Shown: positions 1 to 39,059 of the stretch, piece by piece
Layout: the number at the start of each line of letters is the position of its first letter
Numbering within the stretch: position 1 is the stretch's first letter
Origin: a virus
Reading direction: 5' to 3' (one strand)
Virus genome (UHGV): UHGV-0140603
DNA length: 39,059 nucleotides
The notes under the pieces: model-generated
Told to the model about the DNA's origin: nothing
What the model saw: only the letters and a program-made list of their open reading frames with translations
Databases searched by the model: none
Position numbers and translations under genes: made by a program

Positions 1-721
1 ATATATCAAACAAAATAACCCTGATTAATGAATTATTACGTTTATCATGTTAACTCATCATTATTACATCATCATTGTAAATAATTAAATTAATTTCCAT
101 AACATTAAAATATGTATCCACTGACGCTTTTTTACATAACGAAGAATTGACCATTTTGTCCTGTTGTGCCTTAATGTAAGTACCGTCCACGGCGTGGGAC
201 ATACTTCAAGGAACCTTTTGTGAGTCAGGCAACCAGTATGCGAAAACGACACCGATTTAACAGTCGCATGACCCGTATCGTACTGCTCATCAGCTTTATC
301 TTCTTCTTTGGCCGTTTTATCTACTCGTCCGTCGGTGCCTGGCAGCACCATCAGAGCAAAAAAGAAGCTCAGCAATCCACACTCTCCGTCGAATCACCGG
401 TACAACGTTAGCGGTTACCTTCTCCACTCTCACAGAACATAACGGCACCTCGCTGTCGGATGCTTTTGCTCTTTGAGATTATCAAAGCGGCAGATATTCT
501 TTCATCTTAAATTTTACGTCTTTGTTCTGACTGAAGTTCATCCTGTTCGGCTGCGAAATAAATACATCATTAATACATATGTTGTGATGATGTATTTTTA
601 TAAATTATTTCCCGCATGAATTTTAATAAATTTAATCTATTCCTTTATACGCAATACATTTACTTTCCTCTTTTGATGATCTTAAATGTCTTATTTTTCG
701 TAATGTGTATAACAAGGAATA

Positions 722-1240
722 GTGATGAAATTTAAAAAATGTCTTCTGCCTGTGGCAATGTTAGCGTCATTCACTCTGGCAGGATGCCAGTCAAATGCTG
801 ATGATCATGCCGCCGATGTTTATCAAACCGATCAACTGAATACCAAACAAGAAACTAAAACCGTTAATATTATTTCCATTCTTCCCGCAAAAGTTGCCGT
901 AGACAACGCCCAAAATAAACGGAACGCACAAGCCTTCGGCGCGCTTATTGGCGCTGTCGCTGGCGGTGTTATCGGCCACAACGTCGGGTCTGGCAGCAAT
1001 TCCGGAACGACGGCAGGTGCAGTTGGCGGCGGAGCTGTAGGCGCGGCAGCGGGTTCTATGGTGAATGATAAAACCTTAGTGGAAGGTGTTTCTTTAACAT
1101 ATAAGGAAGGCACCAAAGTGTATACCTCCACCCAGGTGGGTAAAGAGTGCCAGTTTACGACAGGTTTAGCCGTTGTTATTACCACGACGTATAACGAAAC
1201 GCGTATTCAGCCAAATACCAAATGTCCTGAAAAGAGCTAA
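722..1240 (+). CDS. Host lipoprotein with glycine-zipper region
   Basis: Signal peptide ending in lipobox LAGC (MMKFKKCLLPVAMLASFTLAGC); Gly/Ala-rich stretch GALIGAVAGGVIGHNVGSG typical of glycine-zipper outer-membrane lipoproteins. Confidence 0.6.
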   Translation: MMKFKKCLLPVAMLASFTLAGCQSNADDHAADVYQTDQLNTKQETKTVNIISILPAKVAVDNAQNKRNAQAFGALIGAVAGGVIGHNVGSGSNSGTTAGAVGGGAVGAAAGSMVNDKTLVEGVSLTYKEGTKVYTSTQVGKECQFTTGLAVVITTTYNETRIQPNTKCPEKS

Positions 1241-1255
1241 TAATCAGGAGGAGTC

Positions 1256-1795
1256 ATGAAGAAAGTTTTTCTTTGCGCCATCTTAGCCTCCTTAAGCTAT
1301 CCGGCTATCGCCTCATCATTGCAGGATCAACTCTCGGCTGTCGCAGAAGCGGAACAGCAAGGTAAAAATGAAGAGCAAAGGCAGCATGACGAATGGGTCG
1401 CGGAGCGCAACAGGGAAATCCAGCAAGAGAAGCAACGTCGCGCAAACGCCCAGGCCGCGGCTAATAAAAGAGCGGCAACGGCAGCAGCGAATAAGAAAGC
1501 TCGTCAGGATAAACTGGACGCCGAAGCCACTGCGGACAAAAAACGCGATCAAAGTTATGAAGATGAGCTACGCAGCTTAGAGATTCAGAAACAAAAACTG
1601 GCGCTGGCGAAAGAAGAAGCCCGCGTTAAGCGCGAAAACGAATTTATCGATCAGGAACTGAAGCACAAAGCTGCGCAAACCGATGTGGTGCAATCTGAAG
1701 CTGACGCAAACAGAAATATGACTGAAGGCGGTCGCGATCTGATGAAAAGCGTGGGTAAAGCAGAAGAGAATAAATCAGATAGCTGGTTTAATTAA
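1256..1795 (+). CDS. Secreted charged/coiled-coil protein, probably co-transcribed with the upstream lipoprotein
   Basis: Cleavable signal peptide (MKKVFLCAILASLSYPAIASS); SD aggagg 6-8 nt upstream; K/E/A/Q-rich body; 16-nt gap to upstream gene. Confidence 0.5.
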   Translation: MKKVFLCAILASLSYPAIASSLQDQLSAVAEAEQQGKNEEQRQHDEWVAERNREIQQEKQRRANAQAAANKRAATAAANKKARQDKLDAEATADKKRDQSYEDELRSLEIQKQKLALAKEEARVKRENEFIDQELKHKAAQTDVVQSEADANRNMTEGGRDLMKSVGKAEENKSDSWFN

Positions 1796-1837
1796 TCGAT
1801 GTTAGTAACTTCAATCCTATGATTCGTGAGTATAAAA

Positions 1838-1867
1838 AACCCTCTGTAGTAACAGAGGGTTTTGTTC
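1838..1867 (+). terminator. Rho-independent terminator of the host operon
   Basis: Hairpin ccctctg-tagtaa-cagaggg followed by ttttgtt immediately after the stop at 1795. Confidence 0.6.
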
Positions 1868-2012
1868 ATTCATAGTGCAGAGTCAAATCATTCCCACTCA
1901 ATTATTTACGACAAGCATAACCAATTGAGTGACAACATTTTTCCAAAACTTAATTATTACCGTACCGTTTTATATACCGTCACCGAAAATCAGTACCATG
2001 AAAAATGCCATG

Positions 2013-2495
2013 CTATCTGGTCAAAGTGTCGTACTGTTTTTCGCAGACTCTTCCTGCTTCGGCTGCCCGGTCAGCATACTCTGCCAGTTGTCTGTTTCTC
2101 TCGAGAGATTTGCTGAACACGTCGGCAAGCAAAACTCCGGTGTCTGCGGCTGACGACCCAGCGCCGACAATGGCGTTATACTGCCTGAGCTGCTCACGGA
2201 TGGCAACGAGCTGTTGCTGCAACCGGCCAGCGCGAGCGGCAGCATCAAGAGCATCATTGCGCGCCTGGTCGATCCTCTGCTGAGCTTCACGTTCATTGGT
2301 CGCTTTCTCCTGTTCGTAGTGCTGACGAACTATCTCATCTTCAGCTTTGCGGTCTTCCTTCGCCTGCGCATACCCGGCGTCGTACTGACGACTGCCGTGT
2401 GCATTCCAGGCTACAACTCCTGATATGACCAGAACAGCAAGCATCGCCATGATAACCAACTGTTTCCAGTATGCTTTTGCGAATGCCAAGATCAT
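2013..2495 (-). CDS. Rz-like i-spanin
   Basis: N-terminal TM segment then coiled-coil periplasmic domain; directly downstream of endolysin; contains an embedded out-of-frame lipoprotein ORF. Confidence 0.7.
2021..2257 (-). CDS. Rz1-like o-spanin lipoprotein embedded in Rz in another frame
   Basis: Track ORF 2021..2296; internal start [17 protein letters not shown] gives signal peptide with lipobox LAGC and a Pro/Ser-rich short mature protein. Confidence 0.6.
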   Translation of the reverse strand: MMLLMLPLALAGCSNSSLPSVSSSGSITPLSALGRQPQTPEFCLPTCSANLSRETDNWQSMLTGQPKQEESAKNSTTL

Positions 2496-3121
2496 ACCGC
2501 CAGCACCTTACTGGCAGTGATGTACCGCGCGCGCCGGTCGTCGATGCCGTTCCGGCCACCATTGATAATCAGAGTTACACGTGCAATATCGCCGGTATAC
2601 TTCATGCATCCTTTGCTGGCGAAGAACCACGCCGCGCTACGAGCCGCATATTCGTCCTGCGCCAGCAGTTCAGGGCTCTCCAGCAGGTCAACCTTCAGAC
2701 CGTTTCCGCAATCACGATAGTTATTCAAACCGGTAATCTGGATAAGTCCGCGCCCTCGGTAATTCCAGCCATCACCAGGGGCATTGTTCCCCATGCGTTT
2801 GCTGTATACCAGATTTGCGATCGCGCGCTGGCGCTCAAGTGGCAATGGTGGTTCACCAGCACGGCGCCCCAGTGCATTAGCCTGTCCCTGGGTGAGGCGT
2901 CCAGTCCTGACAAAGCTCGCCAGTCCGGTAACGCTGTAGTTGAAACTCTCCTGCAACCTGGTGAAGCCACCAGACTCATGCCCGACTTGAGCAATAAACA
3001 TTGCCTGATCTTCGGGCTTGCTGATACCAAACTCTTTCATCGCAGAAGTGATATGCGAGAACCAGCGTGCGGCCAGCGCCTCGCTGATACTAGCAGCTCG
3101 CTGGAATTGTTTAATCTCCAT
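2492..3121 (-). CDS. Endolysin, glycoside hydrolase family 19 (chitinase-like)
   Basis: Motifs [22 protein letters not shown] typical of GH19 phage endolysins; ATG at 3121 with gagg RBS; the track ORF extends to 3184. Confidence 0.8.
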
Positions 3122-3419
3122 GTTTAGACCTCGATACTTTGAAAATTTGAACGACGTTACCGCGCGTTTTAATAACCGCAGCAAGCATGACAGCGTTGAT
3201 AATGACCTCAGATAAATCAGCTACCATTGGCGTACGAAACCAGATTGCATAGGCGACGCGAACAGGAATACTTGCCGCAGCAACAATCAGGAAATAAGCA
3301 AGCCACCCACCCCATCTTCGGTGTTGGGATCCGTTACGCCGGAATGTAACAACGCGAACTGCAATGCCAGTACAAATAACTGCATTGGTGATAAGCAAAA
3401 AAAGCTCATGAGTTACCAT
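3111..3419 (-). CDS. Holin or antiholin-like small membrane protein
   Basis: 102 aa, two to three hydrophobic helices, immediately upstream of and overlapping the endolysin start. Confidence 0.5.
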
Positions 3420-3810
3420 CGTCTTTTCTCCCCGGAATTAAGTCGCGTGGATTATCGGAGCGGTGATAGAGCCATATTCCAATACGCACTGCTACAATCG
3501 CTGACACGAATGCGCCAGCAGAGAAGACAACCCCTTTCTCGAAAGAATCCTGCGTAATGGTGGGGATTAGACTGGCTATGCCTATAAGAATTGATGCTGT
3601 TGGTTTGTAAAAGAGAAGACCACAAAGAAAGCTGAGTATCGACAAGAGTACACGACGACGAACAGGATACTCTACAGCAGAGGTAACAAAAATTACCGAA
3701 CCAGAGAGTGAACCCAATGCAACTTCAGGTGGAACACCAGCAAGTACCGATACAAGCGAACACGCACTAAGATATTGATTTAAAGAAAAACTTGTAAATT
3801 GCAATGACAT
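3406..3810 (-). CDS. Holin-like membrane protein, first gene of the lysis cassette
   Basis: Multiple TM segments; track ORF starts with TTG at 3831, ATG at 3810 has a GGTGA SD; overlaps the next lysis gene. Confidence 0.5.
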   Translation of the reverse strand: MSLQFTSFSLNQYLSACSLVSVLAGVPPEVALGSLSGSVIFVTSAVEYPVRRRVLLSILSFLCGLLFYKPTASILIGIASLIPTITQDSFEKGVVFSAGAFVSAIVAVRIGIWLYHRSDNPRDLIPGRKDDGNS

Positions 3811-3990
3811 AAAAGTCACCATTTTTATCAATCAAACACAAATTCAATTCATGAATTCACCGCCTCAATTAAACCATATTTGGTTTGCTCTTGCCTAGTG
3901 TCATTATTATTTATATAGTGACATACCAACTTTCAAATTATAATTTATATATTTTAGGATCAAACCCAATACATTTTAAAAGGTGTAACA

Positions 3991-4830
3991 ATGGAATCTA
4001 ATGCACTAAAAAAAGCACGACTATTTATAAATGACATAAAATATTGTGTTGAAAACTTTAATATCGATTCAACTTTATATACCGCTTTCAAGCCAAGTGA
4101 TATTGGTGTTAAAGGAGATGAAAGCAATACAATATATGTTGCTGACGGTAAGCTTCCGGAAAAACTGATAATTGCTTTTGGAGAAAAGGCAAAAGACAGT
4201 AAAATATTTATTGGAAAAAATGTAAAATGCAGGGGATCGAGAATTGTAATAACTCACGGTGAAAGCCTTTGTTACATCGGAAATAACTCACAACTAAATA
4301 ATGTAACTATGCATATATGGTGCAAATGGGATTTTGTAGTGGTTGGAGAAGGTGTATCAGTTACCTCAACAAGTAATTGGACTACTGGAATAAACCCTGG
4401 CAATCCTTGTAACGGCATTATTATTGGTGATCACTGCCTTATGAGCCAAGAAATATCTATTAGACCTGCAGATGGACACCAAATTATCGAACTCACCACG
4501 CGAAAAGTAGTCAACGCTGCAACATCACCTATTATAATCGAACCATATTGCTGGATCGGACAGCGCACAGCAATACTAAAAAATGTAAGAATTGGTGCAT
4601 GCTCCATCGTTTCACTTGGTGCTGTAGTTACAAAATCATGTAAAAAATTCAGTGCGCTAAGTGGCGTACCAGCCAAAGCAAGATGCATTGAAGGAAAAAT
4701 GTGGCTAAGAAACAATGGGGAAGAAGCCAAGAGAATAATGCTTATGTATGAAAAAAGATTTGCAGGCACAGCAGCACAGCAGCACAGCAGCACAGCAGCA
4801 CAGCAGCACAGCAGCACAGCAGCACAGTGA
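3991..4830 (+). CDS. Hexapeptide-repeat (left-handed beta-helix) acetyltransferase, candidate O-antigen/polysaccharide acetylase
   Basis: Hexapeptide-like repeats (IGDHCLMSQEISI, IGQRTAILKNVRIGACSIVSLGAVV); AT-rich; opposite strand to the late operon; own AT-rich upstream region with SD aaaaggtg. Confidence 0.65.
   Translation: MESNALKKARLFINDIKYCVENFNIDSTLYTAFKPSDIGVKGDESNTIYVADGKLPEKLIIAFGEKAKDSKIFIGKNVKCRGSRIVITHGESLCYIGNNSQLNNVTMHIWCKWDFVVVGEGVSVTSTSNWTTGINPGNPCNGIIIGDHCLMSQEISIRPADGHQIIELTTRKVVNAATSPIIIEPYCWIGQRTAILKNVRIGACSIVSLGAVVTKSCKKFSALSGVPAKARCIEGKMWLRNNGEEAKRIMLMYEKRFAGTAAQQHSSTAAQQHSSTAAQ
4767..4827 (+). repeat. Octanucleotide tandem repeat (cacagcag) ~7.6 copies at the 3' end of the acetyltransferase gene
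   Basis: Seven perfect 8-bp units 4767-4822 plus partial unit; encodes (AAQQHSST)n tail; stop TGA follows at 4828. Confidence 0.9.
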
Positions 4831-4843
4831 TATAATTATAATA

Positions 4844-4864
4844 ATGGCCGTAATGCGCGGCCAT
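4844..4864. terminator. Bidirectional terminator between convergent acetyltransferase and tailspike genes
   Basis: 7-bp stem atggccg/cggccat with 7-nt loop, flanked by A/T runs on both sides. Confidence 0.5.
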
Positions 4865-4885
4865 TACATATTATTTATTATAGCA

Positions 4886-7800
4886 TTAACTTATTAGATC
4901 CGCTATTTTCTTTTCTTGATATGCCATCCTTATTATTTCAAATTCATCCATACGCATCATGTAAATAGATCTTGTCAATACCAAATTTCCATGTTTATCT
5001 TCTTTAATTTCATCTGCACCTTCTATTAATTTAATAATCCCAAATTCATTAACTGGAATTGGACAAGACTCAATATCAATAGGATAAAAATCACCAGATC
5101 CGTTTTCTCTTACCAAAACACTGGTTTCTTCATACGTAATAAGACCATACTTCTTCCAATCAAGACCAGCTTTTGTAATTGCATCCTTAACTTGCTGCGC
5201 TACAACTCCAAAATGATATCTGGCATGTTCACTTCCTTTTCGTAATATTTCATCCTTCATCTTCCACATTTGAAATTTTACACTACCCACGGCTTCAATA
5301 AGTTCAGTCGGTATATCCGAGAATTCATCTTTGTAATTAACATCTGAAACAACAGTGACAGCATTCTTGCTATATATGTTATTCCAGTATGCTGTCGTTG
5401 TACCATTATTAACTGTTCCTATCTGCCCTGTGGGAGCAAAATAAGGATTATCATTAACTGGATTAGCTATCTCGACAAGAACTTGAGTACCGCCAAAGCT
5501 CCCGCCAGGGAACATACGAAACCTGTTTGGTAAGCGATAGTCATTAGAACCATAAGCATTCCAGCCAGCCCCATTTTCTACAGTACCACGACACCTAAAT
5601 TCAACAACTTCTTGTATCTGCGGTGTTACATCATATCCACCACGTATAGACCAGTACTTATTATTGTCAGATTCTCTGCGGGAATCATGAACACGAAAAG
5701 CACCATTACTAGCATACTGAATGGCTTTTTTATATTCTGAAGTATTTTCTGAATACCCCCCCAATATCCAGTTCTCTCCTAATTTAAAGGAAACATCAAA
5801 AGCAGAACTTATAGAAGAAAGTGGTGAGTTATTAACACGAGTTGTCAAGGCGGAATTCAATGGTAGTTCATTAGCAACCCCACGCGATTGTGAAATAAGA
5901 AATATCTGTTTTCCTCGTTTCGAATACACTCCATCGCTGTACTTTTTATCATTCGAGTATTCCCCACCACTAACTTTATTTGTTATCGCCCACATTCTAA
6001 ATCCATCGGGATCATCAGGAGCAATACCAGAAGCAGTAGAAAAAGCGGAATAATTCTTTCCTTTGTAAGTTATAATAGATGCTCCAGAATCCCAATTATC
6101 CATAGTTAGAATAATAAGGTCTCCTTCATACATATCTATACCTTCAGGTTCAAATGAATGGGGGGTCCCATACTTTGGATTATCCATAAGATTTTTGTAT
6201 CCATAAAGAGAACGAGCCCCCTCAAATGAAAATTCAGCAAGAATATTACCAGAATAATCAAACTTCTGAATAATATGCAACATGAACGGATGTGTATATC
6301 CCCTTAATATATAGATGTACTTACCATCACTGGCAACATCTTGAATAACATGAGTATCAGTTCCGCGCTGCGGATGTGGAATCCTGAAATAATACAATGG
6401 TCTTGCGTCCAAACTATTGTCAAGGGATTCTACGTGTATCCTGCTGTAAACAAATACATACCAGGCATCATCATCTGCTGTGCTATCAGTTGCAACAAGA
6501 ACAACATACCTTCCATCTGAAGATACACACGGGGTTGCTGAATTATAATTCTGATAAGGATGACCAGAACCAGAATATCCAAAAAGCTGATAAGTAATCA
6601 CATCAGATTCAGATGTGCTGCTCCCTTTCCAAATTAATTTTGAATAACCTTTTCCTCCATCATTTCCTCGATATGTAGGCTGGGTAACCATTTGGGTATA
6701 AATAAAAAGGTCATCATCAATAACTATCGTAGATATTCCCTGATGGTTATTTAATATTGGTGCAGTGTAAGTAGTATTTTGCACTACTGAACCATCATCA
6801 GAAAACGAGTATTCAACCAGCCTGCGCTTCTCTAAAGCAGCTGCTGTTCCTGTACCCCCCCCTGGACCATTCGCCGTAAATCGTACACCAATATTATTTT
6901 CAGCAGCCCCTATAGTTGTAAAATCAGTTGAACCTATACTTACTATTTCATATTCAATTCCGGTTATGAAGTCACCAGCTGATGTTACTTTAGAGTTGAA
7001 GTTTCCACTACCTTCAGCACTGCCAACAACCGTTTGTAAAATAAATAATTTTTTACCATTATAATTCGCATAAGCACACCCTTGACTTGTAGCCTCACCA
7101 TTTGGAAAAACTTGGGACTCACCAAAACCCATAAATGCTTCCATTAAATGGCGTTGCACCAATGTATTACTGATATTATTACGAAGAGAAAGTAGATGAC
7201 CAGTTTTGGAAAGAATCATCCCTTCCCCTGTCATTTTGCTTACATCTACTTTCAACGTATCAACAAGATATACTCCAGGTGGAACATAAGCATTTTCAGG
7301 AGCCAGAATAAAAGAATTCGTATCATCAGTTATACCATCTCCAACAGCAGCATAATCTTTCACACTTACTGTATCACGCATCTTATCCTGGAACGTTCTG
7401 TATACAGCTCCAGCACCATACTGGATAAACCATCCGAAACCACCGACAACACCAGCAATTGCAGCATCCACATACTTACGCATTGAACGATTATTTACAG
7501 CGTCCTGCTCAAGTGATGGATCTGCAAGGTTAGAAATTTTGTTTTGCTTTGCATCGTAATATTTTGCAAGCAGCGAGGGCTTCATCAATGCACGTCTGAA
7601 CCACCCAAAACATCGCTGGATCAGCATCGTCAGGTAGTCGAATGCATCCTCATGAACTTCGGGGAAAAATTTTCCCTGATTGCGAAGATCAGTCTCCTGC
7701 ACCACATCAAGCACACGCTCTATCGTAATTCGCCAGCCAGCAGCAAGCGGCGACGGAAGAACCACTTCACCGCCACTATAAGTGCCCGCTCCAGTTACCT

Positions 7801-7960
7801 TATAACCGGTATCAAGCACCAATTCTGTTACGTTCCCGTTCAGATCAGACACCTGAACAACCAGGTCGGATTTTTTGAAAATACGGAAGGTATACGGAAA
7901 TGATGTCGTAACTCCGTTACCGGTGTATTCGTTGTGGTCAACTTCGGTTGAGACCGTCAT
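4886..7960 (-). CDS. Tailspike protein with T7 gp17-like N-terminal particle-binding domain
   Basis: N-terminus YTGNGVTTSFPYTFRIF resembles the tail-fibre adaptor domain; 1024 aa; C-terminal two thirds AT-rich. Confidence 0.8.
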   Translation of the reverse strand: MTVSTEVDHNEYTGNGVTTSFPYTFRIFKKSDLVVQVSDLNGNVTELVLDTGYKVTGAGTYSGGEVVLPSPLAAGWRITIERVLDVVQETDLRNQGKFFPEVHEDAFDYLTMLIQRCFGWFRRALMKPSLLAKYYDAKQNKISNLADPSLEQDAVNNRSMRKYVDAAIAGVVGGFGWFIQYGAGAVYRTFQDKMRDTVSVKDYAAVGDGITDDTNSFILAPENAYVPPGVYLVDTLKVDVSKMTGEGMILSKTGHLLSLRNNISNTLVQRHLMEAFMGFGESQVFPNGEATSQGCAYANYNGKKLFILQTVVGSAEGSGNFNSKVTSAGDFITGIEYEIVSIGSTDFTTIGAAENNIGVRFTANGPGGGTGTAAALEKRRLVEYSFSDDGSVVQNTTYTAPILNNHQGISTIVIDDDLFIYTQMVTQPTYRGNDGGKGYSKLIWKGSSTSESDVITYQLFGYSGSGHPYQNYNSATPCVSSDGRYVVLVATDSTADDDAWYVFVYSRIHVESLDNSLDARPLYYFRIPHPQRGTDTHVIQDVASDGKYIYILRGYTHPFMLHIIQKFDYSGNILAEFSFEGARSLYGYKNLMDNPKYGTPHSFEPEGIDMYEGDLIILTMDNWDSGASIITYKGKNYSAFSTASGIAPDDPDGFRMWAITNKVSGGEYSNDKKYSDGVYSKRGKQIFLISQSRGVANELPLNSALTTRVNNSPLSSISSAFDVSFKLGENWILGGYSENTSEYKKAIQYASNGAFRVHDSRRESDNNKYWSIRGGYDVTPQIQEVVEFRCRGTVENGAGWNAYGSNDYRLPNRFRMFPGGSFGGTQVLVEIANPVNDNPYFAPTGQIGTVNNGTTTAYWNNIYSKNAVTVVSDVNYKDEFSDIPTELIEAVGSVKFQMWKMKDEILRKGSEHARYHFGVVAQQVKDAITKAGLDWKKYGLITYEETSVLVRENGSGDFYPIDIESCPIPVNEFGIIKLIEGADEIKEDKHGNLVLTRSIYMMRMDEFEIIRMAYQEKKIADLIS

Positions 7961-8064
7961 GTTAAATCTCCAGATAGTCGCAGCACCCGTTGCGCCGCAT
8001 ATCTGGTCATTCTATTACCTAAAAAACCACATATGGATAGACAACCCATAAATACGAACAGATA

Positions 8065-8079
8065 TTACCTTTCAGGTGA
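8065..8079. promoter_or_regulatory. Near-palindrome TTACC-TTTCA-GGTGA in the tailspike divergent promoter region
   Basis: One mismatch from the TTACC-N5-GGTAA consensus; followed by ttgcaa and tataaat promoter-like hexamers. Confidence 0.4.
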
Positions 8080-8155
8080 TTTGCAAAACGTGCTGGATAG
8101 CAAACAAATTATTTGTTACTGTATAAATATACAGTTATCGTATGGAGAAGATAAG

Positions 8156-8413
8156 ATGCAGCAGTATCACTATCCACTGGAAGACGGATTTACCGAAAGG
8201 ATTCACACGCCGGGAGGCGTCAGATCACTGGTGGAGGGATCGCACTTGATGAAATTACTCCGGGATCTCGATAAGGATGGATTTAATGTCGATGGCCCAC
8301 TTGCCGAACTGACTGCACTGATTAACTACGTCACCAGCTCACAGATGTCTATGCAGGATCTGCAAACACATCTCGACTATTGTGCCGAACAATTACGAAA
8401 ACAAACCACATAA
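8156..8413 (+). CDS. Hypothetical 85-aa protein, opposite-strand insert inside the late operon
   Basis: ATG at 8156 with SD ggagaag; promoter-like ttgcaa/tataaat upstream; terminator hairpin downstream; no recognisable family. Confidence 0.45.
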   Translation: MQQYHYPLEDGFTERIHTPGGVRSLVEGSHLMKLLRDLDKDGFNVDGPLAELTALINYVTSSQMSMQDLQTHLDYCAEQLRKQTT

Positions 8414-8436
8414 AGAAAAGGCCGCAAGAGCGGCCT
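8411..8436 (-). terminator. Rho-independent terminator ending the upstream late transcription unit
   Basis: Stem aggccgc/gcggcct with 4-nt loop; U-run on the minus-strand side. Confidence 0.55.
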
Positions 8437-8455
8437 GTGACATGTCACGCTCACG

Positions 8456-8596
8456 CTATGACAAGCCTATGTACCCTGCTACACCAGATAATATCAAAAC
8501 AACTGCAACAGCAAATTCACCATCGTCAATGATACATTTACGGTTCATAACGCCAAGTGCAACAAGCGCAAACACAACAAGAATAAAAGCAATCAT
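8456..8596 (-). CDS. Small (46 aa) two-helix membrane protein
   Basis: ATG 10 nt after the stop of the upstream gene, SD aaggatgag; MIAFILVVFALVALGVMNRKCIIDDGEFAVAVVLILSGVAGYIGLS; below the ORF-track size cutoff. Confidence 0.4.
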   Translation of the reverse strand: MIAFILVVFALVALGVMNRKCIIDDGEFAVAVVLILSGVAGYIGLS

Positions 8597-8605
8597 TTCT
8601 CATCC

Positions 8606-11080
8606 TTATTGCGGAGTGACATCCTGTGGTCGCCACCAGTATGTTTGGTTAAATTCTTTCTTCGAACGTTGCTCCATTTTACGCAAATAGCCTGGTGAAA
8701 AATACTCCTGCATCTGGTTAAAAATCATGTGATCGAGAGCCGCCTTCAAGTACCAGAGATTCGCACCTGGCATCAGACCTTTCCCCAGCTTCACCAGATC
8801 ACCACCAGTCTGCTCATTCTTTCCTTCCACAGCATTAAGCGGAATGCCCTGAGCTATCTTAACGACATCATCAACAAGGCCTGCCACCGGACCAAGCATT
8901 GACGCCAGGGCACCGCTGCCATATCTGGTGTGATCTGAAAGAAGAAAATCACCATACAGGCCAAGCCCACCACCTTTCAGTAGCGCACCAAGCCAGAATT
9001 TTGCGGCATCATCACCGGTCATATCACGCGGATTCCTGCCTGATGCCATATCGTTTAACTGCTGCGAAAGCGCGCCAAGGATGGTTGTACTGGCGATAAA
9101 CGTCGCAATGTATGCCGCACGCCCACCGGCAGACGGCATTCCCATGGCGCGTGACCAGTGACGCATGACAACGGAGATCGGAAACGACTTAAACAGGAAT
9201 ACGCTACGGGTTAGTTCTCCCTTCCATGTCCCACGCTGGATGCCTGAACCGGTAACCATCTGCTCACGCGCACCAGGAGTGATGACCGCCATATCCACTT
9301 CTTCGGTCACCGCCCCGAGCAACTTGCGCATCGCTTCAAACTTCACGCGCTCTGGTGCTCCGAGATGCTCTACAGCAGCATCAGGAATACGCATGATGCT
9401 TTCCGGCGTCAGCATCGTGTTGTTGCCTTTCCCCCAGTCCTCCTGTTGCGCCAGTTTCCACACGCTCCAGTCTGTGTCAGTAATCCCTTTGCTTTTCAGG
9501 ATACGAAAATCAGAATCATCGAGGCTACGAAGGTCTGGTGTCCGTGACACTACTTCTCCCAGGCTTCCCATCATGGTTACGCCATAGGCGCGCTTGTGCG
9601 CATCTGACCATGCTGTAAGCCCACTGGCACGCATTACCGCCGTTGCCGCCCAACGAGACACAGACGGCCCCATATTATCCATCGCCCAGCGGTTAACGCT
9701 ACCAAGTAGAGATTCCATCGCCAGACCAGTGCGGCGCGCCCGCGCAAGCTCAGTACGGTTCGTTGGGTCCATAGCTTCAAGCTGGTTACGGAATAACTGG
9801 TTCATTGGAAGGTTGGTCACCTTCGCAGACAGATACATGGTTCCAAGATCAGAGAACGATGACAGCAACGCGGAGCCGAGTCGGCTGGCAACCAGCCAGT
9901 TGCGGATATTGTCAGACCAGCGTGCGATGTGCGGATTCGCTACAGGCTGTGTCTTTCCGGAAATAAAGTTGTACAGATTCTCTGTGTTGTTCCCCAGGCG
10001 CTCGACGCTACCGGTTTTACTCGGGTTAGCTGTTGCCGTTTCTGCCTTCACCTGATCAAGAAGGGAACGGAAAACATGATCGGGGTTTGGACCATATGTT
10101 TCCACCAGAGCAATATCTTTACTAATCCCTTCCAAGTGGCCGACCATGATTTCCCATAGAGAGCGATCGCCATAAAGTTGCTGATATTGCAGATAGGAAT
10201 CTGCATCTTTGAAATGTATCTGTCGTGATGCATTACCACGGTTAGCACGTGCGCCGGAAATTCGCATTCCGGTATCAGTAAGTTTATTCAGCCCACCAGT
10301 AGCGATCGTGTTATAAGCCTCTCCAAGAAATGCAGACAACTCGGCATCGTTCATCAGTTGTCCATCGGCTCGGATATAATATTTGCGATCCAGCTTACCT
10401 ATAACATCGCTAACCCACTTATCCTTTGATACCGCCCCAACCTTTTCCATAGAATGATGTTGAGGGATCCCCCAGTTTTCGAGATAGCCAATGTCCCCAC
10501 CAGCATCATTAAACCGGCGGCGCAGTAGATCTGTCACTTCTCTCCACGCCTTAGCACCTTTTCTTGCTTTAGCATTGCCAGTATTTTGCCCTCGCATTTC
10601 ATATACCAGGTCACGCACGCCCGCTTCATCTTCAAACAGGCCAAAAAAGCGAGGATCAACTGCTTCAAATGCCTCCTGCAATTGACTCAATGCATAATCA
10701 CGAGTGGCTTTTGTTCTGGACTCAACAGAGAGGAAATTCGATTTACCGTCTGCATTAAAAGCAATAGTACGGTTAAGAGCGCCAAGTTTCCCATCAGCCC
10801 CTTGATAGCTATTGATAAATTTATCCAATCTCTGACGTGCGGCTATAGTGAGGGCCACACGACGTTTCTTTAATGCCGCTTCTCGCTGTAATTCTTCAGA
10901 TGCCAATTGTGCTGCACGATATAGCCGCTCTGATTCGGAAAGTTGTCTCCACGACATCGGGTCATCACGAGCAATGGAGCGCATATTTCGATAAATGCGG
11001 TCTTCAATGTTCTGTATTTCTCGCGCCGTTAACGTGCGCTGCGCCGCCTGCTGGACCGCTTGTATACATTCCTGTCTCAT
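8606..11080 (-). CDS. Internal virion/ejection protein (T7 gp16-like position)
   Basis: 824 aa, position between core proteins and tailspike in a T7-like gene order. Confidence 0.55.
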   Translation of the reverse strand: MRQECIQAVQQAAQRTLTAREIQNIEDRIYRNMRSIARDDPMSWRQLSESERLYRAAQLASEELQREAALKKRRVALTIAARQRLDKFINSYQGADGKLGALNRTIAFNADGKSNFLSVESRTKATRDYALSQLQEAFEAVDPRFFGLFEDEAGVRDLVYEMRGQNTGNAKARKGAKAWREVTDLLRRRFNDAGGDIGYLENWGIPQHHSMEKVGAVSKDKWVSDVIGKLDRKYYIRADGQLMNDAELSAFLGEAYNTIATGGLNKLTDTGMRISGARANRGNASRQIHFKDADSYLQYQQLYGDRSLWEIMVGHLEGISKDIALVETYGPNPDHVFRSLLDQVKAETATANPSKTGSVERLGNNTENLYNFISGKTQPVANPHIARWSDNIRNWLVASRLGSALLSSFSDLGTMYLSAKVTNLPMNQLFRNQLEAMDPTNRTELARARRTGLAMESLLGSVNRWAMDNMGPSVSRWAATAVMRASGLTAWSDAHKRAYGVTMMGSLGEVVSRTPDLRSLDDSDFRILKSKGITDTDWSVWKLAQQEDWGKGNNTMLTPESIMRIPDAAVEHLGAPERVKFEAMRKLLGAVTEEVDMAVITPGAREQMVTGSGIQRGTWKGELTRSVFLFKSFPISVVMRHWSRAMGMPSAGGRAAYIATFIASTTILGALSQQLNDMASGRNPRDMTGDDAAKFWLGALLKGGGLGLYGDFLLSDHTRYGSGALASMLGPVAGLVDDVVKIAQGIPLNAVEGKNEQTGGDLVKLGKGLMPGANLWYLKAALDHMIFNQMQEYFSPGYLRKMEQRSKKEFNQTYWWRPQDVTPQ

Positions 11081-11085
11081 TTAAT

Positions 11086-12888
11086 TTAACCTCTCAAGAA
11101 ACACGCCACAGCGACATCAAACAGGCTGGAATCCTGTATTGCCTGCTCACTTTCCTTGTTCGCTTCATCCAGTACTTCACGCGCTCTGCGCGATTGTGGA
11201 TTACCATCATCATCCAGCACGGTGATTATCATGTCAGGTGATTCAAGCAGCGAGTCTTCAGCTATACGCAGATCAATATCTCCTGCCGGATCTGCCATCA
11301 TTTTTTGTTCTGCCTGTTGCAATATCTTACCGGGCTCAAAAGGAGCTACTTCGTCTGGCGTCCTGACCTCTGCTGTTTTATAGAATGAAACAGCCTGAGC
11401 ATTAAGTTCACTTTCTGCCTGCTGTCGCCGTGCCAGTTCTGCTCGAGCTTCAAAAAACTGACCTCCAGGCTCGTGCGGTGCCAACGCGTTACGGGAAAAT
11501 TCCAGGCGTTCTTGTGCCTGCCGGATTCGTTGGTCAATATCCCGAAGTCTGGCCTGTTTATCTGATCGAGCACGAGACAAAGCTTTACCGCTACCGGTTG
11601 GCTCTTCTGCAAGAATTTGTGCGCGCTGTTCAGTGAGATTTTCAATAATTCGTTGGCTATTAGCGATTTCAGACTGGTAAACCTGTCTATCGCCACGCGG
11701 CAAAAGCTGCGCAGCCCGTTCTTCAAGCAACCGATTTTCGATAGCGCGCGCTGTTGCTCCATCATCTACAGATGACAGAGCCTCATTAACTGCCTGAGAC
11801 AGCAGATTCTTGCGCCCAGGAATTTCACTGAAAGATGCAGACTCAACAATGCTGGCAACGTCTACAGGTCTCCCCTGGCTAACATCAGACATAGCTTTTC
11901 GCAGAGCCTGAATGTGAGAATTGCGCGAAAGCACGTTGATCGGCACGCCGGGAGAAATATCAATTTCAGCATGATGAGCGGCATTCGCCGCCAGTGCAGC
12001 ATCGACATCAACTGGTGAAAAATTGGGGGTGCTTGTAGCCTCACCGCGAGAGTTAATAAATCTGCCGACACCACCAAACGCCACCCCAAGAACAGCATCA
12101 ATAGCAATTGCCTGTCGATCCAACACATCATACTGGTTAGCCATTTCGCTATAGCCACCATCACGAAGCGTTTTTGCAGTAAGCCCACGCTGTGCCATAC
12201 CGAACGCAATATTTGTACCTGCGGCATAGGCAATATCTGGCGTTGCACGTACTGCTGTTGCTGCGGCGCGTCGCACTGAACTTTCACCCGTCCGCGCAAG
12301 CTGAGCCGCCACACCTTCCGCCAGCGCACCACCAGCACGTAACCCGAGGCTCATAGGGATCAGTGTTCCGGCACCAGCAGTAATACCCTGCACTAATCCC
12401 GCTTCCTGCGCCGTCCTGAAATCAACCCCCTGTGCTGTCAGCCGTTCAAACTCAGAAAAACCCTGTAGCGAAGTTACCGCCGCAGCACCTCCGACCGGAC
12501 CACCGAGCGTTGTACCGATAACAGCCTGCCCGCCCATATCGAACAACCCATAAAGAACCTGCCCGGCGGTTCCGGTTGTCGCGGCATCAGGCGTCAGCCG
12601 CTTAACCTGCTGCTCTGCTAGTTTTCTCTGCTCGGCAATGTATGAAACTGAAGTGTCATTGAGCGAGGTGTTTTCGTTAACAAACTGAGCAATCGGGGAT
12701 ACGATTTTATCCATCCCTGCCCAGAGCAACTGATCTGGCTTTGCCACCAGCCCGGAGTACAAACCAGACAATGCCGCTCCTACAGCATTGTCGAAAAAAC
12801 CAACATCGCTGTTAAAGCCAGCTGGATTTGATGCTGCTTCGTCAAGCTGCTGATTCTGGTTTACTGGATTAAGGCCAAAGTAACTCAT
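11086..12888 (-). CDS. Internal virion protein
   Basis: 600 aa, Gly/Ala-rich N-terminal half, coiled-coil C-terminal half; synteny. Confidence 0.5.
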   Translation of the reverse strand: MSYFGLNPVNQNQQLDEAASNPAGFNSDVGFFDNAVGAALSGLYSGLVAKPDQLLWAGMDKIVSPIAQFVNENTSLNDTSVSYIAEQRKLAEQQVKRLTPDAATTGTAGQVLYGLFDMGGQAVIGTTLGGPVGGAAAVTSLQGFSEFERLTAQGVDFRTAQEAGLVQGITAGAGTLIPMSLGLRAGGALAEGVAAQLARTGESSVRRAAATAVRATPDIAYAAGTNIAFGMAQRGLTAKTLRDGGYSEMANQYDVLDRQAIAIDAVLGVAFGGVGRFINSRGEATSTPNFSPVDVDAALAANAAHHAEIDISPGVPINVLSRNSHIQALRKAMSDVSQGRPVDVASIVESASFSEIPGRKNLLSQAVNEALSSVDDGATARAIENRLLEERAAQLLPRGDRQVYQSEIANSQRIIENLTEQRAQILAEEPTGSGKALSRARSDKQARLRDIDQRIRQAQERLEFSRNALAPHEPGGQFFEARAELARRQQAESELNAQAVSFYKTAEVRTPDEVAPFEPGKILQQAEQKMMADPAGDIDLRIAEDSLLESPDMIITVLDDDGNPQSRRAREVLDEANKESEQAIQDSSLFDVAVACFLRG

Positions 12889-15398
12889 TGCGGAATATCT
12901 CCGGAGAATCTCTGACGCTTCTGTGTCAGATCAAGAACAACGGGAGAACCATCATCTTTTAGCAGATAACCAGTACCAAGTTTCACCAAGTACTGACTAT
13001 CGCCGTAACTTTGCAAACCATACTGACCAGGCGGTGTTTTTATCCCTGTGCCAACAACTTGTTCATTCCAAGCCTGATTAACCTGCTTATCGAATTGCTC
13101 TGCAGACATTCCCCACGGCAAAAGAACATTCCCCATTCCGTTATAGTCATGCACGCCACCTGTAGCTACGTTAACAGCCTGTTTCCAGATATCATTGTCA
13201 ATTTCGCCTGATACCACGCCTTTTTTCGCCATCACACCAGCGTAATAGTCCTTTGCGATCTCGTATGCCATTGATGCCCCCTGAGCATCACCAGCAAATG
13301 CATCCTTCACCATGTCAGAAAACTCAAGGCGAAGATCAGCATCTTTAGGCATCGGAATACCTTTCGCGTCATCAGTACCTTTACGAGCCGCCGCGCCAGC
13401 AAGAATTGTCTGCGCAGCGGTTTCAGGAGACACGGAAACATCCGGATTAAACCAGTTTTTTTCTGCCAAAATACCACCTGGCTTATCCATCAGTATCCCG
13501 GCAACGGCAGCAGATGGAGCGTTGGCACTGATCTGCTGTAGTGCTGACATATACACCTGCCCACCACCAGTGCTCTGCCTGATGGTATCGAGATATGCTG
13601 CCTGTTGGGAAACGGGCGCATCACGAAAGAAAACACCGATCTGATTGGCCTCGTCTTTGGAAAAGAACGTCAGTGGAGTGCCATATGACTTAGCAAGGTC
13701 ACTGACCTGAGCAGCACGCAAGGCAACGCTCTGTCCAAAGTTATCCTTATTGCTCATGTCGATAGGCTTTGCCTGTCCGGCGGCAAGAGAGAACTGTACA
13801 GGATCAGCCTGTCGCTGCTTTATCACCTGACTTGCAGCCGACACAACGTTGTCATAAAGAGCGGCTCGTGCCGCATAACCCTCCCCTGTCTCACCAGTAT
13901 CCGGGCGTAATTGCTCAACATATGCTGTAATGCTGCTTGTCGGCATGTTGCGGAAAGAGCCTATATACTGTCCGGCGATTTGCGTATTTCTGAACTCGGT
14001 ATATCGCAGATTTCCTTCTCTGACTCCATAAGCTGCAATAAAATCAGCCTCACCAGGTGGGTTAGGAAATTCAACGCCACGCATATACGCAGCTGTCGCA
14101 TCGCGAACCTGGCTGTCAATCATCGTTTTATATTCAGCCTGCTGCTGCCGACGCAGTTGATCCGCCTGTCGCATAAAACTTGCCTGCGCCTCAGGAGATG
14201 CCGCATCGAATGCTGCATTACCGGTATAGCGTTTGGTGTTGGTTGGAATTGTTGATAAACCAAGTGCTGCACTGACACCAGCAGTTAACTGCTGATCACT
14301 GTATGGCTGGCTACCGTTCTCATGATGGATAATGGCTGCACAAAGCGCCTTCAGGGTATCAGGATTAGATGCATCGAGAGGCTCATCAGCAGAAACGCCA
14401 AGTTGTTCGCACACTGCTTTGATATACGACATAGTGTCATTTTTATCAGTAGGCGGTGCCCAGCGATTAATTATCTCGCTGACGGTATCAATACCCTGCC
14501 TCTGATACGACATCAGGTTCCGCCCTAATGCACGAATCCCGTGTTCAGGTGTTTCGAATTTAGCAAATCGACCATCATCACCGGTCTGGCCTACCCACGG
14601 ATTAGTTTTGCTGTATTCGAGATTTCCTGGGTTATTGTTGCGTATGCCACGGGCACGCTCGGAAGAGTCACTATCTGCTACAGCACGGCGAGCTCCAGCA
14701 GCAGTATCACTTAACTCGCCATTACTTTGGATGAATGCGGTCGCATTGTTTGCCGACCACTGGGACAATGCAGCATCAGCAACCTTCTCTTTAAACTCGA
14801 TTTTCTTGGCCTGGATTTGCTCGTTGCTCCAGCCATGTGCAACACCGTACTCCTCAATTTGCTGGAAAGTTTGCTTGTTAGCCAATACGTATGCGGCGTT
14901 GTCGCCATACAATGCTGCGGCATTTTTACCATTGTTCAGCAGTGTCGCCTGAAACTGGCCTTCTTCGTAGGCATTAATTTGCCCTATCTCGTGTCGCCCG
15001 GCCTGCGTAGTGAACTGAATGCGCTGCTGCTGCGCCTGCTGCATGAAAGCATTACGAGCCTGTTCATCCGGCAGCGACATAGCCAGTTGTTCGACCTGAG
15101 CATCAAACTGCTGCGTATACTCCTGACCTTTTCCAATAGCATTTTTCCCTTTCAGGTTAAGCAAACCTGTTTCAGGGTTATTCAGCAGATCGCTGCCTGT
15201 CTGACTGAGTTTAAGGGATGCCTCCTGAACCAAGGCAATATTGGCACGCTGTTTTGCCTGACCCAGAACATCAATTGCCTCTGTCCCTGCCCGAACAAAA
15301 GCATCACTAATACCTGGCTGAGAAAACGTCTGCAAGCCTGCTGACTGAACTCCACGACTCTCAACCTGACGTCCGGATACTGTTGGTACGACTGGCAT
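12885..15398 (-). CDS. Internal virion protein (gp15/gp16-like), possible peptidoglycan-hydrolase motif
   Basis: Track ORF extends to 15473; ATG at 15398 overlaps the upstream stop (TAATG); motif RGIRNNNPGNLEY. Confidence 0.55.
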   Translation of the reverse strand: MPVVPTVSGRQVESRGVQSAGLQTFSQPGISDAFVRAGTEAIDVLGQAKQRANIALVQEASLKLSQTGSDLLNNPETGLLNLKGKNAIGKGQEYTQQFDAQVEQLAMSLPDEQARNAFMQQAQQQRIQFTTQAGRHEIGQINAYEEGQFQATLLNNGKNAAALYGDNAAYVLANKQTFQQIEEYGVAHGWSNEQIQAKKIEFKEKVADAALSQWSANNATAFIQSNGELSDTAAGARRAVADSDSSERARGIRNNNPGNLEYSKTNPWVGQTGDDGRFAKFETPEHGIRALGRNLMSYQRQGIDTVSEIINRWAPPTDKNDTMSYIKAVCEQLGVSADEPLDASNPDTLKALCAAIIHHENGSQPYSDQQLTAGVSAALGLSTIPTNTKRYTGNAAFDAASPEAQASFMRQADQLRRQQQAEYKTMIDSQVRDATAAYMRGVEFPNPPGEADFIAAYGVREGNLRYTEFRNTQIAGQYIGSFRNMPTSSITAYVEQLRPDTGETGEGYAARAALYDNVVSAASQVIKQRQADPVQFSLAAGQAKPIDMSNKDNFGQSVALRAAQVSDLAKSYGTPLTFFSKDEANQIGVFFRDAPVSQQAAYLDTIRQSTGGGQVYMSALQQISANAPSAAVAGILMDKPGGILAEKNWFNPDVSVSPETAAQTILAGAAARKGTDDAKGIPMPKDADLRLEFSDMVKDAFAGDAQGASMAYEIAKDYYAGVMAKKGVVSGEIDNDIWKQAVNVATGGVHDYNGMGNVLLPWGMSAEQFDKQVNQAWNEQVVGTGIKTPPGQYGLQSYGDSQYLVKLGTGYLLKDDGSPVVLDLTQKRQRFSGDIPQ

Positions 15399-15943
15399 TA
15401 TAATCCTCCGGGTAATCTGGTTCCTGCTGCTGCCCCGATTGGCGCAGGGGTGCTTTGAGTAAACGGACTCCACGTCCCACCAAACATCTGGTACGCACCG
15501 TATGCCTTCAGAGGCGCAGTGAGCAATGTTGTTGCTGCTCCCACATTCCCCTGTTTACGGGCTGAACTGGCTTCTGCTTTATAGTTGGCAGCCTGAACCT
15601 GATAACCGTAAGCCTCGCGTTGCGCGTTATTCACCGTCGTCAGCGAATCAAGAGCGCCAAACTGGGCAGTGTCGCCAAATATATCCAGCGCGTTACCGGT
15701 AGATAAATCGGCGCCGGTCGCCCCCATTGTCGCCGCCTGTGTACCAAGCCGCTGTCGGGTCTCTCTGCGCCGTTGCTCAGCTTCAGCGTTACCTCTGTTT
15801 ATTGCATCATTTGCCTGAGCTGTGGCTATATCTGCGTTCGCTTCTGCAACCTTCGAGACATACTTTCCCTGTTGGTACTGGGTGTATGCCTGAATGCCAC
15901 TCATGGCGAGCATTGCGCCACCAGCAATAACCGGATCGCACAT
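15398..15943 (-). CDS. Small internal virion protein (gp14-like position)
   Basis: 181 aa, Ala/Gln-rich, translationally coupled to neighbours. Confidence 0.45.
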   Translation of the reverse strand: MCDPVIAGGAMLAMSGIQAYTQYQQGKYVSKVAEANADIATAQANDAINRGNAEAEQRRRETRQRLGTQAATMGATGADLSTGNALDIFGDTAQFGALDSLTTVNNAQREAYGYQVQAANYKAEASSARKQGNVGAATTLLTAPLKAYGAYQMFGGTWSPFTQSTPAPIGAAAGTRLPGGL

Positions 15944-16407
15944 TATTTTCTCTCCATGTGAAATCTATGGAAATTAAGACCAAGAGCACCATAAGGCGCG
16001 GCTTCTTCAAGCCTGAATCCAAGCCAGTGCAGCCATGCTTTGGCAACATGGTTTCGCTCGTCGACGTAGTTTTCCAGGCGCGGATAAACTGCCAGCATCT
16101 GCTGCAATACAGGGCGGCAGTGGCGAAGAAATGTCTTCTGATATTTTTCAATACGGCTGGTTCCTACCAGCCAGGGCGTACCATTGCCACCGATCATTGA
16201 CGCCGGAGATACGCCAAACATGGTTACCAGTTCTCCGTTCGCAAATCCTGACCAGGCCATAGTCGCAGTGCGAAGACCAACACGCAGCGCATCTTCGGTA
16301 GTCATCAGCGATACCGCATACAGTTCGTCAATATCAGCCTGACGAACATCCGGCAAAATCATCTGAAGATGCTCTTCGGTAGCGGGAACAATTCGAACAT
16401 CGATCAT
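15943..16407 (-). CDS. Virion-associated protein (gp13-like position)
   Basis: 154 aa, directly downstream of tail tubular protein B, start/stop overlap. Confidence 0.4.
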   Translation of the reverse strand: MIDVRIVPATEEHLQMILPDVRQADIDELYAVSLMTTEDALRVGLRTATMAWSGFANGELVTMFGVSPASMIGGNGTPWLVGTSRIEKYQKTFLRHCRPVLQQMLAVYPRLENYVDERNHVAKAWLHWLGFRLEEAAPYGALGLNFHRFHMERK

Positions 16408-18878
16408 CAGAATCCCCCAACAGTAAGGCGAGGAATAACGGCAAGAACAGACAGCGGCAACGGATCAAGCTGACGGATTTTTACACGTCCGTTTTTGCCC
16501 CAGTTACTGTCCAGTTTCACTTCTACTTTTCCGGTAGCATCATCAACAGGATCATCGTAGAACTCGAATTCACGCTGTGGATATTCGTACCATTTACCGC
16601 CGGGCGTAGTCGCCCAGATGCCGCGACTGGCATTCACAACCAGAGTAACGGAGGGGATCACCTGTTTTTTGTCCAGCAGCGTTTCCTGTCCGTTAATGTT
16701 GATATCCAGTGTTTCGAATTCAGCAGTTATTGGCAGGCCGATGTGCACTACAGCCCCCGGAGATTCCAGCGTGACGGCACCTCCGGAAACCACTTTCTGT
16801 GGTTCCACGTTCGCATCAGAGAGAATGTTTACGGTCTGGCCTTCAAGATGAGACAGGCCTCCAAATGTCCGGCGCGCCATCTGCCAGTTCGTGGTGGCCA
16901 CATTCCTGAGGGATGGCGGGACGTTCCTGTTAGCACGAACCACTACAGCGGTATTGCTGGTTACAGAAATAATGTCGCAACGTAATTCTTTTGACACCTC
17001 ATCGCCAGTATCAGGATCAGTTCCGGTATAAGGGAACTGTAGTTGCGCGCCGACATCACTACTGGTGAAGTACGCACCACCAGAAACACTGATTGTATAT
17101 TCCGCACGGTAATCCCATTCACCAGAACCACCAGTGATGGTCATCGTTCTGTCAGACGTATTTCTTCCATCATAGCTAAGGCCAGAATCAACAAAGAAAG
17201 CATCTTCATCGCTGGTAAATAAACGGCTGGACAGCCGCTCGATGTATCTCACTGTTTGCCCGTTAACGGTTCGGTTAACGACGAAATACACCGCATCTTC
17301 ATTGCCTTCGCTGATACTGCATGTGCTTTCATATTTTCCGGTACTGGATTGTGGTGCCCATGCAAAAACCTGCTGATCACGCAAATAGGTCATCACCAGT
17401 AATTTACCGTCATCACGAATGCAGAAGGCGCTGGAGTAAGGGACAATAGAGAAGCACCAGTCAACAATGCTGTGCTTCTGAAAAAGATGATTGGCAAGGA
17501 TGGTCAGGTCGTTCCCCTGATAGCCGTCAACATCGAATGAGTAGGCCAGATCACGGACAACACTGCCTTTCTCCTGGACGAACAGAGCAATATTCGCCAC
17601 GGCAATTGGTGGGACATTGCTCGAGCCATTTGATCCCTGAGAGCTGAATGCAAATGATGATGGGGTTAATACTTTGTTCTGGTCGCCGGTGATGACGTAC
17701 TCACCTCCGGAAGTCAGCGCCACCAGCGAACCAACATCAATCAGGTGGCGGATCTCATTAACCTGACGTCCGGCATAGGTGTAGATAATTCTGTCGTCAT
17801 CCTGCGTAGGATTGCTTTTGCCAAAATCCTTATAATCCCCAGTACGGCTGGCCCAGATAGTCTGAGGGAACGCAGTCGATGCGGCGAAGTAAAGACGTTG
17901 TTGATAATAAACAACAGTGCCAGGATAACCGTTAATACTGTTCCAGGCATATTTAGCCCATTTATAGCTGGCATTATCCTCGCCAACTATCTGCGAAGGG
18001 ATATAGGAAATCACCTCGGCAGTTGCAGTAGTTCCATTTGCAGCAGTGATACGGGCAATGCCAAAACCACTGTGCAGATATTCCCACTCAATGCCGGTAT
18101 CATCATCACCGGATCCGCCCCAACCATCCCATGATGTGCCTTCTGTATGCGAAGGGCGCAAAGTGCCTGTTTTACCTGCTGTAACAGCGCGATAGTAGTT
18201 ACTGTCTGCACGGCGAACATCGTCAATCGACGTACTCTTACTGGTTTCCCATACCGGCACTGAATCCACTGCAGGCTGTTCCAGATAGAACAATTTGCCT
18301 ACCTGCTCCGAGCCAAAAATAGAGGCGCTTGCCGTTAACGTAATTGTCCCGGTGCTGGCGCTGGCATAAACCGTCACTGACTCGTCAATATTGATATCTT
18401 CAAATGGTCCGTTCTTCGTTACCACATCAACCAGTTGCCAGTTGTCATGCGCATAGCGACGCAACTCTTTCGGCGGGTATGCCGGATGAACCAGCGTAAG
18501 CACGTCTGCGCTTTGCGTGAATTTAATTCGGAACAGATCGGCTTCAGTATATGGCGTGGCAATTTCATAAATAACATTGCTGCTGTTCAGCACCAACGCA
18601 CCATCTTTGATAACGCGCATGTACTGGTGTCCGAACTCCAGAGCATAAGTCTGAACCGTCGAGAACTGGAACGGTATCAGGCGGCATTTCCGATTTGGGT
18701 ATTTGGCGGCACCGACAAAACGCGTACCAGGTCGATTCTCAACGCCGCCATACTGCCGCACGATAAAGTTATCGCACTTGCGCAATGCCACCTGGTACTT
18801 CGCCATGTCGATACGCCCGTACAACGACGGTCCAATCTCACCACCGGCAAAGCTGGGCTGGATCCAACTGATAGCCAT
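16407..18878 (-). CDS. Tail tubular protein B (T7 gp12-like)
   Basis: 823 aa, size and position after the gp11-like gene; loose similarity to T7 gp12. Confidence 0.6.
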   Translation of the reverse strand: MAISWIQPSFAGGEIGPSLYGRIDMAKYQVALRKCDNFIVRQYGGVENRPGTRFVGAAKYPNRKCRLIPFQFSTVQTYALEFGHQYMRVIKDGALVLNSSNVIYEIATPYTEADLFRIKFTQSADVLTLVHPAYPPKELRRYAHDNWQLVDVVTKNGPFEDINIDESVTVYASASTGTITLTASASIFGSEQVGKLFYLEQPAVDSVPVWETSKSTSIDDVRRADSNYYRAVTAGKTGTLRPSHTEGTSWDGWGGSGDDDTGIEWEYLHSGFGIARITAANGTTATAEVISYIPSQIVGEDNASYKWAKYAWNSINGYPGTVVYYQQRLYFAASTAFPQTIWASRTGDYKDFGKSNPTQDDDRIIYTYAGRQVNEIRHLIDVGSLVALTSGGEYVITGDQNKVLTPSSFAFSSQGSNGSSNVPPIAVANIALFVQEKGSVVRDLAYSFDVDGYQGNDLTILANHLFQKHSIVDWCFSIVPYSSAFCIRDDGKLLVMTYLRDQQVFAWAPQSSTGKYESTCSISEGNEDAVYFVVNRTVNGQTVRYIERLSSRLFTSDEDAFFVDSGLSYDGRNTSDRTMTITGGSGEWDYRAEYTISVSGGAYFTSSDVGAQLQFPYTGTDPDTGDEVSKELRCDIISVTSNTAVVVRANRNVPPSLRNVATTNWQMARRTFGGLSHLEGQTVNILSDANVEPQKVVSGGAVTLESPGAVVHIGLPITAEFETLDININGQETLLDKKQVIPSVTLVVNASRGIWATTPGGKWYEYPQREFEFYDDPVDDATGKVEVKLDSNWGKNGRVKIRQLDPLPLSVLAVIPRLTVGGF

Positions 18879-19483
18879 CAGGACAACCTCGCAATGGTAA
18901 ACTCGTCAACCGGTGGCTGTGGTTCCTGTGATTCATTCTGGCTATGCGAGCCAGCACTAAGAATCACGCGATTGTACATATTGAGGGCAAACGTACCGAG
19001 GTCTGCATTCCCAGTCAGCGCCATGTTAATAGCTGCCGCAAGACGCCAGGCCAACGCCTCCATAAAAATGGCATCAAACATGTTCACATCTGAAACGCGA
19101 GAGACATACTTGAGCCATGCCTGCGGCTGGTCTGTGTAGATCAACTTTCCTGTTCCGTTGGTGTCTGCACCAACTTCGTACTGAACGCGCATTGCTGCTG
19201 TTGGATTGCGTACACCAGGAAGCATAATTTCAGTAATGCGCAGACAATCGGACGGGTACTGATACGCATATTCCCAGTCAGGCGGTGGATTGCTCGTATC
19301 TGCAAGCGCCACGCGTTTGGTAGCAAAGTTCCAGTCAAAATCAGAAAGCACAGCATCACGGCAGGCCTCAAAGTGCAGCGAACATTCCCCCGCTTCCTTG
19401 CTGGCTTCCGTCAGGCTGTTAATGCTGCGGCTATTGCCAATATTGGACAGCGCACGATTGCAGATCTCTACTACAGAGGCCAT
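18878..19483 (-). CDS. Tail tubular protein A (T7 gp11-like)
   Basis: 201 aa; N-terminus MASVVEICNRALSNIG resembles T7 gp11; synteny. Confidence 0.6.
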   Translation of the reverse strand: MASVVEICNRALSNIGNSRSINSLTEASKEAGECSLHFEACRDAVLSDFDWNFATKRVALADTSNPPPDWEYAYQYPSDCLRITEIMLPGVRNPTAAMRVQYEVGADTNGTGKLIYTDQPQAWLKYVSRVSDVNMFDAIFMEALAWRLAAAINMALTGNADLGTFALNMYNRVILSAGSHSQNESQEPQPPVDEFTIARLS

Positions 19484-19812
19484 TACTCACCCCCATTGCC
19501 GTACAGGGTTTCAGCCGCTGATTTTTCTACATCCCCGGAAACAGGAGCGATCGCCATATCAGTGATCTGCAGATCGGCGCTGCGATTAACACCATCGTCA
19601 GTTTCTCTGGCAGACAGGCCTCGAATAACAGCCTTTGCAGTTATCATCACTTCTGTTCCGACGCCCTGAGGTTGCGCCTTCAGCTTATTCAATGTGTCGT
19701 TATTAAGAGTGATGCACAGCCCCCACGGGTATTCATCGCGAGTTCTGGTTTCTCCGCTCTCATCCTGGTAGCTGTCAGTGCCGGTTTTGAGGTTTACGAG
19801 TTCCATATACAC
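19483..19812 (-). CDS. Hypothetical structural protein
   Basis: 109 aa, within the structural operon. Confidence 0.35.
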   Translation of the reverse strand: MYMELVNLKTGTDSYQDESGETRTRDEYPWGLCITLNNDTLNKLKAQPQGVGTEVMITAKAVIRGLSARETDDGVNRSADLQITDMAIAPVSGDVEKSAAETLYGNGGE

Positions 19813-19817
19813 TCCTG

Positions 19818-19838
19818 CAATAAAGGGGCCGAAGCCCC
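19818..19838 (-). terminator. UUCG-tetraloop hairpin with U-rich tail inside the structural operon (partial terminator)
   Basis: Minus-strand RNA ggggc-uucg-gcccc followed by uuuauu between genes 19857..20201 and 19483..19812. Confidence 0.5.
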
Positions 19839-19856
19839 TTGTCTGATCCGCGAGGC

Positions 19857-20201
19857 TTACACGCCCAGTTCTTTACGCTTATCTGCGATCTTCTCGCGGA
19901 GCGTTTCGGCTTTGGCGTTATGGTGTGGCTTCTCGTTAAAGAGCAATTCGTACTCTTCACGGAGCTTATCCAGTTCACCATCATCTGACACATCGTTGAT
20001 GATTTTGGTGCTGGTTGCTGCCATTGACACCTTTCCTGCAACTTTTGCTTTTGCCTGTCTGGCTGCATCGTTAACAGGTTCCAGTGCGCTACCAGGCTCA
20101 CCTTCGTATTCGATTTCTGCCCCCTCCGGCCACAGAGTGTTATGGATATGAGAGAGGCGCAGAACGCGGTATCTTGGTTTCTCACCTGACATCGATATCA
20201 C
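19857..20201 (-). CDS. Hypothetical head-associated protein
   Basis: 114 aa, charged, downstream of capsid genes. Confidence 0.35.
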   Translation of the reverse strand: MISMSGEKPRYRVLRLSHIHNTLWPEGAEIEYEGEPGSALEPVNDAARQAKAKVAGKVSMAATSTKIINDVSDDGELDKLREEYELLFNEKPHHNAKAETLREKIADKRKELGV

Positions 20202-20202
20202 C

Positions 20203-20640
20203 TTAACCAGTTACTTTTGAGCGGATCGGATACGGCGTATTGGCATCAACATCAAGACTGATACCCGCAGTGAATTCGCCAGCCGTTAGTGGGCCAGTTG
20301 CGACGGAGTAGTTAACACGCAGATATCGCTGAACACCGACAGGCACCTTTGCAGAAACAACTCGTTTACCTGCTGTCAGGGCGGTCTTTGCCAGTGCACC
20401 ACTATCATAAATAGTGGTCCATGAGCTGTTATCCTCACTCGTCTGCAACTGGATGTTTACAGTTGCATCACCGCTTGCTGCGGCGGCTGTGTTAACCAGC
20501 GCCCAAAACTCAAGCGGGTAACCCACGCCGATATCACGACGTTTTCCGTCAATTGGACCGAGATCGATTACGTCAGTAGAAGCCGCGGTATTCGTAACCG
20601 CCTGAGCTTCGGAGAACATCAACAGTTTGTCGGTGATCAT
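20203..20640 (-). CDS. Putative capsid decoration/accessory protein
   Basis: 145 aa, directly downstream of the major capsid gene, separated from it by a stem-loop. Confidence 0.4.
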   Translation of the reverse strand: MITDKLLMFSEAQAVTNTAASTDVIDLGPIDGKRRDIGVGYPLEFWALVNTAAAASGDATVNIQLQTSEDNSSWTTIYDSGALAKTALTAGKRVVSAKVPVGVQRYLRVNYSVATGPLTAGEFTAGISLDVDANTPYPIRSKVTG

Positions 20641-20691
20641 CTTCTTTCTCCATTAGTGGGTCTGTTACGACCCACAGGTTAATAACAGGCG

Positions 20692-21678
20692 TTACACCAC
20701 GCGGGCTTCTGTTTCCAGAAGCGCATCAGTTTCACGGATTGGTACACCACGGAATGAAGTCCACCACTCGCCTTCTGTCTCTTTTACGCTGATCGCCAGA
20801 GATGTTTTCTCCAGAGATTGCAGATCAAGAGCCTGACCTACAGTGCGGTTCATGTAGAACACTGGGCGCCCCATGCCACGGTTTGGAATGCGATGCAGTG
20901 CTTTAACCATCAACTTCGCAATATTTGCGGCAGAGGAAGGTTCTGAAAGATTGCTGACATCGATGTTTGCAATGCGAACAACATAACGCCAGTCACGCAG
21001 AGCAAGTCCGTTGTCCCATTTGTAATGGGTACGGTAGCCTTCGTACTTGCCGCCATTAGCATCTTCCAGTGTCACCTGGCCTTTATCTTCCATCTGAATG
21101 CCAGCCTTCTGCCCTTTCGGGAAGATGCCATGCACGGTGTTTTCGCCCCACACCACTAACCAGATTGAGGTGTTATCTGTACCCGTGCCACCAGCATCAA
21201 TGATGTTCTGAGCATTACCCGCAGACAGGCTGGAATAGCGGGAGGACAGTCCCATAAACTGCTGAGGGTTAACGCTGGAATCACCATAAAACAGCGTCTG
21301 CGCCATCTGCTGATTCATCGCTTCAATAAATGCGCGGTCTTCAGACAGGCGGAATTCGGCGGTATTGCCGTTCAGATCAGCCAGTGACTTATCGACTTCA
21401 GCATAGGTTTCCAGCATGCCCACGGAATCGGTTACCTGCACTGTGGTTGATTTGCTTGGCTGTACGCCATAGTTCAGCAAACGCCAGGTAGCTGAAGGTA
21501 AACCAGAACGAATGGTGGTTTTGTGTCCGGTAGGAAGGTTCCCTTCGACAAAAGGCATATCCTGAAGGATCGGGTTAGTTTGACCGAGAAGCTCGATAAT
21601 CTTATCGACTTTCCCATCTGGATCGACGCGCTTACCCCAGTCAGCCAGCGTTAGCGCAGTTAAGCCTTTAACAGCCAT
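20692..21678 (-). CDS. Major capsid protein
   Basis: ~330 aa, downstream of scaffold; ATG at 21678 has better SD spacing than the track start 21684. Confidence 0.75.
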   Translation of the reverse strand: MAVKGLTALTLADWGKRVDPDGKVDKIIELLGQTNPILQDMPFVEGNLPTGHKTTIRSGLPSATWRLLNYGVQPSKSTTVQVTDSVGMLETYAEVDKSLADLNGNTAEFRLSEDRAFIEAMNQQMAQTLFYGDSSVNPQQFMGLSSRYSSLSAGNAQNIIDAGGTGTDNTSIWLVVWGENTVHGIFPKGQKAGIQMEDKGQVTLEDANGGKYEGYRTHYKWDNGLALRDWRYVVRIANIDVSNLSEPSSAANIAKLMVKALHRIPNRGMGRPVFYMNRTVGQALDLQSLEKTSLAISVKETEGEWWTSFRGVPIRETDALLETEARVV

Positions 21679-21692
21679 TGTCATTTCCTCTC

Positions 21693-22394
21693 TTATTTGC
21701 CATAGAGCACTTCGGCCGCACTACGCTGGCCTTCATTACCACCGGTGACCATGCCATCCTCAGACATCGCCTTTCCGATTTTCACGAACGTTTTGACCAG
21801 ATCAGGGTGATTACCCAGCCCGGTGGTGTTCAGATATTCTTTGAGTTCAGGTGTCCCGAACTGGTCAAGCGCACGCTGTGCGGCGCTAAGGTTAGAAATC
21901 AACTTGTCGCCACCGATTTCTTTGTCAGCTTTTACATCCGCAGCCCACTGCTCGGTTGTTTTCTGCCAGGCTTCTGCCTGGCGCTGCTGAACACCTGCCA
22001 GAATCTTCGGATAAGTATCAACCAGCTTTTGCGCTTGCTCGTTGGTCAGGTTAAGTTCTCGCGCCACCGGCTCGAATTCCTTCAACGCTTCTGTATCCAG
22101 CTCTACGCCTTCGGCTGCCTGAAACTCGTACTTCTCAGGCGCACCCTCTGGTTTATCGCCGTCCTTTTTTTCATCCTGCTTATCGTTTTCAGGCTTTTTG
22201 TCATCAGCAGGTTTATCGCCATCAGCAACAGGTTGTGGCTTATCACCTTCCTGTTGTGATGGATCACCAACTGGAGCAGGGTTATCACCTGCAGGCGCTG
22301 ACGGTTCTGACGCAGCCGGAGCTGCTCCACCATCGACTGGTTGCTCATTGCAAAGACGGCGATACAGCAAACGCTCAAATAAATTCATGATCAC
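21693..22394 (-). CDS. Scaffolding protein
   Basis: Acidic Pro/Asp/Lys-rich low-complexity N-terminal half and helical C-terminal half; between portal and capsid; in-frame ATG at 22388. Confidence 0.6.
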   Translation of the reverse strand: MIMNLFERLLYRRLCNEQPVDGGAAPAASEPSAPAGDNPAPVGDPSQQEGDKPQPVADGDKPADDKKPENDKQDEKKDGDKPEGAPEKYEFQAAEGVELDTEALKEFEPVARELNLTNEQAQKLVDTYPKILAGVQQRQAEAWQKTTEQWAADVKADKEIGGDKLISNLSAAQRALDQFGTPELKEYLNTTGLGNHPDLVKTFVKIGKAMSEDGMVTGGNEGQRSAAEVLYGK

Positions 22395-22687
22395 TCCTGT
22401 TCACTGGCCTCTTTGGCCATCTTCAAATACTGTTCAGGGCAATGCGCCATAACGCGCTGAAACAGTTCCAGCGCCAGATTGCGTTGCCCCTCATTAAATG
22501 CCATTGCCATAGCGTCCATCGGTGAGATAGCGGAAAACACACGGCCTTTCTCCAGCACCGACCAGACAACGCGACGCCCCTGTTCACTGCTCATGACAAA
22601 GCGAATGTCATCAATTTCACGCTGCGCCATGTCACGTTGCTTACGGGCGTTTTCTTCTTTCAGTTGATCGTCTTCGTAATCTGTCAT
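22391..22687 (-). CDS. Small head-assembly-associated protein
   Basis: 98 aa, start overlaps the portal stop. Confidence 0.4.
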   Translation of the reverse strand: MTDYEDDQLKEENARKQRDMAQREIDDIRFVMSSEQGRRVVWSVLEKGRVFSAISPMDAMAMAFNEGQRNLALELFQRVMAHCPEQYLKMAKEASEQE

Positions 22688-24363
22688 TGTGATTGCCCAC
22701 CCTGACCACTAACTGCATTCGCCATAGCTGACAACACACTCGGATCCGAAGTTTTAGCTTCGCTTAGCGTCTTGGCCCCCTGTGCCGCCGCCATCCCCAT
22801 CGCCATCATTTGTTGCTGCTGTTGTTGCTGTGCCCGTTGCTGGCGAGCCTGCTCAACCTGTTCCTGCGGAACAATGACGGTTGGAGACACTCCGGACATA
22901 TCAGCGAATGCATCGATCGCCTGATCAACGTTGAGTTTGTCGAGAGCTTCTGGTTTCGCTTGCGCAAGTTGACCAATGAAGTTGACCGTAGACGCCAGAC
23001 TGGACAGGCCGATAGACTTCTGCGCCTGAGCCATGACGGAAATGTATTCGACCTTCAGGGGCATACCTTCCATCGCGTCAGGCGGTGGCGGCAGCATGTT
23101 TTTACGCACCATCATCGAGAAAGCGCGGTCAATGAGAGGATTAAGACATTCGTCGTTCAGACGCTCCAGAACCGGCCCCAACATCAGAAGTTTTTCTTCT
23201 TTCATTTCGATCACTGCTTCAACAGGCATCGAGCGGGTATTGATGTTCTGCAACATCATGAACAGATCGACAAAGTAGGCGCTGTTAATGATTTGACGAG
23301 TGTCCTGAATGTCTGCTACCAGATCTGCTGTACTGGGGTTAACCAGATAAGCAGGCCTGAAGCCATCCTGACCAGTAATCTGATCGATATACGTGATGTC
23401 GCCAGGAAGAAGGGAGGCGCGCTGATTCTTGAGGGAAGTCGGAGCAACCATCGGCGGATTGGTGGCTTTATCAATCAACTGCGACTTGCGCTTCTGGAGA
23501 AGTTGCAATGCCTTAACAGGTCCAAGCGCCAGCATACCCGGGCATGATGATCCATAAACATCTTCGCCATTAACTTCCCAGCGCGGAGCCATAATTGGAA
23601 ACTCATCAAATCCGGACTCACGCAACAACTTGTCGTTATCGCCACCAACCTCGTAATAAACCGATTTGAATGGCTTGTTCTTGCTATCCAGCTTCGATGT
23701 ATCGCGGTCAATGTTCGGGTAAACCGAATGCATCACTTCAATCCACTTCTCGTAGGTGCCGCTTTCCCACATGCTTTTTACGGATTCGCTGACGTTATTT
23801 AGTCCGAACTCCTGAACAAGCTGACGAACAGTCATAGAGAACCTGCGAAAACAGGTGTCTACACTGCCACGAGGTGAGTTAGCCAGGTAGTAACTTCCTA
23901 TCGGGAATGGCATTGTACGAATGATGTCCTCGTCATCCTCCAGCACCGCCATTGCGCCAGTGCTGTATGTGCCGAGGCTTCCGTATAACTGCGGCAGCGA
24001 CTGATAGAGATTCGACTTATTGAACATATCGTTCATGCGGTTCTGCACCGCCTCAAGCCACAACTTAACAGGGCCATAATCCATCATTTCAGGATCTGGC
24101 GTAGCCAGGCGAAACCACGGACGCGCGGGGCTTGTGATGCCTGACATCATGCCGCTGGCGAGAGTGCGCGCCGCCATAGTCCCGGTCGAATCAATAATGC
24201 GTGTATTGCGTCGATCGTTACGGTTGACCTCAGAAGTCAGAAAGCGGGAACCACGCGGGTTGATGTAATCACTCAACTCGCGCCAGTGCGGCTCGAACGA
24301 CTGACGCTCGCTTTCAAGTTGTGCGAACTGTTTGTTCAATCGCTCTTTAGTTGTTTCCGCCAT
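22684..24363 (-). CDS. Portal protein (T7 gp8-like head-tail connector)
   Basis: 559 aa, Gln-rich C-terminal tail (QQRAQQQQQQQ), ATG at 24363 with ggag RBS. Confidence 0.8.
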   Translation of the reverse strand: MAETTKERLNKQFAQLESERQSFEPHWRELSDYINPRGSRFLTSEVNRNDRRNTRIIDSTGTMAARTLASGMMSGITSPARPWFRLATPDPEMMDYGPVKLWLEAVQNRMNDMFNKSNLYQSLPQLYGSLGTYSTGAMAVLEDDEDIIRTMPFPIGSYYLANSPRGSVDTCFRRFSMTVRQLVQEFGLNNVSESVKSMWESGTYEKWIEVMHSVYPNIDRDTSKLDSKNKPFKSVYYEVGGDNDKLLRESGFDEFPIMAPRWEVNGEDVYGSSCPGMLALGPVKALQLLQKRKSQLIDKATNPPMVAPTSLKNQRASLLPGDITYIDQITGQDGFRPAYLVNPSTADLVADIQDTRQIINSAYFVDLFMMLQNINTRSMPVEAVIEMKEEKLLMLGPVLERLNDECLNPLIDRAFSMMVRKNMLPPPPDAMEGMPLKVEYISVMAQAQKSIGLSSLASTVNFIGQLAQAKPEALDKLNVDQAIDAFADMSGVSPTVIVPQEQVEQARQQRAQQQQQQQMMAMGMAAAQGAKTLSEAKTSDPSVLSAMANAVSGQGGQSQ

Positions 24364-24377
24364 TTCAATGACTCCGG

Positions 24378-24584
24378 TTACTGACCAAGCAGCGTTTTAC
24401 CGCTGGTATTAGCGGTTGATGTGTCGCCCTGAGAACCGGTAAGCAGCGTAGAACTACGACCAGCAGCAGCGCGACGGCGACGAGTTTCTTCGTCGCGGGC
24501 ATCAACAACGGCGGCATCCTGCTCCTGTGGTGCTGCCTGAACTTCTGGTGTTGCAGGCACTGATGGTGAGCTACCCATGCACAT
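24378..24584 (-). CDS. Small hypothetical protein upstream of portal
   Basis: 68 aa; RBS context ggagtcattgatATG nearly identical to the portal RBS ggagtcattgaaATG. Confidence 0.45.
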   Translation of the reverse strand: MCMGSSPSVPATPEVQAAPQEQDAAVVDARDEETRRRRAAAGRSSTLLTGSQGDTSTANTSGKTLLGQ

Positions 24585-24674
24585 ATCAATGACTCCGTAC
24601 GCAATTAAATTATTACCAATTTAACCACATATGATTTATTTATCGTAGATAGTTGACATTTAACGCACAAATTA

Positions 24675-24689
24675 TTACCTTTAGGGTAA
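24675..24689. promoter_or_regulatory. Perfect palindrome TTACC-TTTAG-GGTAA
   Basis: Exact 5+5+5 inverted repeat upstream of the 68-aa ORF and portal transcription unit. Confidence 0.5.
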
Positions 24690-24719
24690 GTAAATGGTTC
24701 ATTCCGGTTATTAACCTGA

Positions 24720-25010
24720 CTGGCTTGTCGTTAAATTGAACAGGTGGAGTGAGCTTTTATTTTGAGCAGTACGGCGTATGGCACATGCGCCGATAGCGGT
24801 CTGGATACGTTTAAGGGGCACCCTCCCTTGCTCGGGCAAACGAACCAGGTAGCCGGAATGTGCAAGTCGAGCGGTTTTATTCCGCGCACGGGGATTCACC
24901 ATCCCGGCGATTCGGTGTGACACCTCGGAAGAGACGAGGGTGCAACGATGAGAGCATTTATGGAGCTGCGACAAAGTGTGGCGCCTTAACAGGCTAAGTG
25001 TTCTCAGCGT
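24720..25010 (+). ncRNA. Candidate structured non-coding RNA upstream of the tRNA (unclassified)
   Basis: ~290 nt GC-rich with no convincing ORF; nested complementarities (gcaccctc...gagggtgc, ttgctcgggcaa, ccggaat...attccg). Confidence 0.3.
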
Positions 25011-25011
25011 T

Positions 25012-25088
25012 GTGGCATTAGCTCAGCTGGACAGAGCAACCGCCTTCTAAGCGGTTGGTCGCAGGTTCGAATCCTGCATGCCACGCCA
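25012..25088 (+). tRNA. tRNA-Arg (anticodon UCU)
   Basis: Acceptor stem gtggcat/atgccac, D-arm gctc-agctggaca-gagc, anticodon stem accgc/gcggt with loop cuUCUaa, T-arm gcagg-ttcgaat-cctgc, discriminator G, encoded CCA. Confidence 0.9.
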
Positions 25089-25131
25089 GAATCACGCCTA
25101 AGGACCGTGATGCCAGAAGTTCCAGGTGCTT

Positions 25132-25173
25132 GGCGGTGATGGTTTCCCTTGAAGGACTATCACCGCCCTTTTT
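25132..25173 (+). terminator. Rho-independent terminator after the tRNA
   Basis: 9-bp stem ggcggtgat/atcaccgcc followed by cttttt. Confidence 0.6.
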
Positions 25174-25251
25174 ACAGCAGGACGCCATTGCGATGACTTC
25201 ATGCTGTAAACCCGTTCAGCCACGGAAGGCAGAACTCATTGCTTCCAGTTC

Positions 25252-25274
25252 GCCCACTTCAGTGGGCTTTTTTC
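25252..25274 (+). terminator. Second rho-independent terminator
   Basis: Stem gcccact/agtgggc followed by tttttt. Confidence 0.6.
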
Positions 25275-25287
25275 TAGTGACTACTGA

Positions 25288-25302
25288 TTACCTTATGGGT
25301 AA
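25288..25302. promoter_or_regulatory. Perfect palindrome TTACC-TTATG-GGTAA overlapping a -10-like taatat, 32 nt upstream of the 310-aa ORF
   Basis: Exact inverted repeat; -10-like hexamer 25300-25305. Confidence 0.5.
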
Positions 25303-25334
25303 TATGCTGCAAACAAATAACACAAGACCGTGAC

Positions 25335-26267
25335 ATGCTTGACTTCATCCGTGACATTTACGCTTCTTTCCGCCAGACATCTCTTGAAAGAGTGAAGAGT
25401 CCATTTCTTGGACCTTTCGTATTTTCGTGGTTGGGGTTTAACTGGCAGATGCTGGCCGTTATCTTTTTTAGCACAAAAAGTATCGAAGAAAGACTTAGTC
25501 TAATAAATAAAAGTTTCGATGTCGGTGATTATATATTTGCCCCTATATGTACTACTGCTTTGATAGTAATAATCCTCCCACGATTTAATAAATTTATCAC
25601 TTGGGTACAGGATAAACCTAACTCTGACACTGTAGAAATGAGTCTGGCATCTAAAATAAAAATCGCAGAATTACAACAGTCCTTAGCTGAAAATGAAGCA
25701 AGAAAAAAACTTGCCGATAAAAAAGAAGAAAGATTTATTGAGGATGGAATATATTCTCTAAAAGAAGAGTTCAAAAAAACAAAAAATGACCTAGAAAAAA
25801 GAAATGACGATGCAAAAATATTGCTAGAAGAAATACGACGTTTAGAAGGCCAACTAGCAAAGGCAGAGGGTCAATTAAATGTAGAACAAGAGTCAAAATC
25901 TCAGATACAAAAAGAGTTGATTATCGAAAGAGATAACAACCGCACATTAGGCGAACAAATAATAAAATCAACATCAGAATCAAATAAATTCAAAGCAGAA
26001 TTATCTTTATCTAAAGAGTCATATGAAAACACATTCAAAGCATACAATGAATTAAAGAAACGGAATGAAATCACTGAAAACTCAATTAGGCACAATCACA
26101 CTAGATACCCATCATTAATAAAACCAGTAAGTGTTAACGGAGCATATACACTAGAATTTAATAAAGGTGTAGAACTATATTTTGACGAAATCAACAAAAC
26201 ATTAACAACCCAAAAAAAGAGAGACTATAAAACCAATAAGGTTAATGCTCGCAATGATGAATTATAG
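25335..26267 (+). CDS. AT-rich hypothetical protein: hydrophobic N-terminal segments plus long coiled-coil; candidate accessory/defence gene
   Basis: 310 aa; opposite strand to flanking terminase and portal; low GC; several AGA codons; no family recognised. Confidence 0.6.
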   Translation: MLDFIRDIYASFRQTSLERVKSPFLGPFVFSWLGFNWQMLAVIFFSTKSIEERLSLINKSFDVGDYIFAPICTTALIVIILPRFNKFITWVQDKPNSDTVEMSLASKIKIAELQQSLAENEARKKLADKKEERFIEDGIYSLKEEFKKTKNDLEKRNDDAKILLEEIRRLEGQLAKAEGQLNVEQESKSQIQKELIIERDNNRTLGEQIIKSTSESNKFKAELSLSKESYENTFKAYNELKKRNEITENSIRHNHTRYPSLIKPVSVNGAYTLEFNKGVELYFDEINKTLTTQKKRDYKTNKVNARNDEL

Positions 26268-26272
26268 TCACT

Positions 26273-27748
26273 TTAAGCAAACGGGTCGTAATCCATGATT
26301 GCCCTGCCCTGCTGGTTCTGCAGCCCAGGAATTCGCAGGCGCTTCGACACAGGGAACGCAAACGTCAGCAGTAGCGCATCGCCTTTACCAGGAGAACGCC
26401 CAAGCCGCTCCTTGATATCTTCCTTCGGTTCGATAACGATTTTACCGTCCACTCGAACTTTGTACTCTGCCGCAGACAGGTCGTCCGCTGTTTCCTGGTC
26501 ATCCAGCATGCCGCCCAGCCTCAGCCATGTCTTGCATGAGTTGAACATCTCCCCACGCTTGTTGAGCATCTGCGGGTCAGTAGACGCGCCACCGAACGGA
26601 ACAAGTTGCCATGTACGACCCCAGCCATCACCGATTGACTTCAGACCAGTTCCGTAACCGAAGTCGATGAACACTGCGTCAGCCTGGTACTGGTCTTCAA
26701 AGTCAGCGATACGCTTCGCCATAATCAGATCGTCAGTGGTCTTGTTGCCAGTCCACAGCACCTTACTGTGCAGCCCCTGCCGCAGGTATATCACAGCGTC
26801 ATCAACGCCGGAGTATGCCGGGTCAACGCCGATTATCACCGGAGCATGTGCAACCTGCGCAGCGGTTACCACCCGTTTCATTGCCTCGTCAGTAAGGCCG
26901 GTAGGGATAAACTGCAATTCAGATGCATCCGGGAATATGCCGCGCACACGGATTTTAACGAAGTCGCTGTCTTCCCCGTAGTCATCAACCCATTTCTGCA
27001 ACTGCTGTTTGTTAGTGCCTTCCACCGTCCGGCTGTCAATCTGCGCAGTTTTCCAGCGGTGTTTATATTTGCGGAAACATTCGCGAAAACGCCCGGTGTT
27101 ACGTGTAGGGTTTCCGAACGCCACCCAGATAATCTCAGTGTCTTCGTCCGTAAGCGCACCCTCAGCAACTTCCCACACCAGATCCGCAATGTTCGACGCT
27201 TCATCGAATACCACGATGATGCGTTTGCGCTCGTTGTGTAGTCCGGCGAATGCCTCAGTGTTGTGCTCAGACCAGGGTATTGCGTCAGCCCGCCACCGCT
27301 TGTCGTGCCCAGGGTCATTGCTGTACATCGCGGTAGCGGTACAGGTAAACCAGTCTTTCGTGATAGCAAGGTTCGACCACTTGATAATTTCCGGCCAGGT
27401 CTTCGTTCGTAGCTGGTTGTCGGTGTTGGCGGTCACCACGACCTTACAATCCTCGCAAGTGGACATGCCCCAGTTGATCAGCATTGAGATGAATGCGGAT
27501 TTACCAATACCGTGACCAGAAGCGCGTGCCAACATAAGCGGCTGATAGCGCGTCTCTGGATTCTGCAGGTGATCACGTATCTCTCGGAACGCATCAGCCT
27601 GCCACTGACGTGGGCCGGTAGCATGTGCCAGTTCAGTCCCCTCTTCCCCCCACGGGAACGCATAGAGGGCATAGCCAAGCGGATCGTGAGTGAACCCTGC
27701 AATATCCTCGATTAACTGCTCTTCAGGAGATAACGCTGTATCTGTCAC
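26273..27748 (-). CDS. Terminase large subunit
   Basis: 491 aa; Walker A-like ASGHGIGKS; start overlaps the small-subunit stop. Confidence 0.8.
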   Translation of the reverse strand: MTDTALSPEEQLIEDIAGFTHDPLGYALYAFPWGEEGTELAHATGPRQWQADAFREIRDHLQNPETRYQPLMLARASGHGIGKSAFISMLINWGMSTCEDCKVVVTANTDNQLRTKTWPEIIKWSNLAITKDWFTCTATAMYSNDPGHDKRWRADAIPWSEHNTEAFAGLHNERKRIIVVFDEASNIADLVWEVAEGALTDEDTEIIWVAFGNPTRNTGRFRECFRKYKHRWKTAQIDSRTVEGTNKQQLQKWVDDYGEDSDFVKIRVRGIFPDASELQFIPTGLTDEAMKRVVTAAQVAHAPVIIGVDPAYSGVDDAVIYLRQGLHSKVLWTGNKTTDDLIMAKRIADFEDQYQADAVFIDFGYGTGLKSIGDGWGRTWQLVPFGGASTDPQMLNKRGEMFNSCKTWLRLGGMLDDQETADDLSAAEYKVRVDGKIVIEPKEDIKERLGRSPGKGDALLLTFAFPVSKRLRIPGLQNQQGRAIMDYDPFA

Positions 27749-28338
27749 TGATTACCATCCTGGCGTTCTTTGAGTCGCTTCCTGGCCGCTGCTATGCGAT
27801 CTGCAATTGTCACATTCACATTAACATCCAGGCGTTCTTTAAACGCGTTAACATCAACATGCTTACCAATCAGCTCAAGGTTCTTCACCTTGTCAGGCCA
27901 TTTAATTTTTTTGAGGATTGTCTCTATCGAATCCTCGTTCATGTTCATGATGGTCGATGACAGATCAAAGCCGCTAAGCGTAGTGCGCCATATTTTCGGC
28001 CACTCGCGGATTGGCTTAAGGCTCCCATCGTCGTTGAGGATGTCGATCACGTCCATCTGGTCGATCTCCACCAGGCGCATAAGAACGTAATCGGCACTGA
28101 CGCGCATTCGTTTGTTGCGTTCCTCCATCAGCTCGGCAATCCGTTTCTGAATGCGTTCATCGCGCATCATAACACTGGCTTTAACTGCCGCTGTATTTGG
28201 AGAGAATCCTGCGTTAATCGCTGCCTGAGTCTGGTTTTCAGGCGTTTTGATGTACGACTGACAATAAGCCTCCTGCATTGCTGTTAGTGGCTTAAATTGC
28301 GTTGATTTGCGTTTATAGGTTTTAGGTTCAGCTGGCAT
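27745..28338 (-). CDS. Terminase small subunit
   Basis: ATG at 28338 with SD aaggtgg; track ORF extends upstream to 28419; immediately precedes large terminase. Confidence 0.65.
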   Translation of the reverse strand: MPAEPKTYKRKSTQFKPLTAMQEAYCQSYIKTPENQTQAAINAGFSPNTAAVKASVMMRDERIQKRIAELMEERNKRMRVSADYVLMRLVEIDQMDVIDILNDDGSLKPIREWPKIWRTTLSGFDLSSTIMNMNEDSIETILKKIKWPDKVKNLELIGKHVDVNAFKERLDVNVNVTIADRIAAARKRLKERQDGNQ

Positions 28339-28358
28339 AATAACCACCTTGGTAATAG

Positions 28359-28373
28359 TTACCGTTTTGGTAA
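28359..28373. promoter_or_regulatory. Perfect palindrome TTACC-GTTTT-GGTAA upstream of the terminase small subunit
   Basis: Exact inverted repeat between an upstream terminator and the terminase RBS. Confidence 0.5.
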
Positions 28374-28383
28374 TAGTATCATG

Positions 28384-28410
28384 CAAAATAAAGCCGCCAT
28401 AGTTGGCGGC
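28384..28410 (-). terminator. Rho-independent terminator between the early/accessory region and the late operon
   Basis: Stem gccgcca/tggcggc, minus-strand U-run uuuauuuu. Confidence 0.6.
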
Positions 28411-28459
28411 AGTATTCAAAACCCATCAAATTCATCATGCATAATCCATTCGTGACATG

Positions 28460-28801
28460 TCACAATATTAATTTCGTTTCATGCCAGCCTTTAGTCACCC
28501 AGCATTGCGAGTCACCATTACACGGGCATGAATTTACAGGAACTCTCTCGCCGCACTTACCGCAACGTTTTCTGCTGATCGATTTTATACGCCCGCGCAC
28601 GCGTGCATCATCCTGGCGGATCAGTAACGCTATATACTCACCAAATTCGTAAGGCGCACGCCCGGGGCGACGCGTGGCACAGTTACGCTCCAGCATTTCA
28701 ATTTCCTGAGCATCAAGCACAATTTCCAGCTTACGCACACCAGATGCAGCTTGTCTGGCTCTCTGAGCGGCTTTGCGCTCTGCTGCTGATTTAGCCATCA
28801 A
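28460..28801 (-). CDS. Basic protein with C-terminal Cys cluster, candidate late-gene regulator
   Basis: 113 aa; Arg/Lys-rich N-terminus; CGKCGERVPVNSCPC; last gene before the terminator and late operon. Confidence 0.35.
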   Translation of the reverse strand: MMAKSAAERKAAQRARQAASGVRKLEIVLDAQEIEMLERNCATRRPGRAPYEFGEYIALLIRQDDARVRGRIKSISRKRCGKCGERVPVNSCPCNGDSQCWVTKGWHETKLIL

Positions 28802-28833
28802 TATTTACCTTTATCGCGAACACCTTTACCGGT

Positions 28834-29076
28834 TTATCTCCTTTGCATGGCACGTAATTTTTTCAGATGGTTCTCCTGTTCTGTTTCAGCCAGGATCTGG
28901 TGATATTCTCTGTGATCAATGTGTTCGAATAAATTATTGAATTTTCTGATGCACACCCTTCCAGGATAGCCATCCATCCTCTTGAAGAATACTGAGTGAT
29001 CAGTACTACGAATGATTTTTACTGGATAGCCGGCGCTATCGGTGTATATCTGACCACGTTGAATCAGAGAGAACAT
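28834..29076 (-). CDS. Hypothetical small phage protein
   Basis: 80 aa ORF in the accessory region. Confidence 0.35.
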   Translation of the reverse strand: MFSLIQRGQIYTDSAGYPVKIIRSTDHSVFFKRMDGYPGRVCIRKFNNLFEHIDHREYHQILAETEQENHLKKLRAMQRR

Positions 29077-29137
29077 TCGTTTATCCCCAGATAAAAATAT
29101 AGCAATACCAATTACATAAAATACTTCAGGCCAAGCA

Positions 29138-29770
29138 TCATTTCACCTCCTGCGGCGGTTCTGGTAGAGGCATCCAATTGATTACATCGCATTTAGGGAT
29201 GCTGATATCATCACCAAGCCACCCTTGACCTTCAGACCAGCATTGCACGTAATACCCGTATTCTGTGTTCACTACGCACCACTGCGCGTCGTTCGGCATT
29301 CGCTCACTACAGCTTATCCAACCATCCGGAATTACCGGAGAGTTGCCGGGTTCTTTAATGTGCAAGCGAGGCTCACCATCTTTTGGCTCAGGCCACTGGC
29401 GCTCCATGTTGATCTTCAATTTATCTTCCATAGCAGCGGTAATTTCAGCATCGCTGATGCCAGCACGGCGCTGTGCATCCCACAACAGGAACTGCATATC
29501 AGCCCACTCGCTGAGATCGTCAGGTTCGGCTGCGGCTTCCAGAGCCTCTTTTGAGAGGTGTTTCAGTGGACCAATGGGGCCAACGCAGCCAAATGTGGAG
29601 TCAGACCATTTGGCATGCTCGTGGCGAATCTGTTCGCGTTCCAGCGATGCCAGAGCAATTCGTGCCAGTTCTTCCGCTTCTTCTGCTGGCAGTACAACGT
29701 TGCTACCAGGTCCGTATGTTTCGCGCCACTGCTTGATTGTCAGCAGTCGCTCTTTGGTAATAGTTGTCAT
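29138..29770 (-). CDS. DUF550/DUF551-type phage protein (pyrophosphohydrolase-like N-domain)
   Basis: Two-domain architecture; C-terminal WISCSERMP...NWMPLPEPP matches DUF551-like signatures as recalled. Confidence 0.5.
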   Translation of the reverse strand: MTTITKERLLTIKQWRETYGPGSNVVLPAEEAEELARIALASLEREQIRHEHAKWSDSTFGCVGPIGPLKHLSKEALEAAAEPDDLSEWADMQFLLWDAQRRAGISDAEITAAMEDKLKINMERQWPEPKDGEPRLHIKEPGNSPVIPDGWISCSERMPNDAQWCVVNTEYGYYVQCWSEGQGWLGDDISIPKCDVINWMPLPEPPQEVK

Positions 29771-30282
29771 GCCGCGTTTCCTTCTTTCTTATTAACAATT
29801 ACACCGTCATATATTTCATTAAGGTGCCCTCTCAACTCCATGCGCCTTAATGCAGATAACATGTAATCGCATTCAACCTGCTTATTTCCAGTAAATGGCT
29901 TATCGTCAGGATTACCCCAACAGCAATTGCCCTTTGGCCACCCATGTACTTTCCGTACTCTTCCGTTAACAACGTGAAGTAATCCCCAGCCAGGTGGTAA
30001 ATCCTCAATTGAAATAATCCCCGGCTCACTAATAAAGAATCGCCAGTCGCCCATTCCAAGAGACGGATTTTTACGAAAACGCTTTTTTCTATCTGCCAAC
30101 AAGTCAGCACGAGAACACTTCGCCTCTATCAGGCATGATGCTGAATTTCTGAATCCCATAGCATCTGGCTGTTCTCCGGTACTGGTTACAGCTATAAAGC
30201 GGTCATGAAAACAAACCTTGAACCCGTTGCGCTTAAGGAACTTGTACGCAATCTGACAGAGTTCGCTGTGTGTTAACGCCAT
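29767..30282 (-). CDS. PD-(D/E)XK-family nuclease (MmcB-like)
   Basis: Motif PDAMGF...CLIEAKCS consistent with D...(D/E)xK. Confidence 0.45.
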   Translation of the reverse strand: MALTHSELCQIAYKFLKRNGFKVCFHDRFIAVTSTGEQPDAMGFRNSASCLIEAKCSRADLLADRKKRFRKNPSLGMGDWRFFISEPGIISIEDLPPGWGLLHVVNGRVRKVHGWPKGNCCWGNPDDKPFTGNKQVECDYMLSALRRMELRGHLNEIYDGVIVNKKEGNAA

Positions 30283-30283
30283 A

Positions 30284-31072
30284 TCACTCTCCTTTCCCCT
30301 GAAGCATGGCGTTGCTCCGCTCTATACCATCCAGCGCGATTCGCAGTGCCTGAATTGTGGTAATGCTATCGTTTGGGGCTATTCCATATCGCTCGAATAC
30401 AGCGATATGACCGCGCATAATCTCAGGCGTAAGCTCTTTGTAAGCATAAGCAAGCGACCCTGATGCATTATCCGGCACTACCGGCGATGGCTGTTTAGCT
30501 TCTAAATCAGCTATTCTGTCAACCACGGCATCGACAGCATCTGAAAAGCCGAACCAGTTGCTCCACTCCGGCCTGTTACCGGTTGCTGCAAAGTACATAT
30601 CATCTAAAGCAGACTCAGCATGGTCACGCTCATTGATGAGTTGCTCTTCGCTTTTCTCCAGTTCAGCAATACGCTTACTTCCATCCGAGATAACACCTTC
30701 GTAATACTCGCGCTGCTCGTTGAGTTTTGATTTTGTCTCCTCAAGCTCAACACGCAGCTTCCCTACCGTTAGCGCAATATCCTCGTTCTCCTGGTCGCGG
30801 CGTTTGATGTATTGCTGGTTTCTTTCCCGTTCATCCAGAAGCGCCAGCACTAATTTAGGGTTGAAAGCTGCGATAAATTCTGCGTTGTTCTCTGCATTTT
30901 TCTGGTCGTCAAAGCCAGGCCATTTGATAATGTCTCCGCAACGTTCATCCCCCGGCGTATGCACCGCATATGTACCAGTGTCCGGCGAGATGAATGCACG
31001 CCATTCGCCCTGTGTTGCCTGTTGCGCTATCTTACGTAAGGTAGCTAATTGTTCGCTGGTAAAAGTCATCAT
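30284..31072 (-). CDS. Ead/Ea22-like protein
   Basis: MMTFTSEQL...ATQGEW N-terminus and coiled-coil centre; shares NAEFIAAxNPxxVLALLDE with the adjacent gene; track ORF starts at 31111. Confidence 0.5.
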   Translation of the reverse strand: MMTFTSEQLATLRKIAQQATQGEWRAFISPDTGTYAVHTPGDERCGDIIKWPGFDDQKNAENNAEFIAAFNPKLVLALLDERERNQQYIKRRDQENEDIALTVGKLRVELEETKSKLNEQREYYEGVISDGSKRIAELEKSEEQLINERDHAESALDDMYFAATGNRPEWSNWFGFSDAVDAVVDRIADLEAKQPSPVVPDNASGSLAYAYKELTPEIMRGHIAVFERYGIAPNDSITTIQALRIALDGIERSNAMLQGKGE

Positions 31073-31455
31073 GGTTGCATCTCCCGTTCTTCTGCCCACT
31101 TCCGAAGCCATTCAATCTCACCATTACGAGCTATCAGCTCGCGACACAGTCTTTCGTTTTCATCCAGCAGCGCCAGCACGGTAGCTGGATTGGCTGCGGC
31201 GATGAATTCAGCATTGGCCTGCTGTTCCATTTGGAAATCTTCATAGAAACGGCTTTCTGGATGCGCTCCTTCAATTCTGCAAATAGGAATATATCCAGCA
31301 ACCTCGCGATGAATTAGTGCATCATCACCATCAAATCGTCCCTCTCCATATTCGAGCGACCACACACCACACGTTGCTTTCTCTGCCTTAGCACGCAATG
31401 CCTGATAGTCAATCTTGCTCACTGGTTGCCTCCTTTGCGAAGCTGCTCCGCACAA
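31069..31455 (-). CDS. Ead/Ea22-like N-terminal-domain protein (paralogous to downstream gene)
   Basis: Shared motif NAEFIAAANPATVLALLDENERL. Confidence 0.5.
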   Translation of the reverse strand: MCGAASQRRQPVSKIDYQALRAKAEKATCGVWSLEYGEGRFDGDDALIHREVAGYIPICRIEGAHPESRFYEDFQMEQQANAEFIAAANPATVLALLDENERLCRELIARNGEIEWLRKWAEEREMQP

Positions 31456-31898
31456 TGCAGCAGGGCGTCCGTCGCTTCTTTCACCGTAACGATGTCGCCA
31501 TCGTCCAGCCCGGCAACCGTCGCGTCCTTAACGAACACCGAGCAAAGGTCATTAAACGCCTGCGCCCGTACTTCAGACAGGAAAGAGTCGGTGGCTGTGG
31601 TTTCGATATCGTTAATTTCAGGAAGAATCTCTTCCCATGTAGCGATATCGCCATTCAAATGCCATCCGGCAATTCCACTGGAGTTATCCGCAACACTGCG
31701 AACAGCTTCAATAGTTTCATGCATTGCCGCATTCTCCGCCGCCAGCGCATTAGCACGCACCAGTTGCACTTCAAGTTGCGTTGCCAAATCGCTGATCAGC
31801 TTTGCCACACTGCGCATATCAACGGCACCACATTCTGCTTTCAGTTCCGAAGCCATCTCATGCCCGGCGGCAACTAACCATTTGATATTACTTTCCAT
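31419..31898 (-). CDS. Hypothetical phage protein
   Basis: 159 aa acidic ORF. Confidence 0.4.
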   Translation of the reverse strand: MESNIKWLVAAGHEMASELKAECGAVDMRSVAKLISDLATQLEVQLVRANALAAENAAMHETIEAVRSVADNSSGIAGWHLNGDIATWEEILPEINDIETTATDSFLSEVRAQAFNDLCSVFVKDATVAGLDDGDIVTVKEATDALLHCAEQLRKGGNQ

Positions 31899-31959
31899 CT
31901 TTACCCTCGCTTATCCACATAACTTATTGATTACATTGATAACTAAAAAGATCGTCGAT

Positions 31960-32304
31960 TCAGAACTCTTCGATGTTCCAGCCACCACCTGCTTTCTTTG
32001 GTTTAACCGTTACCCCGATGATTCGGAACGGATACTGATCTGCGGCGACTTTGGTTTTCACCCTGGCGTCGTCAGTCCAGAAACCTTTCACTTCGTGCAG
32101 TTCCATCTCGCCGGTGGCGAGCATCACAGCGAAATCTGGCGTATAGAACGTGTTATCAGCTAACCGCAGCTTGATACCCTCGAATCGATACCAGGCGATT
32201 TCCCCTGCACGTTTACGCAGCTCAAGGTGCTGGCAATACGCAGATTCTGTTTTGTTCATCTGGCCTGTTTTGAGTCGACCAAGAGCCTGTATCTGTTTTC
32301 TCAT
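31960..32304 (-). CDS. DUF1064-type phage protein (nuclease-like fold)
   Basis: 114 aa; MRKQIQALGRLK...YTPDF...EVKG...DDAR resembles DUF1064 as recalled. Confidence 0.5.
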   Translation of the reverse strand: MRKQIQALGRLKTGQMNKTESAYCQHLELRKRAGEIAWYRFEGIKLRLADNTFYTPDFAVMLATGEMELHEVKGFWTDDARVKTKVAADQYPFRIIGVTVKPKKAGGGWNIEEF

Positions 32305-32307
32305 GAT

Positions 32308-32322
32308 TTACCAATTAGGTAA
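32308..32322. promoter_or_regulatory. Perfect palindrome TTACC-AATTA-GGTAA, 4 nt upstream of the DUF1064 start codon
   Basis: Exact inverted repeat. Confidence 0.5.
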
Positions 32323-32369
32323 TTAAAAACCACATAAGACATGAAATCAATAGATGTTAGAACATTTTG

Positions 32370-32384
32370 TTACCCACCAGGTAA
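32370..32384. promoter_or_regulatory. Perfect palindrome TTACC-CACCA-GGTAA
   Basis: Exact inverted repeat, 48 bp from the previous site. Confidence 0.5.
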
Positions 32385-32421
32385 TCATGTGGGCGTAAAA
32401 AAATGCGCTATCGCGCTGGTA

Positions 32422-33222
32422 TTACTTGATAAATCCTGCCGCCTTTCCCCGCCTGTATTCCTCCATCAGCCACTGCGCCGGTGTTATTCCCCCAAGGGTG
32501 GCGGCGTTAGGCATACACCCGAAACTTCGCCCTGGTGGATGGTAAACGTCTCTCCCTGTGTCCGGAGGCGTACTCATGGGCTCTGGCTTTGCCTGTATGC
32601 TGATCACCGGATCGGGTATCTGCTGTCCGGAAGCCACCTTTTTCGCCCAATCATCGAGCAGCCTGCGCGCGTGTTTCTCAACCTCACTCTCGCTAAGCTG
32701 GCGCTGATACATTGCACGACGGGTATCACATACGACCCAGTACATAACCGGATGCCGCCACGGGAATCTTTCGGGACCACCAGGATATAAACTTTTTTCC
32801 TTGCTGTACCGGTGAAACTCCGCCATCACATCGTCAATGGTGACGCCAAGAACCATCTTGCTGTCTTTGCACCACTTGATGAATTGCCCTGGCGACGGCC
32901 AGAACGGAGATTCACTGGCGCGGGCGTGGCGCATACCAGCAGAAACCTGTTCACGGGTTCGGATCCCACCTTCGGCAAACGCAGCAATCCACTGCTGTTT
33001 TGCAGCGACTTCCTGCTCTGGCGTCTTCAGGTTGGTTACCACTGCCGCCGGAAACAGTTGTTTCAGCTGTTTGAAAAGGGCATCAACAAGCCTCTCTGCT
33101 GACATGTTCACCACGTTGTCATTGTTGGTGTACTGATGCTCATAACCTGACATGCGAGAAAGGGCTTCTCCGTCACGGTTTTGTATCGCGGTAAAAACGT
33201 TGTTCACAAGAAATCCTCCCAT
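32422..33222 (-). CDS. Replication protein P-like (helicase loader)
   Basis: EQVSAGMRHARASESPFWPSPGQFIKWCKD aligns with lambda P EQVNAGMRVARRQNRPFLPSPGQFVAWCRE. Confidence 0.75.
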   Translation of the reverse strand: MGGFLVNNVFTAIQNRDGEALSRMSGYEHQYTNNDNVVNMSAERLVDALFKQLKQLFPAAVVTNLKTPEQEVAAKQQWIAAFAEGGIRTREQVSAGMRHARASESPFWPSPGQFIKWCKDSKMVLGVTIDDVMAEFHRYSKEKSLYPGGPERFPWRHPVMYWVVCDTRRAMYQRQLSESEVEKHARRLLDDWAKKVASGQQIPDPVISIQAKPEPMSTPPDTGRDVYHPPGRSFGCMPNAATLGGITPAQWLMEEYRRGKAAGFIK

Positions 33223-34019
33223 GCTTCAGGGCTGTTCCAGTGCGGAACGTTGTTATCAGGTAATGTTGATTGCTTCTGTCTGCTAATCTGCAGCCGCCTT
33301 GCCAGCTTCTGCTCCCACTGTGCCTGATGGTATGCCTTACCCTCAGCCATCCAGTAAATTCTGAACTCTGCAAGTTCCTGTGCCGTTGGCAGACTGTCCA
33401 GGTAGATCCCCTGCAATGAGCTTTTCCGAAGAAAGTCATCTGATGGCTGCCATTGTTCATGCATGACAAATTTTCCTAATTGCCCTGGCCCACCAGGAGG
33501 AACAAAGTTATTCATCACGGCGTTGTTTGCTCCGGGGTCATGAGGCACAGAATCCCCGCTTTTTGTCCTGCTCTCCCTCTCTTGGTTAAATGACTGGTTA
33601 TATGACTGGTTCTGGATCCCGTTTTTGGGATCATTCAACATCCCGTTTTTGGGATCATTCAACATCCCGTTTTTGGGTATATTCCCGTTTTCGGGAACAT
33701 TACCGTTTTCGGGTTCATTACGTCCTTCTAGGTTGCCTTTAATGTTCCCTTTTTTGGTTATATTAAGAGAGAAAACCCGCACTCTTTTCGTCGCTCCCTT
33801 TCTCTCTCCGGTATCTGAAATAAGCCCCATTTTCATGAGCGATATAAGCCCGGCCTGCACGGTTTTTTTATTCAGGCAAGTGTCTTTAACGAGGCGTTCT
33901 ATGCTGGGGTAGCAGAGGTTATATTCATCGGCTCTGTCAGCCATCGAGAGCAGTATGAGCTTTAATGACGAGCTACCTGGATCTGTCTCCCAGGCCCAAT
34001 CTGTTGCATGTCTGCTCAT
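33204..34019 (-). CDS. Replication initiator (O-like) with internal iteron-encoded peptide repeats
   Basis: N-terminal HTH-like domain; central ENGNVPENGNIPKNGMLNDPKNGMLNDPKNG repeats; directly upstream of the P-like gene. Confidence 0.6.
   Translation of the reverse strand: MSRHATDWAWETDPGSSSLKLILLSMADRADEYNLCYPSIERLVKDTCLNKKTVQAGLISLMKMGLISDTGERKGATKRVRVFSLNITKKGNIKGNLEGRNEPENGNVPENGNIPKNGMLNDPKNGMLNDPKNGIQNQSYNQSFNQERESRTKSGDSVPHDPGANNAVMNNFVPPGGPGQLGKFVMHEQWQPSDDFLRKSSLQGIYLDSLPTAQELAEFRIYWMAEGKAYHQAQWEQKLARRLQISRQKQSTLPDNNVPHWNSPEAWEDFL
33614..33721. repeat. Origin-like iterons (about five direct repeats with core cccgttttYggg) followed by an AT-rich tract
   Basis: Repeats at ~33614, 33638, 33661, 33683, 33702; AT-rich 33730-33775; inside the initiator gene as in lambda ori. 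Confidence 0.6.
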
Positions 34020-34034
34020 GATTAATCTCCGCTA

Positions 34035-34235
34035 TCAGCTTGAATGTTGTGGGGAGGAATTAATCATGATCTGCTTAATCTCAGCCCTGATGCGACGGTT
34101 TGATTCCATGGTGCACTCAACACAGTGTCCGTTGTAAACCCAGCGTTCACTGTCATGTCCGTGCTTACATGGTTTTCCGGTGTAGTAGCGTTTAAGTCCG
34201 CGCTTTGCGGCATCAATACGTGTAATGATTTCCAT
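34035..34235 (-). CDS. Small Cys/His-rich protein
   Basis: MEIITRIDAAKRGLKRYYTGKPCKHGHDSERWVYNGHCVEC; between the Cro-like and O-like genes; track ORF extends to 34298. Confidence 0.4.
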   Translation of the reverse strand: MEIITRIDAAKRGLKRYYTGKPCKHGHDSERWVYNGHCVECTMESNRRIRAEIKQIMINSSPQHSS

Positions 34236-34315
34236 GGTAAGCCCTGTTATTAGTATTGGGATTACGGTCATTTTGTGCTGACACAAAAAAAAGATCAACC
34301 ATATTTGGTTTTTTA

Positions 34316-34330
34316 TTACCCTTAAGGTGC
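34316..34330. promoter_or_regulatory. Degenerate palindrome TTACC-CTTAA-GGTGC after the cro terminator
   Basis: Two mismatches in the right half-site, same spacing. Confidence 0.35.
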
Positions 34331-34337
34331 GAATAGA

Positions 34338-34363
34338 TATGAAAAGACCGCCGGATGGCGGTC
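34338..34363 (-). terminator. Rho-independent terminator after the Cro-like gene (tR1-like position)
   Basis: Stem gaccgcc/ggcggtc, loop ggat, minus-strand U-run. Confidence 0.55.
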
Positions 34364-34385
34364 TACAGAGGGTTGTGGCTGGATA

Positions 34386-34616
34386 TCATGAGTAGAAGAA
34401 GTATGCCAATTCTGCTTTTGAGCGCAGCCATTGTCTTGTTTTACAGGCTTTAAAAAGCCCATTCATCAATACCTTACCTGGCATTTTGCGCTTACCTGTT
34501 AAGTGAGTCTGGATATAGTGACTCGTCGTTCCGGCTTCCTGTGCGAAGGCTTCACGCTCATCCGGAGTAAGTGCAAGCCAGTGCTTTTTGAAATCGAAAT
34601 GTCCGTTATCGCTCAT
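34386..34616 (-). CDS. Cro-like HTH regulator
   Basis: 76 aa, HTH-like segment, divergent from the repressor gene across the operator region. Confidence 0.55.
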   Translation of the reverse strand: MSDNGHFDFKKHWLALTPDEREAFAQEAGTTSHYIQTHLTGKRKMPGKVLMNGLFKACKTRQWLRSKAELAYFFYS

Positions 34617-34652
34617 AGCTATTGCCTGATATTTATTTCAGATAATAAATAT

Positions 34653-34715
34653 TCACCCATAAGGTAACAAAAATCAAGGATAGTTACCCATGAGGTGCAT
34701 TTACCTGTTGGGTAA
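34653..34715. promoter_or_regulatory. Right operator region: three TTACC-N5-GGTAA-type sites between the cro-like and repressor genes
   Basis: Sites 34653-34667 (tcacc..ggtaa), 34684-34698 (ttacc..ggtgc), 34701-34715 (perfect). Confidence 0.65.
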
Positions 34716-34770
34716 TATTGCTTTAAATTGAATCATCTTCTGATTCATATATGAGGCGATTTTCCAGAAA

Positions 34771-35355
34771 ATGAAAAGTATCCAGGACGTCCGCAGGCAA
34801 AATCTCAACGACTTGATCGACCGTGAATTCAATGGTGTTCAGACGCGGATGGCTGAAAAACTTGGAACTCAGGCAAATCTGGTAAACCGCTGGGCTCTTG
34901 GCAAGAAGGTTATCGGCGACCAGGTTGCGCGAAAAATTGAAGCTGCCGCCAATAAACCACGTAACTGGCTTGATATCGATCGCTCGCTTTCTCAGGAGGG
35001 TTTTCAGCCTGTCGGACCAAGCGACATTGGTCAGCTGGCGGCTCACAACCTGGAACGCTGGATGAGCGAAAGCCGCGACCTTTCAACACAGGGAAAACTT
35101 CACCGCGCATCCGGCGTCGCCCAAGTGACAATCAGCCGCCTGTTAAACAATGAGGTCAGCGTTTCCATTTCCACCCTGGAGAATGTTGCATCTGCATTCG
35201 GGCGTCACGGATATGAACTACTGATTCACCCGCACGACCCTGCAACTATCAACTATGACCGCTCGCGCTACGCATTGTTACCTGAAACCGAGAAAGCAAA
35301 GATCGAAAGTTACATTGAATTTGTCATCAACCAGAACGAAAAAAACAAACAATAA
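34771..35355 (+). CDS. Repressor-like protein with two HTH regions and no peptidase S24 domain
   Basis: N-terminal XRE-type HTH, second HTH-like segment ~120-150; no Ala-Gly/Ser-Lys autocleavage motifs. Confidence 0.6.
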   Translation: MKSIQDVRRQNLNDLIDREFNGVQTRMAEKLGTQANLVNRWALGKKVIGDQVARKIEAAANKPRNWLDIDRSLSQEGFQPVGPSDIGQLAAHNLERWMSESRDLSTQGKLHRASGVAQVTISRLLNNEVSVSISTLENVASAFGRHGYELLIHPHDPATINYDRSRYALLPETEKAKIESYIEFVINQNEKNKQ

Positions 35356-35376
35356 AATCATATTTTTCAGTAAGTA

Positions 35377-35400
35377 AGCCGCCAAATGGCGGCTTTTTTA
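35377..35400 (+). terminator. Rho-independent terminator after the repressor gene
   Basis: Stem agccgcc/ggcggct, loop aaat, then ttttt. Confidence 0.65.
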
Positions 35401-35412
35401 TTGTCTATTTAA

Positions 35413-35489
35413 TTACCTTGCAGGTAATTTTTTCAACTCATATCTATTGACACCAAACCAAATACGCATAATTATTACCTCAACGGTAA
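35413..35489 (+). promoter_or_regulatory. Left operator/promoter: two perfect palindromes flanking a TTGACA -35
   Basis: Sites 35413-35427 and 35475-35489; ttgaca at 35447-35452; A/T-rich -10-like region ~35467-35475. Confidence 0.6.
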
Positions 35490-35508
35490 CAAGCTGAGGT
35501 AACAAGTT

Positions 35509-35661
35509 ATGCAGTGGAAAATCATCAACGGTTGGTACTGCGTTACTGCATGCGGATTCATGAGCTGGAAGTTCCGCACCTTACAGGAAGGCATTAAGTG
35601 GGCTTTCGTCAGCAAAGAAGCTCGCGATGTGGCCAACGATAACGAGATATGGGAGGGCTGA
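35509..35661 (+). CDS. Small 50-aa ORF, first gene of the leftward operon
   Basis: ATG with SD gaggtaa; MQWKIINGWYCVTACGFMSWKFRTLQEGIKWAFVSKEARDVANDNEIWEG; below ORF-track cutoff. Confidence 0.4.
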   Translation: MQWKIINGWYCVTACGFMSWKFRTLQEGIKWAFVSKEARDVANDNEIWEG

Positions 35662-35663
35662 TA

Positions 35664-35963
35664 ATGAACGTTAATCAGCAGCAAAATCTTCAAAAAATCA
35701 TGCTGGCATTCGACAAGGACTACCGCCTGTCAGAACAGCTATATGACCGACAAGTTGAACTGATCGAGAGCATCCGGCTTCATCAACTAGCCTCAACTTT
35801 CGACGCTGTAACAGGTAAAGGCGTTCGCCAGGAAGTACTGGAGGCCGCTAAAGACAGTCCAGAGTTCGAAGAACTGATGGATTCCTACCGGCGCGAGGCA
35901 ATGGCAATTATCGCCCGCTGGGATCTGGCTGATCAGCTTGATGGGCAGAGGGACGCGGCATGA
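35664..35963 (+). CDS. Hypothetical early protein
   Basis: ATG at 35664 with SD gggaggg; track ORF starts at 35649; overlaps next gene start. Confidence 0.5.
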   Translation: MNVNQQQNLQKIMLAFDKDYRLSEQLYDRQVELIESIRLHQLASTFDAVTGKGVRQEVLEAAKDSPEFEELMDSYRREAMAIIARWDLADQLDGQRDAA

Positions 35964-36781
35964 AGCCGGGAATTTATTTCGACATCAGCAACGAAGACTA
36001 CCACGCCGGGGACGGCGTGAGTAAGTCGCAACTGGACATGGTTGCCAAGAATCCGGCGCTTCTTAAATGGGTTCAGGCAGCACCAGAAGACGAAGAGAAA
36101 AAGTCTGCACTGGATATGGGAACCGCATTGCACTGTCTGCTTCTGGAGCCTGGAGAATTCAACAAACGCTTCATTGTTTCACCGAAATTCGATCGTCGGA
36201 CGAAACAAGGTAAAGCTGACGAAGAAGCATTTCTTCGTGATGTAGCGGATATGGGGATTACGGTACTTGATGCCGAGCAGTGGCGGAAACTGGAGCTGAT
36301 GCGTGATAGCGCAATGGCTCACCCGGCGGCACGCTGGATGCTGGAAGCACCTGGTTACTGCGAAGCATCAATGTACTGGAATGATGAAGAGACTGGTGAG
36401 TTGTGCCGCATTCGTCCAGACAAATGGCTGAACGAGCACAACGTGATCGTCGACGTGAAAAAGGTTGCAGATATGGACCGTTTTGCACGCCACATCGAGG
36501 AATTCCGCTACCACGTGCAGGACGCAATGTACCGCGAAGGAGCGATGAGGGTTACTGGTCAGTCGCATGGTTTTTTCTTTCTTGCCGTGAGCGAAAGCAT
36601 TGATTGTGGTCGGTATCCGGTACGCGTGTTCGAGCTGGATGCGCCGGATGTCGATGCCGGGCACGCTCTGTTCCGCCGGGATCTGAATACCTATCACGAA
36701 TGCCGCATCAATGATGAATGGGGCGGCGTGGAAATTATTAAACGCCCTGACTGGGCACGTAAACAGGATATGTACGTATGA
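35960..36781 (+). CDS. PD-(D/E)XK-type recombination exonuclease
   Basis: N-terminus MKPGIYFDISNEDYHAGDGVSKSQLDM typical of this family; directly upstream of and coupled to a Bet/RecT-like gene. Confidence 0.6.
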   Translation: MKPGIYFDISNEDYHAGDGVSKSQLDMVAKNPALLKWVQAAPEDEEKKSALDMGTALHCLLLEPGEFNKRFIVSPKFDRRTKQGKADEEAFLRDVADMGITVLDAEQWRKLELMRDSAMAHPAARWMLEAPGYCEASMYWNDEETGELCRIRPDKWLNEHNVIVDVKKVADMDRFARHIEEFRYHVQDAMYREGAMRVTGQSHGFFFLAVSESIDCGRYPVRVFELDAPDVDAGHALFRRDLNTYHECRINDEWGGVEIIKRPDWARKQDMYV

Positions 36782-37659
36782 GCAATGATATCGCAATCAC
36801 ATCACAACCAGGCGCAACTGTAGGTACTGCTGCGGCAATCTTCAGCCCGGAGGGCATGAATCAACTGGTGCGTTTCGCGGAGTTGATGTCACAAAGCAAA
36901 GCGACTGTACCGAAACATCTTGAAGGCAAACCTGCCGATTGTCTGGCGGTGACCATGCAGGCGGCACAGTGGGGAATGAACCCTTTCGCCGTGGCGCAGA
37001 AAACGCATGTGGTAAACGGAACGTTAGGCTACGAAGCACAGTTGGTAAACGCGGTCGTATCCTCTTCCAGCCTGCTAGCGACACGCCTGAATTATCGCTG
37101 GAGCGGTGACTGGTCGAATGTTAACGGCAAAACAGATAAATCACCGAATCTGACGGTAACTGTGTCAGCAGTTCTTAAAGGAGAAGCAGAACCCCGTGAG
37201 CTTACCATCAGTATGGCGCAAGCCGGAGTGCGTAACTCTCCATTGTGGGAACAGGATCCGCGCCAGCAGCTTGCCTATCTTTGCACGAAACGATGGGCTC
37301 GCCTGCACGCTCCTGATGTACTTCTCGGTGTTTACACCCCTGACGAATTACAGGAAACGGCACCGCGCGTTGAGCGAGACATTACTCCGCAAACGACTAC
37401 TGCTGCGGGAATGAACAGTCTGATCAACGCTAAACCAGTGAAAAAGCCTGATGAGCAAACGCGTAAAGCGGATAGCCGTGATCCAGAAGAAATGCTGATG
37501 GCCTTTACCAGCGCAGCGATGAATTACAGCACTGTCTCCGAACTGGATAAGGCTTACAAATACATTGCACAAAAACTTTCAGATGATGACGAACTGCTGG
37601 CAAAAGCCACCGACGTTTACAGCGTTCGTCGGGAAGAATTAAACGAAACATCTATGTAA
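36778..37659 (+). CDS. Bet/RecT-superfamily single-strand annealing protein
   Basis: AAQWGMNPF and PLWEQDPRQQLAYLCTKRWARL resemble lambda Bet AxQYGLNPW and PWQSHPKRMLRHKAMIQCARL. Confidence 0.6.
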   Translation: MSNDIAITSQPGATVGTAAAIFSPEGMNQLVRFAELMSQSKATVPKHLEGKPADCLAVTMQAAQWGMNPFAVAQKTHVVNGTLGYEAQLVNAVVSSSSLLATRLNYRWSGDWSNVNGKTDKSPNLTVTVSAVLKGEAEPRELTISMAQAGVRNSPLWEQDPRQQLAYLCTKRWARLHAPDVLLGVYTPDELQETAPRVERDITPQTTTAAGMNSLINAKPVKKPDEQTRKADSRDPEEMLMAFTSAAMNYSTVSELDKAYKYIAQKLSDDDELLAKATDVYSVRREELNETSM

Positions 37660-37708
37660 CCACCACCGCGGCGCCACGCGCGCCGCACTGCAACCAAGAG
37701 AGGTATTT

Positions 37709-37957
37709 ATGAAAGGTGCATTAGGTAAGAAGGAACTCCTGGCGGTGGTGCCACTGTCATGGAGCACTATCGACCGTATGGAGCGCGCAGGGGAATTTCC
37801 TAAACGCTGGTATATCACCGATAAACGCTGCGCATGGAACCGTGATGAAGTTGAGCGTTGGCTTGATGAACGTCAGGCAGCAAGCCCGGCAGAGTTCCAG
37901 GGTAAAAAACCTCCTGTTCAGCAACGTGTATATCGTCCTGTGAGCAACGCGGCATGA
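37709..37957 (+). CDS. AlpA-like DNA-binding protein (possible excision regulator)
   Basis: 82 aa; LSWSTIDRMERAGEFPKR HTH typical of AlpA/Xis-like regulators. Confidence 0.55.
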   Translation: MKGALGKKELLAVVPLSWSTIDRMERAGEFPKRWYITDKRCAWNRDEVERWLDERQAASPAEFQGKKPPVQQRVYRPVSNAA

Positions 37958-38066
37958 GTGTGCTGCTAAGGCACTGGAGCAAATGGTCAGGATGGTACTT
38001 ATTCCTGGCCTCTGTTTCAGCATGGCTTTATCTGCTGGCATTAATTTTCAGAGAGGGTTGGATTAA

Positions 38067-38366
38067 GTGAGAAAGTTAAGCCGACTTGAAAAATATCACA
38101 TGAACAAGGTTTCAATGCGCAGCCCTTCAAAGGTTGTTGCCGTTACTCCTGCGGCGATAGAGATCGAAAAACGCGCGATTGAAAGAGAGAAAAAAGGGCA
38201 GTTCCGCATTGCCGCCCACCTTTGGCTTCAGTGTATGGATGTTGCTTCTGGTGATGTTGAACGTGCAAGGATCGCGGTTCGCAGGGACCAATGTATCACA
38301 AAAGGTAACGGCCTTCGCCGTGGCGACTATAGCGGCATAGGATGTTGTGGGGTGGTTTATGACTAA
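38067..38366 (+). CDS. PerC-like small regulator (tentative)
   Basis: Motif IEREKKGQFRIAAHLWLQCMD resembles the PerC-family signature as recalled. Confidence 0.35.
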   Translation: MRKLSRLEKYHMNKVSMRSPSKVVAVTPAAIEIEKRAIEREKKGQFRIAAHLWLQCMDVASGDVERARIAVRRDQCITKGNGLRRGDYSGIGCCGVVYD

Positions 38367-39009
38367 GAAATACACACTAATCTATGCAGATCCACCCTGG
38401 GCATACCGGGACAAAGCCACAGATGGTAATCGCGGTGCCGGTTTTAAATATCCGGTTATGAGTGTGCTGGATATCTGCCGCCTTCCTGTGTGGGATTTGG
38501 CCGGTGAAAACTGTCTGTTGGCCATGTGGTGGGTGCCAACACAACCACTCGAAGCACTAAAAGTTGTTGAAGCCTGGGGATTCCGTCTGATGACCATGAA
38601 GGGCTTCACGTGGATAAAATGTGGTAGTCGACAACCAGATAAACTGGTTATGGGGATGGGACACATGACTCGCGCCAACAGTGAAGATTGCCTGTTTGCG
38701 GTAAAGGGAAAACTACCTCCGCGCATTAATGCAGGTATCGTTCAGTCATTTACCGCACCGCGGCTTGAGCATTCAAGAAAACCAGATGTCGTTCGTGAAA
38801 AACTTGTGCAATTGTTAGGCGATGTTTCTCGCATTGAACTGTTCGCCCGCCAGTCGTCTCATGGCTTCGATGTTTGGGGTAATCAGTGCGAAGACCCGGC
38901 AGTGCAACTACACCCAGGATACGCGTTGGATATTGCCGGATTAACAAATGCATTCAGCAATGCTCCGCTGTCACCAACAGACAACCAGGGGCGGGAGCGT
39001 GCAGCATGA
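38359..39009 (+). CDS. MT-A70-family N6-adenine DNA methyltransferase (orphan)
   Basis: Catalytic motif DPPW in YADPPWAY; no adjacent restriction gene; track ORF starts at GTG 38347. Confidence 0.75.
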   Translation: MTKKYTLIYADPPWAYRDKATDGNRGAGFKYPVMSVLDICRLPVWDLAGENCLLAMWWVPTQPLEALKVVEAWGFRLMTMKGFTWIKCGSRQPDKLVMGMGHMTRANSEDCLFAVKGKLPPRINAGIVQSFTAPRLEHSRKPDVVREKLVQLLGDVSRIELFARQSSHGFDVWGNQCEDPAVQLHPGYALDIAGLTNAFSNAPLSPTDNQGRERAA

Positions 39010-39059
39010 ACAGGGCATCACCAGCAGATTTAAGGAAATGCCTTGAAACTGCAAACATG

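What the first reader, a model, noticed from the sequence alone, without database searches (positions are those of the whole stretch)
3832..7100. AT-rich receptor module: mosaic tailspike distal half plus divergently transcribed acetyltransferase
The tailspike 5' third has backbone-like composition and a conserved particle-binding N-terminus, while the distal two thirds (~4886-7100) and the adjacent acetyltransferase are markedly AT-rich. This is the signature of a horizontally exchanged receptor-binding domain travelling with a surface-polysaccharide modification gene, so the prophage probably alters host serotype and excludes related phages. The acetyltransferase lies antisense between tailspike and lysis genes, so the lysis cassette must have its own promoter in 3832-3990.
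Basis: partly seen in the sequence, partly recalled or inferred. Interest (0 to 1): 0.55.

Follow-up and report, generated by a model that had tools for sequence, protein, structure and literature searches.

The report
Prophage capsule-acetylating receptor module
An epsilon15-like E. coli prophage carries a swappable cassette, made of a capsule-binding tailspike head and a NeuO-like acetyltransferase ending in a hypervariable 8-base repeat, that occurs only in strains with the K18/K22 ribitol-phosphate capsule, so it is a strong candidate for the so far unidentified gene that turns K22 into K18.

Summary
The compositional observation holds. An AT-rich cassette (window 3786-7333, GC about 0.38 against a 0.50 backbone) holds the distal 80% of the tailspike and an antisense acetyltransferase. 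The break lies at tailspike codon ~209 (nt ~7334), not ~7100. The acetyltransferase is convergent with the tailspike and divergent only from the lysis genes.

The layout of holin, acetyltransferase and tailspike matches the same slot in phage phiV10, but the enzyme is unrelated to phiV10 Oac. It is a cytoplasmic left-handed beta-helix O-acetyltransferase. Its nearest solved relatives are the capsule enzymes NeuO and OatWY, and the catalytic His and Trp are conserved.

In 5,426 complete E. coli genomes the gene is in 11, all among the 19 that carry the K18_K22 capsule locus. These hosts have different O antigens (O15, O7). Homologues lie inside K2-like and ribitol-phosphate capsule operons. A 2026 paper states that the K18-versus-K22 acetyltransferase is unidentified and probably outside the locus.

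The tailspike head is a five-bladed propeller most like staphylococcal phage teichoic-acid binders.

The gene also ends in a perfect GCACAGCA array, 7.75 copies here and about 3 to 64 elsewhere, which changes the C-terminal tail and stop frame. Activity, superinfection exclusion and a lysis promoter remain untested.

The parts
3406..3810 (-). First gene of the lysis cassette (holin-like membrane protein). Its first ~9 codons (3786-3810) already belong to the variable cassette.
   Evidence: Pfam Phage_holin_8 E 2.5e-11. Annotated as a 405-nt CDS in near-identical genomes. Homology to acetyltransferase-less phages ends at 3783-3785.
3786..7333 (.). Exchangeable receptor cassette. It comprises the intergenic control region, the acetyltransferase with its repeat, a terminator hairpin, and the tailspike receptor-binding and chaperone parts.
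   Evidence: blastn breakpoints against L008-L010, L003 and L007. GC 0.377 against 0.499 for the backbone.
3811..3990 (.). 180-nt intergenic region of 27% GC between the divergent holin and acetyltransferase genes. It holds candidate promoters at 3891-3919 on + (TTGCCT-17-TATAGT) and at 3980-3951 on -, and a Shine-Dalgarno AAGGTG 6 nt before the ATG at 3991.
   Evidence: The promoter count is not above chance, so the promoters are only candidates.
3991..4830 (+). NeuO-like left-handed beta-helix O-acetyltransferase, 279 aa as assembled. The catalytic core is aa 1-258, with His163 and Trp188.
   Evidence: phmmer against NeuO 3JQY gives E 1.9e-18, and His147/Trp171 of NeuO align to His163/Trp188. 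Both residues are invariant in 43 homologues. The AF2 model has pLDDT 91.6, and its best Foldseek matches are NeuO and OatWY.
4766..4827 (+). Perfect octanucleotide tandem repeat (GCACAGCA) x 7.75. It encodes (TAAQQHSS)n and sets the exit frame and stop codon of the acetyltransferase.
   Evidence: TRF finds 100% matches. Copy number is ~2.9 (degenerate), 16.75, 22.9, 31.8, 42.75, 43.75, 50.75, 52.75 and 63.9 in otherwise near-identical loci. The three exit frames are worked out.
4842..4866 (.). GC-rich hairpin between the convergent acetyltransferase and tailspike genes. It is a likely bidirectional terminator.
   Evidence: Terminator scan and direct reading of the sequence.
7334..7960 (-). 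Tailspike N-terminal particle-binding domain (aa 1-209), conserved across Uetakevirus.
   Evidence: 92-99% nt identity to relatives. 206/209 aa are identical to the otherwise unrelated EC0026B tailspike. Many PHROG tail families match only aa 1-165/225. It matches Dpo31/36 aa 1-216 with E 2.9e-32.
5861..7363 (-). Tailspike receptor-binding domain (aa ~200-700): a five-bladed beta-propeller.
5426..5803 (-). Tailspike all-beta distal domain (aa ~720-845), function unassigned.
   Evidence: AF2 secondary structure with pLDDT about 70-85.
4889..5347 (-). Peptidase S74 intramolecular chaperone (aa 872-1024). The predicted autocleavage dyad is Ser872/Lys877.
   Evidence: Pfam PF13884 scores 35.8 bits, above the 22-bit cut-off. 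PDB matches are 6eu4, 3gud and 3gw6. S872 is nearly invariant and K877 invariant in alignment A1.

Best explanation
The region is the receptor module of an epsilon15-like (Uetakevirus) prophage inserted next to yfgI. It is specialised for the E. coli K18_K22 group 2 capsule, a ribosyl-ribitol-phosphate, teichoic-acid-like polymer.

The tailspike keeps the genus-wide N-terminal adaptor (aa 1-209). Beyond it lies an imported head made of three parts:
- a five-bladed beta-propeller that recognises, and possibly cleaves, the capsule;
- a small beta domain;
- an S74 chaperone that trimerises the spike and cuts itself off at Ser872.

The gene between the tailspike and the lysis cassette encodes a cytoplasmic, probably trimeric, acetyl-CoA-dependent left-handed beta-helix O-acetyltransferase of the NeuO/OatWY kind. 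It is probably expressed in the lysogen from its own promoter (inferred). It would then O-acetylate the capsule polymer before export, converting the K22 backbone into its acetylated form, K18. This changes antigenicity and the phage receptor. Any protection against related phages is by analogy only.

The cassette is exchanged by recombination between the conserved holin 5' region and the tailspike adaptor.

The 3' GCACAGCA array slips at high frequency. All three frames stay open across it, so it does not truncate the enzyme. It changes the length of a disordered (TAAQQHSS)n tail and selects one of three endings: Q-stop, TVI-stop, or a 22-residue hydrophobic extension. The most likely effect is to tune or toggle activity rather than act as a clean on/off switch. 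This last step is inference.
For: Identity of the phage and the slot.

The enzyme:
- Best sequence match among solved structures is NeuO (E 1.9e-18), then OatWY.
- NeuO His147/Trp171 align to His163/Trp188, and both are invariant in 43 family members.
- The confident LbH model has NeuO and OatWY as its best structural matches.

The substrate:
- Host MLI121 carries kps with a three-gene region 2: a 378-aa protein, a bifunctional cytidylyltransferase/SDR, and a 1107-aa TagF-like polymerase.
- Its protein identities to the ST131 allele are 97.09, 98.91 and 81.93%. The published K18_K22-versus-K100 values are 97.098, 98.908 and 82.13%.
- ST131 strains were typed as K100, and an O23:H15 strain carries the MLI121 allele.
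- The acetyltransferase is in 11 of 5,426 complete genomes, all within the 19 that carry this allele. It is in none of the 113 genomes with the K100-type allele. Hypergeometric P is 2.5e-29, or 8.5e-17 after collapsing clones, without phylogenetic correction.
- Both tailspike heads linked to it are likewise restricted to these genomes.
- The hosts differ in O antigen: O15 and O7:H4.
- A 52%-identical homologue sits inside kps region 2 of a K2-like locus.
- A 71%-identical homologue directly follows a CDP-ribitol synthase (73% identical to the K18_K22 one) and a homologue of the 378-aa protein.
- The gene's GC (0.365) resembles kps region 2 (0.316), not the phage.
- PMC13171606 states that K18 is acetylated K22, that the loci are identical, and that the acetyltransferase is probably outside the locus.

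The repeat. MLI114 and MLI121 are 14 cgMLST alleles apart yet differ by one repeat unit and therefore by exit frame. The tail is disordered in the model.
Against: - No biochemical or serological data exist. The kps locus of the window's own host is outside the window.
- The K18a, K18ab and K22 reference genomes could not be searched. It is therefore unknown whether the K18 strains carry this gene and the K22 strain lacks it.
- The co-occurrence rests on about six independent lineages, at least two of them ST484. It could partly reflect the tailspike's host range plus vertical inheritance, not the enzyme's substrate.
- Assigning the allele to K18_K22 rather than K100 rests on ST131 being K100 and on one O23:H15 strain.
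- Pfam Hexapep scores below its gathering cut-off (22.1 against 27).
- The repeat never truncates the catalytic core, so a functional effect is unproven.
- The 62-bp array in the window is the length a k=55-59 de Bruijn collapse would produce. Short-read contigs break or gap at this array.
- Nothing shows that the propeller is enzymatic.
Confidence: 0.65

Rival explanations
1. The acetyltransferase does modify the K18_K22-type capsule, but it is not the classical K18 determinant. It might acetylate another position, or the reference K18 strains might use a different gene.
For: The reference genomes were not available for search. The serological split K18a/K18ab is itself unexplained. Only 7 of about 15 strains with the locus carry the gene.
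Against: No other acetyltransferase candidate is known. PMC13171606 expects exactly this kind of off-locus gene. A presence/absence split within an identical locus is what a K18/K22 pair predicts.
Confidence: 0.17
2. The enzyme modifies the O antigen or another non-capsular surface glycan, as Oac does in phiV10 and Sf6.
For: The gene slot is the same as oac in phiV10. Some LbH acetyltransferases, such as WbbJ and WcaF, act on Und-PP-linked units.
Against: The hosts carry different O antigens, O15 and O7. About 98 other O15 genomes lack the gene. It is unrelated to phiV10 Oac. The nearest homologues are inside capsule loci. The best structural relatives are the capsule enzymes NeuO and OatWY.
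Confidence: 0.06
3. The repeat is a neutral, slippage-prone hitch-hiker, or partly an assembly artefact, with no regulatory role. The enzyme is simply constitutive.
For: All three frames keep the full catalytic core. The tail is disordered. Homologues outside E. coli lack the array. A degenerate, presumably stable ~3-unit allele exists in EC0026B. Short-read assemblies collapse or break at the array.
Against: Arrays of up to 64 perfect copies are present in long-read complete genomes, and every strain differs. Near-clonal isolates differ by one unit. In the precedent, NeuO, repeat number controls expression; that it also affects activity is from my own knowledge, not. One frame adds a 22-residue hydrophobic tail that is unlikely to be neutral.
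Confidence: 0.35
4. The AT-rich gene is a moron with a non-surface substrate, for example a small-molecule or antibiotic acetyltransferase such as the Vat, CatB or maltose acetyltransferases. Its link to the capsule type would be incidental.
For: Weak partial matches to maltose/galactoside/Vat/CatB families over aa 143-230.
Against: Those matches cover only the generic C-terminal coils and score far below their cut-offs. Full-length matches are to capsule-locus enzymes (52-71% identity) and to NeuO. Restriction to one K type is absolute in 5,426 genomes.
Confidence: 0.03

Closest known systems
NeuO, the polysialic-acid O-acetyltransferase of prophage CUS-3 in E. coli K1
   Same: Both are prophage-borne, cytoplasmic LbH O-acetyltransferases acting on a group 2 capsule. 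NeuO is the best sequence and structure match, with the catalytic His and Trp conserved. Both coding sequences contain a perfect short tandem repeat whose unit is not a multiple of 3 and whose copy number varies widely (2-93 in neuO; about 3-64 here). That neuO lies beside a capsule-specific tailspike is from my own knowledge.
   Different: Only about 22% identical. The phage backbone differs: Uetakevirus here, whereas CUS-3 is P22-like (from my own knowledge). The capsule differs: ribitol phosphate rather than polysialic acid. The repeat is an octamer at the 3' end, not a heptamer two nucleotides after the start codon. It therefore cannot switch translation of the core on and off, and only alters the C-terminal tail.
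phiV10 (Uetakevirus) oac and tail fiber module
   Same: Same genus and an identical slot and orientation: membrane protein/holin (-), acetyltransferase (+), tailspike (-). The tailspike N-terminus is conserved and the distal part is divergent. Its oac is annotated as acetylating the host O antigen and giving superinfection immunity.
   Different: phiV10 Oac is a 338-aa protein with no detectable similarity. That it is an integral-membrane acyltransferase is from my own knowledge. It acts on O157 LPS and has no tandem repeat.
In-locus acetyltransferases of teichoic-acid-like kps loci (K2/K2ab-type region 2) and of a ribitol-phosphate operon in a metagenome contig
   Same: Full-length homologues, 52% identical (E 5e-99) and 71% identical. 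Both sit beside TagF-like polymerases, and the 71% homologue also follows a CDP-ribitol synthase. GC is similarly low.
   Different: They are chromosomal and lie inside the capsule locus. They have no repeat array and are not linked to a tailspike.
Receptor-binding proteins of S. aureus phages phi11, 80alpha and P68
   Different: Sequence identity is 10-15%. Here the propeller is mounted on an epsilon15-type adaptor and followed by an S74 chaperone. The ligand and any enzymatic activity are untested.

Membership tests
NeuO/OatWY-type LbH capsule O-acetyltransferases | Left-handed beta-helix (hexapeptide) fold with a C-terminal helix | tested here: met
   The AF2 model has pLDDT 91.6, with beta coils followed by helix 244-258. 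Foldseek ranks NeuO and OatWY first. phmmer against 3JQY gives E 1.9e-18. Pfam Hexapep alone is below its cut-off, 22.1 against 27.
NeuO/OatWY-type LbH capsule O-acetyltransferases | Catalytic His and Trp (NeuO His147/Trp171 in 3JQY numbering) | tested here: met
   They align to His163 and Trp188. Both are invariant in 43 homologues.
NeuO/OatWY-type LbH capsule O-acetyltransferases | Acetyl-CoA-dependent O-acetylation of a capsular polymer; homotrimer | not testable with these tools
   Needs an enzyme assay and a check of oligomeric state. It is inferred from homology and from the restriction to K18_K22 hosts.
neuO-type contingency locus (repeat-mediated phase variation) | Perfect intragenic tandem repeat, unit not divisible by 3, with copy number varying between close relatives | tested here: met
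   An 8-nt unit at 100% identity. About 3-64 copies occur across near-identical loci. MLI114 and MLI121 differ by one unit.
neuO-type contingency locus (repeat-mediated phase variation) | Frame changes switch translation of the active enzyme on and off | tested here: not met
   The array lies after the catalytic core. All three frames are open across it and stop within 1-22 codons (up to 62 in the PAR allele). Any switch would have to act through the tail.
Uetakevirus (epsilon15-like) receptor module | Conserved tailspike N-terminal adaptor followed by a variable head, located upstream of the holin-holin-endolysin-Rz cassette | tested here: met
   88-93% nt identity to ZX5, phiv142-3 and HEMP4 on both flanks. 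Lysis genes were identified by Pfam. phiV10 has the same layout.
Peptidase S74 intramolecular chaperone | PF13884 domain with the Ser-Lys autocleavage dyad | tested here: met
   35.8 bits, above the 22-bit cut-off. S872 is nearly invariant and K877 invariant. Cleavage itself was not tested.
Capsule depolymerase tailspikes (e.g. endosialidases) | Demonstrable catalytic site or degradation of the polymer | tested here: inconclusive
   Endosialidases match only weakly (Foldseek E 3e-8, TM 0.16-0.23). The best matches are non-enzymatic RBPs and generic five-bladed propellers, including GH43. Conserved charged residues exist, but no known active site could be mapped.
K18 capsule determinant (acetylated K22) | Present in K18 and absent or inactive in K22 reference strains; confers O-acetylation of the ribosyl-ribitol-phosphate polymer | not testable with these tools
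   The reference genomes GCA_977946865, GCA_977946875 and GCA_977947955 are not in the searchable collections. Indirect support: the gene is restricted to genomes with the K18_K22 locus and is present in only some of them.

The most novel reading that the evidence does not exclude
This prophage gene is the missing determinant that distinguishes E. coli capsule serotype K18 from K22. On this reading its 3' octanucleotide array makes that distinction, and perhaps K18a versus K18ab, a heritable but reversible 'form variation'. It would be the second simple-sequence contingency locus in E. coli after neuO. It would also work by a different principle: remodelling of a C-terminal tail rather than translational on/off switching.
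Probability: 0.25. Interest if true: 0.75.

Novelty: new variant of a known kind. Interest (0 to 1): 0.62.

Why it matters
A 2026 genotype-serotype map of E. coli capsules could not separate K18 from K22. It stated that the responsible acetyltransferase probably lies outside the kps locus (PMC13171606). This module gives a specific candidate that can be tested directly. Adding the gene to in-silico K-typing would be immediate.

If confirmed, it would extend the NeuO paradigm of a phage-borne, repeat-containing capsule acetyltransferase. The extension would be to a second capsule chemistry, a second phage lineage and a different repeat architecture.

The tailspike also suggests that E. coli phages recognise a teichoic-acid-like capsule with the propeller fold that staphylococcal phages use for wall teichoic acid. 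That is relevant to engineering phage host range.

The general principle is already well known: a mosaic tailspike paired with a receptor-modifying gene.

Tried and rejected
- **Locating kps and the O-antigen locus.** I walked through the annotated MLI121 chromosome. Three 50-kb fetches landed in the pheV resistance/T6SS/pic island before kps was found. One fetch landed in a Mu-like prophage before the O15 cluster.
- **Reaching the K18/K22 reference strains through exact-protein look-ups.** The window tailspike and P0001 returned only metagenome, draft and one unrelated complete genome.
- **Per-genome K types in the supplements of PMC13171606.** The accessions were not listed.
- **O15 search.** This could not by itself exclude O15 in the other hosts, because 40 rows were not listed. 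It was resolved through published serotypes.
- **Homology between the two tailspike heads, or between the type-2 head and P0021.** This was rejected: they share only the adaptor and the S74 part.
- **phiV10 Oac as a homologue.** Rejected.
- **Other family searches.** PADLOC, Pfam and NCBIfam gave nothing further for the tailspike body or for the second AT-rich ORF.
- **Promoter scan.** Not informative, because counts were at chance level.
- **Literature search.** Searches for an octanucleotide repeat or a K18 acetyltransferase on a prophage found nothing.
Full report
**What the window is.** Bases 722-1795 are the E. coli genes yfgH and yfgI. From about 1900 onward the window is an epsilon15-like (Uetakevirus) prophage. 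Evidence:
- The lysis cassette on the minus strand consists of the Rz-like DUF2514 gene (2013-2495), a GH19 endolysin, and two holin-type genes (3111-3419 and 3406-3810).
- The capsid, portal and virion genes are of the epsilon15 type.
- The flanks of the finding are 88-93% identical to phages vB_EcoP_ZX5, phiv142-3 and HEMP4.
- Five complete E. coli genomes carry the same 4.7-kb region at 99.6-99.8% identity, next to yfgI.

**Checking the observation.** The compositional mosaic is real and large.

| Segment | GC | GC3 |
|---|---|---|
| Acetyltransferase core | 0.365 | 0.26 |
| Tailspike aa 211-870 | 0.384 | 0.25 |
| Tailspike aa 871-1024 | 0.33 | 0.22 |
| Tailspike aa 1-210 | 0.463 | 0.42 |

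One-kb windows of the backbone average 0.499 (sd 0.032), against 0.377 (sd 0.007) for the module. Only one other prophage segment is comparably AT-rich (25101-26500).

The composition break coincides with a homology break. Identity to four independent relatives stops at window 7320-7334, which is tailspike codon ~209. On the other side it stops at 3783-3785, about 25 nt inside the first holin gene. The cassette is therefore 3786-7333.

The conserved part of the tailspike is its first fifth, not its first third. The acetyltransferase (plus strand, 3991-4830) is convergent with the tailspike (minus strand, 7960-4886), with a GC-rich hairpin at 4842-4866 between them. It is divergent only from the lysis genes.

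**The architecture is known in this genus.** Phage phiV10 has the same order and orientation: membrane protein/holin (-), oac (+), tail fiber (-). Its record annotates oac as acetylating the host O antigen and functioning in superinfection immunity. The enzyme here, however, has no similarity to phiV10 Oac.

**The acetyltransferase.**
- Its best match among all solved structures is NeuO, the prophage-encoded polysialic-acid O-acetyltransferase of E. coli K1 (3JQY, E 1.9e-18). OatWY of Neisseria follows.
- The residues reported as catalytically important in NeuO, His147 and Trp171 in crystal numbering (PMC3046976), align with His163 and Trp188. Both are invariant in an alignment of 43 family members.
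- An AlphaFold model (pLDDT 91.6) shows a left-handed beta-helix followed by a C-terminal helix (aa 244-258), then a disordered tail.
- NeuO and OatWY are the best structural matches.

**The substrate.** The family is small, about 46 clusters among 5.8 billion proteins. Its closest E. coli homologue is 52% identical over the full length (E 5e-99). It lies inside kps region 2 of a teichoic-acid-like locus, next to a galactosyltransferase-related gene and a CDP-glycerol glycerophosphotransferase-family gene.

The closest homologue overall is 71% identical and lies on a metagenome contig. It directly follows three genes:
- a TagF-like transferase;
- a bifunctional cytidylyltransferase/SDR that is 73% identical to the one in the K18_K22 locus;
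- a protein 49.5% identical to the 378-aa K18_K22 region-2 protein.

I then located the capsule locus of host MLI121. It has kpsFEDUCS, a three-gene region 2 (378-aa protein, CDP-ribitol-synthase-like enzyme, 1107-aa TagF-like polymerase) and kpsTM. Comparing these three proteins with the related allele in ST131 strain Ecol_448 gives 97.09, 98.91 and 81.93% identity. The supplement of the 2026 capsule-typing paper lists almost exactly these values for K18_K22 against K100: 97.098, 98.908 and 82.13%. ST131 strains were typed biochemically as K100 (PMC4192283). An O23:H15 strain, E300010, carries the MLI121 allele, and from my own memory O23:H15 is the serotype of the K18 and K22 reference strains. 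The MLI121 allele is therefore K18_K22.

**Association across 5,426 complete E. coli genomes.**
- The K18_K22 region 2 (at least 99% identity) is in 19 genomes. The K100-type allele is in 113.
- The phage acetyltransferase is in 11 genomes, representing 7 strains. All 11 are among the 19, and none is in a genome with the K100-type allele or elsewhere.
- The window-type tailspike head is in 5 genomes. An unrelated head joined to the same acetyltransferase (EC0026B and PAR) is in 6. All 11 are again among the 19.
- The naive hypergeometric probability is 2.5e-29, or 8.5e-17 after collapsing obvious clones. This is not corrected for phylogeny.

The hosts do not share an O antigen. MLI121 is O15 and E100341 is O7:H4 ST484. 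About 98 other O15 genomes lack the gene. This argues against the O antigen as substrate.

The gene's GC (0.365) is close to that of kps region 2 (0.316) and of the K2-like in-locus homologue (0.322). That is consistent with capture from a capsule locus.

PMC13171606 states that K18 is an acetylated version of K22, that their kps loci are 100% identical, and that the acetyltransferase is probably located outside the locus and is unknown. I found no paper that identifies it. The presence/absence split of this gene among genomes with one identical locus is what a K18/K22 pair predicts.

**The tailspike.**
- The N-terminal 209 residues are the genus-wide adaptor. They are 99% identical even to the otherwise unrelated EC0026B spike. 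Many PHROG families match only this part.
- The head is rare, with 25 hits among 5.8 billion proteins.
- A model built on 22 homologues is confident for aa ~200-700.
- From established knowledge, the staphylococcal proteins bind glycosylated ribitol-phosphate wall teichoic acid. This fits a ribitol-phosphate capsule as ligand, but it is a resemblance, not a test.
- Whether the propeller also cleaves the polymer is unknown.
- The C-terminus is a Peptidase_S74 intramolecular chaperone scoring above its Pfam cut-off, with the Ser872/Lys877 dyad conserved.

The acetyltransferase ORF ends in a perfect tandem array of the octamer GCACAGCA at 4766-4827: 7.75 copies at 100% identity.

Copy numbers in otherwise 99.4-99.8% identical loci:

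| Source | Copies |
|---|---|
| MLI121 | 42.75 |
| MLI114 | 43.75 |
| E100341 | 52.75 |
| SW070919 | 50.75 |
| AST205 | 16.75 |
| PAR | 22.9 |
| OZ038760 | 63.9 |
| IMG/VR contig | 31.8 |
| EC0026B | ~2.9, interrupted |

The protein cluster has 125 members; the near-full-length ones listed run from 264 to 365 aa, and complete genomes reach 430 aa. The tailspike stays at 1024 aa in most listed members, and the shorter ones are disrupted or partial. MLI114 and MLI121 are only 14 cgMLST alleles apart (PMC10198576), yet they differ by one unit and therefore by reading frame.

The octamer has no stop codon in any frame, so three units encode TAAQQHSS whatever the phase. The array length chooses among three endings...Q-stop...TVI-stop, or a 22-residue hydrophobic extension, DIIIIMAVMRGHYILFIIALTY. 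A second downstream allele (PAR type) instead gives a 62-residue read-through, a similar hydrophobic tail, or STAK-stop.

This resembles neuO, which has a heptamer in 2-93 copies. The difference is that the neuO repeat sits just after the start codon and gates translation, whereas here the catalytic core is always made. An effect on activity, stability or localisation is plausible but unproven.

One caveat applies to the window itself. Short-read contigs break, gap or collapse at this array. A 62-bp array is what a k=55-59 de Bruijn graph would output in this phase. The copy number in the window may therefore be an artefact.

**Exchange of sub-modules.** EC0026B and PAR share the acetyltransferase, the hairpin and the last ~11 tailspike codons with the window (up to 4918). 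Between 4919 and 7333 they have an unrelated head. E100341 and EC0026B are both ST484 and carry the prophage at the same site, but with different heads. The acetyltransferase and the head are thus separate exchange units within one cassette.

**The lysis promoter claim.** The 180-nt intergenic region is 27% GC. It contains -35/-10-like hexamers on both strands and a good ribosome-binding site for the acetyltransferase. The number of promoter-like sites in 3300-5100 equals the shuffled expectation, 8 against 7.4. Relatives without the acetyltransferase also have a 220-300-nt, cassette-specific spacer before the holin gene. A dedicated lysis promoter is possible but not demonstrated. Antiterminated read-through of the late transcript is not excluded.

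**Verdict.** The module is a new variant of a known kind. It is the capsule counterpart of the phiV10 oac/tailspike slot, using a NeuO-family enzyme with a new 3' octanucleotide array. It is the best available candidate for the unidentified K18-versus-K22 determinant. Enzymatic activity, serological effect, phage exclusion and the function of the repeat are all inferred, not shown.

Noticed in passing
window 25101-26500 (ORF 25335-26267, + strand): A second AT-rich island (minimum GC 0.31). It holds a 310-aa ORF antisense to the flanking structural and packaging genes, between the portal and the large ORF at 26273-27748. It has no Pfam or PADLOC match and hits only PHROG families of unknown function (phrog_13369, E 1.6e-80). 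It looks like another moron.
   Followed up: partly
window 33583-33721: A cluster of short tandem repeats (12 nt x 2.4, 24 nt x 2.6 at 100% identity, 18 nt x 3.1). It lies inside the replication-initiator-like gene (33204-34019, HTH_36 + DnaT domain), next to a lambda P-like gene. These are probably origin iterons.
   Followed up: no
L005 (E. coli SW070919), equivalent to window 7367-7371: An IS3-family element interrupts the tailspike at about codon 197, right at the adaptor/head junction. The acetyltransferase is kept, in the hydrophobic-tail frame. The prophage is defective, but the capsule-modifying gene is retained.
   Followed up: partly
L006 (AST205) and L032 (IMG/VR contig): In these copies the tailspike is joined directly to replication genes (lambda P-like, DnaT-like). 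Most of the virion genes are deleted, while the acetyltransferase and tailspike pair is kept.
   Followed up: no
L003:2366-2395 (EC0026B): The array has decayed to about 2.9 units with a 1-nt deletion (GCACAGCA-GACAGCA-GCACAGC). The fixed tail is ...GTADSSTAK-stop. This 267-aa form is the most frequent cluster member, found on 71 contigs. It is possibly a 'locked' allele.
   Followed up: partly
P0021 (E. coli, 910 aa, 264 member sequences): A P22-type tailspike (Head_binding domain) carries a distant homologue (26% identity) of the same propeller head plus S74. The head family is therefore shared between P22-like and epsilon15-like E. coli prophages. Its capsule target is unknown.
   Followed up: no
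L025:8465-10954 (E. coli THO-008, O15): Inside another kps region 2, an 829-aa 'acyltransferase' contains a segment 72.6% identical at the DNA level to the phage gene. It appears to be a fused, multi-domain relative.
   Followed up: no
L011-L014 (MLI121 chromosome 1.96-2.13 Mb): The K18_K22 kps locus of this host sits at the end of a ~150-kb pheV-side island. The island carries ISEcp1, TEM-1, tet(A), sul1/dfrA5 and mer genes, pic, and two T6SS clusters (aaiC, Tle1-EAEC). The host is thus an enteroaggregative-type strain with chromosomal resistance.
   Followed up: no
L019-L022, L016: Short-read assemblies end contigs 56-151 nt past the tailspike stop, or insert an N-gap, exactly at the octamer array. 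Gene calls and copy numbers for this acetyltransferase in draft genomes are therefore unreliable.
   Followed up: yes

What the first reader, a model, noticed from the sequence alone, without database searches (positions are those of the whole stretch)
4767..4830. 8-bp tandem repeat forming the 3' end of the acetyltransferase gene
About 7.6 copies of cacagcag end exactly at the stop codon, encoding (AAQQHSST)n. An 8-bp unit changes reading frame with every copy gained or lost, the usual substrate for slipped-strand phase variation, and octanucleotide arrays are uncommon in enterobacterial genes. Because it is at the extreme C-terminus, slippage would change the tail rather than switch the enzyme off, so a role in stability or localisation is as plausible as on/off switching.
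Basis: partly seen in the sequence, partly recalled or inferred. Interest (0 to 1): 0.6.

Follow-up and report, generated by a model that had tools for sequence, protein, structure and literature searches.

The report
Hypervariable repeat tail on prophage capsule acetyltransferase
A perfect 8-base repeat at the end of a prophage gene is real and changes length very fast between E. coli strains; the gene is a NeuO-like capsule O-acetyltransferase found only in strains with one rare ribitol-phosphate capsule type, which makes it a strong candidate for the unidentified enzyme that turns the K22 capsule into K18.

Summary
Window 4766-4827 is a perfect (GCACAGCA)x7.75 array ending at the TGA of ORF 3991-4830.

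Across otherwise ≥99.7%-identical loci the array runs from about 2 to 52.75 copies. Two near-clonal isolates differ by exactly one unit. All three reading frames occur.

The window's 62 bp is probably an assembly floor (k=55 collapse). Long-read genomes carry 23-53 copies.

The gene encodes a NeuO/OatWY-like left-handed beta-helix O-acetyltransferase with the catalytic His and Trp conserved. It sits in the phiV10 'oac' slot, between the lysis genes and the tailspike of a phiV10/epsilon15-like prophage.

All 11 of 5,426 complete E. coli genomes that carry it belong to the 19 with one TagF-like polymerase/CDP-ribitol-synthase kps locus. That synthase is identical by MD5 to the K18_K22 reference. 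The locus has no acetyltransferase of its own, and a 2026 paper names this as an open question.

Slippage never truncates the enzyme. Each unit adds 2⅔ residues of a disordered (AAQQHSST)n tail and rotates between three C-terminal endings. This is a new variant of the neuO/CUS-3 "mobile contingency locus". The functional effect of the tail is inferred, not shown.

The parts
3409..3831 (-). Holin-like membrane protein, last gene of the lysis cassette (left border of the moron slot)
   Evidence: Pfam Phage_holin_8, E 2.5e-11. The same gene order occurs in phiV10: membrane protein/holin/endolysin/Rz upstream of oac.
3832..3990 (+). AT-rich (27.7% GC) upstream region of the acetyltransferase gene, with a promoter-like site at 3891-3919 and a Shine-Dalgarno AGGTG at 3981-3985
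   Evidence: GC values. TTGCCT-17-TATAGT is a 9/12 match and no better than shuffled sequence. The SD was read from the sequence. Promoter function is not shown.
3991..4830 (+). NeuO/OatWY-like left-handed beta-helix O-acetyltransferase gene (279 aa as assembled; core = residues 1-258)
   Evidence: PDB phmmer: NeuO 3JQY E 2.7e-18, OatWY 2WLC E 6.8e-6. NeuO His147/Trp171 align with His163/Trp188, and both are invariant in 43 homologues. AF2 pLDDT 91.8. Foldseek top hits are NeuO and OatWY. GC is 36.5% against 48.1% for the window.
4766..4827 (+). Perfect octanucleotide array (GCACAGCA)x7.75 encoding (AAQQHSST)n; hypermutable, and its length here is probably collapsed by assembly
   Evidence: There is no stop codon in any of the six frames, and the peptide repeat is the same in all three + frames. 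The tail residues 262-279 have pLDDT <50.
4828..4830 (+). Stop codon TGA used when array length mod 3 = 2 (ending -AQ)
4833..4835 (+). Alternative stop TAA used when array length mod 3 = 0 (ending -TVI)
   Evidence: Seen in MLI121 and P0063; simulated.
4895..4897 (+). Alternative stop TAG used when array length mod 3 = 1. It adds the 22-residue hydrophobic stretch DIIIIMAVMRGHYILFIIALTY (ending ...HSDIIIIMAVMRGHYILFIIALTY), reads through the terminator and overlaps the end of the tailspike gene
   Evidence: ORF 4748-4897. Seen in SW070919 and P0066. Mean Kyte-Doolittle value +1.75 against -1.11 for the repeat.
4842..4866 (.). GC-rich hairpin between the convergent acetyltransferase and tailspike genes (terminator-like)
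   Evidence: 10-bp stem, 5 GC pairs, T-rich tail.
4886..7960 (-). Tailspike (1024 aa): conserved epsilon15/phiV10-type N-terminal anchor, unique central domain, C-terminal Peptidase_S74 chaperone
   Evidence: Pfam, PDB, PHROGs. The central domain (5800-6699) occurs in only 5 of 5,426 genomes, and all 5 have the same capsule polymerase.

Best explanation
The array is a hypermutable simple-sequence repeat (a contingency-type VNTR) built into the 3' end of a lysogenic-conversion gene. The gene is a cytoplasmic, acetyl-CoA-dependent NeuO-like O-acetyltransferase. It is carried by a phiV10/epsilon15-like prophage in the slot next to the tailspike, and it most likely O-acetylates the host's ribose-ribitol-phosphate group 2 capsule (K18_K22-type kps locus), converting K22-like polymer into K18-like polymer. 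That would change antigenicity and probably block phages that use the same capsule as receptor. Slipped-strand mispairing gains or loses 8-bp units. Because the catalytic core lies upstream, this never truncates the enzyme. Each step lengthens or shortens a disordered (AAQQHSST)n C-terminal tail by 2⅔ residues and rotates among three C-terminal endings: two short, and one hydrophobic stretch of 22 residues. In a second allele family the endings are one short, one hydrophobic and one 62-residue read-through. I infer that this produces graded and three-state variation in enzyme activity, stability or membrane association, and hence in the degree of capsule acetylation within a lysogen population. 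This would be a C-terminal counterpart of NeuO's N-terminal poly-psi domain. Shown: the repeat, its hypervariability, the three endings, the enzyme family, the prophage slot and the exclusive association with one capsule locus. Inferred: the substrate, the K22-to-K18 conversion and any effect of the tail on function.
For: The array is perfect and ends at the stop codon. Copy number runs from about 2 to 52.75 in loci with 0-18 mismatches per 2.4 kb upstream. MLI121 and MLI114 have 0/3,989 flank mismatches but arrays of 342 and 350 bp, and both were Trycycler long-read consensus assemblies (PMC10198576). All three frames occur in long-read genomes, and the 90% protein cluster holds 125 distinct sequences, mostly tail variants. 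The enzyme family is supported by NeuO E 2.7e-18 with conserved His163/Trp188, an AF2 model and Foldseek hits to NeuO/OatWY, and a tail with pLDDT <50. The gene occupies the same slot as phiV10 oac, annotated 'acetylates the host O-antigen; superinfection immunity'. Homologues in Pantoea, Aeromonas, Castellaniella and a metagenome lie inside ABC-transporter capsule loci next to TagF-like polymerases. All 11 carrier genomes have kpsC. All 11 are also among the only 19 of 5,426 genomes with one TagF-like polymerase gene (Fisher p 2.5e-29; 2.4e-19 with the five EC0026B derivatives collapsed to one). That kps locus has no acetyltransferase. Its 485-aa CDP-ribitol synthase has the MD5 of K18_K22_8. 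PMC13171606 states that K18 is acetylated K22, that the clusters are identical, and that the acetyltransferase is presumably outside the locus. As precedent, NeuO activity rises linearly with the number of repeat-encoded heptads (PMC3046976).
Against: There is no functional data of any kind: substrate, activity and the effect of the tail are all inferred. The commonest allele (P0057, 71 contigs) has no array (…ADTADSSTAK*), so the tail is dispensable and could be neutral. The (AAQQHSST)n tail carries no charge pattern that would suggest polymer binding, unlike NeuO's RLKTQDS. The hydrophobic ending is simply the translation of AT-rich terminator DNA. The host polymerase (1107 aa) does not have the MD5 of K18_K22_9 or of K100_9, so the K type is 'K18_K22-type or very close', not proven. 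The K18 and K22 reference genomes could not be searched. Copy numbers from short-read assemblies, including the window's, are unreliable. One-unit differences rest on assemblies, not on reads.
Confidence: 0.6

Rival explanations
1. Neutral, tolerated microsatellite. A proto-repeat at a permissive C-terminus expanded by slippage. The tail and its three endings have no effect on the enzyme and are not under selection.
For: The repeat-less allele is the commonest (P0057, 71 contigs). Relatives at ≤72% identity have no repeat. NeuO tolerates a C-terminal His-tag (PMC3046976). The same 8-mer forms arrays in 24 unrelated genomes, so it is an intrinsically slippage-prone unit. The tail is predicted disordered.
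Against: Arrays are long (23-53 copies, adding about 60-140 residues) and perfectly homogeneous in four independent lineages. The closest characterised relative of the enzyme independently carries a non-triplet VNTR with a proven effect on activity. A hydrophobic stretch of 22 residues or a 62-residue read-through extension is unlikely to be without effect on a trimeric enzyme whose C-terminal strand and helix form the trimer interface (PMC3046976).
Confidence: 0.3
2. True ON/OFF phase variation. One or two of the three frames (the hydrophobic or read-through endings) destabilise, aggregate or mislocalise the enzyme, so acetylation switches off in about 1/3 to 2/3 of slippage states.
For: Each unit step rotates through the three endings. 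Variant B alleles include a 62-residue nonsense extension translated antisense to the tailspike gene (PAR, P0001, P0064-67). All frames are found in nature, as for neuO, where 66% of complete genomes are OFF (PMC13001214).
Against: The catalytic core and the C-terminal helix (residues 244-258) are always made. Nothing shows that the long endings inactivate the enzyme. Four of the six genome-derived variant-A alleles (the window plus five complete genomes) are in the short -AQ frame, but two of those four (the window and AST205) are probably collapsed arrays, and the number is too small to test.
Confidence: 0.2
3. The enzyme modifies the O-antigen (as phiV10 Oac does) or another glycan, not the capsule. 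The association with the capsule type reflects shared clonal background.
For: The phiV10 slot carries an O-antigen acetyltransferase. Several carriers are ST484. One homologue lies in a flagellar glycosylation-like context and one in a non-capsule context.
Against: Carriers span at least ST484 (phylogroup A) and ST349, plus PAR and SW070919 (ST and serotype not determined), with two different tailspikes. There are 0 carriers among 5,407 genomes lacking this polymerase. LbH enzymes are cytoplasmic, like NeuO. Five of the seven homologue contexts examined lie beside TagF-like capsule polymerases: four are complete ABC-transporter capsule loci and the fifth (P0002) is a 6.7-kb fragment with Glyphos_transf and a CDP-ribitol-synthase-like gene. 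The type-1 tailspike is likewise confined to this capsule type.
Confidence: 0.1
4. The array is an assembly artefact and does not exist in the organism.
For: 62 = 55+7 and 134 = 127+7 are collapse lengths, and many contigs break in the array.
Against: Collapse requires a real array longer than k. Long-read and Trycycler assemblies show 183-422 bp of perfect repeats flanked by the same unique sequence.
Confidence: 0.01

Closest known systems
neuO on prophage CUS-3 of E. coli K1 (the 'mobile contingency locus'; poly-psi VNTR)
   Same: A prophage-borne LbH capsule O-acetyltransferase next to a capsule-specific tailspike. It is the closest solved homologue (E 2.7e-18, catalytic His/Trp conserved). 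It has an in-frame non-triplet VNTR, with 2-93 copies there and about 2-53 here. Three DNA units encode one peptide repeat that is read identically in all frames. The peptide domain is disordered. The element is confined to hosts with one group 2 capsule type. The repeat-less enzyme exists.
   Different: neuO has a 7-bp unit AAGACTC at the 5' end, two nucleotides after the ATG, so two of three frames truncate the protein (ON/OFF). Here an 8-bp unit GCACAGCA lies at the 3' end, so the core is always made and only the tail length and ending change. The phage backbone differs (P22-like versus phiV10/epsilon15-like). The capsule differs (polysialic acid versus a ribitol-phosphate type). The peptide is uncharged (AAQQHSST versus RLKTQDS). 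Protein identity is only about 35% over 177 residues.
phiV10 Oac (O157 O-antigen acetyltransferase, superinfection immunity)
   Same: The phage backbone matches (97% identity over about 88% of the 22-kb query, window 8000-30000). The genomic slot and orientation are identical: between the lysis cassette and the tailspike, convergent with the tailspike. The role as a receptor-modifying moron is presumably the same.
   Different: phiV10 Oac is a 338-aa acyltransferase-3 type integral membrane protein acting on the O-antigen, with no repeat array. The window's gene is an unrelated soluble LbH enzyme.
In-locus capsule O-acetyltransferases of TagF-like (teichoic-acid-like) group 2 capsule loci (for example P0018 Pantoea, P0009 Aeromonas caviae, P0002)
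   Same: They are orthologue-level relatives (51-71% identity, the same length up to residue ~258) and lie adjacent to TagF-like polymerases and CDP-ribitol synthase genes.
   Different: They are chromosomal, inside kps-like region 2, and none has a repeat tail. None is experimentally characterised, as far as these tools show.
Classical simple-sequence-repeat contingency loci (Haemophilus, Neisseria, Campylobacter)
   Same: A perfect intragenic repeat with a unit not divisible by 3, and strain-to-strain copy-number polymorphism in a surface-modification gene.
   Different: Those repeats usually sit in the 5' coding region or the promoter and switch expression on and off. Here the position is 3'-terminal and the outcome is a choice among alternative C-termini.

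Membership tests
Hexapeptide/LbH acyltransferases, NeuO-OatWY subgroup | Left-handed beta-helix fold built from hexapeptide repeats | tested here: met
   AF2 model pLDDT 91.8, beta-rich core. Foldseek top hits are NeuO 3JQY (E 5e-11) and OatWY 2WLG (TMt 0.85). The Pfam Hexapep hit (22.1 bits) is below the 27-bit cut-off.
Hexapeptide/LbH acyltransferases, NeuO-OatWY subgroup | Catalytic His and Trp (NeuO His147/Trp171 in 3JQY numbering) | tested here: met
   They align with His163 and Trp188. Both are invariant in the 43-sequence family alignment.
Hexapeptide/LbH acyltransferases, NeuO-OatWY subgroup | Acetyl-CoA-dependent O-acetylation of a capsule polymer; homotrimer | not testable with these tools
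   Needs enzyme assays and oligomer analysis.
Simple-sequence-repeat contingency (phase-variable) locus | Perfect tandem repeat, unit not a multiple of 3, inside the ORF | tested here: met
   8-bp unit, 100% matches, inside ORF 3991-4830.
Simple-sequence-repeat contingency (phase-variable) locus | Copy number differs between closely related strains | tested here: met
   342 versus 350 bp in MLI121 and MLI114 with identical flanks; 134-422 bp among loci differing at ≤2/3,989 flank positions.
Simple-sequence-repeat contingency (phase-variable) locus | High-frequency reversible variation within one clonal population | not testable with these tools
   No read-level data. The five EC0026B laboratory derivatives carry the repeat-less allele and are uninformative.
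Simple-sequence-repeat contingency (phase-variable) locus | Frameshift switches the gene product on and off | tested here: not met
   In all frames residues 1-258 are unchanged and only the tail and ending differ. Whether an ending inactivates the enzyme is unknown.
neuO poly-psi VNTR | Heptanucleotide AAGACTC array 2 nt after the start codon | tested here: not met
   The array here is the octanucleotide GCACAGCA at the 3' end (PMC3046976).
neuO poly-psi VNTR | Enzyme activity scales with the number of repeat-encoded peptide units | not testable with these tools
   Needs kinetics on recoded alleles.
phiV10-type receptor-modification moron | Gene located between the lysis cassette and the tailspike of a Uetakevirus-like prophage, on the opposite strand to both | tested here: met
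phiV10-type receptor-modification moron | Acyltransferase-3 membrane protein | tested here: not met
   The protein is a soluble LbH enzyme.
Hypothesised K18-specific capsule O-acetyltransferase | Encoded outside the kps locus, in strains whose K18_K22-type locus lacks an acetyltransferase | tested here: met
   EC0026B region 2 has three genes (polymerase, CDP-ribitol synthase, hypothetical) and no acetyltransferase. The gene lies on a prophage about 0.5 Mb away.
Hypothesised K18-specific capsule O-acetyltransferase | Host kps locus is the K18_K22 type | tested here: inconclusive
   The CDP-ribitol synthase MD5 equals K18_K22_8 and not K100_8. The polymerase has the same length (1107 aa) but its MD5 differs from both references.
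Hypothesised K18-specific capsule O-acetyltransferase | Present in K18a/K18ab reference strains and absent or inactive in the K22 strain | not testable with these tools
   GCA_977946865, GCA_977946875 and GCA_977947955 are not in the searchable collections.

The most novel reading that the evidence does not exclude
This prophage gene is the missing determinant that distinguishes E. coli K18 from K22, and perhaps underlies the unexplained K18a/K18ab distinction. Its 3' octanucleotide VNTR would be a new kind of contingency switch: it does not turn the enzyme off, but tunes it through tail length and a three-way choice of C-terminus, one of which may tether the enzyme to the membrane-bound capsule assembly machinery. 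The result would be heritable but rapidly reversible heterogeneity in capsule acetylation.
Probability: 0.3. Interest if true: 0.8.

Novelty: new variant of a known kind. Interest (0 to 1): 0.7.

Why it matters
There are three reasons.

1. It offers a concrete, testable candidate for an explicitly open question. PMC13171606 (2026) reports that the K18 and K22 capsule clusters are 100% identical and that the acetyltransferase must lie elsewhere. Identifying it would let in-silico K-typing separate these serotypes.

2. It would be only the second capsule O-acetyltransferase with a built-in VNTR after NeuO. It arose independently, at the opposite end of the protein, on a different phage backbone and for a chemically unrelated capsule. 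That argues that hypermutable acetylation is a recurrent strategy of capsule-targeting temperate phages.

3. A 3'-terminal non-triplet repeat that rotates alternative C-termini, rather than switching the gene off, is an under-appreciated mode of phase variation.

There is also a practical point. Short-read assemblies collapse this array to k+7 bases, so database alleles, including this window's, misreport both the copy number and the reading frame.

Tried and rejected
- **Phage records.** Megablast of the gene against 50,697 phage records found no match.
- **Other ribitol-phosphate loci.** Region-2 DNA beside homologue P0002 was searched against E. coli. It matched 51 genomes (the E. coli B type and others) but none of the carriers, so carriers do not have that particular ribitol-phosphate locus.
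- **Polymerase typing by MD5.** The MD5 of the host polymerase and of the 378-aa protein matched nothing in the kTYPr supplement. Region 1/3 MD5s and host assembly accessions are not in the held supplement text.
- **Independent test of k=55 collapse.** I tested whether the window's other 62-bp perfect repeat (33616-33677) is also collapsed. It has the same length in long-read genomes, so it says nothing either way.
- **Tailspike versus capsule-locus protein.** A BLASTP of the tailspike against the 301-aa Phage_RBD_prop-like protein of the Pantoea capsule locus was not significant (E 1.2-3.2).
- **Literature.** Searches for octanucleotide-repeat phase variation in E. coli, for the repeat or peptide strings, and for a K18 acetyltransferase found nothing relevant.
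- **Minus-strand ORFs.** The ORFs through the array, (LLCCCAAV)n at 4431-4817 and others, were treated as by-products of a stop-free repeat.
- **DNA- or RNA-level role for the tailspike.** I considered and rejected this, because the array lies beyond the shared hairpin relative to the tailspike gene.
Full report
**1. The observation.**
Window 4766-4827 is a 100%-perfect period-8 array (GCACAGCA, 7.75 copies, TRF score 124). It ties with the 24-bp repeat at 33616-33677 as the top-scoring tandem repeat in the window. It forms the last 62 nt before the TGA at 4828-4830 of ORF 3991-4830 (+ strand, 279 aa), whose product ends ...KRFAGTAAQQHSSTAAQQHSSTAAQ. Because 3 x 8 = 24, all three + frames of the array encode the same octapeptide repeat. 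No frame on either strand contains a stop.

**2. The copy number in the window is probably an assembly floor.**
- The exact 279-aa product is on record in 24+ contigs. Of ten examined, six end inside the array after 62-64 bp and four carry exactly 62 bp.
- For an array whose length is 6 mod 8, a de Bruijn assembler that goes once round the repeat cycle outputs k+((6-k) mod 8) bases. That gives 62 for k=55 and 134 for k=127.
- 134 bp is the length in the 'complete' genome AST205.
- Genomes assembled from long reads carry 183 bp (PAR), 342 (MLI121), 350 (MLI114), 406 (SW070919) and 422 bp (E100341). MLI114 and MLI121 are Trycycler consensus assemblies of ONT reads. E100341 is a Unicycler hybrid assembly.
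- The array is therefore real, but 7.75 copies should be read as 'at least'.

**3. Hypervariability.**
- Only 11 of 5,426 complete E. coli genomes carry the gene, all at ≥99% identity.
- Outside the array the loci are nearly identical: MLI121 versus MLI114 0/3,989 mismatches, MLI versus E100341 2/3,989, MLI versus AST205 1/3,989. Their arrays are 342, 350, 422 and 134 bp.
- MLI114 and MLI121 came from two soldiers and differ by 14 of 2,520 cgMLST alleles (PMC10198576). Their arrays differ by exactly one unit, which places them in different frames.
- The 90%-identity protein cluster contains 125 distinct sequences, mostly tail variants, and all named members are E. coli.
- The nearest relatives outside that cluster (≤72% identity) are 255-325 aa long and none has a repeat tail. 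The array is therefore a recent, lineage-specific acquisition.
- The commonest allele (P0057, 267 aa, 71 contigs; also in the five EC0026B derivatives) ends ...ADTADSSTAK*. Its DNA reads GCACAGCA-GACAGCA-GCACAGCG, that is, three units with a 1-nt deletion. This is either a proto-repeat or a 'locked' remnant.

**4. What slippage does to the protein.**
- With the window's downstream sequence (variant A), array length mod 3 = 2 gives -AQ* (TGA 4828-4830).
- Mod 3 = 0 gives -TVI* (TAA 4833-4835).
- Mod 3 = 1 gives -HSDIIIIMAVMRGHYILFIIALTY* (TAG 4895-4897). This frame reads through the hairpin at 4842-4866 and overlaps the end of the convergent tailspike gene.
- Adding one unit steps through TVI, then AQ, then the hydrophobic ending.
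- All three endings occur in long-read genomes: MLI121 (TVI); MLI114 and E100341 (AQ); SW070919 (hydrophobic).
- A second allele family (variant B, downstream ...CGAAATAA, linked to a different tailspike) gives -TAK*, a hydrophobic ending, or a 62-residue read-through (PAR, P0001, P0064-67).
- Residues 1-258 are untouched in every case. This is not a classical ON/OFF frameshift.

**5. The enzyme.**
- The best solved relatives are NeuO (3JQY, E 2.7e-18 over residues 66-242) and OatWY (2WLC).
- NeuO's catalytic His147 and Trp171 (PMC3046976) align with His163 and Trp188. Both are invariant in 43 homologues.
- An AlphaFold model (pLDDT 91.8) shows a beta-helix core and a C-terminal helix at 244-258. 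Residues 262-279, the repeat tail, have pLDDT <50.
- Foldseek ranks NeuO and OatWY first.
- In NeuO the C-terminal strand and helix form the trimer interface. The three C-termini lie close together at the narrow end of the trimer, where the presumed acetyl-CoA tunnels open (PMC3046976). A long or hydrophobic extension there could plausibly matter, but this is inference.

**6. Genomic setting.**
- The window is a phiV10/epsilon15-like (Uetakevirus) prophage: 97% identity over 88-91% of a 22-kb query (window 8000-30000) to phiv142-3, phiV10 and O157 typing phages 9 and 10.
- The gene has 36.5% GC against 48.1% for the window.
- It lies between the holin-like gene (3409-3831, minus strand) and the tailspike (4886-7960, minus strand).
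- In phiV10 this slot holds oac, annotated 'acetylates the host O-antigen; functions in superinfection immunity'.
- phiV10 Oac is an unrelated membrane acyltransferase. The slot is conserved but the cargo differs.

**7. The likely substrate.**
- Homologues in Pantoea anthophila, Aeromonas caviae, Castellaniella and a metagenome bin lie in region 2 of ABC-transporter capsule loci (kpsMT-, kpsCS- and kpsDE-like genes), directly beside TagF-like (Glyphos_transf) polymerases. The closest homologue (P0002, 71% identity) lies beside a TagF-like gene and a CDP-ribitol-synthase-like gene.
- To interrogate the carrier genomes I used composite queries, so that 'places_in_record' reported a second locus. 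All 11 carriers have kpsC, against about 31% of all genomes.
- In EC0026B the kps locus is kpsMT, then a TagF-like polymerase (1107 aa), a bifunctional cytidylyltransferase/SDR (CDP-ribitol synthase) and a 378-aa protein, then kpsSCUD. It has no acetyltransferase.
- A 600-bp piece of that polymerase gene occurs in only 19 of 5,426 genomes, and all 11 carriers are among them. No carrier lacks it (Fisher p 2.5e-29; 2.4e-19 with the five EC0026B derivatives counted once).
- Carriers include ST484 O7:H4 (E100341; EC0026B is also ST484) and ST349 (MLI114, MLI121), plus PAR and SW070919, whose ST and serotype I did not determine.
- The central domain of the window's tailspike occurs in 5 genomes, all of this capsule type.
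- Phage, tailspike, acetyltransferase and capsule type thus travel together, as do CUS-3, endosialidase, neuO and K1.

**8. Link to K18/K22.**
- PMC13171606 (Nat Microbiol 2026) reports that K18 is the O-acetylated form of K22. [quoted passage not shown]
- In that catalogue K18_K22 and K100 each have three region-2 genes, including a 485-aa CDP-ribitol synthase and a 1107-aa polymerase.
- Read from the upstream ATG, the EC0026B synthase is 485 aa. Its MD5 (acedf616...) equals that listed for K18_K22_8 and not that for K100_8.
- The polymerase has the right length, but its MD5 differs from both references. I therefore call the locus 'K18_K22-type or very close'.
- No paper in the searchable library names a K18 acetyltransferase or this repeat.

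**9. Mechanism and rivals.**
- Most likely, this is a mobile contingency locus of the neuO kind in a new configuration.
- In neuO a 5' heptanucleotide VNTR both gates translation and, when in frame, tunes activity in proportion to the number of RLKTQDS heptads (PMC3046976; PMC13001214).
- Here a 3' octanucleotide VNTR cannot gate translation. It can only change tail length and ending.
- I consider a modulatory effect on activity, stability or localisation the best reading (about 0.45 on its own; 0.6 for the whole package as stated).
- A neutral, tolerated microsatellite is the main rival (0.3). It is supported by the abundance of the repeat-less allele and by the occurrence of the same 8-mer array in 24 unrelated genomes.
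- A real ON/OFF switch through a destabilising ending is possible (0.2).
- An O-antigen target is unlikely (0.1).
- Non-existence of the array is excluded.

**10. Verdict.**
The feature is real, hypermutable and biologically well placed. It is a new variant of a known kind, not a new principle. It deserves attention for three reasons. It points to a specific answer to a stated open problem in E. coli capsule serology. It would be a second, independently evolved VNTR-bearing capsule acetyltransferase. And short-read assemblies systematically misreport it.

Noticed in passing
window 33583-33721: A cluster of perfect or near-perfect direct repeats (12-bp x2.4, 24-bp x2.6 spanning exactly 62 bp, 18-bp x3.1) lies inside a gene annotated in related genomes as a DnaT-like ssDNA-binding replication protein. 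It looks like phage origin iterons. The length is identical in long-read genomes, so it is not an assembly collapse.
   Followed up: partly
L039, L042, L050 and 21 other genome-contig loci: The same octanucleotide (GCACAGCA)n, with ≥5 perfect copies, occurs in 24 genomes of unrelated taxa (Paraburkholderia, Shewanella, Aeromonas caviae, Streptomyces, Puniceicoccales and others). In several it lies at codons 5-7 of long ORFs (524-943 aa), the classical position for ON/OFF contingency repeats.
   Followed up: no
L037 1778-2027 (IMGVR_UViG_2585427789_000028): In one isolate-derived prophage the array is split: 132 bp, then TGTGATAA, then a further 111 bp before the normal downstream flank. The first stop falls inside the array region. 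This is either a real rearrangement or a misassembly.
   Followed up: no
L007-L011 (EC0026B) about 2417-2445; P0057, P0059, P0062, P0001: Repeat-less alleles still vary by unit-sized indels: ...AGTADSSTAK, ...ADTADSSTAK and ...ADSSTAK. P0001 has lost the 7-bp unit and reads through for about 62 aa. Even the proto-repeat slips.
   Followed up: partly
L014 7091-7996 and L018 8051-8953: In the Pantoea and metagenome capsule loci a ~300-aa protein immediately precedes the acetyltransferase homologue. In Pantoea it has a faint hit to Pfam Phage_RBD_prop, the same family that the window's tailspike hits weakly (residues 509-611). Direct BLASTP between the two is not significant.
   Followed up: partly
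H1827/12, MS1170, MS1266, EC21Z-063, A3, A26, E300010, AST19: Eight complete genomes have the same rare capsule polymerase but no acetyltransferase. These are candidate 'K22-like' non-acetylated counterparts and natural controls.
   Followed up: no
L021 12606-14756 (E. coli BL21(DE3) kps region 2): E. coli B carries a different ribitol-phosphate-type region 2, in which the CDP-ribitol synthase gene is split by IS1 into separately annotated IspD/TarI and SDR pieces.
   Followed up: no
window 4766-4827: The array contains CAGCAG every 8 bp. From memory, this is the EcoP15I type III restriction site. All copies are in one orientation. Probably irrelevant.
   Followed up: no

What the first reader, a model, noticed from the sequence alone, without database searches (positions are those of the whole stretch)
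7961..8600. Second opposite-strand insert between internal virion proteins and tailspike, plus an unannotated 46-aa membrane protein
An 85-aa plus-strand ORF (8156-8413) has its own promoter-like elements, a strong SD and a downstream hairpin, and a near-palindrome at 8065 lies in the shared divergent region with the tailspike. On the minus strand a 46-aa two-helix protein (8456-8596, below the ORF-track cutoff) starts 10 nt after the ejection-protein stop with SD aaggatgag and is followed by a terminator. Neither protein has a recognisable family; small membrane proteins at this position often act in exclusion or as virion or lysis accessories.
Basis: seen in the sequence. Interest (0 to 1): 0.55.

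Follow-up and report, generated by a model that had tools for sequence, protein, structure and literature searches.

The report
SOS-controlled antirepressor plus small membrane gene
The 85-residue gene is the already characterised LexA-controlled antirepressor (Ant) that switches epsilon15/phiV10-like prophages into lytic growth, and the 46-residue gene is a real, conserved two-helix membrane protein of unknown function that relatives already annotate, so the finding is largely ordinary.

Summary
The window is an epsilon15/phiV10-like (Uetakevirus) podophage genome.

**The 85-aa ORF (8156-8413, +)**
- It is the ortholog of Salmonella phage SPC32H Ant (PDB 5D50 chain E, E=1e-47, 88% identical).
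- A near-consensus LexA box (8117-8136, 18/20) sits just upstream. It is conserved in 10 of 10 relatives. Its homologous base is one of the two differences between SPC32H and SPC32N in the 3.2-kb locus compared.
- The "near-palindrome at 8065" (8064-8080) is one of 10 or more ATTACC-N5-GGTAAT sites annotated as repressor sites in epsilon15.
- A non-cleavable-type Rep homolog lies at 34771-35355.

**The 46-aa ORF (8456-8596, -)**
- It is a genuine gene: PHROG 7892, dN/dS about 0.12-0.17, helical hairpin with pLDDT 92.6.
- It always directly follows the last ejection-protein gene and precedes a terminator.
- phiV10, SPC32H and RefSeq already annotate it. Its function is unknown.

**New side observations**
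- The slot holding the 46-aa gene is a polymorphic cassette of unrelated small membrane proteins between near-identical flanks.
- The cassette is bounded by an invariant, unexplained palindrome, GTGACATGTCAC.

Interest is low overall.

The parts
4886..7960 (-). Tailspike gene (context). Its conserved N-terminal head-binding part is shared with epsilon15/phiV10-type tailspikes, and it ends in a C-terminal Peptidase_S74 chaperone domain.
8009..8019 (.). Invariant block ATTCTATTACC in the divergent region. It holds one operator half-site (TATTACC). On the minus strand it reads TAGAAT, a possible tailspike -10 element (inferred, not shown).
   Evidence: alignment A1
8064..8080 (.). Rep-operator-like palindrome ATTACCTTTCAGGTGAT. 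It is homologous to the site annotated 'repressor; lysogeny' in epsilon15.
8113..8141 (+). Putative ant promoter: TTGTTA, 17 nt, TATCGT (8/12 to consensus). Its spacer is the LexA box.
   Evidence: sequence; conserved in A1; below the threshold of the scan
8117..8136 (.). LexA (SOS) box TACTGTATAAATATACAGTT, 18/20 to consensus.
   Evidence: 0 expected by chance; conserved in 10/10 relatives; the homologous base C8132 is the SPC32H-to-SPC32N substitution
8156..8413 (+). ant, an 85-aa antirepressor, ortholog of SPC32H Ant (SD GGAG at 8144-8147).
   Evidence: PDB 5D50_E E=1.3e-47; tblastn 88% to SPC32H ant; dN/dS 0.05-0.07
8419..8436 (-). Intrinsic terminator hairpin (7-bp stem, 6 GC pairs) followed by TTTCTTTATG on the minus strand. 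It ends the structural/ejection-protein operon, and its T-tail overlaps the ant stop codon.
   Evidence: stems conserved in A2
8437..8448 (.). Invariant perfect palindrome GTGACATGTCAC between the 46-aa stop codon and the terminator. It is the right-hand boundary of the membrane-protein cassette. Its function is unexplained.
8456..8596 (-). 46-aa two-helix membrane protein gene (phiV10 gp21 / SPC32H_019 family, PHROG 7892). SD AAGGA at 8603-8607.
8606..11080 (-). 824-aa internal virion (ejection) protein, PHROG 684. It is a distant homolog of epsilon15 gp17, which the literature places in the T7 IVP-D family.
   Evidence: PMC4819975
34771..35355 (+). rep, a 194-aa repressor homologous to SPC32H Rep (42% identity). 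It has an HTH_3 domain and no Peptidase_S24 autocleavage domain. It is the presumed target of Ant.

Best explanation
Window 7961-8600 holds two things: the SOS-responsive induction switch of an epsilon15/phiV10-like (Uetakevirus) temperate podophage, and the last small gene of the virion/ejection-protein operon.

The switch:
- In the lysogen, host LexA sits on the SOS box (8117-8136) that forms the spacer of the ant promoter and keeps ant off.
- DNA damage leads to LexA self-cleavage, and the 85-aa Ant is made.
- Ant binds the phage repressor Rep (34771-35355), which is not of the self-cleaving type. In the SPC32H ortholog, an Ant tetramer binds the C-terminal tetramerisation domain of Rep and splits the DNA-binding Rep tetramer into dimers.
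- Rep then leaves its ATTACC-N5-GGTAAT operators across the genome and lytic genes switch on.
- The palindrome at 8064-8080 is one such operator, placed between the divergent ant and tailspike genes.

Shown here: the homology, the box, the operators, the presence of rep, the synteny and the selection. Inferred from the ortholog: LexA binding, Ant-Rep binding and the induction phenotype.

The 46-aa gene:
- It encodes a helical-hairpin inner-membrane protein.
- It starts 9 nt after the IVP-D-like ejection-protein gene and is closed off by the minus-strand terminator, so it is probably co-transcribed and translated with that gene.
- It is one allele of a swappable cassette of small membrane proteins.
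- My best guess, at about 0.3, is a DNA-entry or superinfection-exclusion-type accessory acting at the inner membrane. This step is inference only.
For: Ant identity:
- PDB 5D50_E 'Anti-repressor protein', E=1.3e-47 over residues 2-85.
- The SPC32H record annotates the syntenic gene as ant.

LexA box:
- Unique 18/20 match, 0 expected by chance.
- Conserved in all 10 aligned relatives.
- SPC32H and SPC32N differ at two bases in the 3.2-kb locus. One turns ACAG into AAAG in the homologous box.

Rep:
- 5D50_A homolog, E=4e-42.
- HTH_3 only, no S24 peptidase domain.

Operators:
- 13 sites against 1.1 expected.
- Syntenic sites in phiV10, SPC32H and epsilon15.
- epsilon15 annotates the homologous site as 'repressor; lysogeny'.

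Mechanism in the ortholog, from the literature:
- PMC7380047.
- PMC9638917.
- PMC9986798.

Selection:
- ant dN/dS is 0.05-0.07.
- Variable sites by codon position are 37/23/73.

The 46-aa gene:
- PHROG 7892, E=7e-33.
- 48 homolog clusters in Enterobacteriaceae.
- Constant context of 600 aa, 824 aa, 46 aa, then convergent ant.
- dN/dS 0.12-0.17 and codon-position pattern 13/5/22.
- Helical hairpin, pLDDT 92.6.
- Minus-strand terminator.
- No sigma-70-like promoter upstream of it.
Against: - No experiment exists on this phage. Rep is only 42% identical to SPC32H Rep, and 49% in the last 37 residues. Ant-Rep pairing is therefore inferred.
- The ant -10/-35 hexamers are weak, 8/12, and were not called by the scan.
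- A Rep operator only about 40 bp upstream of the ant promoter raises the unresolved question of whether Rep also affects ant or only the tailspike promoter.
- In the E. coli relative ZX5, the published 'anti-repressor' is a different protein, a Bro-N protein from the adjacent cargo slot (PMC9782041). That slot is empty in this window.
- For the 46-aa protein there is no functional evidence at all. There are no Pfam, NCBIfam or PADLOC hits and no similarity to P22 SieA.
- The lack of its own promoter argues against expression in the lysogen, which classical exclusion proteins need.
Confidence: 0.85

Rival explanations
1. The 85-aa ORF is a dead C-terminal remnant of a larger Bro-N-type antirepressor gene, not a working gene.
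For: Ant aligns over about 75 residues (38-42% identity, E=2e-19 and 8e-16) with the C-terminal domain of Bro-N proteins encoded next door in Tyrion and TL-2011b. It also matches positions 177-225 of PHROG 1760 'anti-repressor'.
Against: The ORF has its own conserved SD, start codon and LexA box in 10/10 relatives. Its dN/dS is 0.05-0.07. The 86-aa ortholog was crystallised in complex with Rep (5D50). The upstream region carries stops in relatives, so there is no trace of an N-terminal domain.
Confidence: 0.03
2. The 46-aa protein is a structural or assembly accessory of the ejection apparatus. Examples would be a membrane partner or immunity factor for the pore-forming IVP-D-like 824-aa protein, made late and possibly packaged.
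For: There are only 9 nt between the stop of the 824-aa gene and its ATG, with an SD inside that gap. The gene always sits directly after this gene. It has no promoter of its own. In epsilon15 the analogous gp18 overlaps gp17. A GxxxG-like SGxAG motif is invariant in helix 2.
Against: The partner can be swapped. Tyrion (824-aa protein 95% identical) and an E. coli O26 prophage (98.2% identical) carry unrelated membrane proteins in the slot. BcepC6B has none. A core assembly factor would be expected to co-evolve with its partner.
Confidence: 0.25
3. The 46-aa protein is a lysis-timing accessory (holin- or antiholin-like).
For: It is a small two-TM protein made with late genes. The alternative 98-aa allele has a sub-threshold match to a holin family (PF16079, E=0.027, below the cut-off).
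Against: The lysis cassette (3-TM protein, holin, endolysin, Rz/Rz1) lies elsewhere, beyond the tailspike and the O-antigen-modification gene(s). The protein has no charged C-terminal tail and no holin family hit.
Confidence: 0.1
4. The 46-aa ORF is not translated, and its conservation reflects a nucleic-acid element at the operon end.
For: The ORF is very short and sits beside an invariant DNA palindrome and a terminator.
Against: Variable sites fall 13/5/22 by codon position, and there are 10-11 synonymous against 5-6 non-synonymous differences to the Salmonella copies. The start codon and SD are invariant. The ORF is intact in 48 clusters. There is no Rfam match.
Confidence: 0.04

Closest known systems
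Ant-Rep-LexA antirepression switch of Salmonella podophage SPC32H (Kim & Ryu 2013, J Virol 87:11775; Kim et al. 2016, PNAS 113:E2480; PDB 5D50/5D4Z)
   Same: Ant is orthologous (88% identity over 84 aa). The gene sits in the same place and orientation, between the small membrane gene and the tailspike. A LexA box lies at the same spot in the promoter. The repressor is homologous and lacks a cleavage domain. The operator consensus ATTACC-N5-GGTAAT is the same.
   Different: The host is E. coli-type rather than Salmonella. Rep is only 42% identical. Ant is one residue shorter. Nothing has been tested experimentally in this phage, and databases label the E. coli copies 'hypothetical protein'.
LexA-controlled small antirepressors of Gifsy-1/Gifsy-3 (GfoA, GfhA) and Tum of coliphage 186
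   Same: The logic is the same. A non-cleavable repressor is inactivated by a small antirepressor whose gene lies outside the immunity region under direct LexA control (PMC3121763; PMC7380047).
   Different: No sequence relationship turned up in the family searches. Those hosts are siphophages or myophages. No direct comparison with the Tum or Gfo sequences was run.
P22 immI region and sieA, between gene 16 and tailspike gene 9
   Same: The map position is strikingly parallel: last ejection protein, then a membrane protein, then an antirepressor module, then the tailspike, then O-antigen modification genes.
   Different: P22 Ant is 300 aa, unrelated in sequence, and controlled by Mnt, Arc and sar rather than LexA. 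SieA is 164 aa, unrelated, lies on the opposite strand and has its own promoter.
Bro-N domain 'antirepressors' (PHROG 1760), such as Tyrion gp20, TL-2011b gp46 and ZX5 ORF4
   Same: Their C-terminal ~75 residues are homologous to the whole of Ant. They sit in the same locus. ZX5 ORF4 reduces lysogeny when overexpressed (PMC9782041).
   Different: The window's protein lacks the Bro-N domain altogether, and the window carries no such cargo gene at this locus.
Small inner-membrane DNA-entry blockers (T4 Imm, HK97 gp15)
   Same: They are small helical membrane proteins encoded among or next to virion genes. From my own knowledge, they block genome entry of related phages.
   Different: There is no sequence similarity (no family hits) and no evidence of lysogen expression. 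This is analogy only.

Membership tests
SPC32H-type Ant antirepressor | Sequence homology to SPC32H Ant over the full length, size about 86 aa | tested here: met
   phmmer against PDB 5D50_E, E=1.3e-47, residues 2-85 aligned to 3-86. tblastn gives 88% identity to the SPC32H ant gene. PHROG 450, E=1e-47.
SPC32H-type Ant antirepressor | LexA box overlapping the ant promoter | tested here: met
   TACTGTATAAATATACAGTT at 8117-8136, 18/20 to consensus, 0 expected by chance. It aligns column for column with the SPC32H box, whose C-to-A change distinguishes SPC32N. Actual LexA binding was not tested.
SPC32H-type Ant antirepressor | Cognate Rep-type repressor without an autocleavage domain in the same genome | tested here: met
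   Window 34771-35355 against 5D50_A, E=4e-42. Pfam finds HTH_3 only and no Peptidase_S24.
SPC32H-type Ant antirepressor | Syntenic position, divergent from the tailspike gene and convergent with the small membrane gene | tested here: met
   The same order is seen in SPC32H, epsilon15, phiV10, PAS61, 65FD, and Citrobacter, Hafnia and Salmonella prophages.
SPC32H-type Ant antirepressor | Ant physically binds Rep and dissociates its tetramer; prophage induction depends on Ant | not testable with these tools
   Known for SPC32H only (PMC9638917; PMC9986798). This needs biochemistry and genetics.
P22-type Ant (immI) | ~300-aa Ant homologous to P22 Ant, with Mnt/Arc/sar control | tested here: not met
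   BLASTP against P22 Ant gives E=15. There is no arc/mnt-like ORF in the 195-bp upstream region.
Bro-N antirepressors (PF02498 plus PHROG 1760) | N-terminal Bro-N domain | tested here: not met
   No Pfam Bro-N hit for either the 85-aa or the 126-aa reading. Only the C-terminal domain is shared.
P22 SieA superinfection exclusion | Sequence homology to SieA; own promoter; expressed in the lysogen | tested here: not met
   BLASTP gives E=40. No promoter-like site lies upstream of the 46-aa gene. Expression was not testable.
Holins | Match to a holin family, charged C-terminus, adjacency to the endolysin gene | tested here: not met
   No Pfam or PHROG holin hit. The C-terminus is ...GYIGLS. The lysis cassette of relatives lies beyond the tailspike and the O-antigen-modification gene(s).
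phiV10 gp21 / SPC32H_019 small membrane protein family (PHROG 7892) | 46-aa two-TM protein directly after the IVP-D-like gene | tested here: met
   PHROG 7892, E=7e-33, full length. 85-96% identity to annotated homologs. AF2 helical hairpin.
Known anti-phage defence proteins (PADLOC) | Match to any PADLOC model | tested here: not met
   No hit better than E=0.14 for the 46-aa protein, for Ant, or for the alternative cassette proteins.

The most novel reading that the evidence does not exclude
The stretch between the stop codon of the last ejection-protein gene and the invariant palindrome GTGACATGTCAC may be a dedicated exchange slot. Uetakeviruses would swap unrelated small inner-membrane proteins through it: 46 aa; 57 plus 98 aa; 64 aa; 103 aa. 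These proteins would act as allele-specific blockers, or modulators, of DNA entry through the IVP-D channel.

The palindrome recurs at two or three terminator-flanked operon boundaries per genome. It may be the binding site of a still unidentified dimeric factor that controls termination or read-through at those boundaries, including read-through from the late operon, antisense across ant, into the tailspike gene.
Probability: 0.2. Interest if true: 0.5.

Novelty: new member of a known kind. Interest (0 to 1): 0.2.

Why it matters
This locus occurs in about 10% of complete E. coli genomes (531 of 5,426), including O26, O103 and O157-associated prophages. Both genes are labelled 'hypothetical protein' there.

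Recognising the 85-aa gene as the LexA-controlled Ant has three practical consequences:
- It predicts that these prophages are induced by SOS-triggering antibiotics through antirepression rather than repressor cleavage.
- Ant is far more conserved (84-88%) than Rep (about 42%), so cross-induction between co-resident relatives is plausible, as in Gifsy phages.
- It corrects the E. coli literature, in which the neighbouring Bro-N cargo protein is treated as 'the' antirepressor.

The membrane-protein cassette and the boundary palindrome are modest new leads, not established findings.

Tried and rejected
Papers I could not read:
- The primary papers are not held in the library: Kim & Ryu 2013, Kim et al. 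2016 and Kropinski et al. 2007.
- Mechanistic statements therefore rest on secondary descriptions, on my recollection of the 2013 abstract, and on my own sequence comparison of SPC32H with SPC32N.

Family and motif searches that gave nothing useful:
- Pfam gave only a sub-threshold DUF724 hit for Ant and nothing for the 46-aa protein.
- NCBIfam and PADLOC gave nothing useful.
- Rfam found nothing in 7800-8800.

Readings I rejected:
- The 126-aa reading from ATG 8033, which PAS61 annotates, has in-frame stops in 6 of 7 relatives and would have to encode the operator and the LexA box.
- Homology of the 46-aa protein to P22 SieA and to epsilon15 gp18 (hhalign probability 0.6%).
- Homology of Ant to P22 Ant.

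Things I looked for and did not find:
- No independent promoter for the 46-aa gene appeared inside the 3' end of the 824-aa gene.
- I could not assign the operator at 8064-8080 to the ant or the tailspike core promoter by hexamer inspection. It lies about 60-80 bp from either predicted start site, so I left this open.
- A serotype-conversion role for the 46-aa protein is unlikely. It travels with the ejection-protein module across phages with different tailspikes and hosts.
- The 113-aa regulator next to the second palindrome copy matches only the generic PHROG 536 'transcriptional regulator' and has no PDB relative.
Full report
**What the window is.** Megablast of 7700-8900 hits phiV10, O157 typing phages 9 and 10, PAS61, SPC32H-like Salmonella phages and epsilon15, all of genus Uetakevirus. 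The gene order matches phiV10 and SPC32H in reverse orientation. On the minus strand it runs: three large internal virion proteins, a small membrane protein and a terminator; then a plus-strand small gene; then the minus-strand tailspike. The 824-aa protein upstream of the finding is PHROG 684. It is a distant homolog (27% identity) of epsilon15 gp17, which Hardies et al. place in the T7 IVP-D ejection-protein family (PMC4819975).

**Checking the observation.** All the features are there.
- The 85-aa ORF runs 8156-8413, with GGAG 8 nt upstream.
- The alternative 126-aa reading from 8033, as annotated in PAS61, is not conserved. Six of seven relatives have in-frame stops in that extension.
- The hairpin at 8419-8436 is followed by TTTCTTTATG on the minus strand. 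It is therefore a canonical terminator for the ejection-protein operon, and only a tail-less hairpin for the plus-strand gene.
- The palindrome is ATTACCTTTCAGGTGAT at 8064-8080.
- The 46-aa ORF (8456-8596, minus strand) begins 9 nt after the TAA of the 824-aa gene, behind AAGGA.

**The 85-aa gene is ant.**
- phmmer against all PDB chains returns a single hit, 5D50 chain E, 'Anti-repressor protein', 86 aa, E=1.3e-47, aligned end to end.
- This is Ant of Salmonella phage SPC32H. The SPC32H GenBank record annotates the syntenic gene as ant, between SPC32H_019 ('putative integral membrane protein', 46 aa) and tsp.
- Immediately upstream lies TACTGTATAAATATACAGTT (8117-8136). It matches the E. coli LexA consensus at 18 of 20 positions. 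It is the only match with up to 3 mismatches in the window, with none found in 100 shuffles.
- An alignment of the tailspike-ant intergenic region from ten phages of Escherichia, Salmonella, Enterobacter and Klebsiella shows the box as a conserved island. The CTGT and ACAG arms are intact in nine. One has a single arm mismatch.
- SPC32H and its clear-plaque sibling SPC32N differ at two bases in the 3.2-kb locus I compared. One change turns ACAG into AAAG in exactly this box, homologous to window C8132. This fits my recollection of Kim & Ryu 2013. The paper itself was not readable here; its citation appears.
- ant is under strong purifying selection, with dN/dS 0.05-0.07 against the Salmonella and Enterobacter copies. 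Variable sites by codon position are 37/23/73.

**The partner and the operators.**
- Window 34771-35355 encodes a 194-aa protein homologous to SPC32H Rep: 5D50_A, E=4e-42, 42% identity.
- It has an HTH_3 domain and no S24 peptidase domain. It is therefore not a lambda-CI/LexA-type self-cleaving repressor.
ATTACC-N5-GGTAAT with up to 2 mismatches occurs 13 times against 1.1 expected.
- The sites cluster around rep, upstream of terS, and in other intergenic regions. Syntenic copies occur in phiV10, SPC32H and epsilon15.
- The epsilon15 RefSeq record annotates exactly these palindromes as 'protein_bind: repressor; lysogeny', including the one homologous to 8064-8080. That annotation is a prediction, not an experiment.
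- Secondary literature describes the ortholog's mechanism. LexA cleavage allows Ant synthesis, and Ant inactivates the repressor by protein-protein contact (PMC7380047). An Ant tetramer binds two Rep dimers and breaks the DNA-binding Rep tetramer (PMC9638917). It acts through Rep's C-terminal tetramerisation domain (PMC9986798).
- The N-terminal 75 residues and the last 37 residues of Rep are the best conserved parts between this phage and SPC32H, at 53% and 49% identity. The regions in between are 29-32% identical.

**Most likely mechanism.** LexA represses ant in the lysogen. SOS induction releases Ant. Ant strips Rep from its operators, and lytic promoters fire. The sequence-level anatomy is shown here. 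The binding events and the phenotype are inferred from the 88%-identical ortholog.

One point stays open. The operator at 8064-8080 sits midway between the divergent ant and tailspike genes, and I could not tell which promoter it governs. The late operon ends at a terminator before ant. The tailspike therefore needs either its own Rep-controlled promoter or read-through. The invariant blocks at 8009-8019 and about 8030-8038 are candidate -10 and -35 elements on the minus strand. This is inference.

**Relationship to other antirepressors.**
- Ant has no Pfam family, and UniRef names only some copies 'Anti-repressor protein'.
- It is homologous over about 75 residues to the C-terminal domain of Bro-N proteins. 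In Tyrion and TL-2011b these lie between ant and the terminator (38-42% identity, E=2e-19 and 8e-16).
- phiV10 gp23 is a truncated version.
- The published E. coli Uetakevirus 'anti-repressor' (ZX5 ORF4) is of that Bro-N type (PMC9782041). The small Ant in E. coli phages and in 531 of 5,426 complete E. coli genomes remains 'hypothetical protein'.
- This window has no cargo gene. ant and the 46-aa gene are separated by 42 nt.

**The 46-aa gene.** It is real.
- It matches PHROG 7892 over its full length.
- It has 48 homolog clusters, all from Enterobacteriaceae and all at least 76% identical.
- The start codon and SD are invariant.
- The codon-position pattern is 13/5/22, and dN/dS is 0.12-0.17 against the Salmonella copies.
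- AlphaFold gives a confident helical hairpin, helices 2-19 and 25-45, pLDDT 92.6.
- The loop NRK-II-DGEF and an SGxAG motif in helix 2 are (nearly) invariant.
- In Salmonella, Citrobacter and Hafnia prophages the context is always 600 aa, 824 aa, 46 aa, then convergent ant.
- I found no promoter of its own. It is therefore probably made with the late virion genes.
- It is annotated in phiV10 (gp21, 'two predicted transmembrane helices'), in SPC32H and in RefSeq E. coli genomes. It has no assigned function and no hit in Pfam, NCBIfam or PADLOC.

**A polymorphic cassette.**
- The slot varies among close relatives. epsilon15 and BUCT554 carry an unrelated 64-aa membrane protein (PHROG 29212). 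Tyrion carries a 103-aa one, although its 824-aa protein is 95% identical to the window's. BUCT711 carries a 98-aa multi-TM protein (PHROG 3075).
- An E. coli O26 prophage has an 824-aa protein 98.2% identical to the window's and an ant region 97% identical. In place of the 46-aa gene it has an unannotated ~57-aa two-TM ORF plus the 98-aa protein.
- Among complete E. coli genomes, 53 carry the 46-aa allele and 216 carry the 57-plus-98-aa cassette.
- BcepC6B has no such gene, and its tail fibre follows directly. Pseudomonas phage Shamal has an unannotated hydrophobic ORF in the corresponding gap.
- Free exchange between nearly identical flanks argues for an accessory, host- or competitor-facing role rather than a core assembly role.
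- P22 offers a map analogy, with sieA and the immI antirepressor region between gene 16 and gene 9.
- On these grounds I rank a DNA-entry or exclusion-type function first, at about 0.3. An ejection-apparatus accessory comes second (0.25), lysis timing third (0.1), and the rest is unknown. None of this is tested.

**An unexplained motif.**
- The right-hand boundary of the cassette is a perfect 12-bp palindrome, GTGACATGTCAC (8437-8448). It is wedged between the stop codon and the terminator.
- It is invariant in all 17 relative loci examined, whichever membrane gene precedes it.
- Megablast homology between this window and most E. coli prophages breaks within 1-4 bases past the palindrome, at window 8449-8452.
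- A second copy lies at 28452-28463 (0.09 copies expected). It follows the stop of the last early-right gene and precedes another terminator, which in turn precedes two Rep operators and terS.
- epsilon15 and SPC32H have three copies, each next to a terminator at an operon boundary. The order is always stop codon, palindrome, hairpin, T-run.
- The motif is not annotated in any record and has no Rfam match. It could be a protein-binding site that modulates termination, or a module-junction sequence. I could not decide between these.

**Verdict.** The main element is a new, unstudied E. coli-type member of a known and structurally characterised system. The membrane gene is real, already catalogued and functionally unknown. 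Interest is low (0.2). The cassette polymorphism and the boundary palindrome are the only parts that go beyond what is known.

Noticed in passing
window 8437-8448 and 28452-28463; L023 (epsilon15) 2142, 19517, 39612; L024 (SPC32H) 2145, 19634, 38629: An invariant perfect palindrome, GTGACATGTCAC, sits next to intrinsic terminators at operon boundaries, always in the order stop codon, palindrome, hairpin, T-run. It has 2-3 copies per genome against 0.09 expected, and no record annotates it.
   Followed up: partly
window 8449-8605; L025 (E. coli O26 RM10386) 4485-4976: The slot after the last ejection-protein gene is a swappable cassette of unrelated small membrane proteins: 46 aa; an unannotated ~57 aa plus 98 aa; 64 aa; 103 aa. 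The flanks are 97-98% identical. In complete E. coli genomes, 53 carry the 46-aa allele and 216 carry the 57-plus-98-aa cassette.
   Followed up: partly
L006 (Tyrion) 2073-2777; L009 (TL-2011b) 3906-4601; L001 (phiV10) 2390-2974: Bro-N 'antirepressor' cargo genes inserted between ant and the terminator carry a C-terminal domain 38-42% identical to the entire small Ant. phiV10 gp23 is a truncated copy. The E. coli literature treats this Bro-N protein, not the small Ant, as the antirepressor.
   Followed up: partly
window 28337-28374 (minus strand): Two tandem Rep-operator-like sites (ATTACCAAAACGGTAAC and ATTACCAAGGTGGTTAT) lie directly before an ATG at about 28337 that reads MPAEPK. The terminase small subunit probably starts there rather than at the TTG at 28419 listed by the ORF finder. 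If so, Rep would sit on the start of the late operon.
   Followed up: no
window, L011, L023, L024 genome-wide: Reps that are only about 42% identical (window/phiV10 type against SPC32H/epsilon15 type) are accompanied by the same operator consensus, ATTACC-N5-GGTAAT, at syntenic positions. Ant stays 84-88% identical. This suggests shared DNA specificity and possible cross-induction between these phages.
   Followed up: no
L013, L016, L017 (Hafnia and Citrobacter prophages) 4188-4340: An extra 50-aa ORF lies downstream of ant on the same strand, between ant and the terminator/46-aa gene. It is absent from the window.
   Followed up: no
window 25335-26267 (+): A 310-aa opposite-strand ORF (PHROG 13369, unknown function) lies beside the terminase genes, where phiV10 and epsilon15 carry a different small gene (gp03/gp50). 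The terL-side copy of the palindrome is missing here.
   Followed up: no
window 8103-8117: The palindrome AACAAAT-T-ATTTGTT overlaps the putative ant -35 element. It is present only in the E. coli-type sequences, so it is probably not a conserved element.
   Followed up: no

What the first reader, a model, noticed from the sequence alone, without database searches (positions are those of the whole stretch)
8065..35489. Dispersed 15-bp palindrome TTACC-N5-GGTAA at 8 perfect and 4 degenerate intergenic sites
Perfect sites: 24675, 25288, 28359, 32308, 32370, 34701, 35413, 35475; degenerate sites: 8065, 34316, 34653, 34684. Chance expectation for a perfect site in 39 kb is well under one. Three sit between the divergent Cro-like and repressor genes and two flank the TTGACA of the leftward promoter, which is classical operator geometry. 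Others precede the terminase, the portal unit, the DUF1064 gene, the tailspike and the 310-aa ORF. Either the repressor directly controls late and accessory promoters in addition to the early ones, or a second regulator shares the site.
Basis: seen in the sequence. Interest (0 to 1): 0.75.

Follow-up and report, generated by a model that had tools for sequence, protein, structure and literature searches.

The report
Phage repressor operators scattered genome-wide
The repeated 15-bp palindrome is real and is almost certainly the binding site of this phiV10/epsilon15-like phage's lysogeny repressor, placed at nearly every promoter of the genome; equivalent sites are already annotated in the sister phage epsilon15, so it is a well-supported but largely ordinary finding.

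Summary
Observation confirmed. All 13 are intergenic.

The window is a phiV10-like Uetakevirus. It encodes full-length homologues of the structurally solved Salmonella phage SPC32H repressor Rep and antirepressor Ant (PDB 5D50). A perfect LexA box sits in front of ant.

The same palindrome occupies the same positions in phiV10, Tyrion, epsilon15, SPC32H and Klebsiella BUCT711:
- three sites between rep and cro;
- pairs exactly 62 bp apart flanking the leftward and mid-early promoters;
- an 18-bp doublet abutting terS;
- single sites at the portal/tRNA, ant/tailspike and accessory-gene regions.

Across about 70 haplotypes with an identical Rep, the 5-bp arms are invariant and the spacer is hypervariable. 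That is the footprint of a protein that reads the arms.

The deposited epsilon15 record already marks seven such sites as repressor-binding. Direct binding in this phage, whether Cro shares the sites, and looping across the 62-bp pairs all remain untested.

The parts
34771..35355 (+). rep: 194-aa lysogeny repressor, 100% identical to phiV10p40. Reported domain order is N-terminal DNA-binding domain, middle dimerisation domain, C-terminal tetramerisation domain.
   Evidence: Hits PDB 5D50_A (SPC32H Repressor) at E = 4e-42 over residues 1-190. Pfam finds HTH_3 at 106-147 and a weak Cro/YdaS-like HTH at 21-61, with no S24 peptidase. 100% identical to the phiV10 repressor. Domain roles are taken from PMC9986798.
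34386..34616 (-). cro-like gene (76 aa), divergent from rep; it may share the operators.
   Evidence: Matches phrog_35 'transcriptional repressor' at E = 6e-13. 76% identical to epsilon15 gp39, while Rep is only 43% identical.
34701..34715 (.). O_R site nearest rep (perfect, TTACCTGTTGGGTAA).
   Evidence: Essentially invariant in 71 haplotypes.
34684..34698 (.). O_R middle site (2 mismatches, TTACCCATGAGGTGC), 17 bp from 34701.
   Evidence: The homologous site is perfect in epsilon15, SPC32H and BUCT711.
34653..34667 (.). O_R site on the cro side (1 mismatch), lying between the -35 and -10 of the cro promoter.
   Evidence: A promoter-like TTGTTA-17-TATTAT is found at 34670..34642 on the - strand, and a conserved TTGATT lies just upstream in all six genomes.
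35413..35427 (.). Leftward-promoter distal operator (perfect), 19 nt upstream of the -35.
35447..35475 (+). Leftward early promoter, TTGACA-17-AATTAT. The last T of the -10 is the first T of the proximal operator.
   Evidence: Promoter scan scores 10 of 12. Coordinates checked. The architecture is conserved in six genomes.
35475..35489 (.). Leftward-promoter proximal operator (perfect), centred near +1 and 62 bp from the distal operator.
34316..34330 (.). Degenerate operator (2 mismatches) just after the cro terminator, 17 nt upstream of a TTGATC-17-CAAAAT promoter-like element for the replication genes.
   Evidence: The homologue in phiV10 and Tyrion has 1 mismatch.
32370..32384 (.). Mid-early promoter distal operator (perfect), just after the terminator of the replication-gene unit.
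32322..32350 (-). Mid-early promoter, TTGATT-17-TTTAAT, reading into the DUF1064 gene.
   Evidence: Conserved in six genomes. The scan tool does not list it because the second base of the -10 is T.
32308..32322 (.). Mid-early promoter proximal operator (perfect), 62 bp from the distal one, ending 3 nt before the DUF1064 start codon.
28359..28373 (.). terS operator 1 (perfect), abutting a conserved extended -10-like TGnTACTAT.
It overlaps the terS ribosome-binding site and ends 2 nt before the ATG at 28339.
   Evidence: The doublet is conserved in phiV10, Tyrion and epsilon15 and weakly in SPC32H.
24675..24689 (.). Operator in the divergent region between the portal unit (- strand) and the tRNA/accessory unit (+ strand). 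It overlaps the -10 of TTGACA(24653-24658)-17-TACCTT on the + strand.
   Evidence: TTGACA (TTGACC in BUCT711) lies exactly 16 nt before the operator in the window, Tyrion, epsilon15 and BUCT711 (read).
25288..25302 (.). Operator 32 nt upstream of the 310-aa accessory ORF (25335-26267).
   Evidence: The operator and its flanks are identical in E. coli prophages whose cassette is only 80-87% identical.
8065..8079 (.). Operator (1 mismatch) between ant and the tailspike gene.
   Evidence: The homologue is perfect in Tyrion, epsilon15, SPC32H and BUCT711, and the epsilon15 record annotates it as repressor-binding.
8117..8136 (.). LexA (SOS) box TACTGTATAAATATACAGTT in the ant promoter.
   Evidence: CTGT-N8-ACAG at 8119-8134. 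Found in five of the six genomes; BUCT711 carries a variant that the pattern did not mark.
8156..8413 (+). ant: 85-aa antirepressor.
   Evidence: Hits PDB 5D50_E 'Anti-repressor protein' at E = 1.3e-47.

Best explanation
TTACC-N5-GGTAA is the operator of the phage's lysogeny repressor Rep (window 34771-35355). Rep is a homologue of the tetrameric, antirepressor-controlled Rep of Salmonella phage SPC32H. Each pair of N-terminal helix-turn-helix domains would read the two 5-bp arms, leaving the 5-bp spacer uncontacted. The operators sit at nearly every transcription unit in the window: (1) The rep/cro switch has three sites at 17 and 31 bp spacing, one of them inside the cro promoter. (2) The leftward and mid-early promoters each have a distal site 19 nt upstream of the -35 and a proximal site that starts at the last base of the -10, exactly 62 bp (about six helical turns) apart. 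(3) The terS late unit has an 18-bp doublet covering the start region and the ribosome-binding site. (4) Single sites lie at the replication-gene unit, at the tRNA-Arg/portal divergent region, at the ant/tailspike region and at an accessory-gene cassette. In a lysogen Rep would therefore silence early, late and accessory transcription directly, by occluding promoters. A tetramer probably bridges adjacent or 62-bp-spaced operators. DNA damage removes LexA from the ant promoter, and Ant disassembles Rep from all sites at once. Shown here: the sites, their positions, their conservation, their selection footprint, and the homology of Rep and Ant. Inferred: that Rep binds them in this phage, that the promoters are as assigned, and that operator pairs are bridged.
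For: 1. Enrichment: 8 perfect sites against 0.03 expected. 2. Intergenic restriction: 52 of 55 perfect sites in six genomes. 3. The three-site cluster lies between rep and cro, and TTACC-N5-GGTAA is the only palindrome shared by and repeated in that region in all six genomes. 4. Homology: Rep matches 5D50_A at E = 4e-42 and Ant matches 5D50_E at E = 1e-47, with a LexA box in front of ant. 5. SPC32H Rep is reported to bind palindromic DNA as a tetramer through an N-terminal DNA-binding domain, and its C-terminal domain is proposed to have a DNA-looping fold (PMC9638917; PMC9986798). 6. The same motif occurs at homologous positions in phiV10, Tyrion, epsilon15, BUCT711 and SPC32H. 7. Seven epsilon15 sites are annotated 'protein_bind: repressor' in AY150271.2, and their sequences are ATTACC-N5-GGTAAT. 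8. The invariant NLVNRW segment in the Rep N-terminal domain fits the invariant half-site. 9. Promoter geometry is conserved to the base. 10. Spacing is quantised at 18, 48 and 62 bp. 11. Selection footprint: core diversity 0.002-0.008, spacer 0.10-0.34, other non-coding 0.03-0.04. 12. In the near-identical phage ZX5, which has the same Rep, overexpressing the repressor cut endolysin and holin transcripts by about 99.97-99.99% (PMC9782041).
Against: No binding data exist for this phage, and the two primary SPC32H papers could not be read. I therefore could not confirm that the experimentally used operator is this sequence. The epsilon15 annotation appears to be computational. Rep proteins only 43% identical share the same core, so the motif cannot be tied to Rep by covariation. 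Cro, which is better conserved, is an equally good fit on that criterion alone. The promoters for the portal, tailspike and lysis units are not confidently identified, and their single operators lie tens of bases upstream of the best -10 candidates, so occlusion there is uncertain. This window has no site with 0-1 mismatches upstream of its lysis cassette.
Confidence: 0.85

Rival explanations
1. The Cro-like protein (34386-34616) binds the palindrome, either in addition to Rep (as in lambda, where Cro and CI share operators) or instead of it. It would turn down all these promoters during lytic growth.
For: Cro falls in a 'transcriptional repressor' family (phrog_35). It is 76% identical between phiV10 and epsilon15 while Rep is only 43% identical, which matches the genus-wide invariance of the motif better than Rep does. 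One O_R site lies inside the cro promoter.
Against: No evidence bears on Cro's DNA specificity. Rep's N-terminal domain keeps an invariant NLVNRW segment, which can equally explain the invariant half-site. SPC32H Rep is reported to bind palindromic operators. A second conserved palindrome, AACCATATATGGTT, is available as a possible Cro or other-regulator site.
Confidence: 0.4
2. The single sites at the late and accessory units are not promoter operators. They are roadblocks or looping anchors: Rep bound there stops read-through from upstream units (like mycobacteriophage L5 'stoperators'), or tethers distant sites, without occluding a local promoter.
For: Many sites directly follow terminators at module boundaries: after cro, after the replication genes, after the 113-aa gene and before the 310-aa ORF. 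At the tailspike, the portal unit and, in relatives, the lysis unit, the operator lies tens of bases upstream of the best -10 candidates. Rep's tetramerisation domain is proposed to have a looping fold.
Against: At the leftward, mid-early, terS and 24675 (+ strand) sites the operator abuts or overlaps a -10 in a base-exact conserved arrangement, which is classical occlusion geometry. The sites are symmetric, unlike the oriented L5 stoperators (established knowledge, not tested here).
Confidence: 0.2
3. The palindromes act at the RNA level as small hairpins, for example as processing or stability signals.
For: Each site can form a 4-5 bp hairpin. The epsilon15 record annotates RNase III sites in some of the same intergenic regions.
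Against: The hairpins are weak (-2.6 to -3.5 kcal/mol). The arms are invariant in sequence with no compensatory changes, while the loop is hypervariable. Sites occur in both transcriptional orientations and upstream of promoters.
Confidence: 0.02
4. The motif is a binding site for a host factor, or a target for a restriction-modification or methylation system, rather than for a phage regulator.
For: The motif is shared by phages of four host genera. The phage encodes DNA methyltransferases.
Against: A methylation or restriction target would not be confined to intergenic DNA (52 of 55). It would also not show fixed 18/48/62-bp spacing around promoters. The densest cluster is the rep/cro switch. 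I know of no enterobacterial regulator with this consensus, and I did not check this against a database.
Confidence: 0.03

Closest known systems
Repressor-binding sites annotated in Salmonella phage epsilon15 (GenBank AY150271.2)
   Same: Same core palindrome (ATTACC-N5-GGTAAT). Same locations: upstream of terS, upstream of the gp3/portal unit, between gp19 (the ant homologue) and the tailspike gene, the leftward-promoter region, and upstream of the mid-early unit.
   Different: The epsilon15 Rep is only 43% identical. Its spacers are A+T-rich (87% vs 66%). The record marks 7 sites, while I find 11 perfect and 4 near-perfect ones, including the unannotated O_R cluster. The annotation carries no experimental evidence. 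The window also has an extra operator on a cassette absent from deposited phage records.
SPC32H Rep-Ant-LexA lysogeny switch (Kim & Ryu 2013; Kim et al. 2016; PDB 5D50, 5D4Z)
   Same: Full-length Rep and Ant homologues, a LexA box at ant, no self-cleavage domain, and the same palindrome at the same positions in SPC32H itself.
   Different: Rep is 43% identical (N-terminal domain 53%, C-terminal domain 38%) whereas Ant is 88% identical. The primary papers were not readable, so I could not check whether they describe the dispersed sites or the 62-bp pairs. A later paper states that the repression mechanism 'has not been extensively characterized'.
Lambda/P22-type O_R and O_L operators
   Same: Three palindromic operators between divergent repressor and cro genes, and operators overlapping the early promoters.
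   Different: The sites are not confined to the immunity region. The repressor has no S24 peptidase domain and is inactivated by an antirepressor. Distal and proximal operators flank each promoter at 62 bp instead of forming a tandem triple at the leftward promoter.
Dispersed-operator repressors: P1 C1, mycobacteriophage L5 gp71 'stoperators', Streptomyces phiC31 conserved inverted repeats (recalled from established literature, not tested here)
   Same: One repressor with many sites spread over the genome, directly controlling many units including non-early genes.
   Different: P1 and L5 sites are asymmetric, and L5 stoperators act within transcribed regions in an orientation-dependent way. 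Here the sites are symmetric and mostly overlap or flank promoters. The proteins showed no similarity in my searches.
pLS20 Rco: a tetrameric HTH repressor that loops DNA between operators 75 bp apart (PMC9986798)
   Same: N-terminal DNA-binding domain plus a C-terminal tetramerisation domain of the same proposed fold as SPC32H Rep. Two operator regions flank a promoter at a short fixed distance.
   Different: Rco recognises arrays of direct repeats rather than single palindromes, and it regulates a plasmid conjugation operon. Looping by the phage Rep is only inferred.

Membership tests
SPC32H-type Rep-Ant-LexA switch (Uetakevirus) | Repressor homologous to SPC32H Rep over its full length | tested here: met
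   5D50_A, E = 4e-42, residues 1-190 aligned.
SPC32H-type Rep-Ant-LexA switch (Uetakevirus) | Small antirepressor homologous to SPC32H Ant | tested here: met
   Window 8156-8413 hits 5D50_E at E = 1.3e-47.
SPC32H-type Rep-Ant-LexA switch (Uetakevirus) | LexA box overlapping the ant promoter | tested here: met
   Perfect CTGT-N8-ACAG at 8119-8134, ending about 20 nt before the ant start codon. Found in five of the six genomes; BUCT711 has a variant not matched by the pattern.
SPC32H-type Rep-Ant-LexA switch (Uetakevirus) | Repressor lacks a RecA-dependent self-cleavage (S24) domain | tested here: met
   Pfam finds only HTH-type matches.
SPC32H-type Rep-Ant-LexA switch (Uetakevirus) | Rep binds the palindromic operator as a tetramer and is released by Ant | not testable with these tools
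   Known only from secondary descriptions of SPC32H.
epsilon15-type dispersed repressor-binding sites | Same sequence motif as the sites annotated in AY150271.2 | tested here: met
   The annotated epsilon15 sites read ATTACC-N5-GGTAAT.
epsilon15-type dispersed repressor-binding sites | Sites at homologous genome positions (terS, portal unit, ant/tailspike, leftward promoter, mid-early unit) | tested here: met
   Side-by-side regions from six genomes.
Lambda-type immunity operators | Three operators between divergent repressor and cro genes, overlapping their promoters | tested here: met
   Sites 34653, 34684 and 34701. Site 34653 lies within the cro promoter.
Lambda-type immunity operators | Operators confined to the immunity region, with late genes controlled only indirectly | tested here: not met
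   Sites at terS, the portal/tRNA region, ant/tailspike, the mid-early unit and an accessory cassette.
L5-type stoperators / P1 C1 operators | Asymmetric site, with orientation tied to the direction of transcription | tested here: not met
   The sites are perfect palindromes in their arms.
L5-type stoperators / P1 C1 operators | Many sites dispersed over the genome and bound by the immunity repressor | tested here: inconclusive
   Dispersal is shown. Binding is not.
RNA hairpin or terminator element | Stem maintained by compensatory changes; a T-tract for terminators | tested here: not met
   The arms are invariant in sequence and the loop is hypervariable. Folding energy is only -2.6 to -3.5 kcal/mol.

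The most novel reading that the evidence does not exclude
One tetrameric repressor directly silences essentially every transcription unit of these phages: early, replication, virion, tRNA and acquired accessory cassettes. It would do so by clamping promoters between operators exactly 62 bp apart (micro-loops) or on 17-18-bp doublets. The operator arms are frozen across a genus whose repressors have diverged to 43% identity, so that phages of E. coli, Salmonella, Enterobacter and Klebsiella would be cross-immune at the operator level. Only the uncontacted, hypervariable spacer would tune affinity or specificity. Timing of middle and late expression would then depend on a second, undescribed palindrome (AACCATATATGGTT) and an unknown regulator.
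Probability: 0.25. Interest if true: 0.5.

Novelty: new member of a known kind. Interest (0 to 1): 0.3.

Why it matters
It gives phiV10-type phages a concrete, testable operator map: 13 sites with base-exact promoter geometry. These phages are used as E. coli O157:H7 reporter and typing phages. It also shows that the SPC32H Rep-Ant-LexA switch probably controls the whole genome rather than only the immunity region. The conserved 62-bp operator pairs, together with a repressor carrying a proposed looping-type tetramerisation domain, offer a simple system for testing promoter clamping. The invariant arms with hypervariable spacers offer a natural series for studying how uncontacted spacer bases tune repression. 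None of this overturns current understanding.

Tried and rejected
1. Primary literature. The epsilon15 genome paper, the phiV10 paper and both SPC32H papers are not held. No held paper contains the operator sequences verbatim. The ZX5 paper defines no operator.
2. Covariation ('immunity swap') test linking Rep to the dispersed sites. Reps at 43-78% identity all use the same core, so there is no covariation signal. The nearest portal homologue lacking a Rep hit, Sodalis phiSG1, is a P22-like mosaic and was uninformative. A viral-contig scan with a Rep alignment returned only loci with 100% identical Rep; I reused those for the selection test.
3. RNA-hairpin reading: rejected.
4. Methylation, restriction or host-factor site: rejected on intergenic restriction and fixed spacing.
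5. A hidden proximal half-operator 62 bp from the single tailspike operator: the only half-site (TTACC at 8015) is 50 bp away, so rejected.
6. Sigma-70 promoters for the portal, tailspike and lysis units: no convincing -35 was found, so these are left unassigned.
7. A Rep operator upstream of this window's lysis cassette: none with 0-1 mismatches, although relatives have one.

Full report
OBSERVATION
The pattern TTACC-N5-GGTAA occurs 8 times in the 39,059-bp window, at exactly the coordinates given. Dinucleotide-preserving shuffles give 0.03 expected. Allowing one mismatch gives 11 sites against 0.56 expected. At that stringency chance matches are frequent (35 found, 11.7 expected), so those two sites rest on positional homology instead: their counterparts in relatives are perfect or one-mismatch sites. 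With my gene model all 8 perfect sites are intergenic, where the non-coding fraction is 0.081 (P = 2e-9). Over six genomes 52 of 55 perfect sites are intergenic. The three exceptions fall in an over-extended phiV10 terS start and in a doubtful Tyrion ORF laid over the leftward promoter.

WHAT THE WINDOW IS
The window is about 97% identical to phiV10-type Escherichia podophages of the genus Uetakevirus, in the reverse orientation to the phiV10 record. The repressor at 34771-35355 (+) is 100% identical to phiV10p40. It is a full-length homologue of the crystallised repressor Rep of Salmonella phage SPC32H (PDB 5D50 chain A, E = 4e-42). Pfam finds only HTH-type matches and no S24 self-cleavage domain. 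An 85-aa ORF at 8156-8413 (+) is the homologue of the SPC32H antirepressor Ant (5D50 chain E, E = 1.3e-47). A perfect LexA box, TACTGTATAAATATACAGTT (8117-8136), ends about 20 nt before its start codon. The window therefore carries the complete Rep-Ant-LexA switch described for SPC32H. According to papers I could read, that Rep binds palindromic DNA as a tetramer through an N-terminal DNA-binding domain, carries a C-terminal tetramerisation domain of a proposed DNA-looping fold, and is disassembled by tetrameric Ant (PMC9638917; PMC9986798). In the near-identical phage ZX5, which has the same Rep, overexpressing the repressor abolished free phage and cut endolysin and holin transcripts by about 99.97-99.99% (PMC9782041).

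COMPARATIVE EVIDENCE
I scanned phiV10, Enterobacter phage Tyrion, Salmonella phages epsilon15 and SPC32H, and Klebsiella phage BUCT711. Their Reps are 100, 78, 43, 43 and 44% identical to the window's. Each has 13-18 sites with 0-1 mismatches against 0.4-0.7 expected. The sites fall at homologous positions:
- an 18-bp doublet immediately upstream of terS;
- one site between the portal unit and the divergent accessory/tRNA unit;
- one between ant and the tailspike gene;
- one upstream of the lysis cassette (not present in this window);
- a one-mismatch site upstream of int (int lies outside this window);
- a pair at the leftward promoter;
- three sites between rep and cro;
- one after the cro terminator;
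- a pair at the mid-early promoter.

TTACC-N5-GGTAA is the only palindrome that is both repeated and shared in the rep-cro intergenic region of all six genomes. The deposited epsilon15 record (AY150271.2) already carries seven 'protein_bind: repressor' features, at terS, gp3/portal, gp19(ant)/tailspike, three at the leftward promoter, and the mid-early unit. Their sequences are ATTACC-N5-GGTAAT. That annotation looks computational and omits the O_R cluster, but it shows the idea is not new for this genus.

GEOMETRY
At the leftward promoter the order is: terminator of rep, distal operator (35413), 19 nt, TTGACA (35447), 17 nt, AATTAT, proximal operator (35475). The last T of the -10 is the first T of the proximal operator. 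The mid-early promoter on the minus strand repeats this arrangement base for base: distal operator (32370), 19 nt, TTGATT, 17 nt, TTTAAT, proximal operator (32308), which ends 3 nt before the DUF1064 start codon. Both arrangements recur in all six genomes. The centre-to-centre distance is 62 bp in 11 of 12 cases and 63 in one. Over 86 loci, the spacing of neighbouring sites is quantised at 18 (64 times), 48 (83 times) and 62 bp (164 times, plus one 61 and one 63); many of these loci are close relatives, so the counts are not independent.

At terS a conserved extended -10-like TGnTACTAT abuts operator 1 in the same register. Operator 2 covers the ribosome-binding site and ends 2 nt before the ATG at 28339. 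At O_R, site 34653 lies between the -35 and -10 of the cro promoter. Site 34316 lies 17 nt upstream of a TTGATC-17-CAAAAT element that precedes the replication genes.

TTGACA (TTGACC in BUCT711) lies exactly 16 nt before it on the plus strand in the window, Tyrion, epsilon15 and BUCT711, as read. This gives a promoter TTGACA-17-TACCTT that points away from the portal unit, towards tRNA-Arg(UCU) at 25012-25088 and the accessory cassette. For the portal, tailspike and lysis units I could not assign convincing sigma-70 promoters, and the single operators there lie tens of bases upstream of the best -10 candidates.

SELECTION FOOTPRINT
A viral-contig scan returned 80 loci encoding a 100% identical Rep. 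In multiple alignments of their distinct haplotypes, nucleotide diversity was as follows:
- Immunity region (71 haplotypes): operator cores 0.008, spacers 0.10, other non-coding DNA 0.03.
- Mid-early pair (62 haplotypes): operator cores 0.002, spacers 0.34, other non-coding DNA 0.044.
- Coding DNA in both regions: about 0.015.

The few polymorphic core positions lie almost entirely in the weak arm of the degenerate after-cro site. Arms that never change around a freely changing centre are what a dimeric DNA-binding domain reading two 5-bp half-sites would produce. It is the opposite of what an RNA stem would show. The operator in front of the 310-aa ORF is identical, flanks included, in E. coli prophages whose cassette is only 80-87% identical.

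MECHANISM (INFERRED)
Rep tetramers occupy the operators in the lysogen. They occlude the cro, leftward, mid-early, terS and tRNA/accessory promoters, and probably also the replication-gene promoter. The two DNA-binding units of a tetramer plausibly engage either adjacent operators (17-18 bp) or the distal and proximal operators 62 bp apart, which is about six helical turns and therefore on the same face of the helix, enclosing the promoter. The SOS response removes LexA from the ant promoter, and Ant releases Rep everywhere at once. I put 0.85 on 'these are Rep operators', about 0.7 on promoter occlusion at the sites with base-exact geometry, and about 0.5 on bridging of the 62-bp pairs.

RIVALS
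- Cro may share the sites. It belongs to a repressor family and is far better conserved than Rep (76% vs 43%). This is not exclusive of Rep binding.
- The single late-unit sites may be roadblocks or loop anchors rather than promoter operators.
- RNA hairpins, methylation targets and host-factor sites are disfavoured by the invariant arms, the weak folding (-2.6 to -3.5 kcal/mol), the intergenic restriction and the fixed spacing.

COMPARISON WITH THE KNOWN, AND NOVELTY
The element works like a lambda-type operator set at the rep/cro switch. It fails the lambda-type features of confinement to the immunity region and of a self-cleaving repressor. In its dispersal it resembles P1 C1 operators, L5 stoperators and phiC31 conserved inverted repeats, but it is symmetric and promoter-associated. 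It is a member of the SPC32H/epsilon15 Rep system on every feature I could test. The window adds:
- the phiV10-type site map, which the deposited phiV10 record does not annotate;
- the missed terS site;
- the base-exact 62-bp promoter-flanking architecture;
- the invariant-arm, hypervariable-spacer footprint;
- an operator travelling with an accessory cassette that is absent from deposited phage records.

I rate it a new member of a known kind, with interest 0.3.

WHAT DID NOT WORK
The primary epsilon15, phiV10 and SPC32H papers are not held, and no held paper contains the operator sequences. I therefore could not check which DNA the SPC32H binding experiments used. A covariation or immunity-swap test was not possible, because all Rep classes share the core. 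phiSG1 was a P22-like mosaic, and the contig scan returned only identical Reps.

Noticed in passing
window 3872-3883, 8025-8036, 24623-24634, 32328-32339, 34297-34308 (all on the - strand): A second conserved element, YCWWATRTGGTT (full form AACCATATATGGTT, a 14-bp palindrome). There are 5 copies against 0.065 expected. All are intergenic and all lie on the transcribed strand of the late and early-right genes, in the promoter regions of the lysis, tailspike, portal, mid-early and replication units. It is also present in the five relatives, and in Tyrion it sits inside the leftward-promoter spacer. It could be the site of Cro or of the 113-aa phrog_536 regulator, or a promoter element. The scan pattern was written after I had seen these sites, so the enrichment figure is not independent.
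   Followed up: partly
window 8117-8136 and 8156-8413: A perfect LexA box directly upstream of an 85-aa Ant homologue (88% identical to SPC32H Ant). Ant is far better conserved across the genus (85-88% to the Salmonella phages) than the Rep it inactivates (43%).
   Followed up: yes
window 25012-25088 (+): tRNA-Arg (anticodon TCT) on the strand opposite the late genes. It lies downstream of the conserved TTGACA-17-TACCTT promoter that operator 24675 overlaps, so the tRNA may be under repressor control.
   Followed up: partly
window 25274-26272: A cassette with a 310-aa ORF of unknown function (phrog_13369), absent from all 50,697 deposited phage records. It is present at 80-87% identity in at least a few E. 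coli prophages between the tRNA-Arg gene and terL, with its upstream operator and flanks identical in the two examined.
   Followed up: partly
operators at window 32308, 32370, 35413 and their homologues in L009-L088: The 5-bp operator spacers are 3-8 times more diverse than the surrounding non-coding DNA among phages with an identical Rep (up to 28 variants of one site). Possible causes are neutral drift at the only unconstrained positions, affinity tuning, or a palindrome-associated mutation bias.
   Followed up: partly
window 33583-33721, inside the primosomal/DnaT-like gene (33204-34019): Three adjoining tandem-repeat arrays: a 12-bp unit x2.4, a 24-bp unit x2.6 at 100% match, and an 18-bp unit x3.1. 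They look like origin iterons inside a replication gene, as in lambda ori within gene O.
   Followed up: no
window 1-1885: This stretch has no similarity to the attP-integrase region of phiV10. It matches phage TL-2011b (97%) and encodes a DNA methyltransferase (phrog_1277) and proteins of unknown function. The integrase and its conserved one-mismatch operator (TTACCnTAAAGGTAT in relatives) are not in the window.
   Followed up: partly
L001 (phiV10) 41-128; L002 (Tyrion) 34059-34271: Likely annotation errors in relatives. The phiV10 terS start appears over-extended across both terS operators: Tyrion and epsilon15 start at the ATG just after them. Tyrion gp39 is an ORF laid over the leftward-promoter operators.
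   Followed up: partly
window 34629-34652 and 34729-34747: Two other palindromes in the rep-cro intergenic region of the phiV10 group: ATATTTATTTCAGATAATAAATAT between the cro promoter and the cro start, and TGAATCA-N5-TGATTCA near the rep start. Neither is conserved in the epsilon15 group.
   Followed up: no
window 28460-28801 (-): The 113-aa protein encoded immediately upstream of the late operon belongs to phrog_536 'transcriptional regulator' (E = 1e-54) and has no Pfam match. It is a candidate late-gene regulator.
   Followed up: no

Follow-up and report, generated by a model that had tools for sequence, protein, structure and literature searches.

The window analysed here, a 39,059-nt stretch of DNA, belongs to a phiV10-like Uetakevirus (an epsilon15-like podovirus), and its positions 24720-25010 are 97-99% identical by blastn to phages phiv142-3, TL-2011b and phiV10. 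The region is part of a small plus-strand island with portal-side genes and the large terminase gene on either side, both carried by the minus strand. A putative early promoter can be read from the sequence (-35 TTGACA at 24653-24658, 17-nt spacer, -10 TACCTT at 24676-24681), the -10 element of which is overlapped by a palindromic operator, ATTACCTTTAGGGTAA, at 24674-24689. There follow on the same strand a variable 5' leader (24690-24765; alignment A3) that is optional in relatives and almost absent in SPN1S; a 177-nt core structured RNA (24766-24942), delimited with covariance model R1; a hairpin module, modA (24942-25013), recognized by RNAfold and by the pairing of its arms; and a tRNA-Arg(UCU) (25012-25088; ARAGORN and Rfam, 71.7 bits), the single tRNA of the window and an optional cargo of the unit. 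The RNA unit ends at an intrinsic terminator with a 14-bp stem and a T run that is kept in relatives (25132-25175), and a terminator scan located a second one at 25252-25275. A small conserved hairpin, AAUCACGCCUAAGGACCGUGAU, precedes the first terminator (25091-25112), and the sequence between the two (25176-25250) is conserved and common to L103, L084 and phiv142-3. Given this layout of promoter, operator and terminators, we treat promoter, leader, core, modA, tRNA-Arg and both terminators as one unit. The preliminary description, which had placed an unclassified structured region at 24720-25010 directly 5' of the tRNA on the same strand, was right about coordinates and adjacency.

Transcription presumably starts at the 24653-24681 promoter. 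A consensus promoter scan is silent at this position because the -10 element is weak; the promoter and operator block (24653-24689) is nearly invariant across five Uetakeviruses (alignment A3). Ten copies of the palindrome ATTACC-N5-GGTAA are present in the window (8064, 24674, 25287, 28340, 28358, 32307, 32369, 34700, 35412 and 35474), where 0.34 would be expected; they resemble operators for a phage regulator that, like P1 C1, controls many dispersed promoters, and are found before the RNA unit, before a 310-aa ORF, on the terminase side and in the likely immunity region. The ORF in question (25335-26267, plus strand; PHROG 13369), for which an N-terminal membrane segment and a coiled coil were predicted by eye, lies downstream of the RNA unit and is missing from phiv142-3. 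With the palindrome at 25287 just upstream of it, it is, by this comparison, a variable moron bearing its own putative operator, and it probably has its own promoter.

Taken on the window alone, the observation of a structured RNA was weak since the fold does not stand out from shuffles and has no Rfam match. The minimum free energy of 24720-25010 on the plus strand is -102.2 (shuffles, -96.8 +/- 5.2; z = -1.04), and 32 of 200 shuffled sequences fold as well, so that the dense complementarity reported for the single sequence is not distinctive; nor is the fold of the minus strand significant (z = -0.65 versus shuffles). The helices that had been named (gcaccctc/gagggtgc, ttgc/gcaa and ccggaat/attccg) pair in 43.9% of cells among 74 distinct homologues, the level of shuffled and slid controls. 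The suggested covariance-model search against RNA families was carried out on Rfam 15 at gathering and permissive thresholds and returned nothing in 24550-25010, even at E<=10 with permissive filters. ARAGORN and Rfam give tRNA-Arg only, in agreement with the earlier opinion that the region is not tmRNA, RNase P RNA or a second tRNA. The statement that it holds no plausible ORF was loose, an 87-aa ORF being present on the minus strand and ORFs of 52 and 45 aa on the plus strand.

Comparison of 83 homologues (alignments A1, A2 and A4; 74 distinct sequences model-aligned) upholds the idea of a structured RNA, with a conserved fold that differs from the named helices and is visible by comparison only. 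The three alignments display invariant blocks with variable-length hairpins between them. The core structure, which was built manually and then scored against the alignments, comprises on the plus strand a conserved core helix H1 (24772-24779/24785-24792); H2 (24796-24797 and 24800-24803 with 24846-24849 and 24852-24853); H3 (24807-24810/24840-24843), which encloses a variable insert; an invariant 19-mer, GGUAGCCGGAAUGUGCAAG (24848-24866); a variable hairpin, H4 (about 24868-24888); H5 (24891-24894/24902-24905), the CACC loop of which forms a pseudoknot with a downstream GGUG (24897-24900 with 24914-24917); and H6 (24923-24927/24935-24939), closed by a GAAGAGA loop. When the 74 distinct sequences were aligned by fitting them to the covariance model, 94.3% of cells pair as against 30-45% with slid partners, and 17 pairs were found changed on both sides, in 210 cells, which 0 of 500 shuffles match. 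A set of 43 sequences gave 96.9% (29-49% slid), with 12 pairs and 90 cells double-changed, again with 0 of 500 shuffles. The top pairs in a mutual-information ranking are the manual helices and the pseudoknot, one pair of which is CG in 65 sequences and AU in 9, and an independent MAFFT alignment agrees with the manual core structure. The covariation check proposed earlier therefore bears out a conserved fold with double changes, and not the helices for which it was proposed. Invariant U.G and frequent G.U pairs identify the plus strand as the functional one. Model R1 finds a single copy in the window (24766-24942; 148.5 bits, E 7e-45).

An alternative long-range pairing of the H1 region at the 5' end with the 19-mer comprises 12 pairs that are 97-100% canonical and excludes the H1 form. 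Changes in this helix are limited to those that both folds tolerate; in the absence of double changes it is compatible with the data and unproven. On comparative evidence, positions 24766-25013 are shown to be a member of an undescribed structured-RNA family with a pseudoknotted core of about 160-180 nt, usually followed by modA.

The core is not peculiar to this group of phages. Positions 24771-24958 (up to 25011) were matched by blastn in 92 phage records of unrelated kinds. In Uetakeviruses of Escherichia, Salmonella, Klebsiella and Enterobacter, the core always lies between a portal-side small ORF and the terminase gene, on the opposite strand; lambdoid phages including cdtI, mEp460, Stx2c and some Stx2a phages, Ayreon and 2H10 carry it right downstream of cI, and P1 and P7 between trnI and ban. 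A search of viral contigs for the exact 19-mer yielded at least 120 further loci and at least 106 distinct variants. The core is present in 1837 of 5426 complete E. coli genomes (~34%) and annotated in none of them, with 554 places on plasmids, one of which was inspected and is P1-like. Among species representatives (one genome each), it was found in Enterobacteriaceae genera, in one Erwinia and on two small MAG contigs labelled as other phyla. It is missing from the CPS-53 region upstream of yfdP in E. coli K-12, and from ST64B and SfV. One core per phage is the general rule; the lambdoid rightward operon has no second copy, and model R1 finds none behind PR in cdtI. Locus L026 has two cores in one leftward transcript (oriented 0 and about +720) with a convergent 166-aa ORF between them, the second core having a diverged 19-mer, GCUGGAAGCUGGAAUGUGCAAG. 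A literature search with sequence strings and with P1 and mEp leads found no paper containing the core sequence or describing the element. Judging from its conservation and distribution, the core represents a genuine family of structured RNAs, widespread and unannotated, in what are predicted to be early phage transcripts.

Across these phages the core is consistently placed behind a predicted repressor-controlled early promoter, in Uetakeviruses, in N-less lambdoids (PL) and in P1/P7 (before ban). The order in cdtI (L002) is cI stop, terminator, a strong PL (TTGACA-16-CATAAT; 2921-2948) that carries a palindromic operator, and the core (from about 3000), which begins some 45 nt downstream of the transcript start; beyond it come modA, a module that we call module X, an intrinsic terminator (about 3366-3412), a second modA and yfdP. 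This phage has no N gene, and its YfdP lacks an arginine-rich motif. At several loci, convergent inserts separate PL from the early genes, and its transcripts have to pass through them. P1 has on one strand the C1 operator Op72, trnA, trnT, five modA copies, tciABC, trnI, the core and ban. The phiv142-3 unit consists of core, modA, tRNA and terminators, and that of L103 of core, a modA with a T-arm-like loop, a further modA, an STnc100-like region and two terminators facing a convergent terminase gene; neither has a protein gene downstream of the core. Some lambdoids show a terminator-like hairpin straight after the core, read by eye at places where the terminator scan is silent. The spacing between core and terminator is free, ranging from 15 to >300 nt, with the tRNA or other modules between them.

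Cargo genes, where present, vary; those of Uetakeviruses and P1-like plasmids include genes for three Tad2-like proteins, an N4 gp49/Sf6 gp66-family protein, a ParB-HTH protein and unknowns. Tad2-like genes (Thoeris anti-defence 2, PF11195; L006 3011-3532 and the cargo ORFs of L104 and L042) are carried behind the core by a Klebsiella Uetakevirus, an E. coli relative and a P1-like plasmid. This cassette has the look of a hotspot for anti-defence or accessory genes.

The modA arms, GCAACGAUGAGAGCAUUU and AAGUGUUCUCAGCGUUGU, are separated by a variable two-hairpin loop, and in the window the basal pairs take the first two bases of tRNA-Arg. Folds were computed with RNAfold on 86 unique modules; among 82 unique copies, 13.7 of 15 arm positions pair, compared with 11.5 +/- 0.14 when partners are swapped. 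A reading of the 3' arm as boxA (UGCUCUUU or GCUCUUAC) was weak and was set aside, as it applies to a subset only and the arm covaries with its partner. P1 (L001, OP279344.1) has five modA copies between Op72 and tciA (~825-905, 1270-1365, 1485-1560, 1693-1795 and 1968-2065), all unannotated, with tRNA-Asn and tRNA-Thr interspersed among them; the loops of some carry T-arm-like hairpins or a recurrent GGGYYCAUAWCCCAAUC motif. Loops with tRNA-like T-arm hairpins, such as CUGGUUCAAUUCCAG, GGUCCGUUCGAUUCGGAC and AAAGGUUCGAUUCCUUU, are also found in L007 (SPN1S), L008 and L103, and no complete tRNA is called there. Module X is a conserved structured element (GGCGCGGCGGUAAGYAUGGC ... GUUGACCAURCGCC) with an intrinsic terminator behind it, at ~3246-3345 in cdtI and ~500-620 in P1; in the latter, the Op72 promoter immediately precedes module and terminator. 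Module X may represent either an sRNA gene or an antitermination element.

The nearest comparison is with the put RNA of HK022, which binds the zinc-binding domain of the RNA polymerase beta' subunit and suppresses pausing and termination in cis. Like the core, put is a promoter-proximal structured RNA of the early leftward transcript with terminators downstream, present in N-less lambdoids, highly conserved in sequence and restricted to enterobacterial phages. A put element is recognized by a length of about 70 nt, two stems, an AGGAU apical loop and a conserved 5' ACGAA..GC segment; the core, at about 175 nt, has five or six helices and a pseudoknot, occurs once per phage, extends to P1 and podoviruses, and can stand beside a put-like element. 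Its location resembles that of put in the lambdoid members only (in cdtI, after PL and before a terminator, with no N). Inspection by eye of the window core against putL and putR (taken from L137 and numbered with PMC9378689) revealed no put motif; at one HK022 locus, which ends inside the PL region, neither blastn of the core nor R1 gives a match. Put-like sequences, ACGAAGUAGCCGCC ... GGAUGAUUCG, comparable to the AGGAUGA hairpin of putL and putR, occur just past PL in N-less lambdoids (L134 (SfV) 2010-2100; L136 (Flotzy) 2390-2500; upstream of the core in L024, L091 and L097). The annotated orf33 of SfV sits in the PL-to-yfdP leader, its start immediately following the put-like sequence. 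In SfV and Flotzy, a PL/yfdP operon of the same kind lacks the core and has the put-like sequence at that spot. In L024, L091 and L097, an SfV-type put-like element is followed by the core in the same leader; this tandem indicates that the core is a separate module and not a simple put substitute, and it weakens the argument that put was simply replaced.

A lambda-type nut site, made of boxA and a boxB hairpin and served by an N-like arginine-rich protein, differs in that no N-like gene accompanies the core and a boxA-like modA arm is seen in a subset only. STnc100/PasD (RF02076) has no match in the window; sub-threshold matches of 34-40 bits (threshold 47) are confined to neighbouring modules of SfV, P1 and ST64B, where they cover the modA 3' arm and the following sequence (SfV and P1 checked). 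A preprint from the Storz laboratory links STnc100 to the PasD prophage sRNAs and places Pas sRNAs near Q and lysis genes (bioRxiv 10.64898/2026.05.13.724894). Through these sub-threshold matches, modA-type modules may join a wider set of prophage RNA modules. The core shares with STnc100/PasD the character of an unannotated enterobacterial prophage RNA module; it is a separate and larger one that stands at early promoters rather than at Q or lysis genes. Further likenesses are to the T4 species 1 and 2 RNAs and the P1/P7 C4 precursor, which are non-coding, share a precursor with tRNA and are processed by the host. T4 is virulent and its species 1 and 2 are stable RNAs co-transcribed with tRNAs; the C4 precursor is processed by RNase P, and C4 itself is a small antisense RNA whose target is defined. 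We know of no sequence relation between the core and any of these RNAs. Judged by these comparisons, the core is outside put, the nut site, STnc100/PasD and every Rfam 15 family.

Complementarity of the conserved single-stranded segments to 16S, 23S and 5S rRNA is within shuffled controls and thus points to no target. With 16S rRNA the core has a 10-nt identity (UGCAAGUCGA) that is at about chance level and falls partly within a variable hairpin. CsrA-like GGA motifs and S4 or 16S mimicry were unsupported and were dropped.

The interpretation that we favour, with a probability of about 0.42, is that of a stand-alone early phage RNA acting on a host factor. The unit would be transcribed at once on infection or induction from its repressor-controlled promoter, together with tRNA-Arg, and would end at the two terminators; an RNase P cut at the 5' end of the tRNA would release an RNA of about 320 nt consisting of leader, core and modA. 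This stable early RNA would itself be the product and would bind a conserved enterobacterial component through its invariant segment, candidate partners being RNA polymerase, an RNase or an RNA-directed defence protein. The invariant segment may switch between an exposed state, in the H1 hairpin form, and sequestration in the long-range helix with the 5' end. We infer that the core would act in trans. A stand-alone RNA fits the promoter-RNA-terminator architecture, the units without cargo and the hairpin found right after some lambdoid cores, as well as the single copy per phage, the complex fold and the invariant exposed segment; that the RNA is the product is supported by the operator copy (25287) belonging to the window's 310-aa ORF. 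What speaks against it is the spot of the core in lambdoids, first after PL in the absence of N and with a terminator before the first gene, which is that of a cis-antiterminator; also, the cargo-less units could be decayed remnants, and the comparison with rRNA yielded no target.

That lambdoid spot is at the heart of a rival which we consider possible rather than probable, a cis-acting control of elongation by an analogue of HK022 put or by an rrn-like anti-Rho device. Bound by the nascent core, RNA polymerase would resist pausing and termination, and the early-left genes, ban or long untranslated RNA arrays would be transcribed in full. The cdtI-type arrangement suits such a role, with the core ~45 nt past PL, neither an N gene nor an arginine-rich motif in YfdP, and an intrinsic terminator between the leader and the first early gene, as do the put-like sequences that SfV and Flotzy carry instead of the core, the reading of PL across a convergent insert before the early genes at several loci, and a host range as narrow as that of put. 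The window unit, too, closes with an unusually long 14-bp terminator and a second one, and PMC10325885 reports such a design at the ends of antiterminated operons. Against this, the core has no sequence or motif similarity to putL/putR and is about 2.5x the size of put, is present once per phage with the rightward operon lacking it, and stands in tandem with a put-like element at three loci; moreover, the Uetakevirus units face terminators toward the late operon, with nothing to read into, and the window's cargo ORF has an operator and, probably, a promoter of its own. It is the RNA-only units and the three tandem loci that lead us to favour the stand-alone RNA over a put-like antiterminator.

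The two mutually exclusive and fully compatible pairings of invariant segments, along with the many invariant unpaired bases, the pseudoknot and the downstream terminators, could also be those of a bistable sensor or attenuator leader, in which a ligand or factor would choose, in riboswitch fashion, between the H1 and the long-range form and thereby set cargo transcription. We regard this as improbable, as the distance and sequence between core and terminator vary freely (15 to >300 nt), terminator and antiterminator do not overlap and no association with metabolic genes was found. Still less probable is a mere 5' leader or processing scaffold for the tRNA. The modA hairpin does adjoin the tRNA, overlapping its 5' end by two bases, and at 29 loci tRNA-Arg comes straight after modA. 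A tRNA is near the core at just 46 of 129 loci, however (29 after the core and 17 upstream), 83 of 129 being without one, and the tRNA of P1 lies upstream of the core, the conservation of which goes far beyond the needs of a leader; for want of an adjacent tRNA at most loci, the core is not a tRNA leader, and this reading is largely refuted by the distribution. The earlier proposal of a co-transcribed leader thus survives insofar as the region shares strand and unit with the tRNA, and falls as to a leader specific to tRNA. A decayed protein gene, an alternative raised at the outset, or a DNA-level site (operator, att, pac or origin) has very little to commend it. Some stop-free frame is kept across the core in 66 of 74 homologues, and a 'hypothetical protein' is annotated there in some phage records; the indels are nevertheless not multiples of three (homologue lengths modulo 3, 30/26/18), frame is not conserved, and substitutions in the core are without codon periodicity (variable columns by codon position, 37/35/34), while the strand-specific G.U pairs and compensatory changes point to RNA rather than to a DNA site.

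It is rare for a large structured RNA to combine a pseudoknot with dozens of invariant bases, and those that do so usually serve an important function. This one resides in textbook phages (P1/P7, Stx2-converting phages, cdtI, phiV10 and SPN1S relatives), yet it has neither a name nor an Rfam model. Host take-over, counter-defence and RNA-only control of transcription are candidate roles for the core, given its early position and the rare-codon tRNAs and Tad2-like anti-defence genes in the cassettes where it is often found. We advance only tentatively, and with doubt, that it represents a new class of phage RNA effector, either a second, structurally unrelated RNA-only modifier of RNA polymerase or a decoy directed against a host defence or RNase; were this so, it would be an immediate-early effector of P1, of Stx-converting and other lambdoid phages and of epsilon15-like phages, residing in about a third of E. 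coli genomes. Defining the core would also improve prophage annotation, several records calling spurious 'hypothetical proteins' over it, and P1, with its core between trnI and ban, is experimentally accessible. Lastly, cdtI carries in its rightward operon, at 777-965 of L002 (minus strand), the C4 antisense RNA (68 bits) and isrK (60 bits), which precede a Rha/Ant-like regulator and form a P1/P22-type immI module within a lambdoid phage.

What the first reader, a model, noticed from the sequence alone, without database searches (positions are those of the whole stretch)
28339..28801. Cys-cluster basic protein, terminator and palindrome immediately upstream of the late operon
The last early-region gene encodes 113 aa with an Arg/Lys-rich N-terminus and a CGKC...CPC cluster. 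It is followed within ~50 nt by a strong terminator, then a perfect palindrome, then the terminase RBS. No Q-like antiterminator or recognisable late activator is present elsewhere, so this is the best candidate for the late-gene switch, acting either by antitermination or as an activator at the palindrome.
Basis: inference. Interest (0 to 1): 0.5.

Follow-up and report, generated by a model that had tools for sequence, protein, structure and literature searches.

The report
Phage DNA-binding protein with boundary palindromes
The small cysteine-rich protein is a conserved phage DNA-binding protein whose likely target is a 12-base palindrome lying on its own stop codon, while the palindrome beside the terminase gene is a prophage-repressor operator on a separate late promoter, so this protein is probably not the late-gene switch.

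Summary
The features exist, on the minus strand. A 112-aa gene (28460-28798) is followed by a strong intrinsic terminator (28393-28410), an interrupted palindrome TTACCAAAACGGTAA (28359-28373) and the terS ribosome-binding site.

The interpretation needs revising. That palindrome is one of 11 TTACC-N5-GGTAA sites (0.56 expected). The sites cluster in the immunity region and match sites annotated as repressor-binding in epsilon15. It abuts a conserved extended -10 (TGaTACTAT), so the late operon probably has its own promoter under direct Rep control.

The protein is modelled as a ribbon-helix-helix domain plus a Cys zinc knuckle (PHROG 536; epsilon15 gp49, N15 gp46). Its probable site is a different, perfect palindrome, GTGACATGTCAC. 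This overlaps its stop codon in 66 of 75 distinct homologues, including ones only about 34% identical. It recurs at 8437-8448, next to the terminator where the structural operon meets the convergent SOS-controlled antirepressor gene. It equals the E. coli matS consensus minus one base.

Homologues coexist with Q in N15 and with an Ogr-position regulator in a P2-like phage. The site has no fixed spacing to the late promoter. The most likely role is a boundary or roadblock regulator, with modest confidence. Antitermination is not excluded.

The parts
28460..28798 (-). Regulator gene (112 aa from ATG; TTG one codon upstream at 28801). N-terminal basic helix, ribbon-helix-helix domain, long helix, Cys zinc knuckle and C-terminal helix.
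28452..28463 (.). PAL1: perfect 12-bp palindrome GTGACATGTCAC overlapping the regulator's TGA stop codon (28462-28460). Probable cognate binding site.
   Evidence: The site starts -3 to +5 nt from the end of the stop codon in 66 of 75 distinct homologues, including N15 gene 46, ZF40 gp22 and the P0211 subfamily.
28416..28442 (-). Eight-codon remnant (ATGCATGATGAATTTGATGGGTTTTGA) of a 70-aa cassette gene that is intact between PAL1 and the terminator in about a third of close relatives.
   Evidence: Comparison with L041.
28384..28410 (-). Intrinsic terminator ending the early unit: hairpin 28410-28393 plus T-run TTTATTTTG.
   Evidence: 7 pairs, 6 G-C. Conserved as hairpin plus T-run with different stems in eps15, L010, L011, L022 and L024.
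28373..28381 (-). Predicted extended -10 promoter element TGaTACTAT of the terS late unit (P_terS). Its last T is the first base of operator O1.
   Evidence: TGnTAnnAT is conserved in 12 terS-linked loci, including L008, which lacks the upstream terminator. The same '-10 abuts operator' geometry occurs at 32308 and 35475. No transcript-start data exist.
28359..28373 (.). Operator O1, TTACCAAAACGGTAA.
   Evidence: 11 sites against 0.56 expected. The epsilon15 record annotates the same motif as repressor sites, including one upstream of terS.
28341..28355 (.). Operator O2 (TTACCAAGGTGGTTA, 1 mismatch), overlapping the terS Shine-Dalgarno AAGGTGG (28350-28344).
27745..28338 (-). terS, first gene of the late packaging unit. 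terL follows at 26273-27748.
   Evidence: Pfam Terminase_2 1e-29. 100% identical to phiV10 and TL-2011b terS.
8437..8448 (.). PAL3: second perfect GTGACATGTCAC. It lies 7 nt after the stop (8458-8456) of the last small gene of the structural operon (8456-8596, minus strand).
   Evidence: Equivalent copies occur in phiV10 (19493) and epsilon15 (19517, overlapping the gp18 stop).
8411..8435 (-). Terminator of the structural operon: hairpin GGCCGCtcttGCGGCC (8435-8420) plus TTTTCTTTA, 1 nt from PAL3. Read from the opposite (ant) direction the hairpin is followed by PAL3 instead of a U-run.
8156..8413 (+). Antirepressor gene ant, convergent with the late operon and ending 23 nt before PAL3. A LexA box (CTGT-N8-ACAG from 8123) and operator-like site 8065-8079 lie upstream.
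   Evidence: PDB 5d50_E 'Anti-repressor protein', E 9e-47. 85% identical to epsilon15 gp19. LexA box.
34771..35355 (+). Prophage repressor (Rep), the presumed binder of the TTACC-N5-GGTAA operators. Operators lie at 34653, 34701, 35413, 35475, 32308, 32370, 24675, 25288, 8065, 28341 and 28359.
   Evidence: PDB 5d50_A Repressor of phage SPC32H, E 4e-42. Operator list.

Best explanation
Shown or strongly supported:
- The window is a phiV10/epsilon15-type (Uetakevirus) prophage.
- The 112-aa protein is modelled as a ribbon-helix-helix (RHH) domain preceded by a basic helix and followed by a long helix, a Cys zinc knuckle and a short helix. It belongs to a conserved, uncharacterised phage family (epsilon15 gp49, N15 gp46, PHROG 536).
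- Its gene travels with a 12-bp palindrome, YGTGAC-NN-GTCACR, placed on or within 5 nt of its own stop codon. Further copies are scattered in the same genomes. In this window the second copy is at 8437-8448.

Inferred:
- A dimer binds these palindromes as double-stranded DNA.
- In this phage group the palindromes sit where transcription units end and convergent units meet. These places are the end of the early unit, after terL next to variable reverse-oriented cargo genes (in relatives), and between the structural operon and the SOS-controlled antirepressor gene.
- I therefore think the protein acts as a boundary or roadblock-type (negative) regulator that limits transcription running across unit ends. 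It may also limit completion of its own mRNA.
- The late operon itself is most likely switched on by a different route. LexA cleavage leads to Ant, Ant inactivates Rep, and this de-represses a dedicated extended -10 promoter (28373-28381). That promoter overlaps two Rep operators (28341-28373) and is insulated from early transcription by the terminator at 28393-28410.
For: Fold and family:
- PHROG 536. 154 clusters at 50% identity, all about 105-135 aa.

Gene-site linkage:
- The palindrome lies at the stop codon in 66 of 75 distinct homologues. This includes 49 of 49 N15-like loci, which hold 105 sites against 0.84 expected, ZF40 and a 35%-identity subfamily.
- The site persists where it lies just beyond the stop codon, so it is a DNA element and not a coding constraint.
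- Half-sites are conserved while the centre varies, as expected for a symmetric dimer site.

Extra copies:
- Window 8437; epsilon15 has 3 and phiV10 has 3, one split by the record ends; N15 has 3; Vibrio K303 has 3; Yersinia phage L032 has a perfect copy plus a 1-mismatch copy 40 nt upstream.

Boundary position:
- PAL3 is 1-2 nt from the terminator hairpin and faces the convergent ant gene.
- PAL2 is 4 nt from the terL hairpin, and at least 6 unrelated cargo genes end 4-5 nt from its other side.

Late promoter and operators:
- 11 operators against 0.56 expected, including the immunity region.
- The epsilon15 record annotates this motif as repressor sites.
- Rep homologue. Rep binds palindromic sites as a tetramer (PMC9638917).
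- TGnTAnnAT abutting the operator is conserved in 12 loci. The same geometry occurs at two other promoters.
Against: - No binding, transcript or genetic data exist for any family member. No paper in the library contains the 12-mer.
- A roadblock at PAL1 looks redundant with the strong terminator 49 nt downstream.
- An RNA polymerase stopped by a protein on PAL2 or PAL3 would stall before finishing the adjacent hairpin. The tight hairpin-palindrome spacing is therefore not explained mechanistically.
- In Vibrio phage K303 two sites lie 19 nt upstream of start codons, including terS. A negative lytic-cycle regulator there would seem counterproductive.
- PAL2 is absent from this window and from about 40% of close relatives, so at least that site is dispensable.
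- The operator-to-Rep assignment rests on site distribution and on a database annotation, not on a footprint I could read.
Confidence: 0.38

Rival explanations
1. The protein is the late switch acting by antitermination. Bound at (or loaded from) the palindrome, it lets RNA polymerase coming from the early unit read through the terminator at 28393-28410 into terS. The other palindromes would do the same at the terminators that end the later units.
For: - The gene is last in the early unit and sits directly upstream of the late genes.
- The layout of regulator gene, abutting cis site, terminator and late genes resembles Q-qut-tR' (own knowledge of lambda).
- In the late-operon direction PAL1 and PAL3 precede an intrinsic terminator.
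- No Q, N or Ogr homologue is present in the window.
- The N-terminus is arginine-rich.
Against: - A conserved promoter with Rep operators lies downstream of the terminator, so read-through is not needed.
- There is no conserved promoter or pause element at a fixed distance from PAL1 on which a Q-like factor could load.
- Cassettes of 186 nt to more than 300 nt are inserted between PAL1 and the terminator in many relatives.
- PAL2 lies downstream of the terL hairpin, not upstream.
- Family members coexist with Q in N15 and with an Ogr-position regulator in a P2-like phage.
- The fold is RHH, not Q-like.
Confidence: 0.15
2. The protein is an upstream activator of the weak, -35-less terS promoter (and of the other late promoters), working from GTGACATGTCAC rather than from the TTACC...GGTAA palindrome.
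For: - P_terS has only an extended -10 and no recognisable -35.
- In five independent arrangements the palindrome centre lies at -71.5, -73.5, -91.5, -92.5 and -102.5 from the inferred start. Four of the five are on one helical face, like class I activator positions.
- Each late unit has a palindrome somewhere upstream.
Against: - In 23 of 80 close relatives the distance is about -277, and elsewhere it is -322 to -434.
- PAL2 and PAL3 are separated from the next promoter by whole reverse-oriented genes (380-800 bp).
- In K303 the site is 19 nt from the terS ATG, too close for an upstream activator.
- The phasing rests on five points and an assumed start site.
Confidence: 0.1
3. The protein and its palindromes form a phage counterpart of the host MatP/matS system. 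A site-specific RHH protein would organise or bridge phage DNA, or interfere with the host condensin MukBEF or with MatP functions, rather than regulate transcription.
For: - GTGACATGTCAC equals the E. coli matS consensus GTGACATTGTCAC minus one central base (PMC8669397).
- Both proteins have a basic helix before the RHH and a long helix after it.
- There are 2-3 dispersed sites per roughly 40 kb.
- The family is found in Enterobacterales, Vibrio and Aeromonas phages. By my own knowledge this is the clade that has MatP and MukBEF.
Against: - There is no detectable sequence homology (hhalign probability 1.2%; no MatP hit in profile-to-PDB or Pfam searches).
- The four-helix bundle and coiled coil of MatP are absent, and a zinc knuckle is present instead.
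- The one-base shorter spacer should make the two systems orthogonal.
Confidence: 0.1
4. The palindrome is bound by some other factor (host or phage), or is only a recombination or junction scar that hitch-hikes with the gene. The 112-aa protein would then have an unrelated target.
For: - Binding was not tested.
- PAL2 and PAL1 coincide exactly with mosaic junctions where the flanking sequence changes.
Against: - The linkage holds across about 34-100% protein identity in unrelated phage types (podo-, sipho- and myoviruses, and linear plasmid-prophages).
- Additional copies occur only at levels far above chance in genomes that carry the gene.
- The symmetric site suits a dimeric RHH protein.
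Confidence: 0.07

Closest known systems
Ribbon-helix-helix (Arc/MetJ/CopG) DNA-binding regulators, e.g. P22 Arc and Mnt, AmrZ, TacA antitoxins
   Different: No Pfam RHH model reaches threshold. It carries a C-terminal Cys zinc knuckle. Its site lies at the 3' end of its own gene and at unit ends, not at its own promoter.
E. coli MatP / matS (Ter macrodomain organiser)
   Same: RHH preceded by a basic helix and followed by a long helix. The site GTGAC-AT-GTCAC compares with matS GTGAC-ATT-GTCAC. Both have a few dispersed sites.
   Different: 12 bp against 13 bp. No four-helix bundle or coiled coil. No sequence homology. It is a phage early gene.
Lambda Q with its qut site, PR' promoter and tR' terminator
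   Same: The regulator gene is last before the late genes, a cis site abuts the gene end, and a terminator lies upstream of the late genes.
   Different: No Q-family match and a different fold. No conserved promoter at the site. There are extra sites at unit ends. A separate repressor-controlled promoter follows the terminator. N15 carries both this family and a Q gene.
TraR/DksA C4 zinc-finger proteins (F TraR, lambda Orf73, YbiI)
   Same: Weak profile similarity of residues 48-109 to TraR and YbiI (E 0.02-0.03). Shared C-x2-C-G-x2-[IL]-P motif.
SPC32H Rep/Ant antirepression circuit (LexA-controlled Ant inactivates tetrameric Rep)
   Same: The window encodes close homologues of both Rep (E 4e-42) and Ant (E 9e-47), with a LexA box before ant. 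This circuit, not the 112-aa protein, is what the palindrome next to terS appears to belong to.
   Different: This concerns the operator and promoter part of the finding only. The 112-aa protein has no described role in that circuit.
P2 Ogr / P4 Delta zinc-finger late activators
   Same: Small phage proteins with a Cys cluster, proposed to control late genes.
   Different: Cys spacing here is C-x2-C-x8-C-x-C-x5-C, against C-x2-C-x22-C-x4-C in Ogr (own knowledge). Ogr has no RHH. A P2-like Yersinia phage has a separate small regulator at the Ogr position in addition to a member of this family.

Membership tests
PHROG 536 / epsilon15 gp49 - N15 gp46 family | Full-length profile match | tested here: met
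   E 2.2e-54, residues 1-111 of 112 against profile 2-114 of 115. tblastn hits N15 gene 46 and epsilon15 gp49.
Ribbon-helix-helix superfamily | Strand-helix-helix fold | tested here: met
Ribbon-helix-helix superfamily | Match to a curated RHH sequence model | tested here: inconclusive
   Only sub-threshold hits: NCBIfam LexA-regulated protein E 0.05; RHH_5, RepB-RCR_reg and RHH_1 in 1-2 of 57 members.
Ribbon-helix-helix superfamily | Dimer that inserts a two-stranded sheet into the major groove of a symmetric site | not testable with these tools
   Only monomer prediction is available. The symmetric conserved site is indirect support.
Lambda Q-type antiterminators | Q-family sequence or fold | tested here: not met
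   No Pfam or NCBIfam Q match. The fold is RHH.
Lambda Q-type antiterminators | Binding element embedded in a conserved constitutive promoter with a promoter-proximal pause | tested here: not met
   No conserved -10 or -35 at a fixed distance from the palindrome in 18 diverse loci.
TraR/DksA | C4 zinc finger CxxC-x17-CxxC (Pfam zf-dskA_traR) | tested here: not met
   The pattern is CxxC-x8-CxC-x5-C. No Pfam hit in 57 members. Profile-to-PDB hits are only E 0.02-0.03.
TraR/DksA | DxxDxA motif at the helix tip and R48/R49 equivalents | tested here: not met
   The aligned segment reads PYEFGEY / PVNSC. Features taken from PMC9239242.
MatP | Sequence homology to MatP (four-helix bundle + RHH + coiled coil) | tested here: not met
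   hhalign probability 1.2%. The model has no four-helix bundle.
MatP | Binds the 13-bp GTGACRNYGTCAC | not testable with these tools
   The associated site is the 12-bp GTGAC-NN-GTCAC. Binding was not measured.
Ogr/Delta late activators | Cys spacing C-x2-C-x22-C-x4-C and Ogr_Delta profile | tested here: not met
   Different spacing. No Pfam hit.
Rep operators of SPC32H/epsilon15-type phages (for the palindrome at 28359-28373) | Same motif in the immunity region flanking the repressor gene | tested here: met
   Sites at 34653, 34701, 35413 and 35475 flank the Rep gene (34771-35355). There are 11 sites against 0.56 expected. The epsilon15 record annotates ATTACC-N5-GGTAAT as repressor sites.
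Rep operators of SPC32H/epsilon15-type phages (for the palindrome at 28359-28373) | Demonstrated binding by Rep | not testable with these tools
   The SPC32H papers were not held in the library. Only a secondary statement that Rep tetramers bind palindromic sites was available.

The most novel reading that the evidence does not exclude
A widespread family of phage RHH-zinc proteins and matS-like 12-bp palindromes forms a dedicated boundary system. The protein would mark the ends of transcription units and cargo-gene slots and act there as a conditional insulator or terminator helper. Alternatively, like MatP, it could act as an organiser of phage DNA or an antagonist of host condensin. Its own site on its stop codon would give an unusual form of autoregulation from the 3' end of the gene.
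Probability: 0.15. Interest if true: 0.75.

Novelty: new variant of a known kind. Interest (0 to 1): 0.5.

Why it matters
- How epsilon15/phiV10-type phages turn on late genes has not been worked out. The sequence evidence here points to direct repressor control of several late promoters (LexA to Ant to Rep), rather than a dedicated late activator or antiterminator. Simple reporters could test this.
- The 112-aa protein belongs to a conserved family with no assigned function, spread over very different temperate phages of enterobacteria, vibrios and aeromonads. Its cis site is precisely defined and easy to mutate.
- Three features give concrete hypotheses about insulation of phage operons from cargo genes and about mimicry of a host chromosome-organising system:
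  - the placement of the site on the gene's own stop codon;
  - its placement at junctions with variable cargo genes and with the antirepressor gene;
  - its near-identity to matS.

Tried and rejected
- Promoter at PAL1. GTGACA resembles a -35, and the scan tool gave GTGACA-18-CATGAT at 9 of 12 matches. No -10 is conserved at any fixed offset in 18 diverse loci.
- Helical phasing of PAL1 relative to P_terS. It looked suggestive in 5 arrangements but is undone by relatives with 186-nt and larger insertions.
- The repeated ATCATGCA(A/T)AAT elements flanking the terminator. One copy belongs to the remnant of a 70-aa cassette gene. They are not a regulatory repeat.
- pac/cos idea. The phiV10 and epsilon15 records break in this intergenic region. 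The breaks coincide with the stop codon and the terminator T-run, and family members in N15 and P2-like phages lie far from terminase. I found no data on the physical genome ends.
- Sequence homology to MatP: hhalign not significant.
- Rfam gave only a sub-threshold rseX match (27 bits against 50, E 0.38). PADLOC gave no hit. BFVD returned only a fragment of the same protein. The afdb50 library was unavailable.
- Literature. There is nothing on the 12-mer and nothing on Uetakevirus late transcription. The ZX5 paper tests Rep, Ant and Int only. The SPC32H papers are not held.
- An alignment-based scan of viral contigs failed because no stretch was conserved enough.
Full report
**What is at the coordinates**

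The genes of the finding lie on the minus strand. The ORF at 28460-28801 encodes 113 aa from TTG, or 112 aa from the ATG at 28798. It has a basic N-terminus and a C-terminal Cys cluster (C79, C82, C91, C93, C99).

Its TGA stop (28462-28460) lies inside a perfect 12-bp palindrome, GTGACATGTCAC (28463-28452). Forty-nine nt further on is a strong intrinsic terminator: hairpin 28410-28393 (7 pairs, 6 G-C) followed by TTTATTTTG. The intergenic RNA folds better than all 200 shuffles (z -3.4).

After the terminator come, in order:
- TTACCAAAACGGTAA (28373-28359);
- a 1-mismatch second copy (28355-28341) that covers the Shine-Dalgarno AAGGTGG;
- the terS ATG (28338).

terS matches Pfam Terminase_2 at 1e-29, and terL follows it. 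The continuous perfect palindrome at the stop codon went unmentioned.

**Genomic setting**

The window is a phiV10/epsilon15-type (Uetakevirus) prophage of E. coli. Megablast gives 95-97% identity to PAS61, O157 typing phages 9 and 10, TL-2011b and phiV10. The 112-aa gene corresponds to phiV10 gp55 and epsilon15 gp49, the last gene before terS.

Pfam scans of the remaining early ORFs found replication proteins (lambda P-like, DnaT-like), RecT, a PD-(D/E)XK protein, a methyltransferase, a PerC-like protein and an AlpA-like protein. No Q, N or Ogr relative was found.

**The palindrome next to terS is a repressor operator on a separate late promoter**

TTACC-N5-GGTAA (at most 1 mismatch) occurs 11 times in the window against 0.56 expected, and no shuffle reached 11. 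The sites lie:
- on both sides of the repressor gene (34653, 34701, 35413, 35475);
- before the second early unit (32308, 32370);
- before terS (28341, 28359);
- before the portal unit (24675);
- at 25288;
- between the tail-fibre and antirepressor genes (8065).

The epsilon15 GenBank record annotates the same motif, ATTACC-N5-GGTAAT, as repressor-binding sites, including one at 12-27 just upstream of terS. The window's 194-aa repressor is a homologue of phage SPC32H Rep (PDB 5d50_A, E 4e-42). Rep is reported to bind palindromic sites as a tetramer (PMC9638917).

Immediately upstream of operator O1 is TGaTACTAT, an extended -10 whose last T is the first base of the operator. TGnTAnnAT in this exact register is conserved in 12 terS-linked loci. 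One of these (L008) has lost the upstream terminator.

The same geometry is seen at two promoters with good -35 boxes: TTGATT-17-TTTAAT at 32308 and TTGACA-17-AATTAT at 35475. I infer a Rep-controlled promoter for terS between the terminator and the gene, with a start near 28366. No transcript data were available, so this step is an inference.

The window also encodes an Ant homologue at 8156-8413 (PDB 5d50_E, E 9e-47; 85% identical to epsilon15 gp19) behind a LexA box. The known SPC32H logic (LexA, then Ant, then Rep) plausibly de-represses early and late units directly.

**The protein**

It matches PHROG 536, 'transcriptional regulator', over its full length (E 2e-54). It matches no Pfam family, either alone or across 57 members. 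It has no PDB sequence relative.

It has 726 homologues at E ≤ 0.001, nearly all 112 aa and named 'hypothetical protein'. They form 154 clusters at 50% identity.

An AlphaFold2 model built on a 57-sequence alignment is confident (pLDDT 92.7, pTM 0.70). It shows a helix at 5-19, an extended segment at 20-29, helices at 30-42 and 52-75, a knuckle at 76-99 and a helix at 100-108.

A profile search of the PDB gave weak hits to TraR and YbiI (E 0.02-0.03). The TraR hallmarks (DxxDxA, R48/R49, a second CxxC; PMC9239242) are absent, and fold searches do not find TraR. I do not file the protein under that family.

**The protein's probable site**

In 21 genome loci from different Enterobacterales genera and in distant phages, GTGAC-NN-GTCAC sits on the stop codon of the homologous gene, or 1-5 nt after it. 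What lies downstream does not matter: it may be terS, LexA-controlled umuD-like cassettes or other genes. Examples beyond the close relatives:
- N15 gene 46 (34% identical protein; site GTGACTGGTCAC);
- Pectobacterium phage ZF40;
- a 35%-identity subfamily reached with P0211.

All 49 N15-like loci have it.

Where the stop codon is TAA or TAG, the palindrome is simply shifted beyond it. It is therefore a DNA element and not a coding constraint. The half-sites and the flanking Y...R are conserved while the central two bases vary (AT, TG, AG, GG, CG). That is the pattern expected for a symmetric dimer on duplex DNA.

The same genomes hold further copies far above chance:
- two perfect copies in this window (28452 and 8437; about 0.002 expected for a second copy);
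- three in epsilon15, and three in phiV10 counting the copy split by the record ends;
- three in N15, and 105 in 49 N15-like loci against 0.84 expected;
- three in Vibrio phage K303;
- in a P2-like Yersinia phage, a perfect copy plus a 1-mismatch copy 40 nt upstream.

Binding itself was not tested.

**Where the sites lie in this phage group**

PAL1 ends the early unit.

PAL3 (8437-8448) lies 7 nt after the last gene of the structural operon and 1 nt before that operon's terminator hairpin. On the other side, the convergent ant gene ends 23 nt away. Read in the ant direction, the hairpin is followed by the palindrome instead of a U-run. The arrangement is the same in epsilon15 and phiV10.

PAL2 occurs in relatives 4 nt after the terL hairpin. 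Its left side is constant. On its right side at least six unrelated reverse-oriented cargo genes end 4-5 nt away. PAL2 is missing from this window, where a convergent ORF ends 5 nt from terL, and from about 40% of 80 close relatives.

Between PAL1 and the terminator about a third of close relatives carry a 70-aa gene. The window retains only an 8-codon remnant of it (28442-28416).

In N15 the extra sites lie inside repA and next to the antirepressor (immA) locus.

An activator working at the RBS-proximal palindrome is contradicted by the operator assignment.

An activator working from PAL1 is unlikely. The palindrome centre lies at -71.5 to -102.5 from the inferred start in five arrangements. 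It lies at about -277 in 23 of 80 close relatives and at -322 to -434 where cassettes are inserted. No promoter element is conserved at a fixed offset.

Antitermination cannot be excluded, but several points count against it:
- it is not needed if P_terS exists;
- the fold is not Q-like;
- PAL2 lies on the wrong side of its hairpin;
- the family coexists with Q in N15 and with a small regulator at the Ogr position in the P2-like phage.

**Most likely mechanism (inference, confidence about 0.4)**

The protein is an early-expressed, site-specific DNA-binding protein that sits at unit ends and convergent junctions. There it limits transcription across them. Examples would be SOS-driven ant transcription running antisense into the 16-kb structural operon, terS-terL transcripts running into cargo genes, and early transcripts running past its own gene.

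The constant placement of PAL1 within a few bases of the stop codon would also let the bound protein stop polymerase before its own ORF is completed. That would amount to autoregulation from the 3' end of the gene.

Weak points of this model:
- PAL1 looks redundant with the terminator;
- the K303 sites lie 19 nt before start codons;
- a polymerase blocked by the protein would stall before completing the adjacent hairpin.

**A notable resemblance**

GTGACATGTCAC is the E. coli matS consensus GTGACATTGTCAC minus one central base (PMC8669397). MatP is an RHH protein and is among the best structural matches, with the longest alignment.

Sequence homology is not detectable (hhalign probability 1.2%), and the flanking domains differ. 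I treat a MatP-like role in organising DNA or antagonising condensin as a low-probability but interesting alternative.

**Novelty**

No paper in the searchable library contains the 12-mer or addresses late regulation in this phage group. The fold class is well known.

The following appear undescribed: the family itself, its zinc-knuckle fusion, the site on its own stop codon, and the association of the site with unit and cargo boundaries. I rate the finding a new variant of a known kind, with moderate interest. The specific claim that this protein is the late-gene switch is not supported by what could be tested.

Noticed in passing
window 8156-8413 (+), LexA box about 8121-8139, operator-like site 8065-8079: The 126-aa ORF call 8033-8413 is an over-call. 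The real gene is an 85-aa homologue of the SPC32H antirepressor Ant (5d50_E, E 9e-47). It sits behind a consensus LexA box, divergent from the tail-fibre gene and convergent with the structural operon.
   Followed up: yes
window 32308-32384: A pair of operator sites with a good promoter (TTGATT-17-TTTAAT) lies inside the rightward early region, after the lambda-P-like gene. The early region therefore appears split into two Rep-controlled units, and the 112-aa gene belongs to the second.
   Followed up: partly
L033-L112, just after terL (e.g. L036:12601): The palindrome after terL marks the exact edge of a hypervariable slot. At least six unrelated reverse-oriented genes end 4-5 nt from it in close relatives. 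It looks like a cargo (moron) hotspot.
   Followed up: partly
window 25055-26267 (+): Two plus-strand ORFs (92 and 310 aa, no Pfam or PADLOC match) are convergent with terL, with only 5 nt between the stop codons. They replace the terminator and palindrome found there in phiV10 and epsilon15.
   Followed up: partly
L007:3380, L008:3379, L014:3491, L016:3502: In four different genera a LexA box lies within about 45-170 nt downstream of the regulator's palindrome. In L008 it is followed by a umuD-like gene (FPSPAADY motif). This is an SOS-controlled cassette inserted between the regulator gene and terS.
   Followed up: partly
L028 (N15, NC_001901) 33482, 35933, 41127, 45564: Four copies of the 18-bp palindrome GTGCGACCNNGGTCGCAC are dispersed over the N15 genome. 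They may be its dispersed partition (SopB) centromere sites. They are unrelated to the GTGAC-NN-GTCAC sites.
   Followed up: no
L030 (Vibrio phage K303) 21342 and 35942: Two palindrome copies lie exactly 19 nt before the start codons of gene 0032 and terS. Both have the motif TTATACGCG 40-50 nt upstream. A 13-bp variant at 19491 overlaps the stop of gene 0027 and is followed by a hairpin.
   Followed up: no
L032 (Yersinia phage vB_YenM_42.18) 7953-12561: In this P2-like phage the family member lies in the variable region between gene A and the portal gene. It sits next to a 2.6-kb gene annotated 'Smc', with two palindrome copies about 130-170 nt upstream of a membrane-protein gene (gp21).
   Followed up: partly
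window 722-1795 (+): Beyond the lysis genes lie a TraT-like / glycine-zipper lipoprotein gene (722-1240) and a DUF5384 gene (1256-1795). No integrase gene was seen among the window ORFs examined; by the phiV10 map it would lie beyond the right end.
   Followed up: no
window 28386-28471 (-): Sub-threshold Rfam match to the sRNA rseX (27 bits against gathering 50, E 0.38) across the palindrome-terminator interval. Judged a chance match.
   Followed up: yes
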